Both the position numbers and the translations under genes were made by a program. From Candidatus Omnitrophota bacterium (GTDB lineage: Bacteria; Omnitrophota; Gorgyraeia; Duberdicusellales; 4484-171): a stretch of DNA of 54,674 nucleotides. Below the pieces are notes generated by a model. The model saw only the letters and a list, made by a program, of their open reading frames with translations. It had not been told where the DNA came from and made no database searches. Where the stretch lies: contig JBDRDJ010000008.1 of assembly GCA_043820815.1 (NCBI GenBank), forward strand, positions 1 through 54,674. Direction: 5' to 3'. Below are positions 1 to 54,674 of the stretch, piece by piece (positions within the stretch are counted from its first letter, which is position 1; every line of letters starts with the position of its first letter).

Positions 1-166
1 AAAAGGTTGTTATTTAGCGATTACACACCTTTTTGAGGATATGCCTTTTTTATTTATCTGTCAATCAGCTCATTTAGAATTTGCGAATAATAGTTTACAC
101 TATCGTATTCTTGCTATTGCCATTTTTTCCTTACAAAATCCCAGAATTCATGTAAAATGGTATGCT

Positions 167-697
167 GTGAATATTTATAAGTTTCATTGTATAATCTTTA
201 TTTTCTTTATTTTATCTATACCCACATCTGTACTATGCCAAACTGATGATGTAAATGGTATTAAGAAAGTATTTCATCCAAGCGGCCAGATACAGTCTGA
301 GCTGCCTTATAAGGACGGCAAGCTAAACGGAATTGCAAAATATTATTTCGAGAACGGCAATATAAAACAGGAGATACCTTATGCAAACGGGCTAAAACAC
401 GGTTTAGAGAAAGGGTATTATGCAAACGGAAAATATTATCAGGAAGTCCAGTATAAGCAGGGAGAAATTAACGGATCATGGAAGGAATTTTACGATACGG
501 GAATAGTAAGAAGCGAGGCTCAATACAGAAACGGCATTCGCCACGGGTTTTTCCGAAGTTACAGCAGTAATGCTAAATTGAAAAAAGAAGAAATCTGGCA
601 AAATGACAAGAAAGTTTTAATTCGGACATATGATAAAGAAGGCAATCTTGAATCTGAAAAGGTATATAAGCGGGGCCGCTTTATAAGCGTTAAATGA
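167..697 (+). CDS. Secreted MORN-variant (YwqK-like) repeat protein
   Basis: About 24-aa repeats of the form Y..NG.....Y..G..HG....Y. The ORF track starts at 41, but GTG at 167 gives a signal-peptide-like N-terminus (VNIYKFHCIIFIFFILSIPTSVLCQ), so the start is uncertain. Confidence 0.7.
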   Translation: MNIYKFHCIIFIFFILSIPTSVLCQTDDVNGIKKVFHPSGQIQSELPYKDGKLNGIAKYYFENGNIKQEIPYANGLKHGLEKGYYANGKYYQEVQYKQGEINGSWKEFYDTGIVRSEAQYRNGIRHGFFRSYSSNAKLKKEEIWQNDKKVLIRTYDKEGNLESEKVYKRGRFISVK

Positions 698-701
698 AGC
701 A

Positions 702-1436
702 ATGTATAAAAGGTTTAAGTTTTTTCTTGTTAGCTGTATTTTGGTGCTCATTTTTGCCTGTTCTACCATAAAAGCCCAAGAGGCTTATGATTTAATAGTT
801 TTTCGGCACAGGCTTAGCGAATCTTTGCTTATCGCAGAAGAATATTTCGAGTTAACCTTGCAGGAACCCGGGGATATGGAAAAGTTCCAGCAGGCCATCT
901 TTGAACTTAATGAATTTTCGTCAATTTTCCCGGAAAGTAAGTTTGCCGATGACGCGCAATTCTTAAGCTCAAGCCTGATTTTCTTTGATGCTTTGTTTGC
1001 CGAAGAAGAGCAGGATGCTAAAAAGGCATTGGTATCTCTCGAAGATGTTATAAAGCGTTATCCCGTGGGGGCAGTTGAGGATTTCACAATTAAACAGTGT
1101 GAAGAAATAATAGGAAAACGTATTTCAACGGTCTTTTTATATATCGGTTATTTTGATATACTGGCTTATATGAAAGGCCGGCTAGCCTGGGATTTTAACA
1201 ATTATCACGGAGTAATTGATAACTATATTGTTCTTAAGGAAAAGATAAATACCAAGCTTTCCAAAACTGGTTTGCCGGATGATATTTACACAATGCTTGT
1301 TGCTTCACATATAAAGCTTAAAGAATTTGATACGGCAAGAAATTTGGCGCAGGAAGCCATAGATAAGTATCCACACAACGGCAAACTCAAAAAGTGGATG
1401 AAAGATGTGCTTAAAAGTATTGAAGGAGGTTTCTAA
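702..1436 (+). CDS. Putative lipoprotein, helical TPR-like
   Basis: Lipobox-like IFAC after a hydrophobic stretch; BamD/TPR-like segments (FPESKFADDAQF, AQEAIDKYP). Confidence 0.5.
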   Translation: MYKRFKFFLVSCILVLIFACSTIKAQEAYDLIVFRHRLSESLLIAEEYFELTLQEPGDMEKFQQAIFELNEFSSIFPESKFADDAQFLSSSLIFFDALFAEEEQDAKKALVSLEDVIKRYPVGAVEDFTIKQCEEIIGKRISTVFLYIGYFDILAYMKGRLAWDFNNYHGVIDNYIVLKEKINTKLSKTGLPDDIYTMLVASHIKLKEFDTARNLAQEAIDKYPHNGKLKKWMKDVLKSIEGGF

Positions 1437-1705
1437 TGGAGATAAGTGTTTATAAGCCAAGTGAAGATGAACTTAATGGCATGGGCGTTAAAAGCTGGCC
1501 TATTTGGGAGAAAGAAGAGAGTACTTTTGACTGGCATTATGACCAGCAAGAGGAGTGTTTATTCCTTGAAGGTGAAGTAGTGGTAAAAACAGCCGATGGG
1601 AAAACAGTAAATATTAAGAAGGGGGATTTCGCTTCATTTCCTAAAGGGCTTTCTTGCACATGGACAATCAAGAAGAAAGTAAAAAAACATTACAATTTTA
1701 CATAG
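1436..1705 (+). CDS. Small cupin (DUF861/EutQ-like)
   Basis: WPIWEKE..FDWHYD..EECLFLEG.V.V.....GD...FPKG..CTW pattern; start overlaps the upstream stop (TAATG). Confidence 0.8.
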   Translation: MEISVYKPSEDELNGMGVKSWPIWEKEESTFDWHYDQQEECLFLEGEVVVKTADGKTVNIKKGDFASFPKGLSCTWTIKKKVKKHYNFT

Positions 1706-1732
1706 TAGAGACGCGATTAATCGCATCTCTAC
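1705..1732. repeat. GTAG-type REP-like palindrome
   Basis: GTAGAGACGCGATTAATCGCATCTCTAC, 28-bp palindrome with one mismatch, at a stop codon. Confidence 0.75.
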
Positions 1733-1755
1733 ATTTTAAGATGAATTATTAATAT

Positions 1756-1944
1756 ATGACAAATAAAGCCAAAATATTATTAACCATTTTCATTATTTCT
1801 CTTATGCTCTCAAGCGGGTGCGCGTTGTTAAGATTGCCCGTGCAGATAGTCGGCGGAACTCTTAACGGCGTTGGTAAAATAGTTGGCGGGGCTTTAAAAA
1901 TAATAGATAAGCTTCCAAAACCTCCGCCATGGGTATTTTTATAA
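1756..1944 (+). CDS. Small lipoprotein
   Basis: Signal peptide ending in lipobox LSSGC; 62 aa, Gly/Val-rich. Confidence 0.6.
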   Translation: MTNKAKILLTIFIISLMLSSGCALLRLPVQIVGGTLNGVGKIVGGALKIIDKLPKPPPWVFL

Positions 1945-2121
1945 TTATGGTAGACAGCTATTGAAGTCTAAAATTACCGCTATAATTCTCTTACCCATAA
2001 AACTTACCTTGGTATAAGTATTATATTCCCTTATAGTTTGGTTATTCAATACTATATATAGTAGTCAAATTTTATTACCCCAATAGGGTGCGTTTTGGTT
2101 AATTTGGAAGATAAATATTCT

Positions 2122-2150
2122 TTGACTAAATAAAAAAGAAATAGTGTAAT
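2122..2150 (+). promoter_or_regulatory. Sigma-70-type promoter of the HTH/pilus operon
   Basis: TTGACT (2122-2127), 17 bp, TGTAAT (2145-2150); SD AGGAG at 2203-2207 precedes the ATG at 2217. Confidence 0.55.
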
Positions 2151-2160
2151 GTTAGTATAG

Positions 2161-2210
2161 TCAGGCAATGTCAAGGCGTACCGAAGTGTACCAAGCACTA
2201 TCAGGAGTAG
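2161..2210 (+). repeat. Five imperfect 10-bp phased direct repeats (candidate operator)
   Basis: TCAGGCAATG/TCAAGGCGTA/CCGAAGTGTA/CCAAGCACTA/TCAGGAGTAG, lying between the -10 box and the start codon. Confidence 0.6.
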
Positions 2211-2216
2211 TATAAT

Positions 2217-2399
2217 ATGGTAAAGAAGTATTTTGGCGTGAATGATGTAGTCCAGAGGCTTGGTATTTCAAGGCAGACATTGCTAAGATATGAGAAAAGA
2301 GGGATTTTTCCAAGGCCAAAAAGGAACTGTGTAAATCACTGGAGAGAATATACCGATATAGAAGTAGACAGCCTAAAACAAATATTAGGCAGATTTTAA
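2217..2399 (+). CDS. Stand-alone MerR-like/Xis-like winged HTH protein (copy 1)
   Basis: 60 aa; V...LGISRQTLLRYEKRG...P.RN..NHWREY; no dimerisation or effector domain; good SD. Confidence 0.85.
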   Translation: MVKKYFGVNDVVQRLGISRQTLLRYEKRGIFPRPKRNCVNHWREYTDIEVDSLKQILGRF

Positions 2400-2422
2400 A
2401 TGAGGCAGCATCTTTTGCCGAG

Positions 2423-2442
2423 CCCTTCGGTAATACTCAGGG
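2423..2442. repeat. CCCTTCG...CTCAGGG REP-like element
   Basis: CCCTTCGGTAATACTCAGGG; 18/20 identical to 47674-47693; flanked by CTTTTGC/GCAAAAG. Confidence 0.6.
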
Positions 2443-2494
2443 TAAACTCCGCGAGAGCAAAAGTGCGTAGCCGAATTTAAAACAAAATTTCTTT

Positions 2495-2671
2495 ATGAAG
2501 TATTATAGTGCCCAAGAAGTTGCCCAGAAGCTCGGAATTTCAAAGCAGACTCTCCTGCGTTATGAGAAAAAAGGTATTTTTCCGCACCCTAAGCGTAATT
2601 TAGTAAATCACTGGAGAGAATATTCGGAAAAAGATCTGGAGAAGCTTAAAATAATTATTGGCAGAATATGA
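2495..2671 (+). CDS. Stand-alone MerR-like HTH protein (copy 2; missed by ORF track)
   Basis: Hand translation MKYYSAQEVAQKLGISKQTLLRYEKKGIFPHPKRNLVNHWREYSEKDLEKLKIIIGRI (58 aa); 36/57 aligned residues identical to copy 1; ATGA overlap with the gene at 2668. Confidence 0.9.
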   Translation: MKYYSAQEVAQKLGISKQTLLRYEKKGIFPHPKRNLVNHWREYSEKDLEKLKIIIGRI

Positions 2672-3096
2672 AGAAAGTTACATTAATTTTATTATTTCTG
2701 CTTATTATTTTTCTACTGATTGAATGCATTCTTAGAAAAAGTTTTATTCCGGCTTATTGTGAATCTTTTTTAAATAAGAAGGTTTCTTCGGGCACTACAG
2801 AAGCCGATAATTTGCCGGATAGAACAAATGTCAAAAGCGAAAGCTTAACGGCATTAAGAAACCCTTTTTTAACGGCCGAAGAGCAGAAAGTAACTAATGA
2901 GCGGGAAATTATTGATTATTTACCGATATCAGGTGTTTTCCAATCGCCCGGCCGTTCGTATGTTATTATCAGCGGCCGCATCCTTAAAGTAAACGATACG
3001 ATTGACGGTAAAGAGATAGTTTCTATTGATAAAGAAAAAGTTATACTTAGGGATTTGCAAGGCGAGGCGGAATATATATTATTTCTAAATAAATAA
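2668..3096 (+). CDS. PilP/GspC-like assembly protein
   Basis: N-terminal hydrophobic anchor, RNPF motif, beta-rich C-terminus (ISGVF....SYVIISGRILKVND.IDG); sits next to the secretin genes. Confidence 0.5.
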   Translation: MKKVTLILLFLLIIFLLIECILRKSFIPAYCESFLNKKVSSGTTEADNLPDRTNVKSESLTALRNPFLTAEEQKVTNEREIIDYLPISGVFQSPGRSYVIISGRILKVNDTIDGKEIVSIDKEKVILRDLQGEAEYILFLNK

Positions 3097-3098
3097 TT

Positions 3099-3953
3099 AT
3101 GCGCTGTTTTAGTAAACATTTAATTATTCCTTTATCTTTCTTGGCCTGCTTCTGTGTTTGTTTGATGGCCCAAGATATTAAAGAAAGTGAAAAACTTACA
3201 GAGGCACAATTAGAAAGCCAGAGCAATGACAAGGATTTAAAGAGCCAGGGCGGTGTTGAAACAAATTCATTTTCCCGGCAGGGAATAATAGCGATAAACC
3301 AGTCAGAAAAAGATGCGGCTTTGTTTTCAATCGAGCTCAGAGATGCGGAATTAGTCGATCTTTTCAGGGTATTGGCTCACGACTATAATCTTAATATTAT
3401 GGCCGATAAGGCCGTAGAAGGTAAAGTAACCGCGAGTTTAACCAATATTTCATTAAATGAGGCACTTCTGCGCATTGCCGATTTGCATAATTTAATCATA
3501 GAAGAACAGGGCAATGTTTTAGTTGTAAAGCCAAACCTGAAAACAAAAGTTTTTATATTAAAACATGTAGAAGCCAAGATATTACTTAATCAGAGTGTTT
3601 TTTCAAATCAAACACCATCGAATAGCGCTAATTTACAGGCATCATCTCCGGATTCATCAACAACCGGGCAAGCTCAGCAAGAGAAGAAAGAAGCAAATAT
3701 TTATGATCTTCTTTCTGATCAAGGTAAAGTTTTACTCGGCACTCAGCCAAACTCTCTTCTTGTGATTGACTACCCCGATAATTTAAAAAAGATCGATATT
3801 TACATTTCAACGATAGACAAAGGCATGGCGAGCAGAATATTTAAGCTTAAATATATAAGTGCTCAGGATATAGTAAAAAGCGGGCAGAAAAATACCGTTT
3901 CATCTGAAACCAAAGAGGTTACAGCCCAGAATATTTCCGGGCAGGATTATTAA
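3099..3953 (+). CDS. Secretin N-terminal-domain protein (STN/N0 plus N3-like), no barrel
   Basis: Signal peptide; FSIELRDAELVDLFRVLA...VEGKVTASLTNISLNEAL (N0/STN); N3-like segment; ends at 284 aa. Confidence 0.75.
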   Translation: MRCFSKHLIIPLSFLACFCVCLMAQDIKESEKLTEAQLESQSNDKDLKSQGGVETNSFSRQGIIAINQSEKDAALFSIELRDAELVDLFRVLAHDYNLNIMADKAVEGKVTASLTNISLNEALLRIADLHNLIIEEQGNVLVVKPNLKTKVFILKHVEAKILLNQSVFSNQTPSNSANLQASSPDSSTTGQAQQEKKEANIYDLLSDQGKVLLGTQPNSLLVIDYPDNLKKIDIYISTIDKGMASRIFKLKYISAQDIVKSGQKNTVSSETKEVTAQNISGQDY

Positions 3954-3956
3954 ATT

Positions 3957-5534
3957 ATGAAGCACACAGTTAAGGTTATATCTTTTTTTCTAATTTTAGT
4001 TTTATTTATTTATTTCTCCGGCTATGCAGGCGTTGCCTCGGACGTAAATGAGTTACTTTCAAGCCAGGGAAAAGTTCTTTTTGGCCAGGAACCCAATTCA
4101 ATTTTTGTGATTGACTATCCCGAAAATATAAAGCGAATTGACGATTACCTGGCAATGGTTGATACTCCGCCCCAGCAGGTTCTTATCGAAGCAAGGGTTG
4201 TTGAGGTCAAATTAGAATCAGAAAACGCTTTAGGTATTAACTGGACGGCCTTCAGCGATTCTCCTTTTTTAATAGGAGAGTATACGATAGGAGGGTCGAG
4301 CTCAACAAGCCCTATTGAACAAAACATAGATTACAAATCTACGGTTTATCCGCCCTTAAGCACAAGCGGAACACAAGAGGCCCCTTTTACCCTTACGATA
4401 TTCGATGAAAATATAAATGTTGTTCTTAGGGCATTGGCCAATTCTTATAACACAAATATCCTTTCAGCCCCCAGAATAACAACTGTTAATAACCGTGAAG
4501 CTGAAATCAAAATTATTCAGAAATTACCCTGGGCAGAGCCGGTGGTTGAGATGGTTGAAACAAGTATTGCGATAACATGGAATATTAATTTTGAAGAAGT
4601 AGGGATAATCCTAAGAGTTACCCCCACAATAACCGAAGACGGGCAAATTTCAATGGAGCTTCAGCCTGAAGTCAGCGAAAAGGTCAGTGATTACAGCCTA
4701 TCGGTTGTTCAGGGAACTACCGAGATTCCCTATACGGTTCCTGTTATTGACCGGCGCACCGCAGATACAAAAGTCGTTGTAGGCAACAGCCAGACTCTTA
4801 TTATCGGCGGCCTAATCAAGGAAAAACTAATAGAAGGTGAGACCAAGGTGCCCTTTTTAGGCGATATCCCGGGGTTAGGGTGGCTTTTTAAGAGTAAAAA
4901 AGATACAAAGGAAAAATCCGAGCTTTTAATTTTTGTATCTCCTACAATTATTACCCAGAAAGTTGTGAAAGAAATGCAAAGCAGCGAGGAATTGGATATT
5001 GGCAAGTGGTATATGGATGAGCGAAAAAAGAAAAGAAATGAACTGCTCGAGAAGATGGAAAACAAGGAAAGTGGCAGTATTGTCAGCGTTAGCAATGAGG
5101 AAGTTAGAAAGCAGGATTTATTGGATAATAAAAAAACACAAGCCAAACTTAAGAACGATAAAGAAATTTTACAGAAATATGAGGATGAGATACTCAAATT
5201 AAACTTAAGAGCCGAAGAAGCAAAAAAAGCATATGATACTCATATTGTAGAGTTAAAGAGGGAAATTGATAAAGAGAATTCTGCAAGAAAGGCCACTGAG
5301 AAAAACATCAAAGAATCTGAAGAAAAATCTCGTTTTGCCAAAGAGGCTTATGAGGCCAGGGTTAAGGATTTAGAGCGTAAAATTTCTCAAGAGATCCAAA
5401 CGCGTGAAGAATCAGAGAATCTGCTTTCTGAAATAAAGAAGAGTATTCTTCAAGGCCAGGCAGCTGCGCCGGTTGAAGATGCTGACAATATGGAAAGATC
5501 AGAAGAGGTAATAGATCAGAAGAAAAATAAATAA
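3957..5534 (+). CDS. Secretin (PilQ/GspD family) barrel protein with C-terminal coiled-coil extension
   Basis: QVLIEARVVEV, ILSAPRITTVNNREA.I, GIIL.VTP.I, IIGGLI, KVPFLGDIP.LGWLF, ELLIFVSPTI motifs; own signal sequence. Confidence 0.9.
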   Translation: MKHTVKVISFFLILVLFIYFSGYAGVASDVNELLSSQGKVLFGQEPNSIFVIDYPENIKRIDDYLAMVDTPPQQVLIEARVVEVKLESENALGINWTAFSDSPFLIGEYTIGGSSSTSPIEQNIDYKSTVYPPLSTSGTQEAPFTLTIFDENINVVLRALANSYNTNILSAPRITTVNNREAEIKIIQKLPWAEPVVEMVETSIAITWNINFEEVGIILRVTPTITEDGQISMELQPEVSEKVSDYSLSVVQGTTEIPYTVPVIDRRTADTKVVVGNSQTLIIGGLIKEKLIEGETKVPFLGDIPGLGWLFKSKKDTKEKSELLIFVSPTIITQKVVKEMQSSEELDIGKWYMDERKKKRNELLEKMENKESGSIVSVSNEEVRKQDLLDNKKTQAKLKNDKEILQKYEDEILKLNLRAEEAKKAYDTHIVELKREIDKENSARKATEKNIKESEEKSRFAKEAYEARVKDLERKISQEIQTREESENLLSEIKKSILQGQAAAPVEDADNMERSEEVIDQKKNK

Positions 5535-5561
5535 TGAAATTTTTTTAAGGAGAAAATCCCC

Positions 5562-7259
5562 ATGGTTCAGGAATCTAATGGCAGAAGATTAGGCCCTGAT
5601 AAGAAGATCGGAGATCTTCTTATTGAGCAGGGATTTGTAACTTCCCAGCAGTTGGTTGAGGCGTTAGAGGAACAGAAGGTAACAGGAGAAAAGCTTGGGC
5701 AGGTCTTCGTGCGAAAAGGGTGGGTTAGCGCTGAAGACTTAAGCCGTATTTTAGCAATGCAGACAGGCGTCAGCACATTTGACCTTTCCAATTATATTAT
5801 TGAACCGGATATTGTGTTGTTAATACCTCAAGAAGTTGCCTTGAAATATAAGGTGATACCTGTTTTTAAGACAGGAAATACTTTAACCGTAGCCAGTGCC
5901 GATCCGACTAATGTATTTGTAATAGACGAACTACAGCGTTTAACCGGCTGTATTATAGAGCCGGTATCGGCCGATGAGATGGCTGTGCGTAAGGCGCAGG
6001 ATCAGTATTACGGGCCAGGAGGAACTGTTAAGGAGCTTGTGGCTTCGATTGATAGGGATAAGCTTAAAGAAGGCGATAAAATGGGGGAAGATGCTCCCAT
6101 TGTAAGGCTCGTTAATACTCTAATAATAAAAGCCGTTCAGGCAAGTGCTTCAGACATACATATTGAGCCTGAAGAGAAGTATGTGGGCGTAAGGTACAGG
6201 ATTGACGGAATCCTGCACCACCAGGATTTTATTCCAAAGGATTTACAGCCGGCTATACTTTCGCGCATTAAGATAATGGCCGCTCTTGACATAGCCGAGA
6301 AAAGAATTCCTCAAGATGGGCGCATACTTATGAGAACAGGCAATAAAGATATTGATTTTCGTGTATCAACATGCCCTACGATTCACGGAGAGAATATGGT
6401 TTTAAGAATTCTTGACAGAAGTAATATGGTTTTAGGCCTTAATAATTTAGGCTTTTCCCCGGAAAACCTTAAATCCTTCGAAGAAATTATTTTACAGCCC
6501 TACGGAATAATTTTAGTAACCGGCCCCACGGGAAGCGGCAAAACCACAACTCTTTACTCTGCTCTTCAAAAGATAAATCGCGAAGACATAAATATAATGA
6601 CCGTAGAGGACCCGGTTGAGTATCATTTTCCCCAGATCAGGCAGGTTCAAGTTAACCCTAAGGCAGGGTTAGTTTTTGCTTCTGCTTTGCGTTCTTTCTT
6701 GCGGCAGGATCCCGATGTGATTATGGTCGGTGAAATCCGCGATGCAGAAACAGCGGAAATTGCAGTGCAGGCGGCATTAACAGGGCATTTAGTTTTATCG
6801 ACCCTTCATACGAATGATGCTCCGTCATCATTTACAAGGCTTATGGAAATGGGCATAGAACCGTTTTTGGTGTCAAGTTCATTGCTGGGAGTGCTTGCCC
6901 AGAGATTGCTAAGAAAAATTTGCCAAAAATGCAAGCAGGATTTTTATCCTTCGGAAGCTGTGATAGAAACTTTAGGGCTAAACGATAAAATAAAAGGGGC
7001 TATAAAATTAAGCCAAGGAAAAGGCTGTAAAATATGCAACAATACGGGTTATAGAGGGCGCATAGGAATTTATGAATTTCTTGAGGTAACACCTGTAATC
7101 CATGATTTGGTAATAAAGAAATCATCCGCAGATGAGATAAGAGAAATTGCCAAACAGCAGGGAATGATAATGCTCAGAGAAGCCGCGCTTGAGAAGCTTT
7201 TAAAGGGGGTAACTAGCCTTCAGGAAGTGATGCGGGTAACTCAGTCTACTGTAGAATAG
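5562..7259 (+). CDS. PilB/GspE-family assembly ATPase with MshEN-like N-terminus
   Basis: Walker A GPTGSGKT, ASDIHIEP, LRQDPDVIMVGEIRD, STLHTND, CxxC...CxxC zinc motif. Confidence 0.95.
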   Translation: MVQESNGRRLGPDKKIGDLLIEQGFVTSQQLVEALEEQKVTGEKLGQVFVRKGWVSAEDLSRILAMQTGVSTFDLSNYIIEPDIVLLIPQEVALKYKVIPVFKTGNTLTVASADPTNVFVIDELQRLTGCIIEPVSADEMAVRKAQDQYYGPGGTVKELVASIDRDKLKEGDKMGEDAPIVRLVNTLIIKAVQASASDIHIEPEEKYVGVRYRIDGILHHQDFIPKDLQPAILSRIKIMAALDIAEKRIPQDGRILMRTGNKDIDFRVSTCPTIHGENMVLRILDRSNMVLGLNNLGFSPENLKSFEEIILQPYGIILVTGPTGSGKTTTLYSALQKINREDINIMTVEDPVEYHFPQIRQVQVNPKAGLVFASALRSFLRQDPDVIMVGEIRDAETAEIAVQAALTGHLVLSTLHTNDAPSSFTRLMEMGIEPFLVSSSLLGVLAQRLLRKICQKCKQDFYPSEAVIETLGLNDKIKGAIKLSQGKGCKICNNTGYRGRIGIYEFLEVTPVIHDLVIKKSSADEIREIAKQQGMIMLREAALEKLLKGVTSLQEVMRVTQSTVE

Positions 7260-7309
7260 GTTTTGTTTGTTGCGTAAATTATTTCATTAATATATAAAGG
7301 AGGTGAGTG

Positions 7310-7453
7310 ATGGCAAGCTGGAAAAAGAATAAATTAGTCGGGTTAGTTGCAGGTATTATTATAATAATTGCAATAGCTTTAATTGCAAAAACAATTTTGT
7401 CAGGCCAAAACAGTAAAGTTCCTTCAGTCGAAGAGCAAATTAAAGGAATTTAA
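7310..7453 (+). CDS. Small single-pass membrane protein (47 aa; missed by ORF track)
   Basis: Strong SD AAGGAGGTGA (7297-7306); MASWKKNKLVGLVAGIIIIIAIALIAKTILSGQNSKVPSVEEQIKGI. Confidence 0.7.
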   Translation: MASWKKNKLVGLVAGIIIIIAIALIAKTILSGQNSKVPSVEEQIKGI

Positions 7454-7477
7454 GGTTTTAATAGGAGGTGCATTTTT

Positions 7478-7966
7478 ATGAAAGTCAAGGCTTTTACACT
7501 TATAGAACTTATGGTTGTTGTTGCGATAGTGGGAATGCTGGCGGCAGCATTGCTTCCTTCAATAAGCGGCATAATGGATAGAGCCCGTGTTGCAAAAGCA
7601 GAGGCAGAGGTGCGTTCTATTGCAAACGCTATCTTAGCTTTAAATCAGGATACGGGATTGTGGCCTGCCGGCAATGTTCAGGGTTCCGCGCTTAACGGTG
7701 CTAACATGGGCCTTATTTCCAGAAATGCCGCTCTGTGGCCGGCGACTTGGGACGGGCCTTATCTTGAGAAAAGTATAGGTAATGGAGGAGATGGCCTTGA
7801 TCCTTGGGGCCGGGCATATGTATATGATGGCGGGGAAGCTGGTTCCGGACAAACCTGTATTGCAAGCGTCGGCCCCGATGGGGTTATTGCTTCTTACAAT
7901 AGAGCTGATCTAACCGCACAGGGAGATGATATTATCGTTTATTTTAATCAGCGCAATCCCCGATAG
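7478..7966 (+). CDS. GspG-like major pseudopilin/pilin
   Basis: KA|FTLIE class III signal; W.GPYL, DPWG..YVY and S.GPDG motifs typical of GspG; SD GGAGG. Confidence 0.85.
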   Translation: MKVKAFTLIELMVVVAIVGMLAAALLPSISGIMDRARVAKAEAEVRSIANAILALNQDTGLWPAGNVQGSALNGANMGLISRNAALWPATWDGPYLEKSIGNGGDGLDPWGRAYVYDGGEAGSGQTCIASVGPDGVIASYNRADLTAQGDDIIVYFNQRNPR

Positions 7967-7975
7967 TTTATTAAG

Positions 7976-8518
7976 ATGCAAAACCTTTGCAATAAAAGGG
8001 AAATCCCTTGTATCAAAGTAAATGGTCTTTATGGGTTTACGCTTGTTGAAATGGTTGTTGTAATCGGTATTCTGGGGTTAATTTCTGCGGCAAGTATAAT
8101 ATCTTTTTGGCGCCTTGCTCCCAAAAGACTAGATGCCGAAGCCAGGATGGTTGTCGGAGATATATCCTGGGCTAGAGACATGAGCCTGGCCCGCCAAACT
8201 CAATATATTGTTAATTTCGATACAGCCGCCGATGAATATACTATTTACAACCAAAGCATTAACCCCGTAAATTTAATTTTACGCAAGAAGCTTCAAACCG
8301 ATATAGTTTCAATACAGCCTTCCCCGGAAAGTATAGTTTTTAATCCTCCCTTTGGAAACTCTCAGTCAAAACAAATTGATTTAAGTTTCCAAGGGTATTC
8401 CAAGGAAATTTATATCTTTGGCGATACCGGATATGTAAGGGCACAAGACTCACAGCTTGCGACTCCCAGTTTTTCCGGCCAATCCGGCGGTAAAGGACAA
8501 GCCAAAGGCCAGCGATAG
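7976..8518 (+). CDS. Minor pilin, GspH/FimT-like
   Basis: G|FTLVEMVVVI prepilin motif. Confidence 0.75.
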   Translation: MQNLCNKREIPCIKVNGLYGFTLVEMVVVIGILGLISAASIISFWRLAPKRLDAEARMVVGDISWARDMSLARQTQYIVNFDTAADEYTIYNQSINPVNLILRKKLQTDIVSIQPSPESIVFNPPFGNSQSKQIDLSFQGYSKEIYIFGDTGYVRAQDSQLATPSFSGQSGGKGQAKGQR

Positions 8519-8535
8519 AAAGAGAAAGAGGCGGT

Positions 8536-8907
8536 GTGAGAGTGGGCCAATCAAAAATGAACTTTAGCTTAATTGAAGTAAGCGTTTCGCTTTGTGTTTT
8601 AGTTTTAATTCTCGCCGGCCTATTCAGGGTTCTTTATCAGGGTTTTAATTCAGTAGATAAATCCAAGACAAAAACTATTGTATATGGCCTTATAAGAGAA
8701 AAGCTTGAAGAAAAGTGCGCCCAATATTGCTGGCCTCCCTTTTCAGAGCCGCGCCAATCCGTAAGCGGCTTTACAGGGCTTGAGCGACAAGTTATTACTA
8801 CACGTCCTTATCTGAGTTATAACGATTTAGCCCATATTCAAGTTACAGTCTGGTGGAATAACGGCACTCAATCGGAATCTTTAGAGACATTATGTGCTGA
8901 TTATTGA
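8536..8907 (+). CDS. Minor pilin, GspI/PilV-like
   Basis: N|FSLIEVSVSL (non-canonical residue at -1); C-terminal V.VTV.W strand; operon position. Confidence 0.6.
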   Translation: MRVGQSKMNFSLIEVSVSLCVLVLILAGLFRVLYQGFNSVDKSKTKTIVYGLIREKLEEKCAQYCWPPFSEPRQSVSGFTGLERQVITTRPYLSYNDLAHIQVTVWWNNGTQSESLETLCADY

Positions 8908-8964
8908 AATTTATCCATTCGCCTTAAAAGAAAACGGGTATGTAAGGATTAATGTTCCCCGCGC

Positions 8965-9546
8965 GTGAGCTTTAAGCCCATGATTATTAAAAAAGGATTT
9001 ACCCTGCTTGAGATAATGGTTGCACTTACGGTATTTACGCTTGTTATTTCTGCGGCCGGGTCTATATTTGTTTCGGTTGATAGAGCATACAAAAAACAAG
9101 TTGATTCGGTTGAGTTGATTCAGAATCTTCGCTGGGCATTAGAATATATGGCTAACGAAATAAGGTATTCCGCTGTATCTTCAAATCCCGGGTGGGCCAG
9201 CCTTGGGGTTATTGCTAACGGAAGGACACTTCGTTTTGGAATAGATACAAATAGTGATAATGACCCTGATACCTGGGTGGAATACAGCAGAGAATCTAAT
9301 ACGTTATCACGCAGATGGCGGGATCATCCGGCAGGTGGCGGCTGGGGGCCTTATCAGGAGATTGCTAATTATATTGTTGATAATCCTGACCTCTTAGACA
9401 ATTCAAACGGTTTTGGCCTCCCTGACGGAAGAGCCGACCCAATATTTATGCAGAGCGGAAACGATGATTTATTAACAATAGAGTTAACCGCGCAAAAGGA
9501 TAATCTGGTTTATACAAAAAGAGTAAGGGTAAAACCTCGAAACTGA
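8965..9546 (+). CDS. Minor pilin, GspJ/PilW-like
   Basis: KKG|FTLLEIMVAL; LE.MA.EIR motif. Confidence 0.75.
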   Translation: MSFKPMIIKKGFTLLEIMVALTVFTLVISAAGSIFVSVDRAYKKQVDSVELIQNLRWALEYMANEIRYSAVSSNPGWASLGVIANGRTLRFGIDTNSDNDPDTWVEYSRESNTLSRRWRDHPAGGGWGPYQEIANYIVDNPDLLDNSNGFGLPDGRADPIFMQSGNDDLLTIELTAQKDNLVYTKRVRVKPRN

Positions 9547-9552
9547 TTCACC

Positions 9553-9960
9553 ATGATAAAATCTCAAGCATTGTTATTTGTTTTGTTTTTACTTCTTTTG
9601 GCAGGTATTTTTATAGTTTCACTTTCGGGAATGTGGCAGTCAGAAATATTGTCACGCAGTGAAGAGAAATATTCAACAGCGGTTTTCTATCTTGCCCAGG
9701 GAGGAATCGAGAGGGCTAAAATTGAAGCAAAAAACGGCGTAGTTACGGCTCCGGCCTGGAGCGGCCCGTTTGTTTTAGGTACAGGCAGGTATTTTTTTTA
9801 TATTGAGGATATCGGATCCGGAGAAAGGCTTATTCGTTCAGCCGGCGAGATTTTAGATTCATCAGGCAACATAATAGCTCGAAGGCAAATACGCCAGGAA
9901 GTTGAATCTGCGGCAACCCCTGATCCCCGGATTAAAAGCTGGAGCTGGCGGCAGGAATAA
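9553..9960 (+). CDS. Minor pilin, PilX/GspK-like
   Basis: QA|LLFVL without Glu5; A.YLAQGGIERA motif typical of PilX N-termini. Confidence 0.65.
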   Translation: MIKSQALLFVLFLLLLAGIFIVSLSGMWQSEILSRSEEKYSTAVFYLAQGGIERAKIEAKNGVVTAPAWSGPFVLGTGRYFFYIEDIGSGERLIRSAGEILDSSGNIIARRQIRQEVESAATPDPRIKSWSWRQE

Positions 9961-9996
9961 CCTAACAAAGATTTTTCGTCTAACGTTAACGTAAAT

Positions 9997-10118
9997 AAAT
10001 CAAAAATCAAATATCAAAAATCAAAATGACAATGTAAAAATCAAAATTAAAATATTTAAATCTAAACTTTTTGAATTTTAATTTGTCATTTTGATATTTA
10101 CATTTTGATTTTTAATTT
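9997..10118. repeat. Heptamer-built (AAAATCA) long hairpin element
   Basis: Arms 9997-10046 and about 10068-10118 pair at 41/50 positions; the left arm recurs at 54431-54470. Confidence 0.8.
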
Positions 10119-10162
10119 AAAAACGGGTATCGCCCTTATAATAATAAATCCAGAGGTACTAC

Positions 10163-11371
10163 ATGCCCCAATATAAGTATACTGCAAGGGATAGCAAAGG
10201 GAAAATCATTCGCGGTGTTGTTGAGGCGGTCAGCGAAGCTGATTTGGCAGAAATGATTTCTCAATCAGATAGATATTTGACGGGATTTAAGGCCATGCCC
10301 GAGGAATCACCTAAGTCTAAGGTTAAGCCTTCTTGGATGAAGCCAAAAGAAACCCTGCAGTTTACTATTCATTTGGCCACCTTAGTCGATTCGGGCCTTC
10401 CGCTTCTTGATGGTTTAAGAGATTTAGCTAAAGAGGCGCAGAATGAGAGAGTTCAGCAGGTCATTGACAATATCCGGTATCATGTGGAAAGCGGCAGTTC
10501 TTTAAAGGAAGCAATATCCCGCCACCCAAGGACATTCTCCAAACTATACGAAGCCTTGGTCGATACCGGTGAAAGTACAGGTAAACTTGCACAGACTCTC
10601 AACAGCTTAGCAAATCTTCTTGAATGGCAATTAGACCTAAGAGTGCGCATCAAAGAAGCCTCGACATATCCGGCAATTTTATTTTTTGTTATGGTTTCGG
10701 TGGTTTGCCTTATGATAATTCATGTAATACCTATTTTTGAGCCTATATTTACCCAGGCAGGAGTAGCCCTGCCGGCAGCAACCCAGATTATTTTAGGTAT
10801 AAGTCATTTTTTACGTTCTTTCTGGTATCTTATCCTTGCTGTAATAGTTATGATTCTTCTAGGGTATAAATTCTGGAAATTAACCGAAAGAGGCCGTTAT
10901 ATTATCGATAGTATAAGGTTGAGAATACCTGTTTTTGGCGAGCTGATTCGAAAATTATCGCTGTCTCGTTTCACCCAGACATTTGCCTTAAGTTTTAAGG
11001 CAGGAGTGAACCTCCTAAACTGTTTGGATATTTCCAGCAAAACCTGTGCCAACGCACGAATTGAAAATGCAATTCTAAAAGCAAGAAGTTCTGTAAATGT
11101 GGGAGAGAAACTCGCTGCTTCATTTAAAGCTACAGGTGAGTTTCCTGTGATGGTTGTGCGCATGATAGAGGTGGGGGAACAATCCGGGGCTTTAACCCAG
11201 ACTCTATTTAAAGCAGCAAGTTTTTATGATAAAGAAGTAGCTTCCGACATAAAAAGAATATTCTCCATCATTGAGCCGGCAATGATTGTTATAATGGGTG
11301 TTGTGGTCGGGGGTATTTCTTTAGCTATTTTTCTACCCCTGTTTAAAATGGCGAGTATTATCGCCGACTAA
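10163..11371 (+). CDS. PilC/GspF inner-membrane platform protein
   Basis: MPQYKYTARDSKG, GESTGKL, TYPAIL, MIEVGEQSGAL, IIEPAMIV motifs; two F domains. Confidence 0.95.
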   Translation: MPQYKYTARDSKGKIIRGVVEAVSEADLAEMISQSDRYLTGFKAMPEESPKSKVKPSWMKPKETLQFTIHLATLVDSGLPLLDGLRDLAKEAQNERVQQVIDNIRYHVESGSSLKEAISRHPRTFSKLYEALVDTGESTGKLAQTLNSLANLLEWQLDLRVRIKEASTYPAILFFVMVSVVCLMIIHVIPIFEPIFTQAGVALPAATQIILGISHFLRSFWYLILAVIVMILLGYKFWKLTERGRYIIDSIRLRIPVFGELIRKLSLSRFTQTFALSFKAGVNLLNCLDISSKTCANARIENAILKARSSVNVGEKLAASFKATGEFPVMVVRMIEVGEQSGALTQTLFKAASFYDKEVASDIKRIFSIIEPAMIVIMGVVVGGISLAIFLPLFKMASIIAD

Positions 11372-11387
11372 TGAATAATTTAAATAA

Positions 11388-11409
11388 TAGAAGCGGATAT
11401 CCGCTTCTA
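11388..11409. repeat. REP-like perfect palindrome
   Basis: TAGAAGCGGATATCCGCTTCTA, perfect 22 bp. Confidence 0.75.
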
Positions 11410-11426
11410 CAACAAATAATAATCAT

Positions 11427-13235
11427 ATGGCTGATTTAATTGGAATTGATATAGGCGTTCGATTTGTAAGAGGAGTTGTACTTTCGCAACGGCCAAAACA
11501 ATCAATCTCTGATATTTTCTTTTTTCCTACCCCTTTTTCAAACGTTTCATCTGCCCGGGAAATTGATGCGAAACAATTCTTCGATAAAATTACATCGTAT
11601 GTGCCTTTAGAATTCTTAAAAAAAGCGCAAATAGGAGTTAATATACTTTCGTCCTTGGTTACGGTCAGCGTTGTTTATTTGCCAAAGATGAGCAAGAAGG
11701 AGTTAGATATTGCAGTTATTGCAGAAGCGCGCAGAAAAATGATTCCGCCTCCGGGGCCAAACAGTGTTTTTGAATATTCTATTTTAAGCGAGGTGGCTAT
11801 AGATAATGTTGTCAGGTATGAAATTCTTGTAATTAAAACAGAGCGCCATTTCATAGAGGAAGTTTTAAGAATATTTAAACCGTTTGCGGATATTAGCCCT
11901 TTCTTTATAGGCCCTACATGTTATGCGATTATAAATTCACTCGCTTACGACCCTCAAGCGCAGCAAAAAGATACAGCAATTATTGACCTTGGTTATGATT
12001 CAATAGATATCGCTATTGCCAAAAAAGGAAAATTATATTTCTACCGCAACATTAACTTTGGATTAAAGAATATTATTTCTAATATAGCCGGATCTCTTGC
12101 TATAGACTTTCAAGAAGCCGAAAAGGTTATTAATGATATAGGGGTTCCTAAAGTCGATATTGATCTGTCGGATAAAGTGAGAGTTGCCGAAGAAATAATG
12201 CGCCAGAAGTATGAACTCCCCCAATACGAAGCCGGCCATAAAGATGTAAATGTTCTTGAGCTGAGAGTTTTTTGGAACACACAAATAGAAAGAGCTATAC
12301 ACGAAATAAGAAGGACGCTTCATTATTATAGTGAGCAGACAGGAAAAAGAAGAGTTGAAGATGTTCTTTTCTTAGGAGAAGGCTCTTTAATACAGGGGTA
12401 TGTGCCTTCTATTATCAAAGAAATCGGCGGTAACAGCCGGCTATACAATCCATTTGAAGCGGTAAATGTCACTTTAGAAGGCCAGAAGTCTAAAATATTG
12501 CAAGATAGCATTTCAGTATTTGCGCCCGCATTTTCCATCGCTAAAAGCATGACAACCGGTAAGAAGATGCAAGGAGAGATTAATTTCTTACCTTCCGGGC
12601 TTAAGAAACGTAATCAAAGAATTCAGAATCAAATATTGCTTACAGGTTTCGGTATTTTTATGGTTTGTTTTATTTTTCTGGCTTGGTTTAAAGTTTTTGT
12701 TAACAATTATGCCCTCAAAGCTTCTTTAGAAGGCAAGCGGGCCGAAATAGAAAAAGCTAAAGGAATAATTTCAACGCTCGATGGGCTTAAATCAGAAAGA
12801 GAAAAAATAGATATTCGAACCAGCAAGGTTGGTGAAATCGTTAAGCAGAGAGTCAATATATCGCAAGCGCTTAATCAGGTAGCCAGCCTTATGCCCGGTG
12901 ATGTTTTCTTAGAAACGTTAACTATATCCAAAGGCGCAAGCTCAACCGTTTTATCCGGCAATACGGCTCAAGTAAGCCGGGGAGATATTTCCACGGGTAA
13001 GTCTTATGCTATATCGCTTACGGCCAGATGTTTTTCTGATTACGAAACCGCCGTTCGACTTGCCGATGAATTTAGGAAACGGCTGGAGGATGATAATAAT
13101 TTCGTTAATGTAAATTTGCTTTATCCTGACATTGAAAAGATTTCGCCTGTTATTGAAAACCAGAAAGAAATTTCCCTTACTCAGCCTAAACTAAGAGAGT
13201 TTAATTTAAGTGCAGAGCTTGTAATTAGAGATTAA
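11427..13235 (+). CDS. PilM-PilN fusion (GspL-like architecture)
   Basis: Actin-like GIDIG and AIIDLGY motifs, EIRRTL.YY, INFLP, then a TM helix, a coiled coil and the PilN-like LMPGDVFLETLTI. Confidence 0.8.
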   Translation: MADLIGIDIGVRFVRGVVLSQRPKQSISDIFFFPTPFSNVSSAREIDAKQFFDKITSYVPLEFLKKAQIGVNILSSLVTVSVVYLPKMSKKELDIAVIAEARRKMIPPPGPNSVFEYSILSEVAIDNVVRYEILVIKTERHFIEEVLRIFKPFADISPFFIGPTCYAIINSLAYDPQAQQKDTAIIDLGYDSIDIAIAKKGKLYFYRNINFGLKNIISNIAGSLAIDFQEAEKVINDIGVPKVDIDLSDKVRVAEEIMRQKYELPQYEAGHKDVNVLELRVFWNTQIERAIHEIRRTLHYYSEQTGKRRVEDVLFLGEGSLIQGYVPSIIKEIGGNSRLYNPFEAVNVTLEGQKSKILQDSISVFAPAFSIAKSMTTGKKMQGEINFLPSGLKKRNQRIQNQILLTGFGIFMVCFIFLAWFKVFVNNYALKASLEGKRAEIEKAKGIISTLDGLKSEREKIDIRTSKVGEIVKQRVNISQALNQVASLMPGDVFLETLTISKGASSTVLSGNTAQVSRGDISTGKSYAISLTARCFSDYETAVRLADEFRKRLEDDNNFVNVNLLYPDIEKISPVIENQKEISLTQPKLREFNLSAELVIRD

Positions 13236-13245
13236 AATAATTTTT

Positions 13246-13905
13246 ATGGAAGGTACGCGTTTTTTAAAACTCCTCATCGTAATATTCTTTTTGTCATTTT
13301 TTTATTTCTTTCTTGCCCAGTTAAAGGTTAATACCAATTTAAAGAAAGAATTAAGGCAGGCAAGCCAAAAGATTAATAATGCAAAAGAAGCCAGACAAGA
13401 GCTGGATAAACTAAAGACAGAAATTGCAGCTATTGAAGAGACAGCAGGCCGCATAGAGGAAAGAATTCCGACAAATGAAGATAAACCCCTTAAATTAATA
13501 AGAGAGATAACTCATTTAGGCAGCCGGTTAGGCGCCAGGAATATGGAGTTCATTTTCGAAAATGAAACTAACGCACAGCCTTCCATGGACAGCCTTAAAC
13601 AAAATAATAATAACAGCCTATATCAGGATGGAAGTTATGCTTCATCAGGCAGCGAATATGCCGAATCCGCTTCATCCCGATTTCCATCGGAGGCTATTAA
13701 CGGGGCCCAGCAAAGAATAAGGCCAATACTTATTAAAATTAATTTTGAAAGCCAGTACCACGCTTTAGTCAATTTTGTAAAAGAACTTCTTAAAACACAA
13801 CGGCTTGTATTTATTGAATATGTCAATATCGAACGCATGCCCGGTGCTTATCCCCGGCAGAAAGTGAGTATGACTCTAGTCACTTATACATTCGTTTCTC
13901 AATAG
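13246..13905 (+). CDS. PilO/GspM-like protein
   Basis: N-terminal TM, coiled coil, I.I.FES.YHALVNFV..L....RLV.IE.V.I ferredoxin-like pattern. Confidence 0.75.
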   Translation: MEGTRFLKLLIVIFFLSFFYFFLAQLKVNTNLKKELRQASQKINNAKEARQELDKLKTEIAAIEETAGRIEERIPTNEDKPLKLIREITHLGSRLGARNMEFIFENETNAQPSMDSLKQNNNNSLYQDGSYASSGSEYAESASSRFPSEAINGAQQRIRPILIKINFESQYHALVNFVKELLKTQRLVFIEYVNIERMPGAYPRQKVSMTLVTYTFVSQ

Positions 13906-13992
13906 AAAATCGATTATCACCGTATAAACCGCAACTAAGGTAAATTCGAATAGTAACATCTAAAAATAACTAGGAGAAACACCAGGAGGTGC

Positions 13993-14250
13993 ATGATGGA
14001 AAAGATTGCGTTTATAGCAGCGATTGTATTGCCTTTGTGGAATATACCGCTTATTGCAAGAGTCATAAAAAGAAAATCATCCAAGGATATCAGTTTGTAT
14101 TGGGTTTTGGGCGTATGGGTGTGTTTTTTGTTAATGGCACCGGAAGCTTTCCGTTCTTCGGACCGCATATGGCGGGCGTTTAATATTATGAATCTTATCC
14201 TTTTTACCGCTGTAGTTATTGTTGTATTGATTTACAGAAGAATTGTCTAA
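13993..14250 (+). CDS. PQ-loop/SemiSWEET-like small transporter
   Basis: Three hydrophobic helices; LP...P.I....KRKSSKDIS motif; SD GGAGG. Confidence 0.65.
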   Translation: MMEKIAFIAAIVLPLWNIPLIARVIKRKSSKDISLYWVLGVWVCFLLMAPEAFRSSDRIWRAFNIMNLILFTAVVIVVLIYRRIV

Positions 14251-14263
14251 TTGATTTTATAAT

Positions 14264-14683
14264 ATGTTTTCATTTAATGTAACCCAAAGAAAACAGAAAG
14301 AGCTTATTGGGAGAATGAATAAGCTGGGAGTTTCAGAAGATGATTTCCAGGAGAAATTTATACGGTCCAAGGGGCCCGGCGGCCAGAAAGTAAATAAAAC
14401 TTCTTCTTGTGTGTTTCTACGCCATATATCAACAGGTATAACTGTCAAATGCCAGAAAGAGCGCCTGCAGTCTATAAACAGGTTTCTGGCGCGCCGTATG
14501 CTTTTAGATAAAATTGAAAAGGCCAAAATTGGTTTTATCGCCGAGGAAAAAAAGCGGATAGAAAAAATAAGGCGCCAGAAAAGAAAGCGCTCCAAACGCG
14601 CAAAAGAAAAAATACTAGCCGCCAAACGCAGGCAATCCGAAAAGAAGAAACTAAGATCTTCTGTTAACGAATCCACCGACTAG
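14264..14683 (+). CDS. ArfB/YaeJ-like peptidyl-tRNA hydrolase (release-factor-like)
   Basis: GPGGQKVNKTSS GGQ motif, ERLQ..NR..A, long basic C-terminal tail. Confidence 0.85.
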   Translation: MFSFNVTQRKQKELIGRMNKLGVSEDDFQEKFIRSKGPGGQKVNKTSSCVFLRHISTGITVKCQKERLQSINRFLARRMLLDKIEKAKIGFIAEEKKRIEKIRRQKRKRSKRAKEKILAAKRRQSEKKKLRSSVNESTD

Positions 14684-14694
14684 CGTGGAAGCGG

Positions 14695-15069
14695 TCAGGA
14701 ACGATTGGCCAGGGCGCTTTTTATCTCACCTAATAAGTCCATAAGATTATAAGGTTTTGTGATATAGCAGCGTGCACCTTCTTCTAATCCTTTGACCGCA
14801 TCTTCTTCGTCAGCAAGAGCAGTAAGCATTATAACCGGAATATTTTTCGTTTTTTCATTATCTTTAAGAAGTTTGCATACTTCTAAGCCGTTTAATTCCG
14901 GCATGAGCACATCTAAGAGTATAACGTCAGGGCAATATTCTTCAGCTTTACAAATGCATTCCTTACCGCTTGCGGCTGTAATAACATCATAGCCTTGAAA
15001 CTGTAGGGATTTTGTTAGAGCTTTTACTACGCTGGCTTCGTCATCAACTACCAGTATTTTTTTAACCAT
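14695..15069 (-). CDS. Single-domain response regulator (CheY-like)
   Basis: ILVVDDE, LLD (phosphoacceptor), IMLTA, YITKP; ATG at 15069 with SD AGGAGGT. Confidence 0.9.
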   Translation of the reverse strand: MVKKILVVDDEASVVKALTKSLQFQGYDVITAASGKECICKAEEYCPDVILLDVLMPELNGLEVCKLLKDNEKTKNIPVIMLTALADEEDAVKGLEEGARCYITKPYNLMDLLGEIKSALANRS

Positions 15070-15135
15070 AATTACCTCCTTCAATGAGGACATGACTTAT
15101 GGAGCGATAGCGAACATAAGGCATATGTCCGGATT

Positions 15136-15168
15136 GATCCTTCGCCTGCCAACAGCAGGCGAAGGATC
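15136..15168. repeat. Perfect 14-bp stem-loop, REP-like
   Basis: GATCCTTCGCCTGC-CAACA-GCAGGCGAAGGATC; shares GATCCTTCG with 36476. Confidence 0.65.
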
Positions 15169-15334
15169 TTATACGTGCTTTTTTCAATGAGTAGATGAAT
15201 TCCTGCCTGTTTTCGGCGATAGAGCAGTAGAAAAGGTGCCTTAAATAACCAATGCCGTTATTTTAGGCGTTAATTAAGTTTATTATAACATAAAGGCTTA
15301 AAAAGTGTAAAGCGTTTAGTAAGAAAAGATTTAG

Positions 15335-15363
15335 TTGCCCAAATCCCATTTTATCTTTATAAT
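15335..15363 (+). promoter_or_regulatory. Sigma-70-type promoter
   Basis: TTGCCC, 17 bp, TATAAT; 23 nt upstream of the ATG at 15387. Confidence 0.6.
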
Positions 15364-15386
15364 AAAGCAGAAAACAAAATTTAATT

Positions 15387-15833
15387 ATGGAAGGATTCTG
15401 GCCGTCTTTATTAAAAAACAAAGCCTTGTGGGTTGTGCTCTTAAGCTGGATGTTTGCCCAGGGCTTAAAGATTGCGATAGGAGCCGTTAAAGAGAGGCGT
15501 TTTAACTTCTATTGGCTTCTTGGAACAGGGGGGATGCCGTCTTCTCACAGTGCAGCGGTTGTTTCCTTGGCTTTTTGTATGGGAAAAGAGATTGGATTTT
15601 CTTCACCTTTTTTTGCATTAAGCACTATCTTCGCATTAGTTACGATGTTTGATGCCCAAACCTGGCGGCGTTCCATAGGAGTACAGGCAAGGATATTAAA
15701 TAGAATGATAGAAGATTTGCAGGTCCGTAAAAAGATAGAGGAGCATAGGTTGCGGGAATTAGTCGGCCACACACCGATAGAGGTATTCGTGGGAGCCCTA
15801 ATCGGTATAATAATACCGCTTTTGTTTTACTAA
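15387..15833 (+). CDS. Divergent PAP2 family protein (DUF212)
   Basis: GGMPSSHSA, MFDA...R...G.QA..LN, GHTP.EV..G motifs. Confidence 0.92.
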   Translation: MEGFWPSLLKNKALWVVLLSWMFAQGLKIAIGAVKERRFNFYWLLGTGGMPSSHSAAVVSLAFCMGKEIGFSSPFFALSTIFALVTMFDAQTWRRSIGVQARILNRMIEDLQVRKKIEEHRLRELVGHTPIEVFVGALIGIIIPLLFY

Positions 15834-15848
15834 AGGAGATGGGTTGAT

Positions 15849-16655
15849 ATGAGAAGAGTAGTTATTGTTTCAGTGGTTGCAGCCATTATTGTTTTTTCTG
15901 CCGTTTTTATGGTTTTAAGAAGCAGAAAGCCAAAGGCAGAAAGAAAGAACGAACCTGTTGTCACGGGCGATATAAAAGATGCCCAGGCTGCTTATGAAAG
16001 AGGGGATCTGTTGGGGTCAAGAAAACTATATAAAGACGGGCTTGAAAGTATTAGAGATACTCAAGAATTGACTCAGGTGCGAAAGAGAGTTGAAGAAATA
16101 AATATGAAATTGCTTTTTTCGCCTGTGATTGATGAATGCAGTATTTCTTATGTTGTAAAACCTAAGGATGTCCTGTCAAAAATTGCAAAAAAGTTTAACA
16201 CAACGGTAAATCTTATAAAACGTTCGAACAATTTGGCCTCTAATATGATAAGGCCGGATCAGGAGTTAAAAATCTATACTTGCCAATTTTCTATTGCCAT
16301 CGATAAATCTCAGAACCTTTTATTTCTTAAGAAAGGGGAGGAGATTTTTAAAACATATACAGTTGCAACCGGGAAGGATAACGTAACACCTGTAGGGAAT
16401 TTCAAGATTATTAATAAACTTTATGACCCTACATGGTTTAAAGCCGGGGCAGTTATTCCTCCTGACAGCCCTGACAATGTCCTTGGGTCGCGGTGGATGG
16501 GATTCGATATTAAGGGGTATGGTATCCATGGGACTACCGAACCCGAATCTATCGGCACTCACAGCACTTTGGGCTGTGTGCGAATGATTAATGAGGAAGC
16601 AGAAGAGGTTTTTGATATTGTGCCTATAGGTACGGAAGTGGCTATCGTTGAGTAA
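15849..16655 (+). CDS. LysM-domain L,D-transpeptidase
   Basis: Membrane anchor; LysM YVVKPKDVLSKIAKKF; YkuD-type GIHGT...S.GCVRM. Confidence 0.92.
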   Translation: MRRVVIVSVVAAIIVFSAVFMVLRSRKPKAERKNEPVVTGDIKDAQAAYERGDLLGSRKLYKDGLESIRDTQELTQVRKRVEEINMKLLFSPVIDECSISYVVKPKDVLSKIAKKFNTTVNLIKRSNNLASNMIRPDQELKIYTCQFSIAIDKSQNLLFLKKGEEIFKTYTVATGKDNVTPVGNFKIINKLYDPTWFKAGAVIPPDSPDNVLGSRWMGFDIKGYGIHGTTEPESIGTHSTLGCVRMINEEAEEVFDIVPIGTEVAIVE

Positions 16656-16662
16656 GTAAGTT

Positions 16663-17613
16663 ATGCAGAGCTGGGAATTTGAGAAACCCATAACAGAATT
16701 AGAAAAAAAGATTGCTGAACTTACAGCTTTTTCTTCTGATAAGGGAGTCGATCTAACCCAAGATATCTCTAGCCTTAACGAGAAATTGACACGCCTTAAA
16801 AGGCAGGTCTATTCTAATCTTACACCATGGCAAAAAGTTCAGATTTCCCGCTGCCCGGGCAGGCCGACAACAATTGATTATATTGATATGCTCATGACTG
16901 ATTTTATCCCCCTTCATGGAGACAGGCTTTTTGGAGACGATAAAGCCATAATAAGCGGTTTTGCCAAATTTGATGATTATAAAATAGTTATTATAGGCCA
17001 TCAGAAAGGAAAAGATACCAAGGAAAATATCGAGAGGAATTTCGGCTGTGCGCATCCCGAAGGATACCGTAAAGCCATGAGGGTGATGAGGCTTGGAGAA
17101 CGTTTCAATTTACCCATAGTTTGTTTTGTGGATACGCCCGGAGCCTACCCGGGGGTTGGGGCTGAAGAGCGCGGCCAAGCCCAGGCTATCGCAGAGAATA
17201 TACGCGATATGTTTTCCTTGAAAGTTCCTATTGTGGTTGTCGTAATAGGAGAAGGCGGCAGCGGCGGCGCATTGGGTATCGGTGTGGGTGATAAAGTATT
17301 GATTCTTGAGTATGCTTATTATTCCGTTATTTCTCCCGAAGGCTGTGCGGCGATATTATGGAAAGATGCATCCCGTAGAGAAGAAGCGGCCAGGGTTTTA
17401 AAGTTAAACGCGCATGATCTTAAAAGGCTTGGTGTTATTGATGAGATAATTGCCGAACCTCAGGGAGGTGCTCATCGTAATCCTCAAGAGGCTGCGTCAA
17501 ATATTAAAGCCGCCCTTAAGCAGAGCCTGGAAGAACTTAGCCTGCTTACAGCAGATAAACTTTTAGCCCAAAGATATCAGAAATTCAGAAAGATAGGTGT
17601 TTTTAAGAAATGA
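16663..17613 (+). CDS. accA: Acetyl-CoA carboxylase carboxyltransferase alpha subunit
   Basis: LHGDRLFGDD, PEGYRKA.R.M, DTPGAYPG..AEERGQ, GEGGSGGA, YSVISPEGCA. Confidence 0.97.
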   Translation: MQSWEFEKPITELEKKIAELTAFSSDKGVDLTQDISSLNEKLTRLKRQVYSNLTPWQKVQISRCPGRPTTIDYIDMLMTDFIPLHGDRLFGDDKAIISGFAKFDDYKIVIIGHQKGKDTKENIERNFGCAHPEGYRKAMRVMRLGERFNLPIVCFVDTPGAYPGVGAEERGQAQAIAENIRDMFSLKVPIVVVVIGEGGSGGALGIGVGDKVLILEYAYYSVISPEGCAAILWKDASRREEAARVLKLNAHDLKRLGVIDEIIAEPQGGAHRNPQEAASNIKAALKQSLEELSLLTADKLLAQRYQKFRKIGVFKK

Positions 17614-18134
17614 TTCAAAGCTTGGTTATTCTAGGACTGCTTAAGAAGAAACCTTCCTCGGGATACGATATTAGAAAGTTCATGGATAAAGATCTTGGTA
17701 AGTTTTCAAACCCTCAGGCATCTTCAATATACTACTCCCTGAATAAGATGCAGAAAAAAGGCCTGATAACGGCAAAAATTCAAAGCCGCAGCGAACATCT
17801 TAAAAAATGTGTATACTCTATTACCGCTAAAGGGGAAAAAGAGTTTTCTAAGCTTTGCAGAAACGTTTTGCTTTCTCAGAAGAGGCCTTTTATAGAATTG
17901 GACATTGCCCTCTATTTCCTCCCTTTTCTCGATAAAAAAGAAATTATGCCGCTGTTGCGCTTACGTTTAAGGTTTCTGGAGAGAGTAAAGAAGTGGCTTA
18001 AAGCCAAAGACGAAGAATTAAAAGATGCCCCCAGGAATTTAACCCTTCTCATTAGTCATCAATATCAACTTGCAGCTACCGAGAAAGAATTCTTAAAGAG
18101 TATGATTAAAAGCGTAAAGCAAGGAGAAATTTAA
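17610..18134 (+). CDS. PadR-family transcriptional regulator
   Basis: ILGLL..KP.SGYDI, IYYSL.K..K.GLI, YSIT.KG; overlaps the accA stop. Confidence 0.88.
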   Translation: MIQSLVILGLLKKKPSSGYDIRKFMDKDLGKFSNPQASSIYYSLNKMQKKGLITAKIQSRSEHLKKCVYSITAKGEKEFSKLCRNVLLSQKRPFIELDIALYFLPFLDKKEIMPLLRLRLRFLERVKKWLKAKDEELKDAPRNLTLLISHQYQLAATEKEFLKSMIKSVKQGEI

Positions 18135-18173
18135 GAACTTTCCTTTTTTGTATCAGGATGTTTATTACAGGAA

Positions 18174-18198
18174 AAGGGCAGGTTTGAAACCTGCCCTT
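18174..18198. repeat. REP-like perfect palindrome
   Basis: AAGGGCAGGTTT-G-AAACCTGCCCTT, 12-bp arms. Confidence 0.7.
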
Positions 18199-18237
18199 TA
18201 TGAAAATAATCCTGTTTGTTTTAAGGTTTTTAATTAT

Positions 18238-19344
18238 ATGATGAAAATAGCCATAGATATACGTTCTACAGTTAAGAGAAAGACCGGTATCGGTTACTAT
18301 ACATTAAATTTGGCCGAACATCTCGCTGCTTTGGATACCGCTAATTTTTATTATCTTTACAGCAAGATAGGGTTATTTAACAGAAAAAAAACTCTTCTTA
18401 ATATCTCAGGCGCTAATTTTAAGCACCGCGTTAACCGTTTGAACCTGCCTCCGAAGTTAATGTTAAGAGGTGTTGATGCATTGCATACTTCGAGTTTTGA
18501 TATTATCCCCCCGAAAAGGACAAAGTTAATTCTTGTTGTTCATGATGTTATACATAAAGCTTATCCCAAAGCACACGGCGAAAATACAGCCAAGAGTATT
18601 GATGAAAGCTTGAAGATAATTTTAGATCGTGCAGCTATAGTTATAGCAGTTTCCATGACAACAAAAAACGACCTGATAAAGTTTTATAAAGTGGATACGG
18701 ATATGATTAAAGTAATTTATCCGGGAATCAATGAGGATATTCTCTCTGATAATTACGAACCGGATAATAATTTGAGGTTATTGCAGGATAAGCACTTAAT
18801 TAATTTACCTTACATTCTTTATGTGGGGACTATTGAGCCGAGAAAAAATGTAGATAACCTCGTCAGGGCATATGGTTTAATGAAGGATAAATACCGTATA
18901 AAGCATGGCCTTGTCATCGCAGGCATGAAGGGATGGATGTATGATAAAGTTTTTACCCTGGTAAAAGAGCTCAATTTAACTAAGAATATTATTTTTACAG
19001 ATTATGTAAGCCGCAATGATCTAAGAGCTTTGTATGAGCATGCCGACATGTTTATTTACCCGTCTTTTTATGAAGGGGTGGGCTTGCCTGTTCTTGAAGC
19101 CTTTGCTTTCGGGTTGCCTGTAATTACTTCTAACGTTTCGTCTACCGCTGAGGTGGCCGGCGGCGCAGCTTTATTGATAGACCCCAATAAGCCTGAAGAT
19201 ATAGCGAGCAAGGCCAATGACATCCTTAGCGATCATAAATTGAAAGCCGCCCTTAAAGAAAAAGCACTAAAACGTGCCGCTGATTTCTCTTGGGAAAAAG
19301 CAGCCAGGAGGACACTTGAGGTAATCAGCGAATCTTTAAATTGA
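18238..19344 (+). CDS. Glycosyltransferase family 4 (GT-B)
   Basis: MKIAID, YVGTIEPRKN, YPSFYEG.GLPVLEA motif. ATG at 18238/18241 is preferred over the track's TTG at 18148. Confidence 0.92.
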   Translation: MMKIAIDIRSTVKRKTGIGYYTLNLAEHLAALDTANFYYLYSKIGLFNRKKTLLNISGANFKHRVNRLNLPPKLMLRGVDALHTSSFDIIPPKRTKLILVVHDVIHKAYPKAHGENTAKSIDESLKIILDRAAIVIAVSMTTKNDLIKFYKVDTDMIKVIYPGINEDILSDNYEPDNNLRLLQDKHLINLPYILYVGTIEPRKNVDNLVRAYGLMKDKYRIKHGLVIAGMKGWMYDKVFTLVKELNLTKNIIFTDYVSRNDLRALYEHADMFIYPSFYEGVGLPVLEAFAFGLPVITSNVSSTAEVAGGAALLIDPNKPEDIASKANDILSDHKLKAALKEKALKRAADFSWEKAARRTLEVISESLN

Positions 19345-19429
19345 ATAAGCAGAAACTTTAAATAATCGCCGATACGTATTTTACCCTTTTTGATTTTTGT
19401 GGTAAAATACAAAAAAAATAAATACGAAA

Positions 19430-21475
19430 ATGGTTTTCTTTATTATCCTTAATACAACGGTTGGATTAAGTGCATATTTACTCGTAACAAAAGTTTTTTC
19501 TGTCCGGTCTCTCACGGATAGAATATGCATATTAAGCGTGCTTTATTTATCGCAGATTATTGCCACAGAATTATTTTTAGGCATATTCGGTTTCTTACGC
19601 CTTAATCTCTTACTTGCTCTTAACCTTTCAATACTTTTTTCTGTATGGATATTGACAAAAAGCAAACAGCGAAGTTCTCCGCATTATAGAAGCGATATCT
19701 CCTGGATAGTAACGGATAAAGTTATATTATTTTGTTTTTGTGTTATAGCGGGATTTCTGCTCATAAAGTCTCTAATCAATCTTTTTAATCCTCCCGTAGG
19801 CTGGGATAGCCTGAATTACCATTTTAGCCTTCCGGTTGAGTGGTTTAAAAACGCAAACCTAAACAGCCCTATTACAATAAACGATGATCCTTCGCCTGCC
19901 TATTACCCTATAAACAACGGTTTGTTTTACTACTGGCTTATTGCGCCTTTGCGCAATGTTTTTATCGCAGATTTGGGGCAAGTGCCGTTTTTTATAATTT
20001 CATTCTTCGCATGTTTTGGAATTTCCCGTAAAATGGGCATTTCTAAAGAATATTCTTTTTTTGCCTCGACGCTATTTACCATAACGCCAAATTTCTTCAA
20101 ACAGGTAGAGATTGCTTATGCCGATATAATGGTAGGAGCTTTATTTCTTTTAACCTTAAACCTTCTTTTGATGTTGGAAAATGAATTTAGTTATAGGAAT
20201 ATCATCCTGTGCGGTTTATCGGGAGGGCTTTTCTTCGGAACCAAAACCTTATGCTTGCCTTACAGCGTGCCGCTTTTTATTCTTTTTTTCATTATCATTT
20301 TAAGAAAAGGCAAAGGGAAATTTTATCGAGGCGCAATTCTTTTTTTCCTGTTAGTTGCTGCCTTAGGCGGATATAGTTATATACGTAACTTTTTAATTAC
20401 CGGGAATCCTTTGTTTCCGTTAAATTTTGAACTCTTCGGCAATACAATTTTAAAAGGGGTTATGCCTTCGAATACCTACAGGGCTCATTGGTCAAAAGAA
20501 GATTATAATCTTATAAAGCTTTTTTTCCACGAGGGCATGGGTTTTCATTTCTTTTTACTAATATTCCCCTTAGCAGTGATTTCTCCCTTTATAGCTTTAT
20601 GGGGCATAATTCGTAAAAGAAGAAATAATGTTACTGTCTTTTTTATAATGTTTTTGCCCCTTACCCTTTACCTTATTTTTCGTTACATCATCCCTCAGCT
20701 ATGGACAAGATTCTTGTATCCTTTCTTAGGTGTAGGTTCAGCGGTTGCGCTATACAATTTAGATAAACTGAAAGTACCGCATAAAGCAGTGCGGATTATA
20801 GTTGTGGTAAGTGTTTTGGCGGCAGCCAGTGAATTGGCAGGGCATTTTGAGCTTATCGTGTCCTTGGCGGCGAGTATTTTTATATTCTTTCTTTCTCCAA
20901 GAATTTTATTTTTTATAAAAAAAAGCAAATCGCTTTTGAAAATATCTTTTGCAATGGCAGCCATTGCTGTTGTCTCTCTTTCAATTATTGAAAAGTGGTA
21001 TCTATTGCATGAATACGACCGTTATATAAGCCATACTCCTCTTTGGAAAGGGGCTGCCCATGCATGGAAGTGGCTAAACAGCAATACTCAGGGAAACCGC
21101 GTTGCTTATGTAGGAAGGCCTGTTGCGTTCCCTCTTTACGGAACTAATTTGAAGAATGACGTATATTATGTTTCTGTAAACAGTATTCATCCGGCGCATC
21201 TTCATCTCTGGCCTAAAGGGAACCTTGATTGGACTTCGGATTTTAGCACTATTCATAAGGTTTTGCGGCGCCCTGAAAATTACAGGGGAAAAGCCGATTT
21301 TTCTCAGTGGCTAAAAAATATTATTAAAGAAAAGACTGAGTATCTTTTTATATACTCTCTGCATCAGACAAAGGATTTTCCCGTTGAAGATGTTTGGGCA
21401 AGAAACCACCCTGAAAAATTCCGTTTAAGATTTGAAAATGAGGACAGCCGTATATATCAAGTGGCAGGTGAATAA
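19430..21475 (+). CDS. Polytopic membrane protein, probable GT-C glycosyltransferase (PMT/ArnT-like)
   Basis: Many TM helices; WDSLNYH and YADI acidic loop motifs; lies between GT4 and GT2 genes. Confidence 0.55.
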   Translation: MVFFIILNTTVGLSAYLLVTKVFSVRSLTDRICILSVLYLSQIIATELFLGIFGFLRLNLLLALNLSILFSVWILTKSKQRSSPHYRSDISWIVTDKVILFCFCVIAGFLLIKSLINLFNPPVGWDSLNYHFSLPVEWFKNANLNSPITINDDPSPAYYPINNGLFYYWLIAPLRNVFIADLGQVPFFIISFFACFGISRKMGISKEYSFFASTLFTITPNFFKQVEIAYADIMVGALFLLTLNLLLMLENEFSYRNIILCGLSGGLFFGTKTLCLPYSVPLFILFFIIILRKGKGKFYRGAILFFLLVAALGGYSYIRNFLITGNPLFPLNFELFGNTILKGVMPSNTYRAHWSKEDYNLIKLFFHEGMGFHFFLLIFPLAVISPFIALWGIIRKRRNNVTVFFIMFLPLTLYLIFRYIIPQLWTRFLYPFLGVGSAVALYNLDKLKVPHKAVRIIVVVSVLAAASELAGHFELIVSLAASIFIFFLSPRILFFIKKSKSLLKISFAMAAIAVVSLSIIEKWYLLHEYDRYISHTPLWKGAAHAWKWLNSNTQGNRVAYVGRPVAFPLYGTNLKNDVYYVSVNSIHPAHLHLWPKGNLDWTSDFSTIHKVLRRPENYRGKADFSQWLKNIIKEKTEYLFIYSLHQTKDFPVEDVWARNHPEKFRLRFENEDSRIYQVAGE

Positions 21476-22248
21476 TGTTTCAGCCAAGAAATTATAAAAT
21501 GCGTATTTCCATTATTATTCCGGCGCATAATGAGGAGCATAGTATTGCCGAAACAATTTCCCGTATCGAGAACGCGGTAAAAAGAGAACATGAGATTATT
21601 GTTGTCGATGACTATTCAACGGATACGACCAAAGCCATATCAAGGGCGCTGCAGGCAGATAATATTAATTTAATTGTCACGGACAACAAAGGCAAGCAGG
21701 GATTTTCTAATGCCCTGCAGACAGGTTTTAGTTTTGCGCGTTACGAGTTAGTTGTTCCGATTATGGCTGACCTTTGCGATGATCCGCATACAATAAACAA
21801 GATGTATTCTAAGATACTCGATGGTTTTGATATCGTATGCGGCTCGCGCTATATTAAGGGCGGCAAAAAAGATGGCGGGCCGTTTCTAAAAGGCGTACTT
21901 TCATGCCTGGCAGGCAAAAGCCTTCGAATTTTAACAGGTATCCCCACCAGCGATATAACTAATGCTTTTAAGATGTACCGCAAGAGCACTATTCAGTCTA
22001 TTGATATGCAGGCTAAAGGTTTTGAGATATCTATGGAGATAACTCTCAAAGCCTATTTTAAAGATTTTAGGATTACAGAGGTGCCTACTGTTTGGCGCGC
22101 TAGAACCATGGGCAAATCCAGTTTTAAACTGCTAAAATATGTCTTCAATTACCTCCGGCTTTATCTTTGGGCAATAAACGCCTCAATAGCGAGAATTTTT
22201 TCAAAATTATCTTTTCTTTTTACTTCTTCTTCCAATGATGATGGATAA
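21475..22248 (+). CDS. Glycosyltransferase family 2 (Dpm1-like polyprenol-phosphate sugar synthase)
   Basis: SIIIPAHNE, VVDDYSTD, MADLCDD, GSRY..GG, D.TNAFKMY. Confidence 0.92.
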   Translation: MFQPRNYKMRISIIIPAHNEEHSIAETISRIENAVKREHEIIVVDDYSTDTTKAISRALQADNINLIVTDNKGKQGFSNALQTGFSFARYELVVPIMADLCDDPHTINKMYSKILDGFDIVCGSRYIKGGKKDGGPFLKGVLSCLAGKSLRILTGIPTSDITNAFKMYRKSTIQSIDMQAKGFEISMEITLKAYFKDFRITEVPTVWRARTMGKSSFKLLKYVFNYLRLYLWAINASIARIFSKLSFLFTSSSNDDG

Positions 22249-22250
22249 CC

Positions 22251-23609
22251 ATGGAATTGTCTACTAACAATAAAATTTTCAGTGTTTTGGAGTTAAATAC
22301 CGCGGTTCGCGATTTAATAAAGAGCGGATTTTCGGAATATATTTGGGTATGCGGGGAAGTGCAGGGTTTGCGTCCCGACAGAGGTAAAAAACATACATAT
22401 TTTGAGCTGGTAGAAAAACACCCTAAAGCTGATGAAATTATCGCAAAGGTAAAAGTTGCCCTCTTTGAAGGCAGGAAGCATACAATAGCCCGCCGCATAA
22501 AAGAAGCCCAGGGCGCTTTCGAGCTTAAGAACGACATAGAAGTTAAACTTTTGTGCGAGGTTAGCATTCATCCTCCCACGGGCCAGTATAGTTTGATTGT
22601 AGTTGATATTGATACTTTTTACACTCTTGGCAAAGCCGCTCAAATGCGCCTCAAAATAATAGAGGAGTTAAGGGCACAAGGGATGCTTGATAAGAATAAG
22701 GGGCTTGGTGTTGCGCTTGTGCCGCTTTCTCTGGGGTTGATTACAGCAAGGGATTCGGCAGCATACCATGATTTTATAAATGAACTTTCTTTAAGCGGAA
22801 TCGGATTTAAAGTAACAGTATTTAATGCTCACATGCAGGGCAAGGAGGTAGAGAAAGACGTATGTGAAGCACTAAATTATTTTAAAAGAAACAAAAATGA
22901 TTATGATATTGTTGTTATTACCCGCGGCGGCGGGTCAAAGGCCGATCTCAGCTGGTTTGATAATAAGAAAATTGCCGAATCGGTTGCGTCTTCTTCGATA
23001 CCGGTATTTTCTGCTTTAGGGCACCATATAGACGTAAGCATTACCGATATGGCTGCGCATACTTCGGTTAAAACTCCCACAAAGGCAGCCCAGCTTATCG
23101 TTGAAAAGGTTAAGGGGTTTGCCGAAGATATAGAGAATCTTAAAGAAAAGATAATCTTGTCAGCCCAGGGTGCTATAAATCAAGCCGTAAAAAAGCTGCA
23201 TTATGAAGCGGTAAATATAAATTCTTTGCTGCCTAAATTCTTTATTGATAACAGGCAAATCTTGCAGGATCAGCTGCATAAAATTGATAGTTTTGTATCT
23301 TCGTTTTTAACGCGTAACAGGCATGCGATCGAGGTCTATTTTACAAGAATTCAGACCTGCGTGGATAAATTATTTACCCGGGAAAAAGAACGCTTAACAC
23401 ATTGTGATGAAAAGGCCAGGCTTCTTAATCCACACTGTGTAATTAAGCGGGGATATTCATTAGCTTTTAAGGATAACAGGGTGGTTAAGTCTTTGAAACA
23501 GATTAATGAGGGCGATATACTTAAAACTTTATTACAGGACGGTTTTTTCTTATCACTTGTTAAAGAAAAAAAGGAGAGTGAAAATGGGCAAGAAGAATTT
23601 CTCATATAA
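22251..23609 (+). CDS. xseA: Exodeoxyribonuclease VII large subunit
   Basis: OB-fold WVCGEV, TRGGGS..DLSWFD, ALGH..D..I.D..A....TPT.AA, RGYS. Confidence 0.93.
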   Translation: MELSTNNKIFSVLELNTAVRDLIKSGFSEYIWVCGEVQGLRPDRGKKHTYFELVEKHPKADEIIAKVKVALFEGRKHTIARRIKEAQGAFELKNDIEVKLLCEVSIHPPTGQYSLIVVDIDTFYTLGKAAQMRLKIIEELRAQGMLDKNKGLGVALVPLSLGLITARDSAAYHDFINELSLSGIGFKVTVFNAHMQGKEVEKDVCEALNYFKRNKNDYDIVVITRGGGSKADLSWFDNKKIAESVASSSIPVFSALGHHIDVSITDMAAHTSVKTPTKAAQLIVEKVKGFAEDIENLKEKIILSAQGAINQAVKKLHYEAVNINSLLPKFFIDNRQILQDQLHKIDSFVSSFLTRNRHAIEVYFTRIQTCVDKLFTREKERLTHCDEKARLLNPHCVIKRGYSLAFKDNRVVKSLKQINEGDILKTLLQDGFFLSLVKEKKESENGQEEFLI

Positions 23610-23793
23610 TCAAGCTCAAAACGAACTTAGTTTGATATTGGAAAACCTTGAGTCAGAGCGTATTGATGTTGATGAACTTTCTTCTAAGGTCAAGCGGGCA
23701 GTTGAACTTATAAGAATATGCCGCGAAAGAATCGAGAAAACAGAACTTCAGGTTAAGGAAATTGTGAATAATTTTCAGAAAAATGAAAAATGA
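23584..23793 (+). CDS. xseB: Exodeoxyribonuclease VII small subunit
   Basis: SY.QA..EL..I...LE....VDEL...V.RA..L...C...I...E; ATG 23584 with SD AAGGAG. Confidence 0.92.
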   Translation: MGKKNFSYNQAQNELSLILENLESERIDVDELSSKVKRAVELIRICRERIEKTELQVKEIVNNFQKNEK

Positions 23794-23821
23794 AGGCTAT
23801 TTGCCTTTTTGCAGAGGGGTA

Positions 23822-23850
23822 TTGACAGAATAACTCAAAACCTGTAATAT
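23822..23850 (+). promoter_or_regulatory. Consensus sigma-70 promoter, predicted leaderless rpsO
   Basis: TTGACA (23822-27), 17 bp, TAATAT (23845-50), 7 bp, ATG; no SD. Confidence 0.7.
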
Positions 23851-23857
23851 ATATACC

Positions 23858-24124
23858 ATGATTAATAAAGGCAAAAAGAAGAATATCATTGAGAAGTTCA
23901 AAGGGCATCCTAAGGATACCGGTTCGGCTTCTGTTCAGATTGGTTTGCTTAGCGAAAGGATAACCGATTTAACTGATCACCTAAAAAAGCACAAGAAAGA
24001 TTTTCATTCCCGCCGGGGTCTTTTAATGCTTGTAGGAAGGCGCCGCCGTCTTCTCGTTTATCTAAGAGAGCACGATCCACAAAGTTATAAAGAGATTGCT
24101 AAAGAGCTCAAGCTAAAAAAATAA
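23858..24124 (+). CDS. rpsO: 30S ribosomal protein S15
   Basis: DTGS..VQI.LL..RI..LT.HL..HKKDFHSRRGLL.LVG.RRRLL.YL. Confidence 0.98.
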   Translation: MINKGKKKNIIEKFKGHPKDTGSASVQIGLLSERITDLTDHLKKHKKDFHSRRGLLMLVGRRRRLLVYLREHDPQSYKEIAKELKLKK

Positions 24125-24125
24125 T

Positions 24126-26204
24126 ATGGGTTTATTTGTATCTTCTGATATCGACAGGAATGTTTTAACTTTTTCTACGGGCGATTGGGCGAGACAGGCA
24201 AACGCAAGTGTGAAGGTTTGCCTCAACGATACTGTAGTCTTCGTTTCAGCTTGTATTTCTAAGGATCCCAAGGAAACCTTAGGATTCCTCCCGCTTACGG
24301 TAGAATACCGCGAAAAGACTTATGCTATGGGCAAGATTCCCGGAGGTTTCATCAAGCGTGAGGGTAGGCCCAAAGATAATGAAACACTTTCGGCACGCCT
24401 TATTGACAGGCCGCTTAGGCCGCTTTTTCCAAAAGGATTGACTAATGAAATTCAGATTATATCTATGGTTCTTTCCTCAGACGGTGAGCATGACCCGGAT
24501 GTCTTAGCATTAAATGCTGCCAGTTGTGCACTTTTTATCTCCGATATTCCGTTTGATAAGCCGGTTGGAGCGGTACGTGTCTCAAAGATTGAGGGTTCTT
24601 TTGTTGTCAATCCCACCTACCAAGAGCGCAGCAACTCAGGCCTTGATTTAGTGGTAGTAGGATCCGAGGATAAAATACTTATGTTAGAAGGGGGTCTTGA
24701 TCAGATATCCGAGCAAGAAGTAATTGATGCTATTGAATTCGCTCACCCTCATATACGCAAAATAATCTCTTTACAGAAAGATTTAAGGGAAAAAGCCGGT
24801 AAACCGAAGAAAGAATGCCCCTTATTTGAGTTTGATAGCGCTATTTTTGAAGAGGTAAAGAAAAAAGCCGCCCCAATACTTAATAAGATTTACGGATTAG
24901 TCGGCAAAGAAGAGCGGCAGGAAAAGGTTGATGAGTTTTGTTCAGAGCTTTATGAACAGAATTTCTCAGAGAATGAGGAAATTACACTTGATAAAATAAA
25001 GAATATGTTTGATAAATTAGAGGAAGATTTCGTCCGTTTAAGAATTATAAAAGAAGAGAAGCGGCCGGATAATAGGGGGTTAGCCGATATACGCCCTATA
25101 GATTGTCAGGTACGTGTATTGGAGAGGACTCACGGTTCAGCTATATTTACCAGGGGCCAGACTCAGTCGTTGACGATCACTACTTTAGGAACCTCTTCCG
25201 ATGGACAGACGGTAGAAGCTTTTGATGGAAGAAAGTCAAAGAATTTTATGCTGCACTATAATTTTCCTCCTTTCAGTGTCGGAGAAGTAAAGCCTATCCG
25301 CGGAGTGTCCAGGAGAGAAACCGGCCACGGGGCTTTAGCCGAGAAGTCTCTGGTAAGCGTTATACCTTCTAAAGAGGAATTCCCTTATACAATAAGAGCT
25401 GTTTCAGAAATCTTAGAGTCAAATGGTTCATCGAGTATGGCGACTGTTTGTGCGACGAGCCTTTCATTAATGGATGCAGGCGTCCCTTTAAAGGAGCCTG
25501 TTGCGGGGATTGCCATGGGGCTTGTCAGTGACGGTTCTAATTATAAAATTCTAACTGATATTGCGGGAATAGAAGACCATTGCGGCGATATGGATTTTAA
25601 AATCGCAGGGACTAAGAATGGTATTACCGCAATTCAGCTCGATACAAAGATAGAAGGCTTAAGCTATGAAATAATCAGTAAGTCTTTAGAGCAGGCACGA
25701 ATAGCCCGCCTTTCAATCTTAGAATCTATGAATAAATCAATATCTATTCCGCGAGAATCAGTTTCAGAGTTCGCTCCTAAAATAAAGGCTTTCCAAATAC
25801 CTAGAGATAAAATCGGAAGCGTAATAGGCCCCGGAGGCCAAACCATACGCGCAATCTCAAGAGAAAACAACGTAACAATTGATATTGATGATGAGTTCTC
25901 AATGGTTTCTGTCGTAGCCAAGAAGCATGATGATTTAGAAAGAGCTGTTCAATATATCCAAGGTTTAGTAAAAGATGTTGAGGTCGGGGAGATCTATGAT
26001 GCAGTTGTTGAGCGGATTGCAAACTTCGGTGCATTTTGCGAACTCCTTCCCGGTAAAACAGGCTTGCTTCATGTTTCAGAAATAGCTGATACATACGTAA
26101 AAGATGTCCGAGAGTTCTTAAAAGAAGGCGATACAGTAAGGGTAAAAGTCCTTAATGTTGATGTCCAGGGAAAAATAAGCTTGAGCATGAAACAGGCAAA
26201 GTAG
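24126..26204 (+). CDS. pnp: Polyribonucleotide nucleotidyltransferase (PNPase)
   Basis: Two RNase PH domains (HGSA.FTRG.TQ, ESNGSSSMA, GDMDFK.AGT), KH and S1 domains. Confidence 0.98.
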   Translation: MGLFVSSDIDRNVLTFSTGDWARQANASVKVCLNDTVVFVSACISKDPKETLGFLPLTVEYREKTYAMGKIPGGFIKREGRPKDNETLSARLIDRPLRPLFPKGLTNEIQIISMVLSSDGEHDPDVLALNAASCALFISDIPFDKPVGAVRVSKIEGSFVVNPTYQERSNSGLDLVVVGSEDKILMLEGGLDQISEQEVIDAIEFAHPHIRKIISLQKDLREKAGKPKKECPLFEFDSAIFEEVKKKAAPILNKIYGLVGKEERQEKVDEFCSELYEQNFSENEEITLDKIKNMFDKLEEDFVRLRIIKEEKRPDNRGLADIRPIDCQVRVLERTHGSAIFTRGQTQSLTITTLGTSSDGQTVEAFDGRKSKNFMLHYNFPPFSVGEVKPIRGVSRRETGHGALAEKSLVSVIPSKEEFPYTIRAVSEILESNGSSSMATVCATSLSLMDAGVPLKEPVAGIAMGLVSDGSNYKILTDIAGIEDHCGDMDFKIAGTKNGITAIQLDTKIEGLSYEIISKSLEQARIARLSILESMNKSISIPRESVSEFAPKIKAFQIPRDKIGSVIGPGGQTIRAISRENNVTIDIDDEFSMVSVVAKKHDDLERAVQYIQGLVKDVEVGEIYDAVVERIANFGAFCELLPGKTGLLHVSEIADTYVKDVREFLKEGDTVRVKVLNVDVQGKISLSMKQAK

Positions 26205-26318
26205 GACTTTTGCTCAATAACTTCAGAAATAAATTCATGGCTTTCAGTTTTTTATATAGCTCATTCAAAAAGCTGTGTAGAGATAGGGAGCGGGGTAACT
26301 TTTGTATCCGTATAAAAG

Positions 26319-28571
26319 ATGAAGAATCTTTCGTCTCTTTTAAAATGCATAATTTACTTCTGTTTAGCTCTTGTTACATTCCTTAGTTTATCCACCTTTA
26401 TCCCAGCTGATATAAATTTTCTTGCCTACCCAATTTCACTAAAAATCAATAATGCAATAGGTATAATAGGGGCATATATCGGCTTTTCCCTTTTTTTTGC
26501 GTTTGGCTACGCTGCTTTCTTTATCCCTTTTTATTTACTTTTTATGGGTATTGATGCCGCCGGTATTATCCGTTTTAAAGGGCTTTCGCAAAGTAAAACT
26601 GTTAGTGTTTGTTCATTCTTCCTTTTTATAATTTTTCTTTCAACTTTCCTGGGAGTTTTCTCCGGTTTCTTGCCGCTGGTATTTGGAAATCCGGGGGGGT
26701 TTTCCGGCCTGTATCTTTCGTTGTTTTTTAAGAAATACTTAGGTTTACAGGGGTCTTTCATCGTGCTGTCTTTACTTTTAGTAATAACTTCGTTTTTATT
26801 GTTTGGGTTCTTTTTTGCTGATATCGCAAGAGCAATAAAATCCATCAGCATAAAAATAATTGCACAACTTAAGGCGTATAGCCTGCGCCGCAATGAGGCC
26901 AAAGACAGGTTAATTAAGCAGCCCCAAAAGCAGGGTAAAATCAGAAAGCCTTCCCTTGTTAAAAATTCTGTTTTTGAAAATGAGATAAAGCCGGAAATAA
27001 AAGTATATACACCCAATGTAAACACAACTGTTTCTAAGATATCGGAAGAAGATTTTTACGCGGGCTTGCCTTCTGAAAAGAAAATTTCGCAAACACCAGT
27101 GCGCAAAAACAAAGAGGCCTTTATTAAGCAGGATACCGATGAAAACGCAAAGAAATACGACCCCGCAACATACAAGCTTCCCTCAAAAGATTTGATAAAA
27201 TTACCTCCTTCTTTTGATATGCGCGAGCTTAAAGATAACATAGAAGATAACATAAAGATTCTGCAGGAAACTTTAGCTGACTTTGGCGTAGAGGTTAGAG
27301 TGGTTAGTGTGCAAAAGGGGCCTGTAGTTACTATGTATGAGCTTAAGCCTGTCGCCGGGGTGAAAATTCAGAAAATCTCTGCGCTTTCTGACGATATTGC
27401 CTTAGCTATGAAGTCGTCTTCGGTGCGTGTAGTTGCGCCTTTACCGGGAAGAGGAACCGTGGGCGTCGAAATCCCTAATGAAAAGAAACACATGGTTTTT
27501 CTAAGAGAGATTATCGAAGATAAAATCTTCAGGGCCCAGGCATCTAAATTATCCCTTGCAATAGGAAAAGATGTCTCCGGAAATCCTATCATCGCTGACC
27601 TTAAAGATATGCCCCATTTGCTTATAGCGGGAACAACAGGAGCAGGAAAAACGGTATGTGTAAATTCTTTGATAACTTCTATAATGTTTAAAGCAAAACC
27701 GGATGAGGTAAATTTTATTCTTGTTGACCCAAAGATGGTTGAACTTGCTCCTTTCGCCGCTATACCGCATTTAATACACCCTATTATTTCAGAGTCGAAA
27801 AAGGCATTTGCGGCATTTAACTGGGCGGTTGAAGAAATGGAGCGAAGATACCGTCTTCTTGCAGGTGCCGGTGCCAGAAATATCGATATTTACAATAAAG
27901 GCGACAATAAGCTTTCTTATATTGTTATAGTAGTAGACGAATTGGCTGATCTTATGATTGTTGCAAGAGAAAATGTTGAAACTTCAATACAGCGCTTAGC
28001 GCAGCTCTCACGCGCTGTTGGTATTCATTTGGTCCTTGCGACCCAGCGGCCTTCGGTTGATGTTATTACCGGAATTATTAAAGCTAACTTTCCTGCGCGC
28101 ATATCATTTAAGGTTTCTTCACGGGTGGACTCGCGCACAGTCTTGGATGCAATAGGAGCAGAAAAGCTTCTTGGCAAAGGTGACCTTTTGTTTCTAAAGC
28201 CCGGTGCTGTCAAGCTTATAAGAGCCCAGGGGTGTTTTATAGACGATGAAGATATAGCCAACTTGACTGATTTTGCGAAGTCTCAAGGGTCGCCAGTTTA
28301 CGAGAAGGCAATCGTTGAGAAGGAAAAAAGAGGGGCTATCAGAGTTGAATCGGATGAATTGTTTGATGATGCGGTTAAAGTTATTCTGCAGTCTCGTCAG
28401 GCATCTGCCTCAATCCTTCAGAGGCGTTTGCGTGTCGGCTATACCCGTGCCGCAAGGCTGCTTGATTTAATGGAGCAGGACGGAATCGTAGGCCCTTTTT
28501 GCGGCAGTCGTGCCCGTGAAATTTTAGTTGATCCTGTTGAGCATATGGCGCAGAAAGAACAACCAGCTTAG
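26319..28571 (+). CDS. ftsK: FtsK/SpoIIIE DNA translocase
   Basis: N-terminal TM domain, PHLLIAGTTGAGKT, ATQRPSVDVITG, gamma domain LQRRLRVGY.RAARL.D. Confidence 0.96.
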   Translation: MKNLSSLLKCIIYFCLALVTFLSLSTFIPADINFLAYPISLKINNAIGIIGAYIGFSLFFAFGYAAFFIPFYLLFMGIDAAGIIRFKGLSQSKTVSVCSFFLFIIFLSTFLGVFSGFLPLVFGNPGGFSGLYLSLFFKKYLGLQGSFIVLSLLLVITSFLLFGFFFADIARAIKSISIKIIAQLKAYSLRRNEAKDRLIKQPQKQGKIRKPSLVKNSVFENEIKPEIKVYTPNVNTTVSKISEEDFYAGLPSEKKISQTPVRKNKEAFIKQDTDENAKKYDPATYKLPSKDLIKLPPSFDMRELKDNIEDNIKILQETLADFGVEVRVVSVQKGPVVTMYELKPVAGVKIQKISALSDDIALAMKSSSVRVVAPLPGRGTVGVEIPNEKKHMVFLREIIEDKIFRAQASKLSLAIGKDVSGNPIIADLKDMPHLLIAGTTGAGKTVCVNSLITSIMFKAKPDEVNFILVDPKMVELAPFAAIPHLIHPIISESKKAFAAFNWAVEEMERRYRLLAGAGARNIDIYNKGDNKLSYIVIVVDELADLMIVARENVETSIQRLAQLSRAVGIHLVLATQRPSVDVITGIIKANFPARISFKVSSRVDSRTVLDAIGAEKLLGKGDLLFLKPGAVKLIRAQGCFIDDEDIANLTDFAKSQGSPVYEKAIVEKEKRGAIRVESDELFDDAVKVILQSRQASASILQRRLRVGYTRAARLLDLMEQDGIVGPFCGSRAREILVDPVEHMAQKEQPA

Positions 28572-28688
28572 AAGAGCTTCCGGTTCCGGCAATATAGAAT
28601 CAGGTAAGTTATGAGTTTTGGTTCAATGTTTTATTGAGGTAATCCTTTCGTCTACCTGCAGCATCCTGCCGCATAACAGAAGGTTCTT

Positions 28689-29456
28689 ATGATTGAAGAG
28701 ATTTGTTTTAAGTTAAAAGAGAAAAGGAAAGAACTCGGGTACTCTATAGAAGAAGTTGTTGAAAGAATAAAACTGCATCCTTCTGCCATACACGACATCG
28801 AAAGCGCTAATTTACATAATGTAAGCCCCGTTTACATGAAGGGTTTCATTAGACTTTATGCGTCTTTCTTAGGGGTAAATGCCGAAGAAGCTTTATTAGA
28901 AATATCTCCTAAACAGAATCAAGTAAAGGAAAATAAACGTCAGGGAATTTTACAAAGGAATAGTTATTCGAAAGTAATAAAAACGGTTTTTGTTTCTTTT
29001 ATCGGGATAATTGTAATATGGAGTTTTTTTTCTTTTCTTGGTTTAGTATTCAGGAAGGTGTTTCGCCATGGAAGCCGCAGAATAACTGCACAGAGCAAGG
29101 TTTCCAAGCTGCCTGTTGTGCCATCTAGAGAATTAGAAAAAGTTGTTAAGGAATCTAAGGATGATCCTGTCTTTGATTCATCTTTGCAGCAGGGAGAGGA
29201 CATAATGGTATCTCTCAGCACTAAGCGGGATGTGTTCATAAGGGTAAAAGTTGACGGGAGGCTCCTGTTTGATTCTGTTCTTAAAGAAGGCGCCGTTGAA
29301 ACATGGCAGGCAAAAAATGAGATGGAGTTTGCAATTAATGACGGTTCTGCCGTATATATAGAAGTAAATGGAAAACCAATATCTCCCTTAACTGCCTTGC
29401 GCAAGCCAATAAAACGCCTTACCATAAACCACTCCGGAATCAAGGTTGATAAATAG
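28689..29456 (+). CDS. RodZ-like protein (HTH, TM, DUF4115-like C-terminus)
   Basis: LK..R...G.SIE.V....K.....I..IE, Y.KGF.R.YA.FLG; follows ftsK and precedes rimO. Confidence 0.85.
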   Translation: MIEEICFKLKEKRKELGYSIEEVVERIKLHPSAIHDIESANLHNVSPVYMKGFIRLYASFLGVNAEEALLEISPKQNQVKENKRQGILQRNSYSKVIKTVFVSFIGIIVIWSFFSFLGLVFRKVFRHGSRRITAQSKVSKLPVVPSRELEKVVKESKDDPVFDSSLQQGEDIMVSLSTKRDVFIRVKVDGRLLFDSVLKEGAVETWQAKNEMEFAINDGSAVYIEVNGKPISPLTALRKPIKRLTINHSGIKVDK

Positions 29457-29480
29457 GTCTAAGTCAGAAAGGAAAATTTC

Positions 29481-29547
29481 TCGGTGCTTGGTGTTCGTGA
29501 TAAATTCTTTACGAAAACCGAACACCGAAGACCAAAAACCGAAACAC
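29481..29547. repeat. ACCGAA-heptamer hairpin element
   Basis: 49-nt core is 44/49 identical to the reverse complement of part of 41886-41971. Confidence 0.8.
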
Positions 29548-29563
29548 GGCAATTTGTAATTAT

Positions 29564-30817
29564 ATGAGTAAAAAAACTTTTTCCGTATTATCACTGGGGT
29601 GTTTCCGCAATACTTACGATTCAGAGGTTGCGGCAAGGCGCTTAGTTGATCAAGGTTACGCCTTCAAAGAGGATTGTAGCAATTGTGATACACTTGTAAT
29701 TAATACATGCGGTTTCATATCGCAGGCTAAAGAGGAATCGCTGGAGGTTATTCAGTCGGCGGTTGATTTAAAGAAAAAAGGTAAAATCAGAAAACTCGTA
29801 GTATTTGGCTGCTTAATCCAAAGATACAAAGAGCATCTGGTAAAAGAATTTCCTGAGGTTGATCAGTGGCTGGGAGTCGAAAAATTTAATTCTAAAAACA
29901 ACAGACGTTTAAAAATAACTCCTTCCCACATAGATTTCCTAAAAGTTTGCGAAGGCTGCATTCATAATTGTTCATACTGCGCAATCCCATTGATTAAAGG
30001 CCCTTTAAAAAGCAGAGGCATCAAGGATATAATTAACGAGGTTGAATATTTAGATTCAACCGGCATAAAAGAATTAAACTTGATAGGCCAGGATATAACC
30101 AGCTGGGGCCGTGATATAGGCTATAAAGACGGTATCTCTGTTTTATTAGAAAAAATATTAAAAAAAGTAAAGAAAATACAATGGATTCGCTTAATTTATA
30201 CACATCCGCGCAATGTGTCCGACAGGCTGATTAGCATAATCGCAAGTGATAGGAGAGTTTGTAAATATATTGATTTGCCCATCCAGCATATAAGTGATAA
30301 AATTTTAAAGTTAATGAAAAGGCGGTTTTCCCGCAAACAGACCGAAGCCTTGATTGAGAAGATAAGAAAGAATATTCCCGGCTGCGTTATCCGCACTTCG
30401 GTGATAACGGGATTTCCCGCTGAGAGCGAAGAAGAGTTTAAAGAACTTTATCATTTTCTAAAATTAACAAAATTTGAAAGGCTGGGGGCATTTACCTATT
30501 CTAAGGAGGAAGAAACAAAGGCTGCAAAATTAATTCCCCAGGTACATTATAAAACTAAAATAAGGCGTTACAAAAAGATTATGGAACTCCAGCAAGATAT
30601 TTCGCGTGAAGTTAACCGGCGTTTTTTATCTAAAGAGATAGATGTTTTAGTTGAAGAGAAATCCGGCGGGTTTTATATCGGCAGAACCCAATATGACGCT
30701 TACGAAGTTGACGGCGTTGTTTTTGTGGGAGGAGAGAATCTAAGAATCGGTGAAATTTATCCGGCAAGGATAATCGATTCTCATGAATATGATTTAACAG
30801 CAGAGGTTATAAAATGA
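29564..30817 (+). CDS. rimO: Ribosomal protein S12 methylthiotransferase
   Basis: SLGC..N..DSE, INTCGFI..AKEES, radical SAM CxxxCxxC (CIHNCSYC), TRAM domain GRTQYDAYEVDG. Confidence 0.95.
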   Translation: MSKKTFSVLSLGCFRNTYDSEVAARRLVDQGYAFKEDCSNCDTLVINTCGFISQAKEESLEVIQSAVDLKKKGKIRKLVVFGCLIQRYKEHLVKEFPEVDQWLGVEKFNSKNNRRLKITPSHIDFLKVCEGCIHNCSYCAIPLIKGPLKSRGIKDIINEVEYLDSTGIKELNLIGQDITSWGRDIGYKDGISVLLEKILKKVKKIQWIRLIYTHPRNVSDRLISIIASDRRVCKYIDLPIQHISDKILKLMKRRFSRKQTEALIEKIRKNIPGCVIRTSVITGFPAESEEEFKELYHFLKLTKFERLGAFTYSKEEETKAAKLIPQVHYKTKIRRYKKIMELQQDISREVNRRFLSKEIDVLVEEKSGGFYIGRTQYDAYEVDGVVFVGGENLRIGEIYPARIIDSHEYDLTAEVIK

Positions 30818-31380
30818 ACATTGCAAATAAACTGACGATTCTAAGAATTCTACTTTCTTTTTTTTGTATGGGTTTCATTCTTAAGAATACATTTTTCTCG
30901 CTTATTATCGGCTTTATTCTTTTTGTTACAGCTTCAATTACAGACTTCTTTGACGGCCATCTTGCACGTAAATATAATTTAGTTTCCGATTTAGGAAAAT
31001 TACTTGACCCCATAGCAGATAAAGTCCTTATCATTGGGGTATTTGCCTCTTTTCTGCAGTTAGGAGTAATCACGGTATGGATGGTTGTGTCTATAATATT
31101 CAGGGAATTTTTGATAACCGGTTTGCGTATCTTTAGCATAAAGAAAGGTGTCGTGCTCGAGGCTAAGCAGTTCGGAAAACACAAAACCGTTTCTCAAATA
31201 GGTGTTATTATATTGATATTCTTTACGTTATTGGTGCTTAAGATTTTTCCCGAAAATAATGTGATTAATCTATTTTATTCCATGATTATTCCTGTTGTTA
31301 TGTGGTATGTTGTTTCTATTACCGTGTCTTCAGGCGCATATTATCTTTGGGCAAACCGTAAGGTAATCAAAACTTTTTAA
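30814..31380 (+). CDS. pgsA: CDP-diacylglycerol--glycerol-3-phosphate 3-phosphatidyltransferase
   Basis: N.LT.LR, TD.FDG..AR......S..GK.LDPIADK. Confidence 0.95.
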   Translation: MNIANKLTILRILLSFFCMGFILKNTFFSLIIGFILFVTASITDFFDGHLARKYNLVSDLGKLLDPIADKVLIIGVFASFLQLGVITVWMVVSIIFREFLITGLRIFSIKKGVVLEAKQFGKHKTVSQIGVIILIFFTLLVLKIFPENNVINLFYSMIIPVVMWYVVSITVSSGAYYLWANRKVIKTF

Positions 31381-31844
31381 TGAAGAAGTGGCCGATTAAA
31401 GACAAGGCGTGTTTGGCAATAGCTACGTTGTTCGGGATTGGCTATGTGCCATTATGTCCCGGGACAGCCTCGTGTGTTGTTGCGGTGGGAGTGTATCTGA
31501 TTGTTCCCAACCCTTTTTATTTCCTGATAATCACTCTTTTTTCTACGCTTCTCGCTTTTTTAGTGTCAACTCCCGCTGAAAAGATTTTTGGCAAAAAAGA
31601 CTGCAGTTTTATTGTTATAGATGATTTCTCCGGCATGTTAATAACCCTTCTTTTTATTCCCCGCGATATCCGCTTTATAATTCCCGCTTTTTTCCTCTTT
31701 AGAATGCTTGATATGTTTAAGATACCGCCTGCCGATAAAGTTGAGCTTTATCCCGGCGCGCGGGGAATTGTCGGGGATGATGTGGTTGCCGGCGTCTATG
31801 CCAACGTTATTCTTCATATTGTAAGAATTCTAATAAGATTCTAA
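31380..31844 (+). CDS. pgpA: Phosphatidylglycerophosphatase A
   Basis: G.G..P..PGT, IVIDD..G, F.LFR.LD..K.PP, GI..DD..AG. Confidence 0.92.
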   Translation: MKKWPIKDKACLAIATLFGIGYVPLCPGTASCVVAVGVYLIVPNPFYFLIITLFSTLLAFLVSTPAEKIFGKKDCSFIVIDDFSGMLITLLFIPRDIRFIIPAFFLFRMLDMFKIPPADKVELYPGARGIVGDDVVAGVYANVILHIVRILIRF

Positions 31845-31896
31845 ACCATATGGGTCTTTCTACAGGCTCGTTAAATAAAATAAAAATTGAAAAATA

Positions 31897-31905
31897 TGGT
31901 ATAAT
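31897..31905 (+). promoter_or_regulatory. Extended -10 promoter, predicted leaderless
   Basis: TG-G-TATAAT, 6 bp before the ATG at 31912; no SD. Confidence 0.6.
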
Positions 31906-31911
31906 GATGCT

Positions 31912-32100
31912 ATGAAGCTAAGAAAAACTATCGCAAAACTTGAAAAACTTACCAAGAAAGAAGATTCCTTTGTGAATGCTTCGCCAAGGGAACTTGTATC
32001 TTTTATGTGGGAGCTTACAGCGGAAATTTGGTCTTTACGAGGTGCTGGTTATGTTGAACGAAGACTACAAAGAAATGTTACAAATCTTATTAAACAATGA
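31912..32100 (+). CDS. Small hypothetical protein, partner of the downstream nucleotidyltransferase
   Basis: 62 aa, own promoter, overlaps the start of the next gene by 50 nt. Confidence 0.65.
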   Translation: MKLRKTIAKLEKLTKKEDSFVNASPRELVSFMWELTAEIWSLRGAGYVERRLQRNVTNLIKQ

Positions 32101-32497
32101 GGTAAAATTCCTCATTGTCGGTGCATACGCCATGGGAGCTTTCGGGTACCCCCGGGCTACAGGAGATTTTGATATATGGGTAGAGGCATCTATGGAAAAT
32201 TCAAACAAAATATATAGATCTCTTTATGAATTTGGTGCCCCTATTTCCGATATAGCAGAAAATACTTTTACCGAAAAAGGAATCATTTTCCAAATTGGCG
32301 TAGCGCCTCGCCGGATTGATATTATAACGCATATTGATGGAGTAGATTTTCAAGAAGCTTATAAATCAAAAGAAAATATCGAAATTGAAAAGTTAACTAT
32401 ACCGTTTATCTCAAAAGAAAACCTCATAAAAAATAAGCAATCCACTGGCCGGGAAAAAGATAAATTAGACGCCGATTATTTGAAAAAGTCCGGTTGA
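32051..32497 (+). CDS. Nucleotidyltransferase (AbiEii/DUF6036-like)
   Basis: VGAYA....G.PRAT.D.DIW (GG/GA...DxD), RIDI, L..NK...GR.KD..D; ATG 32051 preferred. Confidence 0.8.
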   Translation: MLNEDYKEMLQILLNNEVKFLIVGAYAMGAFGYPRATGDFDIWVEASMENSNKIYRSLYEFGAPISDIAENTFTEKGIIFQIGVAPRRIDIITHIDGVDFQEAYKSKENIEIEKLTIPFISKENLIKNKQSTGREKDKLDADYLKKSG

Positions 32498-32598
32498 TTC
32501 GGTTTAGATTCCCTGCCGCGATATTATCCCGGAATATCCATTGACATTTTTCGCCGCCTTCGGCGGCTTCGTCAGGCCGCTTACCCTTGTGCTATTTT

Positions 32599-33369
32599 TT
32601 ACTCACCGCTGCCCCTGGATACCTTTACGGTTATTTCTACCTTCTGAGGAAGATTTTCTCCCTCAAGCAGTTCGGCGTCACCGTCGCCATAAATCATTAT
32701 CTCTTTTGAAGAATCGTAATATTTTCCGCTGGGATATTCCGCAAACCAGTCAAAATTAAACCAATAACCTTTCAGGTCGCGCCGGACATAAACTTTGAAC
32801 TCTGAAGTTTCATCATAAATCATCGCGTAATTCTTGATTATCTCACCAACCTTTTCCTTAAGGCTTATTTTATTTTTACATAAAAACAACTCGGCAAATG
32901 CATGTCTTGTTCCTTTCTTTTCATAGGCAAAAACCACCCGTGAACGCTTTCCTAATAATTCTATAATCGTATACATTAAAACAGCGAAATCATCACAATC
33001 ACCGACCATCCCGCTGTTGATTGTTATCTCAGGAGGCGCTATATAGTCAATATTGCCCGGATCATTTGTGTAATGCCATTGCTTTTTAATATGCTGAAAA
33101 GATGCGCATAGTTTTGCTATGGCTGTAGGCTGAGGGAGTTTCTTTGTGTATTTCATTTTGTATAAGGTATCAATGTATGTTTTTACCTTAGGGCTATAAC
33201 TTGTCATTGCTTTCTCAAGCTGATAAACTCTGTTGTCCGCAGCTTGAGCGTAATAAACATACACGAATATAGATACAACCGCTATTATAAATTTCTTATA
33301 TGAATGCTTTATCAAAATAATTTTTCCTTTATTCGATGAAATCCGAGCATCCGCAACCCTTAATAGCAC
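32599..33369 (-). CDS. Secreted transglutaminase-like protein
   Basis: GDCDDFA catalytic-Cys motif, HAFAE; signal-like stretch near the N-terminus; true start probably downstream of 33369. Confidence 0.75.
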   Translation of the reverse strand: MLLRVADARISSNKGKIILIKHSYKKFIIAVVSIFVYVYYAQAADNRVYQLEKAMTSYSPKVKTYIDTLYKMKYTKKLPQPTAIAKLCASFQHIKKQWHYTNDPGNIDYIAPPEITINSGMVGDCDDFAVLMYTIIELLGKRSRVVFAYEKKGTRHAFAELFLCKNKISLKEKVGEIIKNYAMIYDETSEFKVYVRRDLKGYWFNFDWFAEYPSGKYYDSSKEIMIYGDGDAELLEGENLPQKVEITVKVSRGSGE

Positions 33370-33417
33370 CTAATAACATTTATTAACCTATAGTAACCTT
33401 TAATAAAGTAGTCCTAA

Positions 33418-33966
33418 TCAACCTTTTAAGTTTGCTCTGTAAATTTCATCATAAATCGGCCCCTTAGAAGTTAATGTGCTTTTATAGAGGCTGATATGGT
33501 CAACCGAGAAGTTTCCTTCCGGGACGATTTTCTCAATTTCATTGATCAAACAGCTTAAATCATCTAACGATTTGAATCTTGCCAGAGTAATATGGGATTT
33601 AAATTTTCCTTCTTTGGCAAAGCCTAAATCTGAAAGTTTTTCTTCAAGGGTAAGAGAGAGCCTCTTTAATCCCTTTTCATTATCAGTTGAAACAAAAAAT
33701 ACGCGCGGTTTCTTTTGATCGGGAAAAAAGCCAAAAGATTTTAGCTTTACATTAAAAGAATCATAGAGCCTGGCTGATGAATCAATAATTTGTTTTATTA
33801 TATCAATTCTTTCTTCATTTACTTCACCCAGGAATTTGAGAGTTAAATGAGAATTATCAATGTTTACCCATTTAGCATTAATTCGGCAAGCTTTAAAAGT
33901 TTCCTGGTAAGATACAAGGCGTTTTTTTATTTCCCGTGGAATATCAATTGCTATAAAAGTTCTCAT
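33418..33966 (-). CDS. thpR: RNA 2',3'-cyclic phosphodiesterase (2H family)
   Basis: MRTFIAI, HLTLKFLG, HITLAR, ST.T..GPIY. Confidence 0.93.
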   Translation of the reverse strand: MRTFIAIDIPREIKKRLVSYQETFKACRINAKWVNIDNSHLTLKFLGEVNEERIDIIKQIIDSSARLYDSFNVKLKSFGFFPDQKKPRVFFVSTDNEKGLKRLSLTLEEKLSDLGFAKEGKFKSHITLARFKSLDDLSCLINEIEKIVPEGNFSVDHISLYKSTLTSKGPIYDEIYRANLKG

Positions 33967-34427
33967 CGAATTAGACGGCTTAACATATCAAGCGCATGAA
34001 GGCTTGCTTTTTTTCTAACAACGCCGCGGTTCCCATCAAAAAGTAATTTTTGCGATAAATTACGGCCTGAATAAGCTATGCCGATAAAAACAGTACCCGG
34101 CTTAACGCCTTTTCTTGCGCCTGGGCCGGCAAAGCCGACAATTGAAATGCCTATATCAGACGCAAACATATCCCGTATTTTTCTTGCAAGAATAATGACA
34201 ATTTCCGGCGAAATTCCTTTAGTTTTTTTAAGCGTTGAAAGAGGAATTTTGAATAAGTTATTTTTTGACTCTAATGAGTATACAATCACACCGCCTTTAA
34301 ATATTTCTGAAGCGCCGGGAGTTTTTGTTAATAGGTAAGAAAGATAACCGGCGGTAATAGATTCGGCCGTTGCTATCGTTAATTTTTTATTCTTAAGGAT
34401 ATTTATAAGCTTAGTTTCTCTGTTCAC
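33963..34427 (-). CDS. CinA C-terminal domain / NMN amidohydrolase (PncC-like)
   Basis: IATAES.TAG, PGAS..F.GG..VYS..SK, G.AGP, GTVFIG. Confidence 0.88.
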   Translation of the reverse strand: MNRETKLINILKNKKLTIATAESITAGYLSYLLTKTPGASEIFKGGVIVYSLESKNNLFKIPLSTLKKTKGISPEIVIILARKIRDMFASDIGISIVGFAGPGARKGVKPGTVFIGIAYSGRNLSQKLLFDGNRGVVRKKASLHALDMLSRLIR

Positions 34428-34433
34428 GGGTAT

Positions 34434-34442
34434 ATTTTACCA
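34434..34442 (-). promoter_or_regulatory. Extended -10 promoter, predicted leaderless cinA-thpR
   Basis: Minus strand TG-G-TAAAAT, 6 bp before the GTG at 34427. Confidence 0.55.
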
Positions 34443-34533
34443 GAAAACAAGACAATACAGGTTAAAAATATTCTAACAGCTCAGCTTTTGGCACAAAGAA
34501 TAATGTAAGAAAATACGAGTTACTTACCAGAAG

Positions 34534-34884
34534 TTGGCGGTTTTTAAGGTTTTAGCCGAAGAAAAGAAACATTTGACGGCAGAGGAGATTTGTGGAAAAA
34601 TAAGAATTCAATTTCCTTCTGTTTCTCTTGCTACCGTATATTCAATCTTAGAGTTGTTTAAAGAGAACTGTTTGGTTTCCGGACTGCGTATTAAGTTTGA
34701 TAAATCGTATTTTGAGGCAAGAATTGCTTCTCATCACCATTTTTTGTGCAATTTGTGCGGCAGGATTATAGACATAGACCTTTTATCTTGTTCAACCATA
34801 GCAGGCATGCAGGTAGAAGGGCATAAGATACATAAGTTTCAAAGTTGTTTTTACGTGCATTGTAAAGAATGGAGGGATAAATAA
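34534..34884 (+). CDS. Fur/PerR-family regulator, N-terminally truncated and possibly degenerate
   Basis: H.TAEEI, SLATVY..L..F, HHHFLC..CG.IIDI; in-frame stop at 34501-34503 cuts off helix 1; the C-terminal CxxC is CKEW. Confidence 0.75.
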   Translation: MAVFKVLAEEKKHLTAEEICGKIRIQFPSVSLATVYSILELFKENCLVSGLRIKFDKSYFEARIASHHHFLCNLCGRIIDIDLLSCSTIAGMQVEGHKIHKFQSCFYVHCKEWRDK

Positions 34885-35598
34885 ATGGTAAAAGAATTCA
34901 AAGGTAAATTAATCATGAGGATAAAGCGGACTCCTACGGTTGAGAGTTTTAGATTTAAACTTGAGGAAAAGCTTAATTTTAAGCCGGGACAGTTTGCTCA
35001 AGTAATATTTGACCAAGCCAATAGGCAAAATAAAGAATTAAACAAATATCTTTCATTTTCTTCTTCGCCGCTTAACGGTTATGTGGAGTTTACTAAACGA
35101 TTAAGCCAGAGCCTGTTTACCAAGAAACTATTGGAATTATCAACTTTTGAAGATGTTCTTTTTAAGGCGCCGCTGGGAGATTGTGTTCTCGAAGAAAAGT
35201 ACAAAAAAATAGGTTTTCTTATCGGAGGCATAGGCATTACTCCCGTCGTATCTATTATAGAATTTATTGTTCGGAAAGAATTACCCATAGATGTCCGGTT
35301 ACTTTATTCTAACAAGTCCGATAATGACATAGCTTTTAAGAATGAGTTAGATTTATTCAGCATCAGGCATAAGAGCGTAAAAGTTATTTACAGTGTAACA
35401 GAATGCGAACCGCAGGATAAAGTCTGTATCTTCGGACCAATTAACAAAGATATGGTTAAGAAACACATTGTAGATTTTGCGGAAAGAATGTTTTATATTT
35501 TCGGCCCCCCCAGAATGGTAGGGGCTATGAAGGGAGTTTGTTTAGAGTCGGGCTGCAAGGCCGATTCGATTAAAACAGAGAGTTTTATCGGGTATTAA
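34885..35598 (+). CDS. FAD/NAD(P)H-binding oxidoreductase (FNR-like)
   Basis: FKPGQF, YLSFSSSP, GGIGITP..S, LLYSN, FYIFGPP.M, ESF.GY. Confidence 0.9.
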   Translation: MVKEFKGKLIMRIKRTPTVESFRFKLEEKLNFKPGQFAQVIFDQANRQNKELNKYLSFSSSPLNGYVEFTKRLSQSLFTKKLLELSTFEDVLFKAPLGDCVLEEKYKKIGFLIGGIGITPVVSIIEFIVRKELPIDVRLLYSNKSDNDIAFKNELDLFSIRHKSVKVIYSVTECEPQDKVCIFGPINKDMVKKHIVDFAERMFYIFGPPRMVGAMKGVCLESGCKADSIKTESFIGY

Positions 35599-35624
35599 GA
35601 AGATATTATAACCGGAGGTGCACC

Positions 35625-36017
35625 ATGGAGAGTTTAAAGGATATGGTTCAAATCGCGGATTGGAAGACCGAAAAACATGTTCCCGCCATTGAAATAGGGG
35701 GAACTGTAAGTAAAGGCGAACCTGTTACTGTAAATGTGCGCGTAGGCAAAGAAATTCCTCATCCCAACACAACAGAACACCATATCCGCTGGATTGATGT
35801 TTACTTTAAGCCCGACGGCAGTAAGTTTCCTTACCAGCTTGGTAAATTTGAATTTACTGCCCATGGAGAGTCGGCACAGGGCCCCAATACAAGTACAATT
35901 TACACCAACCCCCAGGCAACAGTTGTATTTAAAACAGAGAAACCGGGTATTATTTATGCAACAAGTTATTGCAATATTCACGGTTTGTGGGAGAATTCGA
36001 TTCAAATAACGGCCTAG
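35625..36017 (+). CDS. Class II superoxide reductase (neelaredoxin)
   Basis: EKHVP, HP....HHIRW, YCNIHGLW iron ligands; no desulforedoxin domain. Confidence 0.95.
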   Translation: MESLKDMVQIADWKTEKHVPAIEIGGTVSKGEPVTVNVRVGKEIPHPNTTEHHIRWIDVYFKPDGSKFPYQLGKFEFTAHGESAQGPNTSTIYTNPQATVVFKTEKPGIIYATSYCNIHGLWENSIQITA

Positions 36018-36060
36018 GGTTATTGTATTAATAGTAGTAAGTTTAAAAAAAGGGGGAATT

Positions 36061-36282
36061 ATGAGAGATAAGATAGAAAAGGCCTTAAAGGATATCAAGC
36101 CGATGTTGCAGGCTGACGGAGGCGATGTGGAATTGGTTGATGTTACAGAAGACGGAGTAGTAAAAGTAAAACTAACCGGTGCCTGCGGAGCTTGTCCCAT
36201 GAGCACCTATACTCTTAAGATGGGTATAGAGCAGAAGCTTAAGGAGAAAATACCTGAGATAAAAGCCGTAGAGCAGGTATAA
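36061..36282 (+). CDS. NifU C-terminal/NfuA-like Fe-S carrier
   Basis: I.P.LQADGGDVELV, L.GACGACPMS..TLK.GIE. Confidence 0.93.
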   Translation: MRDKIEKALKDIKPMLQADGGDVELVDVTEDGVVKVKLTGACGACPMSTYTLKMGIEQKLKEKIPEIKAVEQV

Positions 36283-36284
36283 AA

Positions 36285-36306
36285 CAATGACAAATGACAA
36301 ATTGGG
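36285..36306. repeat. Solo AATGACA heptamer arm
   Basis: CAATGACAAATGACAAATTGGG; same heptamer as 47655-47720. Confidence 0.5.
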
Positions 36307-36316
36307 AGGGTAAAAT

Positions 36317-36448
36317 ATGAAGAAAGGTAAATCTTCGAAAAAAGAAAAGTTATATATTTGTGTTGTTTGCGGCACAAAGAAGAAGTCAAAAAAACGATGC
36401 TGCGGCAAAGACATGATGTCTAAGGAAAAAGGCGCGTTCAGCGATTAA
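36317..36448 (+). CDS. Desulforedoxin-like basic peptide (43 aa; missed by ORF track)
   Basis: SD GGGAGGG; MKKGKSSKKEKLYICVVCGTKKKSKKRCCGKDMMSKEKGAFSD with YxCxxCG...CCGxxM. Confidence 0.7.
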   Translation: MKKGKSSKKEKLYICVVCGTKKKSKKRCCGKDMMSKEKGAFSD

Positions 36449-36475
36449 TTAGTTTGAAAAGAATAGCCTGAATGA

Positions 36476-36563
36476 GATCCTTCGTCCGCTTTTAGGCGGA
36501 CTCGGGATCAATTCGGCCCTATGACTTATGTTCGTTCATTTCATTCGCTCCATAAGTCATGGC
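36476..36563. repeat. Two REP-like hairpins
   Basis: GATCCTTCGTCCGCTTTTAGGCGGACTCGGGATC (36476-36509), followed by ATGACTTATG...CATAAGTCAT. Confidence 0.55.
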
Positions 36564-36580
36564 TTCATTGAGGAGGTTTG

Positions 36581-37108
36581 ATGAAAATAGATGATACCCC
36601 TAAGGGATTCATAATAACGGATTTCAATGAACTTGATGCTTATAGTATCGCCTGCAAGATAGAAAAAGACGGCATTTGGTTTTATAGCAGATTGATAGAT
36701 AAGATAGATAACAAAGAAGCAAAAAAGACGCTTAATTTCTTAATCGATGAAGAGAGGAAGCATCTTGCATTCTTTGAAAACCGCCTTTTTGAAATAAGGG
36801 CAAGGTCACGAGAAGATGACAAAAATAAGGATTTGCTCGGAAGTATTGATTATAAAATATTTTATCCCTATAAAGACATGAAGTATTTGGAAGTAGAGAT
36901 AGACAAAGGAATTATTGCCTTGGGTTTAGGGTTAATCGTGGAAGATAAATCCATAAAATTCTACAAAGCCTGTAAGAATGCCGTTAGTTCACAGAAAACC
37001 AAGGAGGAATTACAGAATATTATTGAAGAGGAAGACCGCCATAAATATTTTCTGCAGAGCATGCTTCATACCTTTAGACAAGGTGAAGAGGAAAGTAATA
37101 CCGAATAA
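36581..37108 (+). CDS. Ferritin-like/rubrerythrin-family di-iron protein (no rubredoxin domain)
   Basis: IEKDG..FY, DEE.KH, VEDKS..FY, EEEDRH; SD AGGAGG. Confidence 0.88.
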   Translation: MKIDDTPKGFIITDFNELDAYSIACKIEKDGIWFYSRLIDKIDNKEAKKTLNFLIDEERKHLAFFENRLFEIRARSREDDKNKDLLGSIDYKIFYPYKDMKYLEVEIDKGIIALGLGLIVEDKSIKFYKACKNAVSSQKTKEELQNIIEEEDRHKYFLQSMLHTFRQGEEESNTE

Positions 37109-37226
37109 TTCTTGTGTAACACGTCTGATTTTAATGACTAAATCCGAATTATGAATGGCCCTGCATGCCGGCAGTGTAATTCATTGCTAAGTTTTTAGCC
37201 GAAAATAAAATTAGGAGGCAGCAGAA

Positions 37227-38360
37227 ATGGGAAAAACCAGTATCAGGGAGGCCGCCGATTACGGCCAAAGCATTTGGCTGGATTCAATCAGCCGCTCCTT
37301 AATAGAAAGCGGCGAAATTTCCCGCTTTATAAAACAGGGGTTACGCGGTTTGACTTCAAACCCGACAATATTCGAGAAAGCCATAGGGCAGGGAAACGAT
37401 TATGATAACAGAATTATAGGATTGATAAGCAGCGGCAAGGCCGTTTTTGATGTTTACGATGAGCTTACTGTCGGGGATATACAGGATGCCGCTGATTTAT
37501 TTTTAGATGTATATAAGAGCACAAACGGCTTAGACGGTTATGTCAGCCTTGAAGTAAACCCTGAGCTTGCTCATAACACGCAGGCTACGATAAAAGAAGG
37601 CTTGAGGCTTTTTGAGAAAGCGCAACGCAGGAATCTTATGATTAAAGTTCCCGCAACAGATAATGGCTTTGAAGCGGTTGAAGAACTAATATCGAGAGGA
37701 ATAAATGTTAATGTTACCTTGATTTTTTCCCTCAGGCAATATCAAAAAACCGCCTCTTCATATATTAACGGCATTAAGCGCTATTCAGATAAAGGCGGTG
37801 ATATTAAGAATGTGCGTTCAGTTGCCAGTGTATTTGTAAGCAGAATTGATACTGTTGTTGATAACTTAATTGATAGTAAGTTAAAAGAAGCTTCCGCCGG
37901 GCAGGTAAAACAGCTTCAGTTACTGAAAGGAAAAGCCGCTGTTTCCAATTCCCATATTATATGGTCTGAATATAATAAAATATTTTCTTCCGCCGAGGCA
38001 AAAGAATTAGCAGCTAAAGGCATGAATTTGCAAAGGGTTTTATGGGGTTCAACGGGAACCAAAAATCCCGAATACAGCGATATTAAATATATTACCGAGC
38101 TCATTGCAAAAGACACTGTGAATACCGTTCCCCAAAATACCTATGAGGCTTTTCTTGATCACGGAGTTGTTAAAGAGGCTTTTGCCTGTGATAGCGCCTG
38201 CGCTTGCGAGATTATTAATAAACTTGAAGAGATAGGTATCGGCATTGACGTTGTATGCGAAGAATTGCTTAAAAAAGGGGTTGAGGCATTTAAGAATTCC
38301 TTTACATCCCTGCTCGATACTATTAAGAAAAAACAAGAAAGAATGCTTTCTGAAATTTAG
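37227..38360 (+). CDS. tal: Transaldolase (large type)
   Basis: G.TSNPTIF, SLEV.P, MIKVPAT (Schiff-base Lys), NVTLIF, SVASVFVSRID. Confidence 0.95.
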   Translation: MGKTSIREAADYGQSIWLDSISRSLIESGEISRFIKQGLRGLTSNPTIFEKAIGQGNDYDNRIIGLISSGKAVFDVYDELTVGDIQDAADLFLDVYKSTNGLDGYVSLEVNPELAHNTQATIKEGLRLFEKAQRRNLMIKVPATDNGFEAVEELISRGINVNVTLIFSLRQYQKTASSYINGIKRYSDKGGDIKNVRSVASVFVSRIDTVVDNLIDSKLKEASAGQVKQLQLLKGKAAVSNSHIIWSEYNKIFSSAEAKELAAKGMNLQRVLWGSTGTKNPEYSDIKYITELIAKDTVNTVPQNTYEAFLDHGVVKEAFACDSACACEIINKLEEIGIGIDVVCEELLKKGVEAFKNSFTSLLDTIKKKQERMLSEI

Positions 38361-38398
38361 GCAGAAATCAGGCACCAAAAGTGTGTAATCTATATAAA

Positions 38399-39148
38399 AT
38401 GGATCAGAACAAAAACAAAAAAATAGTCATTTTTAACAATAAAGACGAGCTTTGGGAATATCTCGTTAAGAAATGGTTTTTGATAGGCAGGGAATCTTTA
38501 GCAAAGAAGGGCTTTTTTAACGTTGCCCTTTCAGGCGGTAAGACTCCTGTGGAATTATATCACAGGCTGTCTAAAGAAAATATGGGTTTTCTTTGGGAGA
38601 AAACCCATATTTTTCAGGTTGACGAGCGTTTCGGTGACGCTAAAGATTGTGATAATAACTGGCGCTTAATACAGGATAATTTGCTTACGCCCCTAAATAT
38701 TTCTTCTTCTAACATGCACCCCGTCGCGATAAAAGAAACTGCCGGCTTATCGGCGTTGGATTATGAGGAAAAGATCAAGATTTTCTTTAATTTAAAAGAG
38801 GCTGAATTTCCAAAATTCGATTTGCTGTTGCTTGGCATAGGCAAAGACGGCCACACCGCTTCTTTATTTCCCGAAACTGGGGCCATGGATGAAAAAAATC
38901 GTTTAACGCTAAACCTTAAAGGGGATAATATTGATTACGAACGAATCAGCCTGACATTACCGGTTATAAATAATGCAAAGTGTGTATTGTTCGTAGTGAC
39001 AGGGGCTGATAAGTCGGATATTATCAGGGAAGTCATAGATGGCAAGAATAAGAAATTACCCGCTTCTTTAGTAGATCCTGAATCGGGAGAATTATTATAT
39101 CTGTTCGATTATGAGGCGGCGTCATTGCTTCGAGAGAAAGAAAAGTAA
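38399..39148 (+). CDS. pgl: 6-phosphogluconolactonase
   Basis: ALSGGKTP, F.VDER, LLGIG.DGHTASLFP, RISLT.P; ATG 38399 preferred. Confidence 0.93.
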   Translation: MDQNKNKKIVIFNNKDELWEYLVKKWFLIGRESLAKKGFFNVALSGGKTPVELYHRLSKENMGFLWEKTHIFQVDERFGDAKDCDNNWRLIQDNLLTPLNISSSNMHPVAIKETAGLSALDYEEKIKIFFNLKEAEFPKFDLLLLGIGKDGHTASLFPETGAMDEKNRLTLNLKGDNIDYERISLTLPVINNAKCVLFVVTGADKSDIIREVIDGKNKKLPASLVDPESGELLYLFDYEAASLLREKEK

Positions 39149-39160
39149 GGGAGGTGTGTA

Positions 39161-39565
39161 ATGAGGCTCTTTCCAAAGGCAGATAATTTTGATACAGGTA
39201 TTTTTATATTGCGTGTGGGCATAGGCGCTATGTTTATCTATCATGGCTTTCCCAAAATGCTCTCAGGCCCTGATGGGTGGGTTAAGTTAGGCCAAACAAT
39301 GGGTTTATTCGGGATTAATTCTTATCATGTATTCTGGGGTTTTATGGCAGCGGCTTCCGAGCTTTTTGGAGGAATGCTGTTGGTTGCCGGATTTGCCGTA
39401 CGCATTGCAAGTGCCTTTCTTTTTGTGACCATGGCAGTCGCCGCAAGTATGCATTTCAATAAAGGAGGCGGGCTTGAAGTAGCCTCACATGCGATTGAAG
39501 CCGGCATTGTTTTTCTCTCACTTATCTTTATGAAAAGAGGCACAATCAAAAAAGGGCCAAAATAA
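39161..39565 (+). CDS. DoxX-family membrane protein
   Basis: LR..IG..FI.HG..K, A...E..GG.LL..G...R; SD GGGAGG. Confidence 0.9.
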   Translation: MRLFPKADNFDTGIFILRVGIGAMFIYHGFPKMLSGPDGWVKLGQTMGLFGINSYHVFWGFMAAASELFGGMLLVAGFAVRIASAFLFVTMAVAASMHFNKGGGLEVASHAIEAGIVFLSLIFMKRGTIKKGPK

Positions 39566-39568
39566 TTC

Positions 39569-39598
39569 TTGACTAATGATACTTAAATGATATCATTA
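39569..39598 (+). promoter_or_regulatory. Promoter with overlapping 8-9-8 inverted-repeat operator
   Basis: TTGACT, 16 bp, TATCAT, 6 bp, ATG; TAATGATA-N9-TATCATTA (39574-39598) spans the spacer and -10. Confidence 0.65.
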
Positions 39599-39602
39599 TA
39601 AG

Positions 39603-40052
39603 ATGAAGTTGATTAAAAGAGATACTGATTACGCATTGAAAGCCCTTATGCATCTGACCGGGCTAAAAAAATGCGCCAGTGTTTCCGAATTAAACAAGGT
39701 CCTTAAAATCCCCAACGCTTTCTTAAGGCGGCTCTTACAAGTTTTAGCTAAAGAGGGAATTTTGACATCTCAGAAAGGTAAAGGCGGAGGATTTAAATTA
39801 AAAAAGAAATCTGATAAAATCCGCATCACCGATATTATAGAAATTTTTCAGGGGAAAATGAATTTAATTGAATGTTTTCTCGGTAAAAGCATCTGCCCTA
39901 ACATAAAAACATGCCCCTTGAGGGATAAATTGATAACTATTGAAAAAAGCGTAGTTAGCCAGCTTGAAGAGATAACCATTGCATCTTTGGCTAAAAAAAT
40001 TAAACGGAGAGGATATAAAGATGGAAACAAAAATGTATTGTCGTCAATGTGA
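39603..40052 (+). CDS. Rrf2-family regulator with three Cys (Fe-S type)
   Basis: DYAL.AL, ..L...GI..S..G.GGGF.L, EC......C.....C.LR. Confidence 0.93.
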   Translation: MKLIKRDTDYALKALMHLTGLKKCASVSELNKVLKIPNAFLRRLLQVLAKEGILTSQKGKGGGFKLKKKSDKIRITDIIEIFQGKMNLIECFLGKSICPNIKTCPLRDKLITIEKSVVSQLEEITIASLAKKIKRRGYKDGNKNVLSSM

Positions 40053-41712
40053 GCAGACCGCTGCTTCAAAAAACTGCACGGTAAAAGGAGTTTGTGGAAA
40101 ATCACCCGAGACCGCGGCGTTACAGGATTTGCTCATCCATAGTTTAAAAGGAATTGCGTATTTTGTTAATCGGGCTAGAGAGTTAGGAATAAAGGATAGC
40201 GATTGCGGCCGTTTTGTGGTTGAGGCGTTGTTTTCTACCGTTACCAATGTTAATTTTGATTCCCACAAGATAGCCGGACTCATAAGAGAAGCATATCTTA
40301 TAAAAGAAAATATCAAATCTATCTTTATTAATATTAATGGGTGCAAAGAAAAGCATGGTAGTGCCTTAGATGTTTCTGATTGCCATGCGGCTTGTTTTAA
40401 ACCGGCTGAATCATATGAAGGCCTTCTTGAACAGGCAAAGGCATCAAGAATCAATGCAGCCGGGACTGCGAATGAGGATATAGCGAGCTTAAAAGAACTT
40501 CTTCTTTATGGCCTAAAGGGAATGGCTGCTTACGCTGACCATGCTTTGATTCTTGGCGAAGTTGACGAAGATGTCATGTCATTTTTCCACAAGGCATTAG
40601 ATGCTTTATGCGATGACAGCCTTAGCATAGATGATTTATTCGCTCTTAATATGGAATTTGGCAAGGTTAATTTAAAATGCCTTGAGATTCTTGATTTTGC
40701 GCATACAAAGCATTTTGGAAATCCCGCTCCGAGAAATGTTTCTCTTGGCGTAAAGAGGGGGCCCGCGATTATAGTTTCAGGGCATGATTTATATGACTTA
40801 GAACAGCTTCTCAAGCAGACTCAAGGAACAGGAGTTAATGTTTATACTCATGGCGAGATGCTTCCCGCGCACGGTTATCCAGGGTTAAATAAATACGAAC
40901 ATTTGGCAGGACATTTCGGGAGTGCGTGGCAGAATCAGCAGGCAGAGTTTGATTCAATTAAGGCGGTTATCCTTATGACAACTAATTGTATACAGGAGCC
41001 GAAGCAGTCTTATAAAGACAGGATTTTTACAACCGGTCTTGTTGCCTGGCCCGGAGTTAATCATATCGAATCAGAGATATCAGGCAGCAAGGATTTCAGC
41101 CAATTGATTGAAAAGGCGAAAGAACTGGGGGGGGTTGAGAATGACCAGATTGAGAAAACAATAACAGTCGGTTTTTCGCACCATGCTGTTTTGTCAAATG
41201 CCGGTAAAATCGTTGAGGCCGTAAAAGATGGCAAAATTAAGCATTTCTTTCTTATCGGAGGGTGCGACGGCGCAAAACCTGGCAGAAACTATTATACCGA
41301 CTTTGCAAAGATCGTCCCGCCGGATTGTGTTATTCTTACGCTTGCCTGCGGAAAATTCAGGTTTAACCGCTTGGATTTCGGCGACATTTCCGGTATCCCG
41401 CGCTTGCTTGACTGCGGCCAGTGTAACGATGCTTATTCCGCGGTAAAGATTGTACTGGCTTTAGCGGAAGCATTTAACTGCAGCGTTAATGATTTGCCTC
41501 TTTCTTTGATTATTTCTTGGTATGAACAAAAAGCCGTTTGTATTTTGTTGAGCTTGCTGTCTCTGGGTATTAAGGATATAAGGCTTGGGCCGACTTTGCC
41601 TGCTTTTGTGAGCCCGAATATTTTAAAAGTTTTGGTTGAAAAATTTGCGATAAGGCCGGTTACAACACCCGACAAGGATTTAGGTGAAATTTTAAAAGGA
41701 GAGTTGGCATGA
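40021..41712 (+). CDS. hcp: Hybrid cluster protein (hydroxylamine reductase)
   Basis: [10 protein letters not shown]-x5-CGK (Cx2Cx8Cx5C), [41 protein letters not shown]; ATG 40021. Confidence 0.97.
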
Positions 41713-41870
41713 AGTATAAATGTATAGTTTGCGGTTATATATATGACCCGGAAGCCGGCGACCCTGACTCAGGAATTGATGCAGGAACGGCTTTTGAGCA
41801 GATACCGGATACCTGGGTTTGTCCTGTTTGCGGAGTAGATAAGACTCAGTTTGAACCTGTTGATGAATAG
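41709..41870 (+). CDS. Rubredoxin (missed by ORF track)
   Basis: [53 protein letters not shown] (53 aa); ATGA overlap with the hcp stop. Confidence 0.97.
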
Positions 41871-41885
41871 ACAAGGCCAAACACA

Positions 41886-41971
41886 TTTTCGGTCTTCGGT
41901 ATTCGGTATTCGGTTTTCGTATAAAATTTATCGCGAACACCAAACACCGAAAACCGAGAACCGAATACCGA
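41886..41971. repeat. ACCGAA-heptamer hairpin element (inverted copy of 29481-29547)
   Basis: TTCGGTA heptamers followed by complementary ACCGAA heptamers. Confidence 0.8.
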
Positions 41972-41977
41972 GGAAGC

Positions 41978-43189
41978 ATGGTTAAAGTAGCAGACAGCAT
42001 ATACTGGACAGGATACATTGACTGGGAGTTACGTAATTTCCACGGTTATTCGACTCCCGGCGGTTCTACATATAATGCCTACCTTATAAAAGATGAAAAA
42101 CCCGCATTAATCGATACTGTCAAGTATTATGGTTTCGATGAGATGCTGAGGCGCATAAAACAGGTTATTGACCCCTTAGAAATTAAATACATAATTTCCA
42201 ACCATACCGAGATGGATCATTCAGGAAGCATTGGAAAGCTTCTTGCAATATGTCCAAAGGCAGAGGTTGTATGTTCACCTAAGGGCGAACAGGGGTTAAA
42301 GAAACACTTCGACAGCTCGGGAGCCGGAAACTGGAAGTTTAAGGCAGTAAATACGGGAGATTCTCTTTCAATAGGAAAAAGGACTTTGAGTTTTTACCTA
42401 ACCCCGATGGTTCACTGGCCTGATTCAATGGTTACTTATTCAAAAGATGATAAAATACTTTTTTCAAATGATGCTTTTGGCCAGCATATGGCAAGCCCTG
42501 AAAGGTTTGTTGATGAAGCGGGCTTAGATATTGTTTTAAAGGAAGCAGCCAAATATTATGCAAACATTGTGATGCCTTACGGGGTTCAGGCACTCAAAGC
42601 CATAGAAGCCATAAAACAATTACAAATCGACATGATTTGCCCCTCACACGGGCTCATATGGAGGAGAAAATCCGATATAACTGCAATAATTTCTAAGTAT
42701 ATTGCATGGGCAAACTATGAATCGCAAAACCGCGCTGTTATTGTTTATGATACAATGTGGCATTCAACCGAAAAAATTGCCAATAAGCTTTTTGAGCTGT
42801 TAGATAAAGAGGGGTTACCGGTTAAAATTATGAACCTGAAAAATGATGACCCTTCAGACATTGTGGCCGAAGTTATGTTCTCAAAAGTTGTTATTGTAGG
42901 CAGCCCCATACTCAATAACAGAGTTTTTCCAAAGATTGCGGGTTTTCTCGGCCACCTTAAAGGATTAAAACCTAAAAATAGATTTGGCTTTACCTTTGGC
43001 TCTTATGGCTGGTCAAAGGGGGGATTTTCGGAACTTGAGGAATCTTTGGAAGAGTCAGGGATAGAACTCATCGATAATGGGGCATACTTTCAATACGTGC
43101 CCAGCGAGCCTGACTTAAATTCTTTGGCAGGAATTGTTTCAAAAGTGAAAAATATTTTAACAGGAGATAAAAGCCGTGCCGGAGTATAG
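41978..43189 (+). CDS. fprA: Flavodiiron protein (FprA/ROO/NorV-like, class A)
   Basis: R.FHGY....G.TYNAYL, NHTEMDHSGS, MVHWPDSM, DAFGQH, PSHG; flavodoxin domain YDTMWHSTE and FGSYGWS. Confidence 0.93.
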   Translation: MVKVADSIYWTGYIDWELRNFHGYSTPGGSTYNAYLIKDEKPALIDTVKYYGFDEMLRRIKQVIDPLEIKYIISNHTEMDHSGSIGKLLAICPKAEVVCSPKGEQGLKKHFDSSGAGNWKFKAVNTGDSLSIGKRTLSFYLTPMVHWPDSMVTYSKDDKILFSNDAFGQHMASPERFVDEAGLDIVLKEAAKYYANIVMPYGVQALKAIEAIKQLQIDMICPSHGLIWRRKSDITAIISKYIAWANYESQNRAVIVYDTMWHSTEKIANKLFELLDKEGLPVKIMNLKNDDPSDIVAEVMFSKVVIVGSPILNNRVFPKIAGFLGHLKGLKPKNRFGFTFGSYGWSKGGFSELEESLEESGIELIDNGAYFQYVPSEPDLNSLAGIVSKVKNILTGDKSRAGV

Positions 43190-43664
43190 CCCTCAGGAAA
43201 TATTAAAGATTGCCATAAATGTTGAAGAGAACGGTCTCAGGTTCTATGAAACTCTGGAAAAACGGGCTGTTATAGATTGCGTAAAAGAAGTCTGGAAGTA
43301 TTTAAAGGAGCAAGAATCTGCGCATAAAAGGGTATTCAAAGAGATGCTTGATTGTGCCCCGGACTATATAACTTACGAATACTCACCCGGAGAATACAAT
43401 GCTTACCTTAGGGCAATATCTTCAAGCTTTATTTTTATTCCGGAGCTGATTAAAAAGAAAACCGAAGAAGTGGCTTATTCCGATAAAGATGCCGTTGATT
43501 TTGGAATACAAATTGAGAAAGATTCAATCCTTGTTTATTCGGCATTGAAGGAATACATAAAGCTTGATAAGCAATCTGCATTAAATAAAGTGATTGAGGA
43601 AGAAAAGAACCATTTAATCAGGTTAACTCTTTTTAAAGAGGGATTGATAGATATTAATTCTTGA
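43176..43664 (+). CDS. Ferritin-like/rubrerythrin-family di-iron protein
   Basis: AI.VEENG..FY, QE..H, IQIEKDS..VY, EEEKNH. Confidence 0.88.
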   Translation: MPEYSPQEILKIAINVEENGLRFYETLEKRAVIDCVKEVWKYLKEQESAHKRVFKEMLDCAPDYITYEYSPGEYNAYLRAISSSFIFIPELIKKKTEEVAYSDKDAVDFGIQIEKDSILVYSALKEYIKLDKQSALNKVIEEEKNHLIRLTLFKEGLIDINS

Positions 43665-43810
43665 GAGTGAGAACGGCAGAAGATGAATATGGATGTTAAA
43701 ATTTAATAAGTGTATGACCCGGCACCTTCCTTATCCGCATACCCCATAAAATAAGAAGTTTTTGTTTAGTAAAATGGACATAAGTGTCTAACTCTCTAAA
43801 CGCTTATGCC

Positions 43811-43841
43811 TCTGTAAATCTTGCCGTCTCATTCTGTAAAT
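43811..43841 (+). promoter_or_regulatory. Candidate enhancer (UAS) direct repeat
   Basis: TCTGTAAAT at 43811 and 43833 (22-bp period), about 80-105 bp upstream of the sigma-54 box. Confidence 0.5.
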
Positions 43842-43917
43842 TTGCTCAAAAATAGTTATTTATTCTTCTCTCTGTCACGCAAGGGGTTACAGCATATATA
43901 TATTTAATTAGAATTCT

Positions 43918-43933
43918 TGGCACGAAAAATGCT
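43918..43933 (+). promoter_or_regulatory. Sigma-54 (-24/-12) promoter
   Basis: TGGCACGAAAAATGCT versus consensus TGGCACG-N4-TTGCW, one mismatch. Confidence 0.75.
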
Positions 43934-44017
43934 ATATTAGTGTCCTGGACATACTTAGACATTAAAAATCCAAACAAAAGTTAATTCTTACATGAGTAAA
44001 TAAGTAAGGGGGACTAT

Positions 44018-44203
44018 ATGAGGGCCGATAAGAAAATGACAATAACCGAAGTTGCCGAAGAAATTGGAGTGGTTCCCAAAACAATTCAAAGGTGGGAAAA
44101 GTCAGGAAAAGTTAAGAGAGCCAAAAGAGACTGGCGCAACTGGAGAATCTATACGTATAAAGAGGTCGAACAGTTAAAATACTTTAGAAATAACGTTTAC
44201 TAA
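44018..44203 (+). CDS. Stand-alone MerR-like HTH protein (copy 3)
   Basis: 61 aa; TI.EVAEEIGV..KTI.RWEK.G....KR....WR.Y; SD GGGGG. Confidence 0.85.
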   Translation: MRADKKMTITEVAEEIGVVPKTIQRWEKSGKVKRAKRDWRNWRIYTYKEVEQLKYFRNNVY

Positions 44204-44242
44204 TAGACATCCTATAACGAGAAAACACGAGAAGGATGTCTT

Positions 44243-44673
44243 GATTACATAGATTAGAGAATAGATTACAGTGATTAAAGAGAGAGATCCTTTAACTGAG
44301 AAAATAATTGCATGCGCCTATAGGGTACATAGTAAACTAGGCCCTGGATTTAATGAAAATATCTATCATAGCGCTTTAAAAATAGCTTTAAAAGAAAAGG
44401 ACATAAACTATGAAACTGAGAAAAGTTTTAATGTATCTTTTAAGAGTAAAAATGTCGGTAAATTCAGGCTAGATTTAGTAATAGAAGATAAGGTTGTAAT
44501 TGAAATTAAAGCTATAAACGGAAATATTCCTGCCGTGTTTGAGTTGCAGGTGCTGTCATATTTGAAAGCGTCAGGGTATAAGGTTGGACTATTAATAAAC
44601 TTTGGCAATAAAAGCTGTCAGGTTAGAAGATTAATGGTTTAATCTCTGTAATCTATTAATAATCGTTGTAATC
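44243..44673. mobile_element. Candidate inverted-repeat-flanked GxxExxY cassette
   Basis: Arms 44243-44276 and 44641-44673 pair at 28/34 positions and overlap the start and stop codons of the enclosed gene. Mobility is inferred. Confidence 0.5.
44271..44642 (+). CDS. GxxExxY protein (PD-(D/E)xK nuclease-like)
   Basis: LGPGFNENIY (GxxExxY), RLDLVIEDKVVIEIK, Q.LSYL..S....GLLINFG. Confidence 0.92.
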   Translation: MIKERDPLTEKIIACAYRVHSKLGPGFNENIYHSALKIALKEKDINYETEKSFNVSFKSKNVGKFRLDLVIEDKVVIEIKAINGNIPAVFELQVLSYLKASGYKVGLLINFGNKSCQVRRLMV

Positions 44674-44721
44674 AGGTATAATCCAGATATTACTTGTTGT
44701 GATTATACCAGGAGGAAGACA

Positions 44722-45435
44722 ATGGGACGAAACATTAAGTTATTTGTTACCGCAGGTTTGTTAATTTTATCTTTGTTAATTATTGGTAATGGTATGAGCC
44801 AGGAATCAGGCATCACCGCCAAAGCGCCGGATACTGAGATAGCCGGAGAATCTGCCGTATACACTCTGGGAAAAGGCGATATTGTTGAGATTCTTGTCAG
44901 GAACCAGCCGGAATTTAGCGGTATATTTGCAATCGGGCCTGACGGAAATATCCAGTACAATTTTGTCGGGGATATTAAGGCAGAAGGCATGAATAAATTT
45001 GAGCTGCGTGATTCTATCGCTGATAATCTTGATCGTTATGTAAAAAACCCCGATGTGAGCGTAACCATAGCCCAGTATTTAAGTAAGTTTGTTTACATTC
45101 TCGGAGAAGTGGGGCGTCCCGGAAAATATCCGATGAAAGGCGATACTGTTTCATTGAGAGAGGCAATCGTAACAGCCGGCCTTCCTACCAGGGACGCTGC
45201 CTTAAGGCGAGTCTATGTTATTGAGCCTGATGAGGCAAAACCGGCTTCAAAGAAAATTGATTTATTTTTAATTTTGTATAAGGGTATTTTAAAAGATGAT
45301 TTAACTCTAAACCCCGGCGATTTAGTAGTTGTTCCTTCTACGGTTCCCAGCGAAATCAACAGGGCTTTGACAAATCTGCTTTCTCCTGTCAGCCGTGCGG
45401 CAACGGTTGAGGCTTTAATAAGCAGGGCAAATTAA
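44722..45435 (+). CDS. Polysaccharide export protein (Wza-like, SLBB)
   Basis: Signal peptide; Y.LG.GD.V.I.V, I.PDG.I, V..P.VSV, VYILGEV.RPG.Y. Confidence 0.92.
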   Translation: MGRNIKLFVTAGLLILSLLIIGNGMSQESGITAKAPDTEIAGESAVYTLGKGDIVEILVRNQPEFSGIFAIGPDGNIQYNFVGDIKAEGMNKFELRDSIADNLDRYVKNPDVSVTIAQYLSKFVYILGEVGRPGKYPMKGDTVSLREAIVTAGLPTRDAALRRVYVIEPDEAKPASKKIDLFLILYKGILKDDLTLNPGDLVVVPSTVPSEINRALTNLLSPVSRAATVEALISRAN

Positions 45436-45483
45436 TTTATAATAATCGGGTTGATAAAAGAACAGTAACTAAGGAGGATATTT

Positions 45484-46815
45484 ATGGCCCAGCCGAAACA
45501 GATTTTTAACGTTAATGAGTATTGGCATATTATAAAAAGGCGAAAATGGTTCTTTATAGCGCCTTTAATAATAATTTATGTGTCATTTTTTGTGAGCGGG
45601 TATTTTTTGCCTAAAGGATATCAGGCAAGGGCGATAATACTCGTTGAGGAGAAGAAAGTGGTAAACCCTCTTCTTAAGAATTTAGCAGTTTCAACCACTG
45701 TTGCTCAAAGATTAAGCTCTTTGCGCGAGGAGATATTGGCCTGGCCGAGGCTTTATCAACTTGTTGAGAGGCTGAGTTTGAATGATAATATAAACTCTCC
45801 TCTTGAGCTTGAAAGATTGATAATGGATATACGCAGAAACATCAATCTGTCTATGAAGGCAGATGACATAGTGGTTATCACCTATCAGGGAAAAGAAAGG
45901 CGCGACACTCAAAAAGTTGTAAATACTCTTTGTGATATTCTTATTGAGAGAAATCTTTCAATCCAAAATGAAGATACTGAGTCAGCAATTGATTTTATTA
46001 ATGACCAGCTTGCAATTTACAAAGATAAGCTCAATGGCTCAGACGGCCAGCTGCGCCAGTTCAAGGAAATTTACGGAACCAGCGTATTACCGCAGTTTAA
46101 AGGCCAGCAAACCGACGGTGAGCCCGGAGTGCGAATGGGTTACACCGGGCCATTGCTTCAGATAAGCTCTCAGCTCGCCCAGCTTGAGGCGGAGCTGGTT
46201 ATCACTTCTATCGATTGCACGGATGAACACCCCCGCATCAAGGATATTAAGCGAAGAATTTCATCGCTTAGAGAGAAGCGTGATGAATATATAGAGGAAG
46301 CGGCCAATAAAATCGGAGTTGACCCTTCGTCTTATGTAAATATCGCAGGAAGCTTGCCCCGTCAGCAGGAAGAGCTCGCAAACCTTACCCGCGATAAATC
46401 TATAGATGAACGCATATACGCGATGCTTCTTGAAAGGCTTGAGTCGGCAAAGATTACCGAGAGGCTTGACAATTCAGAAAATCGCACAAAATTCCGTATC
46501 ATTGAGCCGGCGCGGTTACCTTTATTTGCCTTTAAACCGAATAAAATTAAATTAAACTTTTTAGGTTTTCTTCTCGGGTCAATGGTGGGATTCGGCTTTA
46601 CTTATGTCAAAGAGCGCACAGACTCATCCTTTTCAACGGTTGATCAGTTAAAAGATTATTTCGATGTGCCTATAGTTGCCACAACTTCTAAGATTACGAC
46701 AGAAGGTGACCTTGCTGACAGATGGAAATTTACAAAAAGAATGCTCTTGGCAATCCTGGTGTTAACATTTATCGCGGCGATTGTTACCATCATTTTTGTA
46801 AAGGTTGGGTTTTAG
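45484..46815 (+). CDS. Polysaccharide chain-length determinant (GumC/Wzc N-part)
   Basis: Two TM helices around a coiled coil; YT..HP.I-like DCTDEHPRI; FRIIEPA.LP..P.KP. Confidence 0.88.
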   Translation: MAQPKQIFNVNEYWHIIKRRKWFFIAPLIIIYVSFFVSGYFLPKGYQARAIILVEEKKVVNPLLKNLAVSTTVAQRLSSLREEILAWPRLYQLVERLSLNDNINSPLELERLIMDIRRNINLSMKADDIVVITYQGKERRDTQKVVNTLCDILIERNLSIQNEDTESAIDFINDQLAIYKDKLNGSDGQLRQFKEIYGTSVLPQFKGQQTDGEPGVRMGYTGPLLQISSQLAQLEAELVITSIDCTDEHPRIKDIKRRISSLREKRDEYIEEAANKIGVDPSSYVNIAGSLPRQQEELANLTRDKSIDERIYAMLLERLESAKITERLDNSENRTKFRIIEPARLPLFAFKPNKIKLNFLGFLLGSMVGFGFTYVKERTDSSFSTVDQLKDYFDVPIVATTSKITTEGDLADRWKFTKRMLLAILVLTFIAAIVTIIFVKVGF

Positions 46816-46818
46816 TCC

Positions 46819-47643
46819 ATGTATGAACATTTCTTTAAATTAACCGATAAACCTTTCAGCGTAACCCCGGATACAAAATTCTTCTTTGAAGCCGAACACC
46901 ACAAGGAAGCTCTGAACAGCCTGATTTATGCAATATCAGAACGGAAAGGTTTCGCGGTTATTACGGGAGAAATCGGCGCGGGTAAAACTACCACCTGGCA
47001 CGCGCTCTTAAACCACTTAGACTCTCAAACAAAAATAGCCCTTATTACAAATACGCACACGACACCTAAGCAAATGATAACGGCTATTTTAGATGACTTA
47101 GATGTTCCTTTCAGCCAGAGGTCAACTAAAATTAAACTTCTCACAGAGCTTAACGGCTACCTGCTTAAACAGGCGTCCCTTGGCTGTAATGTCGTGGTTG
47201 TAATCGATGAAGCACAGAACTTGAGCGTTCAATCTCTTGAGGAGGTAAGGATGCTGTCTAATTTGGAAACAGAAAAAGAAAAGCTTCTGCAGATAATCCT
47301 TTTAGGCCAGCCTCGACTGCGCCAGGTTCTTGCTCAGGATGTTTTAACGCAGCTAACCCAGCGTATAGCCGTATATTACCATATTAAACCTTTAACTAAA
47401 GATGAGTCCCTTGGCTATATTAACCACCGCCTTAAAGTAGCCGGTGCTAACGGAAATGTAATATTCAGCGGGGAGGCTTTAAATAAAATCTACATTGGTT
47501 CAGAAGGGATACCGCGCCGGATAAATACTATTTGCGACCGGGCAATGCTTACCGGGTTTATACGCGAGAAAGATTTAATCGATGAAGGCATAGTTGATGA
47601 GGTTATAGAGGAGTTTGAGGGGATTACGAAGAACAATGCGTAA
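46819..47643 (+). CDS. ExeA-like AAA ATPase
   Basis: MYE.FF.L...PF..TPD, GEIGAGKTT, IDEAQNL, LLGQP.L, GIPRRIN..CDRA. Confidence 0.92.
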   Translation: MYEHFFKLTDKPFSVTPDTKFFFEAEHHKEALNSLIYAISERKGFAVITGEIGAGKTTTWHALLNHLDSQTKIALITNTHTTPKQMITAILDDLDVPFSQRSTKIKLLTELNGYLLKQASLGCNVVVVIDEAQNLSVQSLEEVRMLSNLETEKEKLLQIILLGQPRLRQVLAQDVLTQLTQRIAVYYHIKPLTKDESLGYINHRLKVAGANGNVIFSGEALNKIYIGSEGIPRRINTICDRAMLTGFIREKDLIDEGIVDEVIEEFEGITKNNA

Positions 47644-47654
47644 TATTAAAAATA

Positions 47655-47720
47655 ACCAAATAATGACAAATGACCCTTCGGGTATACTCAGGGCAGGCAA
47701 AATCCCAATGACAAATGGCA
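47655..47720. repeat. AATGACA heptamer run interrupted by a CCCTTCG...CTCAGGG element
   Basis: AATAATGACAAATGA-[CCCTTCGGGTATACTCAGGG 47674-47693]-CAGGCAAAATCCCAATGACAAATGG. Confidence 0.6.
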
Positions 47721-47811
47721 TGGAATAAATAAAAGATTGTTTACCGATCGAATGTCTTCGTAAAAGTATTCTTTGGTTATTGGGTATGAAGTAAAAAAAT
47801 TGGGGGTATAT

Positions 47812-48804
47812 ATGGGAAAGATTACTGATGCACTGCAGAAAGTTATGAAAGAGAGAGAAGTCCAGAAAATGGAAGTCAGAGATCCATCCGTGGTAAATAT
47901 TGACAGGGTAGTTAATACAGAAGATGCCAAAGGCCCGCTACCCGAAGCTTTTGTCAAAAACACCGAAGTAAAGCCTAAGAAAAAGAAGTTTAATCTTGAA
48001 GAGCGCTTAAGGCAGAGAGAGAGAATGTATCTGGCAGTTGCCAGAGATAATTCCGGAATAGACCCCCGTATTGTCACCTACCATGATTATCATTCTCCAA
48101 TGTCAGAACAGTACAGGATCCTTCGCACAAACATAAAATCATATCTTTCTAAAAAAGAACCTCTAAGTAAACTTAAAATGACTAAGTCTCTGGTTGTCAC
48201 CAGGGTGTTTACTGTTTCAAGTTCCGTAAGAGGAGAAGGAAAGACAATAACCGCATCAAATCTTGCTGTGTCTTTTGCCCATGACTCTGAAACAAAAGTG
48301 CTTTTGATTGATTGCGACTTGAGAAAAGGTTCAGTCAGCGAACTTTTTGCCTTAAACGGTTCTGTCGGAATTTCCGATTATCTTGCAAGGAAGGTTGAAT
48401 ACAGCCGGACAATACATCCGACAAAAGTAAAAAACCTTTTTATTGTTCCTAAAGGGAAAATAAACATATCTCCTTCTGAGATGTTTGGCTCAAACGACAT
48501 GAGGGTCTTCCTTGAGCAAATTAAGAGCCAGTCATTTAACTATATTATCATAGACACTCCGCCCATCCTTCCCTTTACTGATGCCGGCGTTTTAGGAGCG
48601 CAAACAGAAGGCGTGCTTCTGGTAGTAAAAGCCCAGAAAACTCAAGCTCAGGCAGTTTTAAAGGCAAAGGATTTTCTAAACCAGGCCCAGGCAAAATTGC
48701 TCGGTATTGTCCTGGCTCAGGTTGATTATCACCTTCCCGATCTGTATAGCGATTATTATTATTATTTCAAGCAAAAAACGGAGTTTAATCAAAGCATAAC
48801 ATAA
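47812..48804 (+). CDS. CpsD/CapB-type tyrosine autokinase
   Basis: MGKI..AL start, SEQYR.LRT, Walker A GEGKT, LIDCDLR, IIDTPP, C-terminal Tyr cluster YSDYYYY; ATG 47812. Confidence 0.92.
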   Translation: MGKITDALQKVMKEREVQKMEVRDPSVVNIDRVVNTEDAKGPLPEAFVKNTEVKPKKKKFNLEERLRQRERMYLAVARDNSGIDPRIVTYHDYHSPMSEQYRILRTNIKSYLSKKEPLSKLKMTKSLVVTRVFTVSSSVRGEGKTITASNLAVSFAHDSETKVLLIDCDLRKGSVSELFALNGSVGISDYLARKVEYSRTIHPTKVKNLFIVPKGKINISPSEMFGSNDMRVFLEQIKSQSFNYIIIDTPPILPFTDAGVLGAQTEGVLLVVKAQKTQAQAVLKAKDFLNQAQAKLLGIVLAQVDYHLPDLYSDYYYYFKQKTEFNQSIT

Positions 48805-48809
48805 TAATT

Positions 48810-50192
48810 ATGGATACATTGCGTTTTGAGGGAGAAAAGATTTTTAGTGCCCATGGCATACAGGGAACACCCGGGTTGTACCCTTTGACTGACGGGATGA
48901 TATTTAAAATTGGTTCATCTGCAGCAAGGCTGATTTTTCACAAAAAGGGGATACGAAAAGACTTAAAGATCATTATCGCCAGGGATTCGACATTTAGCTT
49001 AGAAAGGATAGAGTTGATTTTGGCTGACGCGATAAGTTTCTACGGTATAGATGTTGCGCTTTCAGGTATTATCCCAATAGGCGGCTTGTCTATGCTTATA
49101 CGCGATAAAGGCTTTGACTTAGGCATAATGATTTCTTCCTCAAGCCTATCCCCTCAGGATAACGGCATACGTTTTTTCTCAGATAACGGCATGAGGCTTT
49201 CAAAAGAGGACGAAGACTGGATGGAGCAGTTGATTCTCGGAAGCTTAATAAATTATCCGAGACAAGAGGAAATTCCCGAAAAAGGAAGCCTTTCGCGTTT
49301 GAATGATTCAGCTTCAGTGTATATAGATTTTCTTGCCAAAACCGTTTCAGGTACACAGCTTAAGGGCTTAAAAATAGCCTTGGATTGCCGCGGCTATGAG
49401 CCGGCAAGGTTCGCAAGCCGGTTATTCGAGAAATTAGGCATAGGGGTAACTGTTTTAGCCGACACTAAGAGAGTGTCAGGCATAGATGAAAACGCCAGGG
49501 CTGATTTTTCAGTTTTAAGCGGCCTTGTAAAAAGAGATAAGAAAGATGCGGGATTCGCGTTTGACCACGACGGCGACAGGCTCACGGCTGTTTGCGAAAA
49601 CGGCCGGGTTCTTGACGGAGACGATATCATGGCTTTATTCGGGTTGTATCTTTTGCAAAGAGGCAGGCTTTCTAAGAATACTCTTGTTACTACCGTTGCA
49701 AGCAACAGCGGCCTTAAAGAAGTAATTGAGAGGCATTCGGGCAAGGTAATTTATACAAAAGTCGGTTACAATTACGTCGCTTCTAAAATTTACGATAAAG
49801 GATTAAATTTCGGAGGTGAAAAGTGCGGCCACATATTATTTACTGATTATCTGCCTGTTTCCGACGGCCTGCTTACGGCGGTTCAGATACTTGCAGTTAT
49901 GAAAGAAACAAATAAGCCGTTGAGCAAGCTGACAGAATGTATAAAAAAAAGGCCTCAGGTAGAATGTTCAGTTGCGATAGATTTTAAAAGGCCATTTTCG
50001 CGCCATATTAAATTAAAGAATGCTATCTCTAAGTGGGCTAACAAAATTAAATCCCACGGAAGATTATTAGTAAGATATTCCGAAACAGATAAATTATTGA
50101 GAATTGTTGCGGAATCCGATAGCGAACCGCTTGCCAGGGAAACAGCAGATTCTTTAAAAAGTATATTCATTAGTGAGTTTTCAGCCGGTTGA
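48810..50192 (+). CDS. Phosphoglucosamine mutase-like protein with degenerate motifs
   Basis: GlmM fold motifs DNGI.FF, D.DGDR, GE..GH, DG.L.A.Q; the SASHNP loop reads SSSSLSP. Confidence 0.8.
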   Translation: MDTLRFEGEKIFSAHGIQGTPGLYPLTDGMIFKIGSSAARLIFHKKGIRKDLKIIIARDSTFSLERIELILADAISFYGIDVALSGIIPIGGLSMLIRDKGFDLGIMISSSSLSPQDNGIRFFSDNGMRLSKEDEDWMEQLILGSLINYPRQEEIPEKGSLSRLNDSASVYIDFLAKTVSGTQLKGLKIALDCRGYEPARFASRLFEKLGIGVTVLADTKRVSGIDENARADFSVLSGLVKRDKKDAGFAFDHDGDRLTAVCENGRVLDGDDIMALFGLYLLQRGRLSKNTLVTTVASNSGLKEVIERHSGKVIYTKVGYNYVASKIYDKGLNFGGEKCGHILFTDYLPVSDGLLTAVQILAVMKETNKPLSKLTECIKKRPQVECSVAIDFKRPFSRHIKLKNAISKWANKIKSHGRLLVRYSETDKLLRIVAESDSEPLARETADSLKSIFISEFSAG

Positions 50193-50261
50193 CACCGGCC
50201 AATCCGCTACACAAATAGATAATAATACGATTTTAAAGCCGGATTTATCGATTATTAACTT

Positions 50262-50300
50262 ATTCGAGGTAATTCGATTCAAATTCGCGGCAATTCGTGT
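50262..50300. repeat. Four AATTCG units with 10-11 bp period (solo arm)
   Basis: ATTCGAGGT AATTCGATTC AAATTCGCGG CAATTCGTGT. Confidence 0.55.
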
Positions 50301-50318
50301 TTAACGCGATACGAAAAT

Positions 50319-51053
50319 ATGAAGTGTATAATTTTAGCTGCTGATCAAGGAGTCCGTCCGGACACAACAACCCCGGTAATACCGGCTTCCCTTCTTCCTG
50401 TTAAAGGGGCCCCGGTAATTTCTTATATCCTTTCCCGCCTGTCACGGATAGACAGTATCCGGTCAATTTATATTGTAGCCGGAAGCCGCTTTAAGGAAAG
50501 AATAAATAACGCGGCTTGCGTTTCAACTGTTAATTTTCCCATTGTGGTTATTGATAACGGTGTAAAGAGTAACCGGAAAATGCGGGGTTCTCTCGGTGAT
50601 CTTTTATTCGCTTGTTCCCAAGCGGGTGTATCTGATGATTTTCTGGTTATAGGGGCTGACAACCTGTTTTCTTTTAACCTTGGTAATTTTATAGAATCAG
50701 CTAAAAAAAGCGGGCGGCTTTTAACAGTAGGCCTTTATAACACAAACGGCAGGCTTAAGCCGAGCAAATTCGGTTTTGCCGCAATCGACTCAGAGGGAAA
50801 ATTAACAAGTTTTACGGAAAAGCCGTCTTCGATGAACGGTTCAAGGCTTATTTCAACAAGCATATACTTTTTTTCCAAGGAAAATATACCTTTAATAAAT
50901 AAGTATCTTTTAACCGTAAAAGCCTCAGCTGCTATAGGCAGTTATGTAGAGTGGCTCTCACAGAAAAATTCCGTAGGCGGCTATGTTTTTAAAGGAAGCT
51001 GGTTTGATGTTGCCGATTCCGATGCCTACCACGAAGCTATTTTCAGCTTTTAA
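50319..51053 (+). CDS. Sugar-phosphate nucleotidyltransferase-like protein with degenerate motifs
   Basis: MK.IILAA, LLPV.G.P.I.Y, GADNLF, F.EKP, GSWFDV; the GxGxR and PK motifs are altered. Confidence 0.8.
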   Translation: MKCIILAADQGVRPDTTTPVIPASLLPVKGAPVISYILSRLSRIDSIRSIYIVAGSRFKERINNAACVSTVNFPIVVIDNGVKSNRKMRGSLGDLLFACSQAGVSDDFLVIGADNLFSFNLGNFIESAKKSGRLLTVGLYNTNGRLKPSKFGFAAIDSEGKLTSFTEKPSSMNGSRLISTSIYFFSKENIPLINKYLLTVKASAAIGSYVEWLSQKNSVGGYVFKGSWFDVADSDAYHEAIFSF

Positions 51054-51063
51054 TTGTATTTTT

Positions 51064-51139
51064 CCCCGCGGCATGTTACCAGCTAAGCTAGTGAAAACTG
51101 GCTCTTTTTAAGGTTTAGAAAGCCACGGCTGCCGCGGGG
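51064..51139. other. GC-rich closing stem enclosing 56 nt (structured element)
   Basis: CCCCGCGGCA ... TGCCGCGGGG, perfect 10 bp; inner CCAG/CTGG pair. Confidence 0.4.
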
Positions 51140-51162
51140 CTGTACTTATTTTTAGAAACTAT

Positions 51163-51196
51163 AATCACTGTAATCCGAATCTAATCGGCGTAATCA
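51163..51196. repeat. Solo arm related to the GxxExxY flanks
   Basis: 25/34 identical to 44641-44674; its first 13 nt are the exact reverse complement of 44264-44276. Confidence 0.65.
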
Positions 51197-51201
51197 TAAA
51201 T

Positions 51202-52224
51202 ATGTTAAAGAAAATAAAATATTTTATAAAATCATCCCTAAGCAATTTTCTTTATTATAGCGGGCTTACGCATATTGCTTTAAAGGCTGTTACCAAGCGG
51301 GAAAAAAGGCATCCGGTAATAATCATAATGTATCACAGGATTGTAGAGGGTATTGATAAGGAGATAAACAATAACCATGCAATCTGCCACCCTTTAGACA
51401 GTTTTAAGAAAGAGCTTAAGCTCCTTAAGCATTTCTTTAAACCCGCAAGTTTAACCGAAGCCCTCGATTATATTAAGGAAAAGGCGCCGATGCCGGATAA
51501 ACCGTTGGTTGTTTTAACATTTGATGATGGTTTCAAAGATAACTATACGCTTGCTTATCCGGTTTTGCGCGGGCATGGGATACCCGCTGTGATTTTTCTT
51601 ACTGCCGGCATTATAGGAACAGAAAATCTTCCCTGGGTTGATGAGATGGGCCAAAGGATTCTTAATACAGAGAAGAAATCTATCAGCATAAATACCGTTT
51701 TAAATAAACAAGCCTTGGATATAAATAGCCTTAGAGAAAAAAGAAAGGCTTTTAACAGCATAACGGAGAAACTTAAAGCGGTAAAGAACTCTGACAGAGA
51801 ATTAATTCTTAAAGATTTATTCAGCCAGTTAGGCGCCAGGATGAACGGGCACTTGCAAATGTTAAACTGGGAACAGGTAAAAGAAATGGCCGGGAATAAT
51901 ATTTCTTTCGGCGCGCATACATGCACGCATCCGATACTTTCTAAAATGGATAGAGAAGAAGCTGAAACAGAAATAATTAAATCAAAACGCATCATCGAAG
52001 ATGAGCTTGGTTTAAAAGTAGAACATTTTGCGTTTCCTAACGGACGGCTCTGTGATTTTACCTCCCGTTTAAAGGAATTTTGCAAAAGCGCCGGCTTTAA
52101 AAGCGTTTCAACCGCCCTTTATGGAATAAACAGGCAGGGCAATTGTGTATATTCTCTAAAAAGAATGAGCCCGTCAAAGACATTGCCCGTGTTTGCTTAT
52201 GATCTTTTAAGGGCACTTATTTAA
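51202..52224 (+). CDS. Polysaccharide deacetylase (NodB family)
   Basis: MYHRI, LTFDDGF.DNY..AYP.L, GAHT.THP.L, FAFPNG. Confidence 0.93.
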   Translation: MLKKIKYFIKSSLSNFLYYSGLTHIALKAVTKREKRHPVIIIMYHRIVEGIDKEINNNHAICHPLDSFKKELKLLKHFFKPASLTEALDYIKEKAPMPDKPLVVLTFDDGFKDNYTLAYPVLRGHGIPAVIFLTAGIIGTENLPWVDEMGQRILNTEKKSISINTVLNKQALDINSLREKRKAFNSITEKLKAVKNSDRELILKDLFSQLGARMNGHLQMLNWEQVKEMAGNNISFGAHTCTHPILSKMDREEAETEIIKSKRIIEDELGLKVEHFAFPNGRLCDFTSRLKEFCKSAGFKSVSTALYGINRQGNCVYSLKRMSPSKTLPVFAYDLLRALI

Positions 52225-52241
52225 AGGCAGGTATAAGAGAA

Positions 52242-53309
52242 ATGGTTCGTGCAAGAATTCAAAGAAAAAGCGATTGGGTGCTTTCTCAGGTACCCTGCAA
52301 AGGCAGAGAGGATGTTATTGATTTCTTTCAAAGTACAATCTGGAAGAATAAAGACGCAGGTAACCTATACAGCTGGAAGTATGAGAAAAACCCCAAAGGC
52401 ATAACTACAACCCTGTTCTGTAAGAATGGTGAAGGAGAAATTGTTGCCGGAGCTTTCTTTATGCCTTGGAAGTTCGCATTCGATAACAAGGTAATTACAG
52501 CCCTTCAGTGGGTTGATATGTTTGTCGAGCTTTCCTACCGCGGCCAGCCGATTGCCGCGGAAATGCTGAAAACATATAACAGTTTAAACGCAGAGATATG
52601 TTTCGCATTCCCAAACACTAACGGATTAGCGGTTCATAAGAAAAATAACGGCCTGCATTTAGGCTGTATTATGCGCTATACAAAGCCTTTAGATTTTAGT
52701 TACATTGTCTCAAGGTTCATAAAAAATCCCTTTTTTGCCAAAGCGGCATCTTTCTTAATTAACGCATGCATGAAGATAGTATCTCCCGACACATACCTTT
52801 TCTTAAGAGATTACTCAATCGTTAAAGCAGATGATATAGGCGAAGGTTATGATATTTTCTGGAATAAATTCAAAGATAAGCACAGAGATGTAATATTTAC
52901 CGACAGAAATGCCGCATATATGAAATGGAAATACATAGATGGGCCTTGCAAAAAACGCTCTGTTTATTTTATAAAGCGCGGCAGCCGCGTTGAAGGGTTT
53001 ATTGTGTTAGAAGAGAAGCCCGAGGCGGGTTTTATCGTTGATTTAGCGGCCGAAAGCGCTAAGGCGCTTAGTCATTTAATTGCATACGCGGTTAAGCATT
53101 TTCGCCGCTTAAAAAAGAAGTCCCTGTCTTTTATCGCGTTAGAAAAGAATTTGTATTTTAACAGGTTAAAGCGGTTTGGTTTTGTTGAGCGCCCGGATAA
53201 AACACATTTTTATATATACCCGAAAAACTCTATAAAAGAAATAGAGGGGTTTTCTAAGCCTGATAAGTGGTTTATCACAATCGGCGACTGCGACATAGAC
53301 GCATTGTGA
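52242..53309 (+). CDS. GNAT-family acyltransferase
   Basis: W.Y..NP, Q.VD..V...YRG, FAFPN, R...Y..WKY motifs; EPS locus context. Confidence 0.75.
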   Translation: MVRARIQRKSDWVLSQVPCKGREDVIDFFQSTIWKNKDAGNLYSWKYEKNPKGITTTLFCKNGEGEIVAGAFFMPWKFAFDNKVITALQWVDMFVELSYRGQPIAAEMLKTYNSLNAEICFAFPNTNGLAVHKKNNGLHLGCIMRYTKPLDFSYIVSRFIKNPFFAKAASFLINACMKIVSPDTYLFLRDYSIVKADDIGEGYDIFWNKFKDKHRDVIFTDRNAAYMKWKYIDGPCKKRSVYFIKRGSRVEGFIVLEEKPEAGFIVDLAAESAKALSHLIAYAVKHFRRLKKKSLSFIALEKNLYFNRLKRFGFVERPDKTHFYIYPKNSIKEIEGFSKPDKWFITIGDCDIDAL

Positions 53310-53317
53310 ACGCATAT

Positions 53318-53345
53318 GTAAGGACGGCAGATCTGCCGTCCCAAC
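53318..53345. repeat. GTAG-type REP-like palindrome
   Basis: GTAAGGACGGCAGATCTGCCGTCCCAAC with a perfect 20-bp core. Confidence 0.7.
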
Positions 53346-53359
53346 AATAAATTATACAA

Positions 53360-54454
53360 ATGATCACGTTGGAAATAATCACCGATAAAGAAATTTTTTA
53401 TTCCTTGCGCAAAGATTGGAATAATGTTTTAGAGAAAAGCGGCGTTAACAATCCCTACCTTACGCATGAATTCTTAAGCAGCTGGTTAAAAGCATACGGT
53501 TTTAACAAAGAACTTTGCATAGTTTCATTTAAGGATGAATCTTCCTATATCGGATTTATCCCTTTGGTCGGCCAGAGAATAAATCCTTGCTTGCCGTTTA
53601 AGGAAATAACATTCTTCTGCAACCACTGGGGGCCTATGGATTTTTTATTGAGCGGTAATAACCGGCTTTGCATAAGCTTATTCATTGACTGGTTTAAATC
53701 TTTAAAGAAATCAGAAATTCTAACTCTGTCAAGAATCAGTTATGAATCACAAAACCACTCTTTGCTGTTAGAAGCATTACGCAAAAAGCAAATGAGTTTT
53801 GAAAAAATCAATATTAAAAACTTAAAAATTTCACTTATAAGCAATTGGGATGATTATTTGATGACAAGAAGCAAGAAATTCAGGTATGAGGTTAAATCTA
53901 AGCGCAAAAAGATGTCTGATTCAGGCAGGCTTTGTTACGAGCGAAAGTATAGTTTTTCAAACCTTAAAAAAGACCTTTCCGATATATCAATGGTCGCAGG
54001 CTCAAGCTGGAAGCACGGTAAGAAAGCAGGCGTTGGCCAAACAGCCCGGGGCTTAGATTTCTACCGCAATATCTTAACTGAGTGGAGTGACAGCAGAAAT
54101 ATTGACCTTAGCCTGCTGCGCCTTAACGGTTCACTCTTAGCTTACGCGGTCCGGCTAAACTACAAGGATAAATATTACGCTTTTGAGGCTTCATATTCGA
54201 AGGATTACCATGATTATTCTCCCGGCATGGTTTTACAGAGTTTTCTTATCGAGGACCTGTTTAAAGAAGGCCGCGTTAAATCTTTTGAGCTTGGAGAAAG
54301 CGATTCAACTAAAGCCCGCTGGGCGGATGAATCCGTTGATGAGGCAAAATTTATTATTTATAACTCTGAGTTATTCTCAAAATTATTTCATACCGCTAAG
54401 AGGTTTTTTAAAAAATGCTGCATAAAAAATAAAATATCAAATATCAAAAATTAA
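53360..54454 (+). CDS. GNAT-family acyltransferase (CelD/BcsL-like)
   Basis: L...W, P.L..E.L..W, L.LNG..LA, Y...Y.DYSPGM.L, FELG....K.RW. Confidence 0.8.
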   Translation: MITLEIITDKEIFYSLRKDWNNVLEKSGVNNPYLTHEFLSSWLKAYGFNKELCIVSFKDESSYIGFIPLVGQRINPCLPFKEITFFCNHWGPMDFLLSGNNRLCISLFIDWFKSLKKSEILTLSRISYESQNHSLLLEALRKKQMSFEKINIKNLKISLISNWDDYLMTRSKKFRYEVKSKRKKMSDSGRLCYERKYSFSNLKKDLSDISMVAGSSWKHGKKAGVGQTARGLDFYRNILTEWSDSRNIDLSLLRLNGSLLAYAVRLNYKDKYYAFEASYSKDYHDYSPGMVLQSFLIEDLFKEGRVKSFELGESDSTKARWADESVDEAKFIIYNSELFSKLFHTAKRFFKKCCIKNKISNIKN

Positions 54455-54510
54455 AATGACAATGTAAAATTAAGAATTTCAAGATAATAATAAGAATTTT
54501 AAATTTTGAT
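54431..54510. repeat. Second AAAATCA-heptamer element, right arm eroded
   Basis: TCAAATATCAAAAATTAAAATGACAATGTAAAA differs at one position from the left arm at about 10008-10040; overlaps the GNAT stop codon. Confidence 0.7.
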
Positions 54511-54674
54511 TCCTGACATCGATTGAAATATTAAGGGTCATTCGTAAATAATGTGATGATATTTATCTAACCCATTGCATTATAAGGCATAACAAAAATC
54601 TCTTTTTGCGCAGTCTTGACGGCCGTAACGAGAACCGCGCGCGAGTTTAGCCCCGGCTGGCTAAGAAATAGGCG

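Follow-up and report, generated by a model that had tools for sequence, protein, structure and literature searches.

Single-domain MerR-type proteins as candidate operon-specific autoregulators at the head of secretin and EPS loci in Omnitrophota

The window, by which we mean the whole 54,674-nucleotide stretch of Omnitrophota DNA analysed here, encodes on its forward strand three small proteins that each consist of a single MerR-type winged helix-turn-helix (wHTH) domain, namely HTH_A (2217-2399, 60 aa), HTH_B (2495-2671, 58 aa) and HTH_C (44018-44203, 61 aa). Open reading frames and Pfam agree here with a preliminary description of this DNA, which had listed stand-alone MerR-like wHTH genes of 58-61 aa at 2217, 2495 and 44018; the MerR_1 model covers each protein over its whole length and scores 31.9 bits for HTH_A, 41.8 bits for HTH_B and 44.2 bits for HTH_C, all above its cut-off of 21.6 bits. 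HTH_A and HTH_B share 63% identity, while HTH_B and HTH_C share 40%. HTH_A belongs to a T2SS/T4P clade of the family and the protein tree places HTH_C in an EPS clade (support 98/94), the recognition helices of the two clades being unlike (SKQT in A/B versus VPKT in C).

The predicted structure of HTH_B (pLDDT 90.8) has the topology beta-a1-a2-wing-a3 and, as in the model of HTH_C (pLDDT 89), the chain stops after helix 3, such that neither model contains a dimerisation helix or a sensor. Together with the Pfam coverage, this supports the earlier view of single-domain proteins that lack the dimerisation helix. It may be added that a sensor-less protein offers no obvious input signal. Foldseek superposed both models on the DNA-binding domains of MerR, RacA, BldC and RdfS, and a fold shared with BldC and Xis proteins, as the preliminary description had envisaged, was thus recovered by structure prediction. 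The BldC structures 6ama and 6amk aligned to the models with a target-normalised TM of 0.67-0.72 and an rmsd of 1.9-2.5, at an identity of 23-25% for HTH_B and 38-40% for HTH_C; classical MerR and RacA domains matched the models equally well or better (RacA TM 0.77-0.80 for HTH_C). The three proteins resemble BldC in kind, yet by sequence score fall outside the curated BldC subfamily, membership of which we rejected (NCBIfam NF033787: 27.2 bits for HTH_C against a cut-off of 77, no match for HTH_A or HTH_B).

HTH_A and HTH_B precede a T2SS/T4P-like operon (2668-13905, + strand), recognised by Pfam and by a gene order shared with relatives, which encodes a 142-aa membrane protein, a secretin N-domain protein, a secretin, GspE with an MshEN domain, five pseudopilin-like proteins, GspF, and PilM-like and PilO-like proteins. 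Its predicted promoter carries the -35 element TTGACT (2122-2127, +), which in orthologues reads cTTGACa and lies at a fixed distance upstream of a repeat array in 31 leaders of the T2SS/T4P clade. The -10 element is ambiguous, being either TGTAAT at 2145-2150 (17-nt spacer) or TAATGT (19-nt spacer), and the promoter was absent from the predictions of a generic sigma-70 scan. From there to the ribosome-binding site the whole interval is occupied by an array of approximately five degenerate direct repeats of the family type (G)TATCArG, 10-11 bp apart (2155-2207, +), with the units GTATAGTCAGG, CAATGTCAAGG, CGTACCGAAG, TGTACCAAG and CACTATCAGG; TAGTCAGG is found at 2158-2165 and AATGTCAAGG at 2167-2176. 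Sites called in this leader by a position weight matrix (PWM) are spaced 11, 20 and 10 bp and form the sole four-site chain in the genome, and orthologous A/B leaders hold three to five such sites, mostly spaced by exactly 10 bp. The two paralogues are separated by a REP/MITE-like dispersed hairpin element (2400-2494, +; fold energy -26.4 kcal/mol, z = -2.06), of which a 66-nt copy with 97% identity is present at position 41313 of another contig (C29) and partial copies at more than eight loci; the tandem HTH pair of a related genome (G014) has no hairpin spacer between its genes. The HTH_B stop codon overlaps the ATG of the next gene (2668) as ATGA, an arrangement also seen in six of the 12 orthologous loci checked, and from this overlap HTH_B is predicted to be translationally coupled to the first gene of the operon.

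HTH_C lies ahead of a putative XrtA/PEP-CTERM-type EPS locus (44722-54454, +) encoding a Wza-like exporter, a chain-length determinant (Wzz), an ExeA-like ATPase, a tyrosine autokinase, PGM, a nucleotidyltransferase, a deacetylase and a FemAB-like protein. This assignment combines Pfam with best matches to the pepcterm_* NCBIfam models, all of them below cut-off (export 96 of 180 bits, chain length 253 of 279, ATPase 301 of 324, tyrosine kinase 158 of 231), and an exosortase above the TIGR02602 cut-off is encoded on another contig. Between HTH_C and wza lies an inserted GxxExxY/PD-(D/E)XK cassette (44242-44674, +; ORF 44271-44642, TIGR04256 130 bits) bounded by 20-nt inverted repeats at 44260-44279 and 44638-44657, which is missing from that position in all six orthologous loci. 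The HTH_C leader contains a sigma-54 type promoter, TGGCAC-N5-ATGCT (43918-43933, +; -24 GG, -12 GC), which is conserved in seven of seven close orthologous leaders and in 19 of 26 leaders phylum-wide; a looser pattern finds it at about 60 of the 80 species loci. The -24/-12 spacing, an rpoN gene (contig C10) and a sigma-54-dependent NtrC-type response regulator (C13:34557) as activator ATPase are all found, and the leader hence fits a predicted sigma-54-dependent promoter. Overlapping the predicted start site is an operator-like element, TGTCC-T-GGACA-N5-AGACA (43941-43963, +), with three half-sites of which one is inverted; the reverse complement of 43944-43963 consists of two 10-bp direct repeats, AATGTCTAAG TATGTCCAGG. 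All seven orthologous HTH_C leaders have two rGACA words exactly 10 bp apart, and the composite of sigma-54 promoter and GGACA matched seven times in 41 genomes, six times in HTH_C leaders and once at a contig end, against no match for the reversed control. As a separate observation, one EPS subclade apparently uses palindromes.

The motifs quoted for both leaders in the preliminary description are present where it placed them. It should be noted that the arrays of the window itself are degenerate and, taken alone, do not rise above chance: motif-free autocorrelation gave 4 and 2 for the two leaders against a control 95th percentile of 5, and although a leave-one-out PWM ranked position 2155 first in the 1.57-Mb genome, its score of 14.3 compares with shuffled-genome maxima of 14.4-15.3. 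The significance of the repeats therefore rests on their conservation in orthologous leaders, which had been anticipated and which the PWM, the rGACA pairs and the composite pattern all bear out. Across the family, 4-mer autocorrelation at lag 10 was 4.9 in T2SS/T4P leaders, 6.0 in SMC leaders and 1.8 in EPS leaders, compared to 0.69 in control leaders (n=228), and family leaders differed from controls with p=2.7e-18. Individual leaders hold two to six units with a period of 10 bp, with the arrays lying across the spacer, the -10 element or the start site.

Placement of the genes is likewise conserved. Members of the A/B clade are the first gene of T2SS/T4P-like secretin operons across Omnitrophota, behind a TTGACA promoter and a TATCArG array, and the gene order downstream is kept in at least 12 related genomes; members of the C clade stand at the front of putative XrtA-type EPS loci, with a sigma-54 promoter followed by GGACA-N5-GGACA, and in at least 65 of 77 loci in the species genomes Wza is the first or second gene downstream or is fused to the domain. 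The genes stand directly upstream of the matching operons for at least 12 A/B orthologues and for six of six C orthologues. In this genome, a leader gene of such type is present at two of six secretin loci and one of two Wza loci. The proposal that all three genes head surface-structure operons holds, and their placement is non-random throughout the phylum; the surface-structure theme fits the A/B and C clades and is not exclusive to the family, as 107 sampled members head T2SS/T4P operons (38), EPS loci (27), integrase genes (13) and smc (12). Genomic context tracks the protein tree, with 13 label changes compared to 56.8 in shuffles, and the clade-specific words TATCA, GGACA and TACAA/CAAAC parallel differences in the recognition helix. 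Sister clades heading smc and integrase genes have repeat words of their own, and the SMC clade promoter is near-consensus (TTGACA-17-TGnTATACT). The match between protein clade and repeat word bears on whether the HTH proteins are the factors that read the repeats. One could suppose that the repeats function at the level of the 5' leader RNA or serve another factor, for example a CsrA-like protein, and that the HTH genes are passengers or Xis relics, since the HTH_A array lies within the presumed transcribed leader and includes AGG/GGA-like words, and since distant Omnitrophota clades are genuinely integrase-linked, adjoining serine or tyrosine recombinases. However, the arrays of many orthologues already start in the spacer between the promoter elements, ahead of where a transcript could begin, conservation of the motif does not extend to GGA, the repeat word varies with the HTH clade, and an Rfam search returned no match; furthermore, no recombinase or integrase is found near HTH_A, HTH_B, HTH_C or their orthologues, and synteny is conserved phylum-wide. 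We regard this explanation as very improbable.

The same distribution bears on the coordinating circuit put forward in the preliminary description. As read here, each of the three proteins would bind at both leaders, and the pilus and EPS operons would be expressed in coordination, jointly or inversely. The operator words are related on opposite strands (TATCAAGG versus TGTCCAGG, six of eight bases), the A/B PWM has one 9.2-bit match in the HTH_C leader, and ATGTCNARG is enriched in the window, with seven copies against 2.3 expected and three of the seven within the two leaders. Yet the A/B-type array is confined to its own leader and absent from the EPS one, the pilus leader lacks the GGACA composite, the recognition helices and the operator words (TATCA versus GGACA) are unlike, and in the protein tree each clade has been bound to one operon type since ancient times. 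Moreover, the two clades occur together in only three (G000, G001 and G032) of the approximately 21 related genomes that have either. With the clades mostly in separate genomes and no exchange of arrays between differing operators, we find the coordinating circuit unsupported and decidedly unlikely. The position of each gene as the first of its operon, behind repeats on its own promoter, indicates instead that each protein most likely controls its own operon, itself included, rather than linking the two.

Hence, we consider it reasonably likely that HTH_A/B and HTH_C each act as a BldC-type autoregulator of a single operon, probably as a repressor, and assemble head-to-tail on their own promoters. 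A bare, sensor-less MerR-fold wHTH domain, made as the first gene of its own operon, would multimerise head-to-tail on clade-specific repeats of approximately 10 bp over its own promoter and leader. Considering that the array at 2155-2207 spans the interval between the sigma-70 promoter and the ribosome-binding site and that the element at 43941-43963 sits on the sigma-54 start, occupancy most likely blocks transcription, and each envelope machine would be placed under its own negative feedback on top of any activation of the promoter, which for EPS would come from an NtrC/PrsR-like activator. The fold, the place at the head of the operon, the conserved operators and the agreement of protein clade with operator word are established here; binding to DNA, the head-to-tail arrangement and the sign of regulation are inferred, and the sign is uncertain, as BldC activates as well as represses. 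In the converse arrangement, the proteins would be architectural activators or anti-silencers whose multimer bends or opens an AT-rich promoter, giving positive feedback and on/off heterogeneity; BldC distorts the DNA it binds, and among its targets some are activated and others repressed (PMC5859096, PMC6428758), Xis and RDF relatives are architectural proteins, and the HTH_A promoter may have a poor -10 element or an over-long 19-nt spacer. Arrays on or downstream of the -10 element and start site, however, occupy the usual position of repressor sites, and the near-consensus promoter of the SMC clade requires no activator. At sigma-54 promoters, helpful bending sites lie upstream of -24 and not at +1, which also counts against activation, and we hold such a role to be unlikely.

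A broader version of the autoregulator model can be formulated from members in which the domain is not free. In about seven species an in-frame fusion joins the domain to the Wza exporter, in front of the latter's signal-like segment, and at one locus (L077) it is fused to a pseudopilin, where it replaces the prepilin leader (GRA|FTLIEL). Conceivably, in Omnitrophota and some Planctomycetota the mini-MerR fold might govern envelope and chromosome machines in general from the first gene of their operons, with its output coupled to export, although we think this unlikely. The free form would be tied to export by translational coupling to the first membrane component, and in fused forms the regulator would be released or sequestered in a one-for-one ratio with the exported subunit as the latter is processed or inserted into the membrane. 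If so, transcription would report how much of the machine actually gets assembled.

Omnitrophota are uncultured nanobacteria with many secretin and pilus systems and surface polymers that are thought to mediate contact with host or prey, and to our knowledge nothing is known of how these systems are controlled. The present analysis offers a concrete regulator family, with operators predicted base by base, for two operons here and for hundreds of species, and we found no published description of such regulators. BldC-type DNA binding has precedents in one Streptomyces developmental regulator and in phage proteins; as judged from the genomes, it may have been reused at scale as a modular, operon-private feedback device, a sigma-54 promoter included. 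The natural pairs of protein and operator word (TATCA, GGACA, ACAAAC, ACATAAC and others) could make the recognition code of sensor-less MerR domains readable.

A small regulator as first gene is a logic shared with UpxY/UpxZ of Bacteroides capsule loci and PapB/PapI of pilus operons, whose folds and mechanisms (NusG-like antitermination and an Lrp/Dam switch, respectively) are unrelated to the mini-MerR proteins and for which cross-talk between loci is documented, a feature that is unsupported for the present family. The N-terminal DNA-binding domains of classical MerR, CueR, CadR and HiNmlR are the best sequence and fold matches (TM 0.75-0.84, rmsd 1.0-1.9). Unlike these regulators, HTH_A, HTH_B and HTH_C have neither the helix-5 coiled coil nor a sensor/effector region, and in place of a palindrome in a 19-20 bp spacer the A/B direct repeats run from the spacer/-10 region into the leader, while the HTH_C operator lies downstream of the sigma-54 -12 element; classical membership was rejected for want of a C-terminal coiled coil and a palindromic spacer operator. 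Xis/RDF excisionases (for example RdfS, PDB 8DGL, PMC11963761) are small members of this wHTH superfamily and form oligomers on phased direct repeats, but the present proteins are vertically conserved at chromosomal envelope operons, outside any integrase or att context. An identity as Xis/RDF was discarded, TIGR01764 scoring 17.3 bits for HTH_B and 16.6 for HTH_C under a cut-off of 28.8 and no recombinase being nearby. Gp36 of mycobacteriophage D29 is a single-domain member of the MerR family with weak oligomerisation, which binds to direct repeats and acts as a repressor of downstream genes (PMC12266134); it differs in being a phage protein with GC-rich repeats and no autoregulation from an envelope-operon leader. 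BldC of Streptomyces (PDB 6AMA, 6AMK) is likewise a wHTH domain of approximately 60-70 aa with no coiled coil or effector domain, and occupies direct repeats of 9 bp in head-to-tail fashion, CAATTCGGACAATTCGGACA being one example (PMC5859096). Its operators, like those described here, line up a variable number of direct repeats at intervals of about one helical turn, and the GGAC-containing unit of HTH_C resembles its AATTCGGAC; the period is 10 bp here as opposed to 9 bp, and the HTH_C site adds an inverted half-site. Finally, BldC acts pleiotropically in development and has many targets, whereas HTH_A, HTH_B and HTH_C each lead a single operon and apparently target only their own promoters, one of which, as a further difference, is of the sigma-54 type.

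The three small open reading frames named in the preliminary description are present in the window at 2217-2399 (HTH_A, 60 aa), 2495-2671 (HTH_B, 58 aa) and 44018-44203 (HTH_C, 61 aa), and each matches Pfam MerR_1 above its cut-off over its whole length. HTH_A and HTH_B are 63% identical, HTH_B and HTH_C 40%, and public annotation lists such genes as 'MerR family transcriptional regulator' or hypothetical. The HTH_B stop codon overlaps the start of the next gene (ATGA at 2668), which encodes a 142-aa membrane protein and is the first of a T2SS/T4P-like cluster that continues with a secretin N-domain protein, secretin, GspE with an MshEN domain, pseudopilins, GspF, and PilM-like and PilO-like proteins. 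Downstream of HTH_C lie a GxxExxY/PD-(D/E)XK gene and then an EPS locus for a Wza-like exporter, a chain-length determinant, an ExeA-like ATPase and a tyrosine kinase, the top NCBIfam matches of which are XrtA/PEP-CTERM models, each under its cut-off. Neither Rfam nor tRNA scanning gave a match in the window. The MshEN domain of MshE binds c-di-GMP, and its presence on the GspE-type ATPase (5562-7259) therefore suggests, by analogy, that the T2SS/T4P-like machine may be under post-translational control.

The spacer between HTH_A and HTH_B (2400-2494) consists of a dispersed REP/MITE-like hairpin element, of which another contig of the genome has a 97% identical copy (C29:41313-41378) and a 22-nt core is present at more than eight loci, including 47674-47693 in the window. 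The GxxExxY gene (44242-44674) has a 20-nt inverted repeat on either side (44260-44279 and 44638-44657), and because it is missing at the HTH_C-Wza junction in all six orthologous loci, it looks like a cassette inserted within the EPS operon leader.

The motifs quoted in the preliminary description do occur, exactly where it placed them, in the leaders of both operons. Taken alone, the repeats of the window are not beyond chance, and their support comes from comparison across genomes. By exact-4-mer autocorrelation the two window leaders score 4 and 2, whereas 228 control leaders have their 95th percentile at 5. A weight matrix of the HTH_A/HTH_B-type repeat, made without the window, ranks position 2155 top of the whole genome, yet its score of 14.3 falls within shuffled-genome maxima; ATGTCNARG has seven copies in the window versus 2.3 expected, and the array at 2155-2207 is the sole four-site chain in the source genome, a 1.57-Mb MAG (77% complete) that homologue labels place in Omnitrophota and of which the window is contig C8. 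The next-best matrix clusters, C13:31659 and C12:71567, both fall within coding sequence and were put down to chance, and a TGTCC-N5-TGTCC pair stands 81 bp upstream of smc on contig C32, the count of such pairs being within chance.

A homologue occurs in 29 of 41 related genomes. All orthologues of HTH_A/HTH_B with readable surroundings lie directly upstream of genes for the 142-aa protein, secretin-N, secretin and GspE, in the same order and frequently with a stop/start overlap to the next gene, and closer paralogues precede other pilus-like clusters (HTH-GspE-GspF, HTH-PilM...secretin and HTH...giant secretin). Leaders of this A/B clade have in common cTTGACa followed by three to five copies of (G)TATCArG, mostly spaced by exactly 10 bp, and in several species the array begins within the promoter spacer. 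A generic sigma-70 scan did not call the TTGACT promoter of HTH_A, because its -10 element is without A at position 2. CsrA-type RNA sites were rejected, as GGA is unconserved and the arrays reach upstream of the promoter -10.

More broadly, an all-clade profile matches 221 of 251 Omnitrophota genomes, with one to five copies each. Among 107 family members with readable context, 38 lead T2SS/T4P-like clusters, 27 EPS loci and 12 smc, while 13 have a serine or tyrosine recombinase beside them, 16 have other or truncated contexts and one is at a contig edge. Context tracks the protein tree (13 label changes versus 56.8 in shuffles), with EPS (support 98/94), T2SS/T4P, sister SMC (99/99) and integrase clades. 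Homologues are not randomly placed, and their contexts include smc and recombinases besides surface structures.

A motif-free autocorrelation reveals a sharp peak at lag 10 (and lag 20) in family leaders that is missing in control leaders, with lag-10 values of 4.9 (T2SS/T4P), 6.0 (SMC) and 1.8 (EPS) versus 0.69 (Mann-Whitney p=2.7e-18). The repeats are also conserved in orthologous leaders, as TATCArG in the A/B clade and, in the HTH_C (C) clade, as an rGACA pair in the leaders of HTH_C and its six orthologues. In an enrichment test the repeat word varies with clade and recognition helix (TATCA, GGACA, TACAA/CAAAC), and two smaller clades have the words ACATAAC and TATACTTTAATA, read by eye. 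This covariation is our main argument that the HTH proteins themselves may read the repeats.

Several variants of the family deserve mention. The smc-linked sister clade (L051, L075, L088, L090, L094-L096, L098, L102, L108, L113), nearly all members of which belong to one family of the same class, lies directly upstream of smc; its promoter, TTGACA-17-TGnTATACT, is close to consensus, and its ACAAAC array is phased at 10 bp. In one EPS subclade (L103, L125, L130/L170, L160, L203, L218, L220) HTH and Wza are fused in frame (324-356 aa) and the signal-like hydrophobic segment of the exporter becomes internal; the fusion would be a membrane-tethered DNA-binding domain, unless Wza also starts internally. 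At L077:1998-2651 (217 aa), a GspG-like pseudopilin has a mini-MerR domain directly in place of its prepilin leader (...IIGRA|FTLIELIMV). An EPS subclade with the recognition helix GISPKT (L099, L115, L119, L121) has leaders without GGACA repeats that appear to bear short inverted repeats, e.g. ATCAA-N3-TTGAT.

Six HTH_C orthologues (52-66% identity) all lie immediately before Wza-Wzz-ExeA-kinase. All seven leaders, those of HTH_C and of these orthologues, carry GGCA-N8-TGCT, a sigma-54 -24/-12 promoter, with the rGACA pair, exactly 10 bp apart, 28-46 bp past it and usually an inverted TGTC ahead of the pair. This composite pattern has seven matches in 41 genomes (none for a reversed control pattern), six of which are HTH_C leaders. 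The remaining match is a second sigma-54 promoter in the source genome (TTGGCAC-N5-GTGCT, C1:4118-4195) with four GGACA repeats behind it, spaced by 10 bp; it stands right at the end of a 4.2-kb contig, and the break has cut off the gene downstream. Metagenome contigs searched for an exact copy of this end gave no match. The source genome encodes RpoN, and at C13:23700-36000 it has an XrtA-like exosortase next to a GAF sensor kinase and an NtrC-type, sigma-54-dependent response regulator. In that region three sigma-54-like promoters precede genes for 247-273 aa proteins, probable PEP-CTERM substrates. A scan of single genomes for each species with the C-clade alignment yielded 383 loci. Of the 80 best, 77 could be evaluated, and in 65 of these Wza is one of the first two genes downstream or is fused to the HTH; a planctomycete of the anammox group and a Planctomycetota contig of 6 Mb are among them.

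The arrays cover the core promoter, start site and leader of the operon that the regulator itself heads, and the simplest interpretation is cooperative autorepression, whereby the first gene product of each operon would bind its own array. We infer the DNA binding of the HTH proteins, its geometry and its regulatory sign, and they could possibly activate instead, by distorting DNA. The preliminary description went further and had these proteins link the pilus and EPS operons, for which it can be said that the A/B and C operator words resemble each other when read on opposite strands (6/8 bases) and that the C leader holds one moderate match to the A/B matrix; however, the two clades rarely occur together (3 of ~21 genomes), their recognition helices differ and each array is limited to its own leader, which argues against coordination and makes the two systems look like parallel, private modules. 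The source genome has six secretin and two Wza loci, and a leader gene at only three surface operons, namely the two of the window and a secretin operon on contig C27. There, the gene for a distant 62-aa HTH_17 (excisionase-type) protein (C27:25434-25622) lies 3 nt ahead of a second cluster of secretin, GspE, GspF and GspG, and no obvious repeat array is seen in its leader.

Full-text literature searches returned no description of a mini-MerR leader-gene arrangement at pilus/PEP-CTERM operons or in Omnitrophota. The suggested single-domain, MerR-like winged-helix fold is borne out by confident AlphaFold models of HTH_B (pLDDT 90.8) and HTH_C (89.0), which comprise beta-a1-a2-wing-a3 and nothing beyond. 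Foldseek matches them to classical MerR DNA-binding domains (TM 0.75-0.84), to RacA and the RdfS excisionase, and to BldC (rmsd 1.9-2.5, HTH_C being 38-40% identical to it), but the proteins score below the cut-offs of the curated models for BldC and for excisionases. The HTH proteins are thus BldC-like in predicted architecture and fall outside the curated BldC subfamily. BldC itself binds head-to-tail to 9-bp direct repeats, the number of which varies (PMC5859096), and in phage D29 a MerR-like protein, Gp36, exerts repression via direct repeats (PMC12266134).

Follow-up and report, generated by a model that had tools for sequence, protein, structure and literature searches.

What five short direct repeats, spaced 10 bp apart between the promoter and the Shine–Dalgarno sequence of a small MerR-type gene, might contribute to the control of the operon behind that gene is the question raised by the Omnitrophota DNA analysed here (54,674 nucleotides in all, referred to below as the window). 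Bacteria of this phylum are uncultured; they are often tiny and may depend on a host. Their T2SS/type IV pilus-like machines are believed to have a central part in how they live, although, to our knowledge, nothing is known of how these machines are regulated. The initial annotation of the window had placed the repeats at 2161–2210 and had read them as a DNA element with all sites on one face of the helix, suited to a cooperative protein filament that represses or bends its own operon. We have compared this leader with those of related genes across the phylum, modelled the small protein encoded behind it, and weighed the possible readings of the array against one another.

Repeat array and promoter in the window

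The promoter is of the sigma70 type and was read from the sequence; the repeats that follow it are given in the register of the family unit, nnnTATCARR, which is derived below from related leaders.

2122–2127, forward strand: -35 hexamer, TTGACT
2145–2150, forward strand: -10 hexamer, TGTAAT
2156–2165, forward strand: repeat unit 1, TATAGTCAGG; weak (-1.3 bits against the family matrix), in register with units 2–5 and holding the core TCAGG
2166–2175, forward strand: repeat unit 2, CAATGTCAAG; 4.9 bits (family matrix built without the window)
2176–2185, forward strand: repeat unit 3, GCGTACCGAA; 1.9 bits (family matrix built without the window)
2186–2195, forward strand: repeat unit 4, GTGTACCAAG; 8.6 bits (family matrix built without the window)
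2196–2205, forward strand: repeat unit 5, CACTATCAGG; 9.0 bits, with a perfect TATCARR core, overlapping the Shine–Dalgarno sequence AGGAG at 2203–2207

The two hexamers are separated by a 17-bp spacer, and orthologous promoters carry TTTAAT, TACACT or TACAAT as the -10 hexamer at equal spacing; CTTGAC is present in 46 of 73 related leaders, a 26-fold enrichment. A consensus promoter scanner missed TGTAAT because it demands A at position 2.

At 2161–2210 the sequence is identical to that quoted in the initial annotation, and the five 10-bp repeats claimed there are borne out by comparison with relatives. The YCRRG core that had been described as recurring every 10 bp corresponds to the 3' halves of the family units, but unit 3, which reads CCGAA, does not fit it. 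Similarly, the array had been said to start about 10 bp after the -10 hexamer, which holds for the first core but not for the first unit, already only 5 bp away. The last unit does supply the Shine–Dalgarno sequence, as had been proposed, CAGG of unit 5 together with AG giving AGGAG, and the same overlap of repeat unit and ribosome-binding site, TATCAGGAG, is found at L039, L044, L047, L062, L069, L070 and L079. The window array is nevertheless a rather degenerate copy, with four credible units and one weak one, and a perfect TATCA in one unit only.

When the 50 bp at 2161–2210 were compared with themselves, identity at lag 10 was 19/40 (0.47), and every other lag from 1 to 20 gave 0.35 or less. 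Shuffling, which the initial annotation had named as a check, yielded a significant result (mononucleotide shuffles, p = 0.0012 for lag 10 and p = 0.0099 for the best of lags 5–15), yet the signal is weak taken alone: 350 of the 54,624 50-bp windows in the same 54.7 kb equal this lag-10 score. By itself, then, the periodicity at 2161–2210 is only marginally beyond chance, and the count of 350 is what speaks for regarding it as a chance or compositional trait of an AT-rich leader.

Two short palindromes, CTATATATAG and CCCCAATAGGG, lie at 2053–2090, approximately 35–70 bp upstream of the -35 hexamer, and the second of them was called terminator-like by a scanner. They are found again at the corresponding place in about 10 of 71 related loci (CCCAATATATTGGG is one example), and may serve as a further operator or as terminator of the gene upstream.

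Conservation of the array in related leaders

Homologues of the 60-aa protein encoded by the first gene were collected from 41 related genomes, each of another genus and 24 of them holding such a homologue, and a further 74 loci were taken from species-representative genomes, nearly all labelled Omnitrophota; 73 leaders were analysed. The closest relative for fine-scale conservation in genome and metagenome collections had 66% protein identity. Conservation in orthologous leaders, another check that had been proposed at the outset, proved to be very strong: the same 10-bp array was found there, and the orthologues share a leader layout in which a near-consensus promoter is followed by tandem direct repeats. 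TATCA is present in 60 of the 73 leaders, a 7.8-fold enrichment, and two copies lie 10 bp apart in 31 pairs and 20 bp apart in 10 pairs, with no pair at 9 or 11 bp. Distances between copies of ATCA[AG] are just as regular (10 bp in 38 cases, 20 bp in 14 and 30 bp in two, with no others below 29 bp). The reverse complement of the motif is not enriched in the 73 leaders, so that the repeats are confined to the sense strand. Iterative refinement of a matrix gave the family unit nnnTATCARR (approximately 8 bits; T.82, A.96, T.87, C.70/T.27, A.93, A.68/G.27, R), of which each leader holds two to six, always in the orientation of the gene.

The period is also evident without reference to any motif. 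Mean self-identity of 71 leaders peaks at lag 10 (0.405), lag 20 (0.385) and lag 30 (0.349) over a level of about 0.27–0.31 at other lags, and control regions 400 bp upstream and 300 bp downstream average approximately 0.26 for the first two of these three lags and 0.29 for the third. When the window's assembly (1.57 Mb, both strands, 3.14 million positions) was scanned with a matrix built from 193 sites of other genomes, the window itself being excluded, the window array ranked first for three, four and five in-phase units. Elsewhere in that genome three-unit arrays were absent except for one borderline match at C27:874, and no second array was found upstream of the pseudopilin genes in the window.

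Comparison with relatives thus settles what the weak periodicity alone could not, and on this ground we take the array at 2161–2210 to be real. The spacing counts, the lag profile and the genome-wide matrix rank refute an origin in chance or composition, which we consider to have practically no probability given a phylum-wide array of exact 10-bp spacing, its first place in the genome by an independent matrix and the lack of signal in control regions. As far as sequence comparison can establish it, the array is conserved phylum-wide with a period of exactly 10 bp and one orientation, phased to the promoter and private to one gene family, and it is very probably a conserved, promoter-anchored DNA element.

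The mini-MerR genes and the downstream operon

The array is followed by two tandem genes for very small MerR-like proteins and by a long operon.

2217–2399, forward strand: mini-MerR 1, a 60-aa stand-alone MerR-type winged helix and the proposed binder (Pfam MerR_1 1.5e-7, MerR 8.6e-7; AlphaFold2; Foldseek)
2396–2480, forward strand: stable hairpin between the two paralogues (dG -26.4 kcal/mol, z -2.68, 2/200 shuffles as stable)
2495–2671, forward strand: mini-MerR paralogue of 58 aa, more canonical and 63% identical to the first (Pfam MerR_1 1.1e-10)
2668–13905, forward strand: T2SS/type IV pilus-like operon (Pfam Secretin 1e-45, T2SSE 1e-141, T2SSG, N_methyl, T2SSF 4e-54, PilM_2, PilO)

The operon encodes a PilP/GspC-like protein, a split (two-part) secretin, a GspE/PilB ATPase, pseudopilins, GspF/PilC, PilM-N and PilO. 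The stop codon of the 58-aa paralogue overlaps the start of the next gene (ATGA), and the paralogue has no promoter or array of its own. The hairpin between the paralogues is not followed by a T-run; it might serve in processing or stability, or as a partial attenuator.

The AlphaFold2 model of the 60-aa protein (pLDDT 83) comprises beta-H-H-wing-H only and ends after helix 3, with no coiled coil, and Pfam and NCBIfam match the protein only to the N-terminal HTH part of MerR models. Foldseek matched the model to MerR wHTH domains, BldC in its DNA complex (6ama), RacA and the excisionase RdfS; for the 6ama chains the TM score was 0.64–0.69 (rmsd 2.3 A over 54–55 columns, 20% identity), and classical MerR N-domains scored equal to or above them. 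A profile search of PDB sequences at E≤1 returned RacA, CarA-N, TnrA and many MerR proteins, and BldC was absent from the matches at that threshold. As modelled, the 60-aa product is thus folded as a MerR-type winged helix that stands alone. The family to which it belongs numbers 1,271 proteins at E≤1e-8, which are annotated only as hypothetical or MerR-family.

Tandem duplication with an array before the first copy only is seen in the window (2217–2671) and at L032 (G014), and L148 is the second gene of another tandem pair; mixed filaments of such paralogues are a possibility. The ORF from 44018 encodes a third MerR-like wHTH, only distantly related to the others (37% identity to the first). 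It lacks a TATCA array, and a sigma54-type -24/-12 element, TGGCAC-N5-ATGCT (GG-N10-GC), lies at 43918–43933, approximately 85 bp upstream of it.

Association of the array with the mini-MerR gene

When both strands of each locus of about 3 kb were scanned, the best array of the whole locus lay on the strand of the mini-MerR gene and no more than 170 bp ahead of its start in 61 of 73 cases. A strict three-unit pattern, TATCAR-N4-TATCAR-N4-TATYA, searched in 85 genomes of the order, gave four matches against none in the control, and all four were directly upstream of a mini-MerR ORF; with one mismatch allowed there were 18 matches against two in the control, 10 of the 18 upstream of a mini-MerR ORF. 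Two of these 18, both from one genus, are intergenic before a TonB-like gene: at L132 and L133 (G042:C20:3104-3129 and G043:C44:5330-5355) a three-unit TATCA array stands approximately 220 bp before a TonB-C-terminal-like gene with no mini-MerR ORF within 1.5 kb, and may be an additional target or a relic. Two-unit matches in the 41 genomes exceeded a backwards control, and 21 of the 27 checked sit inside ORFs; those away from the mini-MerR gene look like chance. No wider regulon was found in the three-unit genome scan, in the two-unit scan of 41 genomes or at the pseudopilin genes of the window.

The array accompanies the wHTH gene into varied contexts, namely a secretin operon, PilZ with an ATPase (L049), PilM (L037, L093) and an in-frame pseudopilin, and is found also at separate paralogous loci on one contig. 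A further association concerns the second position of the recognition helix, directly behind Ser-Lys (ISK-Q-T). Gln stands there at 69 of the 73 loci with leader sequence; of the best 120 homologues 117 could be read, and 116 of these have it as well. The four exceptions among the 73 loci are Lys (L024), Glu (L082), Ser (L088) and Arg (L092). A canonical array is present at none of these four loci, against 59 of the 69 with Gln (Fisher p 0.0009, phylogeny ignored), and three of the four carry variant 10-bp repeats, for example TATAGTCAA/CTATAGCAGG or GTGACAGG/GTATGAAG. By its adjacency, the privacy of the array and this four-locus covariation, the adjacent mini-MerR is the obvious candidate for the protein that binds the repeats.

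Action as DNA or as RNA

On one alternative reading the repeats work at the level of the mRNA leader, where an RNA-binding protein would bind them in tandem, cover the Shine–Dalgarno sequence and control translation or stability, in the manner of CsrA or TRAP. Such a role would suit several features of the locus, in that the entire window array is probably transcribed, the last unit includes the Shine–Dalgarno sequence here and in at least seven other loci, and the repeats keep to the sense strand. The position of the array across related leaders points the other way. Counted from the start of the -35 hexamer, the first unit lies most often at 28 bp, where the -10 hexamer ends (a sharp peak of 17 loci), with further groups at 36–44 bp and at 7–8 bp; 33 of 56 leaders have a register of 7 or 8 (mod 10) relative to the -35 hexamer. 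The distance from the end of the array to the start codon, by contrast, ranges from 0 to 127 bp. Because it is anchored to the promoter and not to the start codon, the array is expected to act as DNA. Moreover, in the 7–8-bp group (L052, L055, L057–L059, L037, L077 and others) the units fill the spacer and cover the -10 hexamer, and therefore cannot be in the transcript.

Nor did searches at the RNA level return a candidate. Rfam 15 at the gathering threshold gave no match across the whole window and the leader folds no better than its shuffles (z +0.31), on which grounds a structured RNA element was rejected. CsrA-type control was likewise rejected: csrA (PF02599) had no match in the 77%-complete genome, control genomes being positive, and GGA, present in the last unit only of the window array, is not conserved in the units. 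A DNA operator covering the -10 hexamer, the start site and the early transcribed region is favoured by the anchoring to the promoter, seeing that neither RNA structure nor a csrA gene was found, and we consider action in the mRNA leader very unlikely.

Two other explanations at the level of DNA were considered. Curvature from phased A-tracts was rejected by inspection, since the window units (TCAGG, TCAAG, CCGAA, CCAAG) are without A-tracts and the conserved part is a base-specific TATCA. Repeated -10-like elements causing sigma70 pausing seem unlikely, as TATCAA and TATTAA lack the essential T at -7.

Proposed operator function and alternatives

Our current working hypothesis, to which we assign a probability of roughly 0.6 on the basis of sequence comparison, the structural model and analogy, is that the array is a private direct-repeat operator on which the adjacent mini-MerR would form a head-to-tail filament, similar to those of BldC and Xis, and thereby repress its own expression. 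The same-face DNA element envisaged in the initial annotation is supported by the direct repeats in one orientation, their rigid 10-bp spacing, their number of two to six and their tie to the promoter; that the adjacent mini-MerR product is the binder, that it binds cooperatively and that repression is the outcome, we infer. The strong sigma70 promoter (TTGACT-17-TGTAAT) would drive the two tandem mini-MerR genes and then the T2SS/type IV pilus-like operon, and the five head-to-tail 10-bp units at 2156–2205, reaching from about the transcription start to the ribosome-binding site, would form the operator. One mini-MerR monomer is predicted to occupy each unit, in uniform orientation and touching its neighbours, as in BldC, Xis and Apl; protein–protein contacts of this kind would be in keeping with a spacing of exactly 10 bp and never 9 or 11. 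The resulting short nucleoprotein filament would extend over about +1 to +50, or from the spacer in other lineages, and block the binding or escape of RNA polymerase, so that through negative feedback the regulator would control both its own amount and the level of the secretion/pilus operon. Points against this reading are that unit 1 scores below zero and other window units are degenerate, and that the overlap with the Shine–Dalgarno sequence would also suit a role at the RNA level.

The array could also be a DNA operator for another protein that binds tandem repeats, such as a response regulator of the OmpR/PhoB type or a dedicated regulator shared by pilus and secretion operons, the mini-MerR being merely the first gene of the operon. 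It is established that the OmpR/PhoB family binds head-to-tail repeats with 10–11 bp spacing (PMC5859096), and a shared regulator is suggested by the downstream contexts of the array, every one of which is pilus- or secretion-related, as well as by the one genus with an array but no mini-MerR nearby. However, strict three-unit arrays were found only before mini-MerR genes, including same-genome paralogues at separate loci and the pilin-fused form described below; where the recognition-helix residue is changed, the motif is changed or lost; and response-regulator activator sites normally lie upstream of the -35 hexamer and not over -10 to +50. We therefore regard a binder other than the mini-MerR as unlikely. 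A different matter is whether a mini-MerR filament would repress at all, or would activate, or only bend or organize the promoter in an architectural role such as that of Xis or RacA. Xis-type proteins are architectural (PMC12266134), and BldC both activates and represses and strongly distorts DNA (PMC5859096 and, in part, PMC6428758). A near-consensus promoter with an optimal 17-bp spacer needs no activator, however, and sites over the -10 hexamer, the start site and the early transcribed region occupy the classical position for repression, so that activation or mere bending without repression appears quite unlikely.

On our preferred reading of autorepression by the adjacent mini-MerR, this study supplies a concrete cis-element, with its consensus, its register and its position relative to the promoter, and a candidate 60-aa regulator of a pilus/secretion operon. 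It would also be a good system in which to study cooperative filaments of mini winged-helix proteins, given its sequence-specific motif, its exact 10-bp register, and a repeat number and one recognition-helix residue that vary naturally between loci.

A pilin-fused form in sister lineages

At 8 of 74 related loci (L039, L044, L047, L062, L063, L069, L070 and L079) the winged helix makes up residues 1–56 of a longer protein, which continues in frame into a prepilin motif and the GspH/FimT-like body of a pseudopilin. These genes each start at about 1492–1498 and encode 212–220 aa, with Pfam matches to MerR_1 and N_methyl and a prepilin cleavage/methylation motif, G|(F/M/I)(T/S)L(I/V)E(L/M), so that the DNA-binding domain occupies the usual place of the prepilin leader peptide. 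Approximately 39 protein clusters have this fused architecture, and pilin fusions, too, are found behind TATCA arrays. The window's genome holds free copies only and no fusion.

This arrangement suggests that in the fused lineages the prepilin peptidase frees the regulator. A more far-reaching proposal, which we put forward tentatively and regard as possible but rather doubtful, is that the array is the target of a factor made in two forms, either free, as in the window, where the tandem paralogues would perhaps form mixed filaments, or as the cytoplasmic 'leader peptide' of about 56 residues of a GspH/FimT-like prepilin. The domain, released by the peptidase whenever a pseudopilin matures, would bind the same type of array at its own promoter and so couple assembly of the pilus/secretion machine to transcription, the window locus would represent the free-form version, and the repeat number of two to six would set the steepness of the switch. 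If confirmed, the link to the pilin fusion would constitute a new way to couple the assembly of a machine to gene expression.

Comparison with known systems

A full-text search of the literature found no paper on this Omnitrophota system. Classical MerR proteins (MerR, CueR, BmrR) have a homologous N-terminal winged helix-turn-helix, as indicated by Pfam and by the top Foldseek matches. They are coiled-coil dimers that bind a palindrome within a 19–20-bp spacer and activate by untwisting, whereas the mini-MerR lacks a coiled coil and its candidate sites are direct repeats, which in the window follow the -10 hexamer of a promoter with a 17-bp spacer.

Excisionases and Apl-type factors (lambda Xis, Pukovnik Xis, phage 186 Apl) resemble the system in its proposed manner of binding, being small winged-helix monomers that polymerize on direct repeats about one helical turn apart. 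Apl also represses promoters (PMC12266134), and RdfS was among the structural matches of the 60-aa protein. Unlike an excisionase gene, the mini-MerR gene has no integrase, att site or mobile element nearby; its neighbours are cupin, TPR, lipoprotein and T2SS/T4P genes, and it is the conserved chromosomal head of a secretion/pilus operon across the phylum, with pilus-gene synteny kept across genera. The MerR-like mini protein Gp36 of phage D29 represses via direct repeats near promoters and shows weak self-association (PMC12266134), but it is phage-encoded and its GC-rich GCGGC motifs are irregularly spaced, at 15–19 nt.

There is also a likeness to BldC of Streptomyces (68 aa, PDB 6AMA/6AMK), a protein of similar fold (Foldseek TM 0.64–0.69) that likewise consists of a MerR-type winged helix alone, with neither coiled coil nor effector domain. 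On its targets, direct repeats of 9 bp that vary in number, BldC assembles head-to-tail into cooperative multimers and bends the DNA (PMC5859096), and the candidate operator described here, on which binding is predicted, likewise consists of direct repeats in variable number (two to six) and one orientation. The two systems also differ. There is no detectable sequence homology beyond the generic MerR HTH, with structural identity of 20%; the BldC unit is 9 bp, AATTXXXX(C), AT-rich and largely read by shape, whereas the unit here is exactly 10 bp with a base-specific TATCARR; and BldC governs a large regulon, whereas the array here is private to the regulator's own promoter. Should our reading be true, the mini-MerR of Omnitrophota would represent a second, phylogenetically remote case of the unusual binding mode of BldC.

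Follow-up and report, generated by a model that had tools for sequence, protein, structure and literature searches.

Secretins are the textbook giant single-chain, homo-oligomeric outer membrane channel, and their assembly pathway is debated with regard to pilotins, independence of Bam, and the order of ring formation. Type IVa PilQ typically carries one or more AMIN domains before N0. Accessory periplasmic proteins beneath secretins exist as well, TcpQ with TcpC and BfpG with BfpB being examples. In PilQ/HofQ and GspD/PulD (PDB entries 4av2, 3jc8, 6w6m, 6ve2, 5wln, 6hcg, and 5wq7), the order is N0, one or more N domains, and the pore, all within a single polypeptide bearing one signal peptide; in GspD the N domains run N0-N1-N2-N3.

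A secretin divided between two genes has been described for T3SS (type III secretion systems). In the Rhc-type T3SS the secretin is split as RhcC1 (NolW) and RhcC2, and in the T3SS-2 of Pseudomonas syringae as HrcIIC1 and HrcIIC2; the functional meaning of the Rhc split was called unknown by the authors (PMC3574062, PMC3973906). As far as the supplementary alignment of these papers displays them, RhcC1 proteins and the P. syringae C2 proteins have signal-peptide-like N termini, and the rhizobial subgroup I RhcC2 proteins have no obvious signal peptide (PMC3574062/PMC3973906). Our literature search found no published secretin with an N-terminal and a C-terminal gene other than these Rhc-type cases; queries that combined Omnitrophota with secretin, or that sought a split PilQ or GspD, yielded no further relevant papers. 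A 50-kb stretch of pNGR234a that we examined was without the T3SS cluster.

Here we describe a two-polypeptide secretin with a split N domain in a pilus/secretion machine of Omnitrophota, beyond the published Rhc case. It is encoded on a 54,674-nucleotide stretch of DNA from a Candidatus Omnitrophota bacterium (GCA_043820815.1, contig JBDRDJ010000008.1), which we call the window. All coordinates are positions in the window, and all features lie on the forward strand.

RESULTS

Two adjacent open reading frames encode the secretin

ORF1 (3099..3953; ATG at 3099, TAA at 3951-3953) encodes an N-terminal secretin chain of 284 amino acids, and ORF2 (3957..5534; ATG at 3957) encodes a pore-forming secretin chain of 525 amino acids. 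Both share one frame, with three bases (ATT) between the TAA and the ORF2 ATG; the junction (3951..3956, TAA plus ATT) is thus in frame with both, and an AGGA lies 10 nt 5' of the ORF2 start. The initial annotation of this DNA had described two open reading frames, a clean stop of ORF1, and a new signal sequence three bases on, and these coordinates and this junction are confirmed.

Directly upstream of ORF1, a gene at 2668..3096 opens a conserved three-gene unit. It encodes a small exported protein of 142 amino acids that ends in an HR-like beta domain (PilP/GspC/GspB-like) and matches Pfam CdsD_C (PF23862) at 29.1 bits (cutoff, 27) and T2SSB weakly. Among the 15 loci of relatives, 11 have a homologue (RNPFL..LSAIFYSP..ING.I..GD) immediately 5' of ORF1; in L006, L008, L010, and L015, the ORFs listed do not include it. 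Downstream of ORF2, NCBIfam and Pfam matches and the ORF list place the rest of the machine at 5562..13235: a PilB/GspE ATPase (5562-7259), a GspG-like pilin with minor pilins (7478-9960), a PilC/GspF platform protein (10163-11371), and a PilM-PilN fusion (11427-13235). An ATPase, a platform protein, a PilM/N-like protein, and pseudopilins also make up the neighborhood of PilQ/GspD-type secretins. Examination of the genes at about 1-13,300 of the window identified none that belong to a T3SS. Like ORF1 and ORF2, the Rhc secretin has a separate N-terminal gene and a C-terminal gene, but it belongs to an injectisome and to another secretin subfamily, and its two genes are nonadjacent and in different transcription units, whereas ORF1 and ORF2 are adjacent.

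The source genome is a draft that is 77% complete. The other secretins that it encodes are single chains whose N0 lies in the same frame; the split is therefore specific to the ORF1/ORF2 orthologous group and is not a property of the assembly.

ORF1 ends within an N domain

From its N terminus, ORF1 consists of a signal peptide, N0, a complete N domain, the β1 strand and half-helix that begin the last N domain, and a disordered tail. The Sec signal peptide, read from the sequence, covers residues 1 to 24 (3099..3170) and ends in CLMA, with predicted cleavage before QD (MRCFSKHLIIPLSFLACFCVCLMA/QD). The A-Q junction is kept in the ORF1 family, Q25 being present in at least 90% of the sequences. 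Residues about 62 to 146 (3282..3536) are very probably N0 (STN), with an STN score under the Pfam threshold (PF07660, 22.8 bits against a cutoff of 28.4, over residues 102 to 145). AF2 models this region with a pLDDT of 96 to 98, and ORF1 has matches in two crystal structures, 4ar0 (PilQ N0-N1; E = 4.6e-07) and 2y3m (HofQ N-terminal part; E = 6.9e-07). No AMIN family was found among the ORF1 Pfam hits at an E value of ≤1.

The complete N domain, at residues about 147 to 243 (3537..3827), was delimited by AF2 and a partial Pfam Secretin_N match. Its order is β1, α1, a disordered insert of about 30 residues, the end of α1, and then β2-β3-α2 (strands at 148-153, 210-213, and 219-224 and helices at 159-169, 201-204, and 226-239 in the AF2 model). 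It is followed by residues 244 to 260 (ASRIFKLKYISAQDIVK; 3828..3878), which conservation, AF2, and alignment identify as β1 and the first part of α1 of the last N domain; this segment aligns to β1-α1 of fused orthologs. Among 71 ORF1-family proteins, conservation reaches at least 90% in only about 25 columns, which include F248, L250, K251, and Y252, and the terminal strand motif followed by a low-complexity tail stands at the end of at least 67 of 72 stand-alone ORF1 clusters. This pattern indicates that the terminal strand is under constraint. The chain closes with a disordered polar tail (residues 261 to 284; 3879..3950; pLDDT of <60), which varies in length across the family and is enriched in S, G, A, T, and E.

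ORF2 starts within an N domain and carries the pore

The Sec signal peptide of ORF2 covers residues 1 to 24 (3957..4028) and ends in FSGYA, with predicted cleavage before GVAS (MKHTVKVISFFLILVLFIYFSGYA/GVAS). It has a basic n-region, a 10-residue hydrophobic window with a mean Kyte-Doolittle value of 3.36, and small residues at -1 and -3. Signal peptides were scored with a rule of our own and not with SignalP; this rule was passed by 115 of 117 short ORF2-type relatives, mostly with an ..A-x-A/Q site. In fused relatives the signal-peptide stretch is absent and aligns to a gap, so that in ORF2 it is an insertion. A lipoprotein signal was considered for ORF2 and rejected, the lipobox cysteine being missing.

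The predicted mature chain opens with the last N domain's second part (residues 25 to 72; 4029..4172; a partial Secretin_N match), which comprises the end of α1 (VNELL), β2, β3, and α2 and whose residues are nearly invariant among 131 relatives. The secretin pore domain follows at residues about 73 to 340 (4173..4976), as placed by PF00263, AF2, and Foldseek; residues 159 to 332 match Pfam Secretin (PF00263) at 155.7 bits (E = 1.1e-45). The initial annotation had assigned the barrel to ORF2 and N0/STN to ORF1, and these matches, together with the STN and Secretin_N signals of ORF1 and its matches to 4ar0 and 2y3m, agree with it. PilQ and GspD are the best solved relatives of ORF2, and single-chain PilQ/HofQ and GspD/PulD lead the matches both by sequence (E = 4e-33 to 1e-21) and by fold. 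ORF2 scores below the NCBIfam cutoffs for PilQ (TIGR02515; 207.6 versus 284.35 bits) and GspD (TIGR02517; 225.6 versus 351.35 bits); the respective scores of ORF1 are 63.7 and 25.6 bits. The charged C-terminal tail (residues about 341 to 525; 4977..5531; from the ORF list) varies between lineages and probably forms a coiled coil. In relatives of ORF2 the tail has 38 to 143 residues or is a repeat-rich extension of 313 to 419 residues, putatively TPR-like.

The cut falls inside the last N domain

A BLASTP comparison of ORF1 residues 199 to 240 with ORF2 residues 28 to 69 gave 23 of 42 identities (55%; E = 2e-14), which bears out the homologous unit noticed earlier in both chains. The further claim that each chain has an N3-like domain is inaccurate: ORF2 has only the second part of one, and ORF1 has, besides its complete N domain, β1 and half of α1 of that divided domain.

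Three comparisons locate the cut. Fused orthologs read EVFRLKYLSAAEIVG, then about 45 Ser/Thr-rich residues, and then VLELLSPEGKVLFG, and this Ser/Thr-rich loop is flanked by the positions at which ORF1 ends and mature ORF2 starts. The ORF1 tail plus the ORF2 head aligns over its full length with the intact N domain of ORF1 (35% identity over 94 amino acids; E = 4e-19). Finally, the ORF2 head alone covers Secretin_N (PF03958) from profile position 18/19 to 69 at 18.9 to 24.4 bits, under the cutoff of 28.2, whereas ORF1 residues 242 to 284 joined to the ORF2 head cover positions 1 to 69 of 69 at 36.1 bits. A complete Secretin_N beside the pore is thus obtained only from the ORF1 tail plus the ORF2 head and not from ORF2 alone; by sequence, the complete domain exists only in the two pieces together. 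The alignments place the cut inside the last N domain and not between domains. The counterpart of this split domain is N1 in PilQ and N3 in GspD, and the break sits in a long disordered loop that interrupts α1 in the ORF1/ORF2 lineage. Unlike PilQ and GspD, both N domains here have a long disordered insert in α1. Moreover, only two N domains follow N0, in contrast to GspD, and there are two polypeptides and two signal peptides, with the last N domain divided between them.

Predicted structures

A read-through model was made with AF2 as a single chain, with the TAA read as Q and the natural linker retained. In this model residues 244 to 249 form a beta strand and residues 255 to 260 a helix (pLDDT, 88 to 89), the ORF2 half-domain has a pLDDT of about 90 to 94, and the long beta hairpins of the pore have about 74 to 94. 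When ORF1 was modeled alone with a deeper alignment, the same segment (residues 244 to 260) was coil with a pLDDT of 65 to 69, whereas the remaining folded part of ORF1 had 96 to 98. In these models, then, order in the terminal strand of ORF1 is predicted only in the company of ORF2. This contrast served in place of a direct check of strand pairing, the candidate partner of strand 244-249 being β3 of ORF2; the two runs differ in their alignments, and that of the read-through model held fused homologues, which biases it toward the canonical fold. MAFFT, given a combined alignment of the read-through chain with the fused, ORF2, and ORF1 families, put ORF1's own N-domain half onto the ORF2 half-domain; because of this misplacement, the combined alignment was left out of the folding and an alternative alignment was used. 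With Foldseek, the read-through model aligns with full-length InvG, PulD, GspD, and PilQ protomers over about 590 to 640 columns (E values down to 1e-20).

The split is widespread among relatives

The initial annotation had proposed looking for the same split in relatives. Two genes with the same residue-level cut are present in 14 of the 15 orthologous loci read in other genomes (listed as L002 to L004, L006 to L012, and L014 to L016), and the sole fused locus is L005 of genome G029. To find related loci in genome contigs, ORF1 alone gave no match and an ORF2 alignment gave matches. The junctions are not equivalent: genes overlap by 4, 4, 4, 29, or 35 nt or are separated by gaps of 1, 6, 10, 16, 20, 38, 69, or 245 nt; the junctions also differ in frame and are mutually incompatible.

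A phmmer search of 1.8 billion cluster representatives returned 75 relatives of ORF1 at an E value of ≤1e-30, 72 of them stand-alone (175 to 395 amino acids) and 3 fused. Among the best 120 relatives of ORF2, about 110 have 344 to 446 amino acids with an N-terminal signal peptide, and 9 are fused and carry STN. Fused relatives, which had been named as the finding that would speak against a split, are in the minority (12 among the 130 in the tree), and it is they that reveal the position of the cut. Within the phylum, 19 of 401 evenly sampled genomes have an ORF1 relative (E ≤ 1e-30), 18 as short open frames and 1 fused; these 19 fall under six family codes, of which five, including one from another class, have the split form and the sixth has the fused form. 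The fused and split states require 5 changes on a quick tree of which well-supported branches force only 1, a difference too wide for a count of fissions or fusions to be claimed. The split of ORF1 and ORF2 is real and old.

A second two-gene arrangement was found in type II secretins of Verrucomicrobiota, at 7 loci, for which our searches turned up no publication. The upstream gene (267 to 578 amino acids, N-terminally incomplete in 2 loci) has, in the 3 loci with the N terminus shown, an N-terminal signal peptide and then a secretin N0-like stretch, and it ends in a β1-α1-like element (e.g., FSLENADPQQVQQVL) plus a tail of low complexity. In the downstream gene (about 405 amino acids), a signal peptide, a Gly-rich linker, and β2-β3-α2 precede the pore. 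The cut therefore lies at the same topological point as in ORF1/ORF2, although it follows a complete α1 and does not fall within an interrupted one, the upstream chain is longer than ORF1 and has more N domains, and the pore is only about 31 to 36% identical to ORF2.

DISCUSSION

We consider it probable that ORF1 and ORF2 are one secretin whose gene underwent fission inside the pore-proximal N domain and whose two exported chains rebuild that domain in the periplasm. Because the cut runs through a small periplasmic domain, the two chains probably rebuild it after export, and from the alignments and models the domain most likely re-forms from ORF1 plus ORF2. One operon would make both chains, and the overlap of stop and start codons in several relatives suggests translational coupling. 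Sec would export ORF1 and ORF2 separately, each by its own signal peptide, which is presumably cleaved. ORF2 would form the outer membrane pore, and ORF1 would be a soluble periplasmic chain of N0 plus one N domain. The last folded element of ORF1, β1 and the start of α1 (RIFKLKYISAQDIV), would insert beside the α1 end, β2, β3, and α2 of ORF2, completing in trans a normal β-α-β-β-α N domain at a putative stoichiometry of 1:1. The outcome would be the familiar secretin stack (N0, N, N, and barrel) joined without covalent bonds, and N0 of ORF1 may then reach the inner membrane platform by way of its candidate partner, the HR-domain protein of the gene directly upstream. The initial annotation had suggested a detachable periplasmic ring; a folded domain shared by two chains argues for a tight, strand-complemented joint over a loose one.

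Strand complementation between chains is familiar from the chaperone-usher pathway, in which a strand of another chain completes an incomplete beta-sheet domain in the periplasm. This is a mechanistic analogy only, since the fold and the machinery are unrelated; furthermore, the chaperone-usher strand links identical or related subunits into a fibre, whereas that of ORF1 would join the halves of one former protein.

A different account would have both proteins functional with no shared domain: ORF2 alone would be the pore, ORF1 an independent adaptor or ring that binds elsewhere or transiently, and the terminal strand would serve another purpose or be a decaying remnant. In its favor are the accessory proteins TcpQ and BfpG that sit under other secretins, the presence of the BfpBG complex (9u5s) among the fold matches of the read-through model, and the precedent that truncated PulD lacking N0-N2 still multimerizes, so that a pore without its N-terminal module is known and ORF2 might work without bound ORF1. 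Decay and independence fit poorly, however, with a terminal strand motif that is among the most conserved ORF1 columns and is retained at the end of nearly all stand-alone clusters, with an ORF2 head that is an incomplete Secretin_N until the ORF1 piece is joined to it, and with an ORF1 strand that AF2 orders only beside ORF2; in addition, a beta hairpin with a single helix would probably not be stable as a domain by itself. We therefore regard this account as unlikely. That the hydrophobic segment of ORF2 is an uncleaved anchor tethering the pore subunit to the inner membrane is very improbable: its h-region is long (about 16 residues) and the G-Y-A/G site here is weaker than that of most relatives, but those relatives have textbook A-x-A/Q sites, and the half-domain starts 3 to 6 residues past the predicted cleavage site, leaving no linker to cross the periplasm beside the barrel.

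The two remaining explanations make the gene, or its product, a single chain. An in-frame TAA, arising from a sequencing or assembly error or from a fresh nonsense mutation, could have broken a single-chain secretin gene here, as might be suspected of two frames set one stop and one codon apart in an incomplete draft. Yet a canonical signal peptide is encoded after the stop, conserved in the short relatives and lacking in the fused ones, as the initial annotation had anticipated when it set the second signal peptide against a frameshift artifact; the loci of other genomes are split with other frames and spacers; and both halves are strongly conserved. We give this explanation hardly any credence for the window, and for the family the conserved split with differing junctions effectively refutes it. 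Alternatively, the TAA at 3951 could be read through to give a single chain in which the hydrophobic stretch is a buried or membrane segment, and translation with TAA as Q does leave an open frame of 811 residues. However, TAA also ends ORF2 and neighboring genes, and a signal peptide in the interior of a chain would make an odd topology, which leaves recoding a vanishingly small chance here. Since most relatives have different frames, overlaps, or gaps of up to 245 nt, read-through is ruled out as the mechanism of the family. The reading that we prefer is thus two exported chains that share one N domain.

Such a division might carry a selective advantage, for instance if the pore could insert before the periplasmic vestibule docks. 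More tentatively, the α1 loop of the pore-proximal N domain may be a recurrent "breakable joint," and a trans-assembled, two-subunit secretin might be selected, and not just tolerated, in both Omnitrophota and Verrucomicrobiota, with the pore forming first and the N0-N vestibule and inner membrane platform docking or exchanging later; we hold this broader idea to be possible but doubtful.

Short ORF2 forms are labeled GspD or PilQ in some sources, and many are unnamed or called "hypothetical protein"; as a consequence, the machines of Omnitrophota and Verrucomicrobiota may be scored as lacking N0. The ORF1/ORF2 family also provides a second, much larger data set beside the unexplained split secretins of the Rhc type III systems, and its natural pair of half-domains, which would function outside the cytoplasm, could interest protein engineers. 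With pore and periplasmic vestibule as separate chains, widespread in nature, the family would offer a ready-made dissection of secretin assembly, in which one can ask whether the pore can insert in the absence of the N0-N module, whether two fragments can fold into the last N domain in the periplasm, and what couples the pore to the inner membrane platform.

The secretin is encoded by two adjacent genes

The N-terminal secretin chain, ORF1 (positions 3099 to 3953, forward strand), has 284 amino acids and ends with a TAA stop at 3951 to 3953. After a spacer of three bases (ATT) in the window sequence, the pore-forming chain, ORF2 (3957 to 5534, forward strand; 525 amino acids), follows in the same frame, with an AGGA 10 nt upstream of its ATG. 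Using Pfam, we found the secretin pore domain on ORF2 (PF00263, 1.1e-45) and sub-threshold STN/N0 and Secretin_N signals on ORF1, which also gave partial PilQ/HofQ matches in NCBIfam and matched solved crystal structures (PilQ N0-N1 and the N-terminal domains of HofQ). Both N-termini pass from a basic through a hydrophobic segment to a small-x-small motif, and a repeated unit is shared by ORF1 residues 199 to 240 and ORF2 residues 28 to 69 (55% identity, E 2e-14). These results bear out the initial annotation in the coordinates of the two ORFs, the pore on ORF2, the N0-type matches on ORF1, the signal-like N-termini of both, and the homologous unit quoted from each. The closest families are the single-chain PilQ/HofQ and GspD; the pair scores below their NCBIfam cut-offs, differs from them in not being one chain, and contains no AMIN domains.

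Behind the pore domain, ORF2 carries a charged and probably coiled-coil C-terminal tail of about 185 residues (4977 to 5531). This region is highly variable in relatives, with mostly 38 to 143 residues; in three genomes (G008, G018, and G009) it is instead a repeat-rich extension of 313 to 419 residues that, by sequence reading, is putatively TPR-like. The tail may replace the S-domain/pilotin system. Directly 5' of the secretin unit lie two small paralogous helix-turn-helix genes (2217 to 2399 and 2495 to 2671; LGISxQTLLRYEK), the second of which overlaps the start of an HR-domain gene (2668 to 3096). Downstream, 5562 to 7259 encodes a PilB/GspE-type ATPase with an MshE-like motif for cyclic-di-GMP binding near its N-terminus (NF053729, E 3e-19, residues 15 to 67), which suggests that the machine is regulated by c-di-GMP. 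The window's genome and its relatives are 1 to 2.5 Mb in size and secretin rich, with 7 secretin-domain matches in the former (1.57 Mb, 77% complete) and 1 to 10, mostly 3 to 10, in the latter.

The split is shared by relatives

The orthologous locus was compared across 15 further genomes. A two-gene layout with the cut in the same position was seen in ten relatives at family or order level (L002 to L004 and L006 to L012) and in three remoter relatives (L014 to L016), one of them from another class of the phylum; a single gene, of 700 amino acids, was present only in G029 (L005). In relatives, the two genes overlap by 4, 4, 4, 29, or 35 nt, in other frames, or are separated by 1, 6, 10, 16, 20, 38, 69, or 245 nt. 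Judged by their sequences, these junctions are not derivable from one another by sequencing error. With the 245-nt spacer (L006 2794 to 3038, in G016), the two secretin genes stand apart rather than coupled.

An exhaustive phmmer search with ORF1 against 1.8 billion cluster representatives returned 75 clusters at E ≤ 1e-30, 72 of them stand-alone (175 to 395 amino acids) and 3 fused (600 to 750 amino acids). Among the best 120 ORF2 relatives, about 110 had 344 to 446 amino acids with a signal peptide at the very start, and 9 were fused, with STN; a simple signal-peptide rule was passed by 115 of 117 short ORF2 forms, whose signal peptides typically end in ..A-x-A before a Q. By the names of the sources and by the two named contigs nearest to it, the family falls in Candidatus Omnitrophota. 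An ORF1 relative at the same threshold was present in 19 of 401 evenly sampled genomes of that phylum, 18 in short open frames and 1 fused; of the six family codes covered, five are split and one is fused. The remaining secretins of the window's genome have N0 and pore within one frame. Taken together, these comparisons exclude an artefact or a recent pseudogene for the family and make either very unlikely in the window's own genome. Thus, the split proposed in the initial annotation is genuine, and a single fused ORF in relatives, which it had named as an observation that would refute the split, occurs only in a minority. We regard the two-gene state as almost certainly real and functional.

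The cut lies inside the last N domain

Fused orthologs run from alpha2 of the middle N domain to EVFRLKYLSAAEIVG, then through about 45 Ser/Thr-rich residues to VLELLSPEGKVLFGQEPNSLMVIDYPENL.. and the pore. Against these, ORF1 ends just past the RIFKLKYISAQDIV element, mature ORF2 starts with ..SDVNELLSSQGKVLFG.., and the ORF2 signal peptide is an insertion. When ORF1 and ORF2 were read through as a single chain (TAA as Q, natural linker kept), AlphaFold2 gave two N domains that are exact parallels in secondary structure. The elements of the complete domain within ORF1 and of the split domain (read-through numbering) are, respectively, beta1 at 148-153 and 244-249, the start of alpha1 at 159-164 and 255-260, its end at 201-204 and 316-319, beta2 at 210-213 and 325-328, beta3 at 219-224 and 334-339, and alpha2 at 226-242 and 341-354. 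Between the parts of alpha1, the former has a disordered insert and the latter has the ORF1 tail, the stop, and the signal peptide. Therefore, ORF1 comprises N0, one whole N domain, and the opening third of the last one, and ORF2 comprises the other two thirds and the pore.

From end to end, the joined ORF1 tail and ORF2 head aligned with the N domain that is intact within ORF1 (35% identity over 94 amino acids, E 4e-19), and the joined piece matched positions 1 to 69 of Pfam Secretin_N with 36.1 bits, whereas the ORF2 head alone matched only positions 18 to 69 with 24.4 bits (cut-off 28.2). The secretin thus has two components, as initially annotated, but the chains do not each carry an N3-like domain because the cut falls within one. 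The initial annotation is therefore borne out in part, its detachable periplasmic ring being a conjecture.

In the terminal strand of ORF1, conservation reaches at least 90% of 71 family proteins at F248, L250, K251, and Y252, which are among only about 25 such columns in the whole chain. Of the 72 stand-alone clusters, 67 or more close with this motif and, behind it, a low-complexity tail enriched in S, G, A, T, and E. The ORF2 half-domain is likewise nearly invariant across 131 relatives. The read-through model, which aligned with full-length secretin protomers over about 590 to 640 columns, gave pLDDT values of 88 to 89 for the terminal strand and helix and about 90 to 94 for the ORF2 half-domain. 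With ORF1 alone and a deeper family alignment, the terminal residues were coil (65 to 69; remainder, 96 to 98). Coming from two runs with differing alignments, this modeled contrast is support, not proof.

Origin of the split and its meaning

In a tree of 130 pore domains, some fused forms are basal and three fused groups are nested among the split ones; a single change of state is all that the well-supported branches require. The middle N domain is wholly missing from some orthologs, split as well as fused, which pass from N0 directly to the beta1-alpha1 element (L003 2588 to 3133 in G025; L014 1723 to 2313 in G055; proteins P0061, P0196, P0199, P0206, P0238, and P0254). Given these orthologs, the window's middle domain appears to have arisen by internal duplication of a unit comprising the end of one N domain and the start of the next.

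Among 80 named secretin loci fetched with a pore-domain alignment, seven in Verrucomicrobiota (L033, L046, L050, L055, L067, L083, and L088) are two-gene type II secretins cut at the same topological point. There, a beta1-alpha1-like element and then a low-complexity tail close the upstream chain, and the downstream chain (about 405 amino acids) runs from a signal peptide through a Gly-rich linker (FGGFGGGGG) to beta2-beta3-alpha2. Thus, the same joint appears to have broken repeatedly, or once very early. An ORF whose C-terminus reads as histidine kinase-like follows the second gene in all six of these loci that extend that far.

Published split secretins are RhcC1/RhcC2 of type III systems of the rhizobial type and those of T3SS-2 in P. 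syringae, described in papers that call the meaning of the split unknown (PMC3574062, PMC3973906). The Rhc genes are nonadjacent and serve another machine, whereas ORF1 and ORF2 lie side by side and are part of a pilus/type II-like machine. Literature searches covering open-access papers and bioRxiv yielded no further description of split PilQ or GspD or of Omnitrophota secretins. The family described here is large and conserved, and its intradomain cut implies fragment complementation in the periplasm.

The best-supported origin is fission of the gene within a disordered loop of the N domain nearest the pore; the downstream half would then have gained its own signal peptide. Sec would export both chains, and in the periplasm the terminal strand and half-helix of ORF1 would complete the ORF2 half-domain, restoring the normal stack (N0, two N domains, and pore) in the form of a noncovalent 1:1 pair. 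We consider it likely that the domain is completed in trans by the two chains. Four-base stop/start overlaps in three relatives (ATGA in L012) fit coupled, equimolar synthesis of both. The conserved upstream gene (2668 to 3096) has an HR-like domain (CdsD_C, 29.1 bits; the T2SSB match is weak). By analogy with PilP, GspC, and GspB, its product is probably the binding partner of N0 and the link between the complex and the downstream-encoded PilM-N, PilC, and PilB platform. The split may have been selected, with the pore assembled first and the vestibule later or with exchangeable or regulated docking, or it may merely be tolerated.

Follow-up and report, generated by a model that had tools for sequence, protein, structure and literature searches.

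A GxxExxY nuclease gene framed by inverted unit arrays and terminal hairpins forms an intercistronic cassette in an Omnitrophota polysaccharide export operon

A small gene coding for a GxxExxY protein, together with the repeats and hairpins that frame it, forms an insert of about 505 bp (44205-44709) within a polysaccharide export operon of a Candidatus Omnitrophota bacterium. The window analyzed here is a stretch of 54,674 nucleotides, contig C8 of a MAG with a genome of 1.57 Mb (77% complete, 39.7% GC). Judged by its sequence, the cassette is an intact member of a very widespread family of GxxExxY cassettes of which we found no description in print; the nearest published kinds are the ORF-bearing rRNA intervening sequences, the REP/RAYT systems (PMC3733652), and the Ssn/NTS systems (PMC11893778). 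A selfish cassette is the best-supported reading of the data, and we infer its movement, cleavage, and mechanism from the observations below. The insert consists, in order, of a terminal hairpin (H1), a left arm, the nuclease gene, a right arm, and a second terminal hairpin (H2) (Table 1). An initial annotation had delimited the feature by its two arms; these are as it described, but the element is larger and reaches into the hairpin on either side.

The cassette lies between the stop codon of an HTH gene and the Shine-Dalgarno (SD) sequence of a polysaccharide export gene, and the nuclease gene is co-directional with the operon. The context of a sigma-54 EPS operon, proposed from the outset, holds: the motif TGGCAC-N5-TGCT upstream of the HTH gene is kept at three orthologous loci, and profile matches place XrtA/PEP-CTERM-type export and chain-length genes downstream of the cassette. 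Sequence scans found no sigma-70-like promoter and no intrinsic terminator in the cassette, and it is therefore most likely transcribed along with the operon. Exact-sequence look-up of the two flanking proteins returned no other strain.

Table 1. Features of the cassette and its surroundings (positions in the window)
Feature	Position	Strand	Description
Sigma-54 motif	43917-43931		TGGCAC-N5-TGCT, upstream of the 61-aa MerR/BldC-like HTH gene
H1 terminal hairpin	44205-44241	+	aGACATCCT, 19-nt loop, AGGATGTCt; stem GACATCCT/AGGATGTC
Left arm, GATTACATAGATTAGAGAATAGATTACAGTGATTA	44243-44277	+	units GATTAC-ATA-GATTA and GATTAC-AGT-GATTA, 21 nt apart
GxxExxY / PDDEXK_3 gene	44271-44642	+	123 aa; PF13366 and TIGR04256 profile matches
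Right arm, TAATCTCTGTAATCTATTAATAATCGTTGTAATC	44640-44673	-	minus-strand units GATTACAACGATTA and GATTACAGAGATTA, 20 nt apart
H2 terminal hairpin	44675-44709	+	GGTATAATC, loop, GATTATACC; stem GGTATAAT/ATTATACC
AGGAGG SD to export ATG	44710-44724	+	0 nt from H2; 6-nt gap; ATG at 44722
Solo arm, GATTACGCCGATTA / GATTACAGTGATTA	51162-51195	-	in the gap before the gene starting at 51202; without nuclease gene

Each arm consists of two 14-mers of the form GATTACNNNGATTA set 20 to 21 nt apart, in which the GATTA pentamers are phased at 9 to 12 bp, about one helical turn. H1 begins 2 nt past the TAA stop of the HTH gene (44201-44203) and ends 1 nt ahead of the left arm. The GTG start codon (44271-44273) is inside the second left-arm unit, at a position kept as GTG or ATG in homologues, and the left-arm spacer, AGAGAATA, occupies the place of the GAGGAG ribosome-binding site of relatives; at the far end, the right arm starts within the TAA stop codon (44640-44642). 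TATAAT is present on both strands of H2. No target-site duplication or direct repeat is visible at the junctions, which read TAAt followed by AGACATCC on the left and ATTATACC followed by AGGAGG on the right.

The pairing of the arms reported in the initial annotation, at 28/34 positions and with the GTG start and the TAA stop inside, is real. In a local alignment the arms match at 32 of 38 columns with a single gap, a repeat search recovers the inverted arm cores at the two ends of the gene, and the window contains 8 copies of the 14-mer GATTACAGNGATTA where 1.9 would be expected. When the same flank-complementarity scoring was applied to all 1768 ORFs of the genome of at least 100 aa, the GxxExxY ORF scored 43 (mean, 15.7; sd, 3.2) and ranked fourth. 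A chance inverted repeat is ruled out by this genome-wide ranking. The idea of an inverted repeat looping out the gene is correct in that the arms are inverted, but their complementarity comes almost wholly from units common to both and not from a continuous stem.

Comparison of orthologous loci, which the initial annotation had proposed as a search for empty sites, finds no cassette at this site in six related genera. Six genomes, from other genera of the same family or order, have kept the HTH-export gene pair, and in them only 10 to 20 nt, essentially just the SD, separate the HTH stop from the export ATG. Relative to these orthologous loci, the comparison shows the cassette to be a discrete insertion. 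The same genome holds many relatives and decayed copies of it. At the site of the C15 copy, in front of an amidotransferase gene, the element is absent from 10 relatives. The cassettes are nonetheless stable on population time scales: the identical proteins P0063 and P0009 have an unchanged context over 8 and 7 independent samples, and no cassette movement is seen across those sets.

The gene product matches PF13366 over its full length in profile searches (E 2e-36, 125 bits, cut-off 22) as well as TIGR04256 GxxExxY (E 5e-38, 130 bits, cut-off 35), and the PD-(D/E)xK motif attributed to it is found as D68 and E78-I-K80. The G-x-x-E-x-x-Y motif is G26-F-N-E29-N-I-Y32. Among 32 aligned homologues E29, E78, K80, Q93, and Y97 are invariant and D68 nearly so, as in RecB-family motifs, and the catalytic motifs of the protein (E29, D68, E78-I-K80, and Q93xxxY97) are intact. 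An AlphaFold2 model (pLDDT 93.4) has as its best Foldseek matches Cas4 SSO0001 (4ic1), AddAB (4ceh), MGME1 (5zyt), and lambda exonuclease (3slp), all with probability 1.0 and with TMq values of 0.46 to 0.62. Cas4, AddAB, MGME1, and lambda exonuclease act on single-stranded DNA or DNA ends. The Cas4a2 profile matches the protein weakly, and the protein is half the size of Cas4 and is without the Cas4 Fe-S cluster cysteines; on the modeled structure, it is a relative of Cas4 and not a Cas4. With this confidently predicted fold, it is a credible minimal RecB/Cas4-like nuclease. PF13366 is the only domain that profile searches detect in the cassette, with no transposase domain and no GIY-YIG match; a PDB sequence search with the protein gave no match, and PADLOC and PHROGs searches gave marginal matches only. 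A 2012 survey of PD-(D/E)xK enzymes notes only multiple transfers for PF13366/GxxExxY (PMC3424549), and the literature that we found on GxxExxY, PDDEXK_3, and PF13366 holds passing mentions only, with no structure or function in print.

The terminal hairpins are conserved parts of the element. H1 precedes the left arm in cassettes of several phyla, and a conserved H2 follows the right arm of 9 copies here and of about 28 cassettes from other phyla. Double compensatory changes, of at least five kinds in H1 (GGCATCCT/AGGATGCC, GCCATCCT/AGGATGGC, GATATCCT/AGGATATC, GAAATCTT/AAGATTTC, and GACATCCC/GGGATGTC) and four in H2 (GGCATAAT/ATTATGCC, GGTATAAC/GTTATACC, GATATAAT/ATTATATC, and TGTATAAT/ATTATACA), mark the two predicted hairpins as real terminal structures. 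H2 is also closely tied to the translation start of the following gene. The SD core lies 0 to 1 nt past the hairpin, with the start codon no more than 11 nt further on (mostly 4 to 9 nt), in 36 of 40 parsed hairpins, three of the remaining four being parse errors or chance matches; the arrangement is true of all seven family-A copies in this genome. Similarly, 45 of 60 intact cassettes have a co-directional gene with an SD no more than 140 nt from the stop. Native stop-to-SD spacers at the empty sites are 1 to 6 nt long. Random insertion followed by selection should leave variable remnants, whereas the junction of ATTATACC with AGGAG is invariant, which suggests that integration or recombination takes place at the SD itself. 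The strict co-orientation and the fusion of H2 to the SD also show that the transcript level matters for where cassettes survive.

The initial annotation looked for the function of these repeats in the mRNA, proposing a hairpin much like an intervening sequence. The arms would pair in the operon transcript and loop the gene out, and a double-strand-specific RNase would clip the stem, as in the ORF-bearing 23S rRNA intervening sequences; H1 would protect the upstream 3' end, while H2 would protect the downstream 5' end and present the SD, with polarity limited and the cassette's own start masked. The co-orientation with the downstream gene and the H2-SD fusion are regularities at the transcript level that speak for such a device, and solo arms favor one orientation with respect to transcription by 19:5 (p = 0.007). 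The RNA fold of 44195-44725 has H1, the arms, and H2 all paired in the minimum-free-energy structure (z = -5.6), the PF05635 genes of this genome are framed likewise (see below), and there is a precedent in the Coxiella intervening sequence, which is 428 nt long with a 28-bp terminal stem and an internal ORF and is excised by RNase III (PMC4990558).

We consider this RNA explanation unlikely, however, and several observations weaken it. The spacers of partner arms are about 24% identical, non-complementary, and often unequal in length, while partner arms agree at 67% in the central trinucleotide of each unit (the NNN of GATTACNNNGATTA), a figure that reflects the common unit consensus and comes from the only 12 pairs that met the strict pattern. 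Conserved units with divergent spacers point to selection on the units rather than on pairing. Nor do the single mismatches in H1 and H2 show a G-U bias, A-C being at least as frequent as G-T on the sense strand. RNase III (PF14622 and PF00636) is undetected in this genome at its 77% completeness and in 22 of 24 relatives, 18 of which are at least 90% complete, and both models match in 8/8 standard control bacteria; excision of the RNase III type seen in rRNA intervening sequences is thus unlikely here, and a role of another RNase, or a stabilizing role of H1 and H2, is possible. The cassette has no match to an Rfam family, the most multiplied derivative is wholly without a left arm, and processing of the transcript accounts for tolerance of the insert and not for its dispersal. 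We infer instead that the complementarity of the inverted repeats is a by-product of two inverted binding-site arrays and not a selected RNA stem.

The arms are widely dispersed. A search for the two-unit pattern finds 40 arms in the 1.57-Mb genome, nearly all in short gaps between co-directional genes, against three intact GxxExxY genes. The second intact gene (C11) is framed alike by CACGAAT units, which are also dispersed, and the third (C23) has an ACAGGAT array on its start side only. A separate arm sub-family consists of 94-nt foldbacks with flanking hairpins of their own. The right-arm 34-mer recurs, identical or with one base changed, at six other loci in the genome, and at seven loci a near-identical right arm, H2, and AGGAG are followed by the ATG of seven unrelated genes. 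One copy (C7:1995-2182) has kept both arms and has an internally deleted gene with two stops. A deletion junction joining AAAATAGCC to TTGATGGTT is common to six loci, comprising one internally deleted copy and five stubs, and a second junction, of GATTA with AAAATAGCC, which removes the left arm, is common to five of those six. These copies have flanks unique to each locus, and the 78 nt from the right arm to the SD are nearly identical. Independent decay would not yield two identical junctions five times; a defective derivative has therefore been copied from locus to locus, either through movement or through gene conversion between older copies. To the extent that the shared junctions may stem from gene conversion between copies already dispersed, they count against a selfish reading.

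The phasing of the GATTA pentamers, the location of the arms in front of genes, and the perfect TATAAT in H2 could also be taken to mean that a transcription factor uses the arms as its operators, that they belong to a portable promoter or leader module, and that the nuclease gene is an incidental passenger. This seems to us highly improbable. The promoter scan gives no sigma-70-like site at H2, where no usable -35 is seen by eye, and many arms sit in gaps of 3 to 14 nt between convergent or tightly packed genes. The stubs, moreover, retain remnants of the nuclease coding sequence, and in all these phyla the arms go with a single protein clade.

The initial annotation staked its cassette reading in part on other GxxExxY genes having inverted-repeat flanks, and most of them do. 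Inverted arrays of phased 7- to 14-nt units, adjoining start and stop, frame most of the intact GxxExxY genes of relatives, with unit types that include CACGGAT, CGCGGAT, CGCAGAT, CACAGAT, and CGCTGAT; protein branches other than the GATTAC-framed one carry CACGGAT, CGCGGAT, CGCAGAT, or CACGAAT units. Among 61 relatives, GATTAC-type arms are present in 25 and PF13366 in 19; arms and gene occur together in 17, arms only in 8, the gene only in 2, and neither in 34 (Fisher p = 2.4e-7), and a reversed-pattern control for the arm search gave 0 matches in all 61 genomes. The 8 relatives with arms and no detectable gene count against a selfish reading. All nine GATTAC-framed proteins, from 8 genera, fall in one clade (support 100/97), a co-phylogeny of gene and arms that fits a cognate relation of protein and site; simple linkage predicts the same, which likewise counts against the selfish reading.

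PF13366/GxxExxY proteins form a very large family; this one by itself has more than 1600 homologues at E<=1e-10. Going by MAG labels, the clade at 50 to 79% identity spans Omnitrophota, Planctomycetota, WOR-3, Elusimicrobia, and Nitrospirota and further includes Nitrospinota, Ratteibacteria, Desulfobacterota, Clostridia, and others, and cross-phylum transfer of cassettes is evident from this distribution. The nearest homologues (74 to 81% identity) are in four different and unrelated operons, always co-directional. With the closest homologues in unrelated operons, and decayed copies before seven different genes, the earlier suggestion that the cassette spreads by nuclease action on empty sites, as in homing, loses ground.

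A partnership of nuclease and repeats that is kept by the host, like Ssn/NTS or RAYT/REP, is another reading that we have weighed. The intact GxxExxY protein would cut dispersed units or hairpins for some cellular purpose, for example, control of incoming DNA, recombination, or upkeep of the repeats, and its framing by its own repeats would reflect autoregulation or co-inheritance. The excess of arms over intact genes, the strong association of arms and gene across genomes, and the stable positions across samples all suit such a partnership, as do the Ssn genes, which are flanked by repeats that they cut as single-stranded DNA (PMC11893778), and the RAYT genes, flanked by REPs or TIRs (PMC3733652). 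The gene is patchy among genera (19/61), however, and often decayed, the 22 PF13366 matches of one relative being mostly fragments; none of the close genera has the element at this site, and transfer across phyla is evident. Patchiness, decay, empty sites, and transfer characterize selfish DNA more than they do a host function, and we regard a host-kept role as rather improbable.

The framing extends beyond nuclease genes. Of the ten ORFs in the genome with the best inverted-repeat framing, three are genes for the PF05635 '23S rRNA intervening sequence protein'. Inverted arrays of short units, particular to each gene, lie on either side, and an SD and a start codon come after at least two of these genes. 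The framing is thus neither peculiar to the nuclease nor does it require one; it links the cassettes to the classical intervening sequences, and it cautions against taking the nuclease as the motor. The like framing of PF05635 genes also counts against the selfish reading.

These intervening sequences, known from the 23S rRNA of Coxiella and Leptospira with an S23p/PF05635 ORF (PMC4990558), resemble the cassette in several respects. They are about 430 nt long with one small ORF, their terminal inverted repeats start beside the ORF ends, and they are patchy, horizontally acquired, and located within a host transcript. The cassette differs in that it occupies an mRNA intercistronic gap between protein genes and not an rRNA helix, its ORF codes for a nuclease where theirs codes for a four-helix bundle, its arms are built of phased units with non-complementary spacers where theirs form a near-perfect 28-bp stem, and the RNase III that excises them is undetectable in its lineage.

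The REP/REPIN and RAYT systems (REPtrons; PMC3733652) share with the cassettes a few enzyme genes framed by inverted repeats that are dispersed, intergenic, and mostly gene-less, a location of the repeats mainly between co-directional genes, and enzyme lineages with their own cognate repeats. RAYTs, however, are HUH/Y1 transposases able to cut and rejoin, whereas the cassette enzyme is a PD-(D/E)xK hydrolase; REPs are GTAG/CGTC-tagged palindromes and the cassette units phased 14-mers; and the cassette adjoins the SD and has a distinct conserved hairpin at each end. There is no Y1_Tnp match in the cassette, and the weak matches elsewhere in the genome do not adjoin GATTAC arms. The Ssn enzymes with their NTS/SRM repeats (PMC11893778) are also alike in being small stand-alone nuclease genes flanked on both sides by a dispersed hairpin-forming repeat, and the specificity of Ssn co-varies with the local repeat. 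They belong to the GIY-YIG family (cd10448), in contrast to the RecB/Cas4-like fold of GxxExxY, known from sequence and model, and here gene and arms together are an insert that decays and multiplies.

IS200/IS605 elements and MITEs offer further parallels: they are small and make no target duplication, the subterminal hairpin of one end differs from that of the other, they join a short motif (AGGAG here) precisely, and they have multicopy deletion derivatives. The cassette has no TnpA, TnpB, or DDE gene, its inverted unit arrays are absent from IS200/IS605, and its transposition is putative. Free-standing homing endonuclease genes of phages are likewise small nuclease genes between conserved co-directional genes and missing in relatives, but the homologues of the cassette are at unrelated loci, and its framing arrays and gene-less copies are without counterpart there.

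Overall, we think it probable, if by no great measure, that this intercistronic cassette is selfish, or was once mobile, and that the nuclease it encodes recognizes the cassette's own unit arrays and hairpins. The nuclease would bind the phased units of both arms, as a transposase binds multi-site ends, and would cut at the terminal hairpins or close to them; its Cas4/MGME1-like fold makes single-stranded DNA the probable substrate. Host repair or replication may then copy the cassette into new stop-to-SD gaps, and stubs would be retained because the downstream gene has come to rely on the junction of H2 with the SD. Counted in favor of a selfish cassette are the empty sites, the dispersal, the multiplied defective derivative, the association of gene and repeats, and the cross-phylum spread, and further the co-phylogeny, the nuclease motifs and fold, the conservation of units over spacers, and the compensation in the hairpins. 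Counted against it are the lack of observed movement, the lack of a target-site duplication, and the nature of the enzyme, a hydrolase unable to join DNA. A hydrolytic PD-(D/E)xK nuclease alone cannot join DNA.

A bolder reading, to which we would give a small chance, is that GxxExxY cassettes are undescribed autonomous mobile elements. Their termini would be two different hairpins (GACATCCT/AGGATGTC and GGTATAAT/ATTATACC), their sole enzyme a 123-aa RecB/Cas4-like nuclease reading the adjacent phased units, and their integration precise between a stop codon and the next SD (ATTATACC joined to AGGAG in about 9/10 cases), so that operons are left unbroken; the 23S rRNA intervening sequences with an ORF would then belong to the same class, as its branch with a four-helix bundle. 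If the cassettes do move, they would rank with the smallest known mobile elements that are self-contained, and they would exemplify a lifestyle inside operons, at the junction of stop codon and SD.

The anatomy of the cassette names likely nuclease substrates for PF13366/GxxExxY proteins, namely, the GATTAC units, H1, and H2, and a minimal nuclease with sequence specificity could serve as a tool, like the Ssn enzymes. The cassettes also give a route into the puzzle of the origin of ORF-bearing rRNA intervening sequences. We note that the stubs give unrelated genes rewritten 5' leaders, and that cassette repeats break metagenome assemblies, most homologues being on contigs of about 1 kb or less.

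In the window cassette, each arm framing the GxxExxY gene consists of two GATTAC-type units about 20 nt apart; coordinates of the features described here are given in the table. In genome G001, three tandem copies of the right arm plus a GC-rich palindrome, GCGCAACGCGCGC, are spaced at 114 nt and lie 3' of a GATTAC-clade gene. The cassette at locus L073, whose protein is 78% identical, sits between two divergent YlbF-like (PF06133) paralogues with 34% amino acid identity to each other, and it ends in the same H1 hairpin and SD-fused H2 hairpin as the window cassette. In many H2 hairpins the 3' half is duplicated, GGTATAAT-loop-TTTATACC-TGANG-ATTATACC, so that two alternative pairings exist immediately 5' of the SD. 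The 1.4-Mb genome of the relative G041 has 22 PF13366 matches, mostly stop-containing fragments, and is a graveyard of cassettes.

GATTAC units are also present without a gene. A solo two-unit arm in the window occupies the gap before a gene, and the stretch from this arm to the ATG at 51202 contains neither a nuclease gene nor an H2, and no obvious SD. Outside the window there are 94-nt foldback elements built from four GATTAC-type units, with a GGGAGTTTC...GAAACTCCC hairpin adjoining one end and a ATGGACATTCCCCAAAATACAGG module adjoining the other; five additional loci hold variants that lack exactly one arm and the loop.

Features with coordinates (C, contig of the same genome unless another genome is named; L, locus with a homologous cassette)
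Feature	Location	Strand	Remark
Triple right arm + palindrome	G001 C2:144123-144757 (L123 / L041)
Cassette between PF06133 paralogues	L073 2077-3352
H2 with duplicated 3' half	L081, L084, L086, L094, L122, L156; own genome C15:23684, C20:88865
Solo two-unit GATTAC arm	window 51162-51195	-	gap before gene starting at 51202
Foldback element	C2:11239-11332
Foldback element	C7:51971-52064
Foldback element	C10:32211-32304
Foldback element	C11:24736-24809
PF05635 gene	C4:59794-60174	+
PF05635 gene	C23 25319-25669		on reverse complement of C23
PF05635 gene	C23 22311-22694		on reverse complement of C23
PaaX-like gene	C4:38854-39678	+
Weak Y1_Tnp match	C4:63874-64170
Weak Y1_Tnp match	C25:94429-94593
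Weak Y1_Tnp match	C13:39748-39933

Inverted arrays of short units surround each of three PF05635 ("23S rRNA intervening sequence protein") genes, every gene having its own units (of AAAAT/TAAAAT-rich, AATGACGA, and GGTTAAGG types), and all three rank within the top ten of the 1768 ORFs of the genome for flank complementarity. None of the three is inside an rRNA gene, and an SD and a start codon come directly after at least two of them.

Profile searches with PF14622 and PF00636 matched no RNase III gene in the Omnitrophota genome itself and none in 22 of 24 relatives, 18 of the 24 being at least 90% complete; in the remaining two, the profiles matched short ORFs, 157 and 185 aa long. Canonical RNase III may be absent from this lineage, as judged from these profiles.

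We note that Y1_Tnp (IS200/RAYT-like) matches in the genome are weak, the best being a 263-aa open frame at 38 bits, and no GATTAC arms were found beside the three listed, as far as checked. The top flank inverted-repeat score of the genome (54) belongs to a PaaX-like protein of 274 aa whose central domain is Cas2-like; the gene for this protein has the same palindromic block of about 45 nt, AAACATAACATTAGAATCGACGACCGTTCATTCTAATGTTAT, on both sides.
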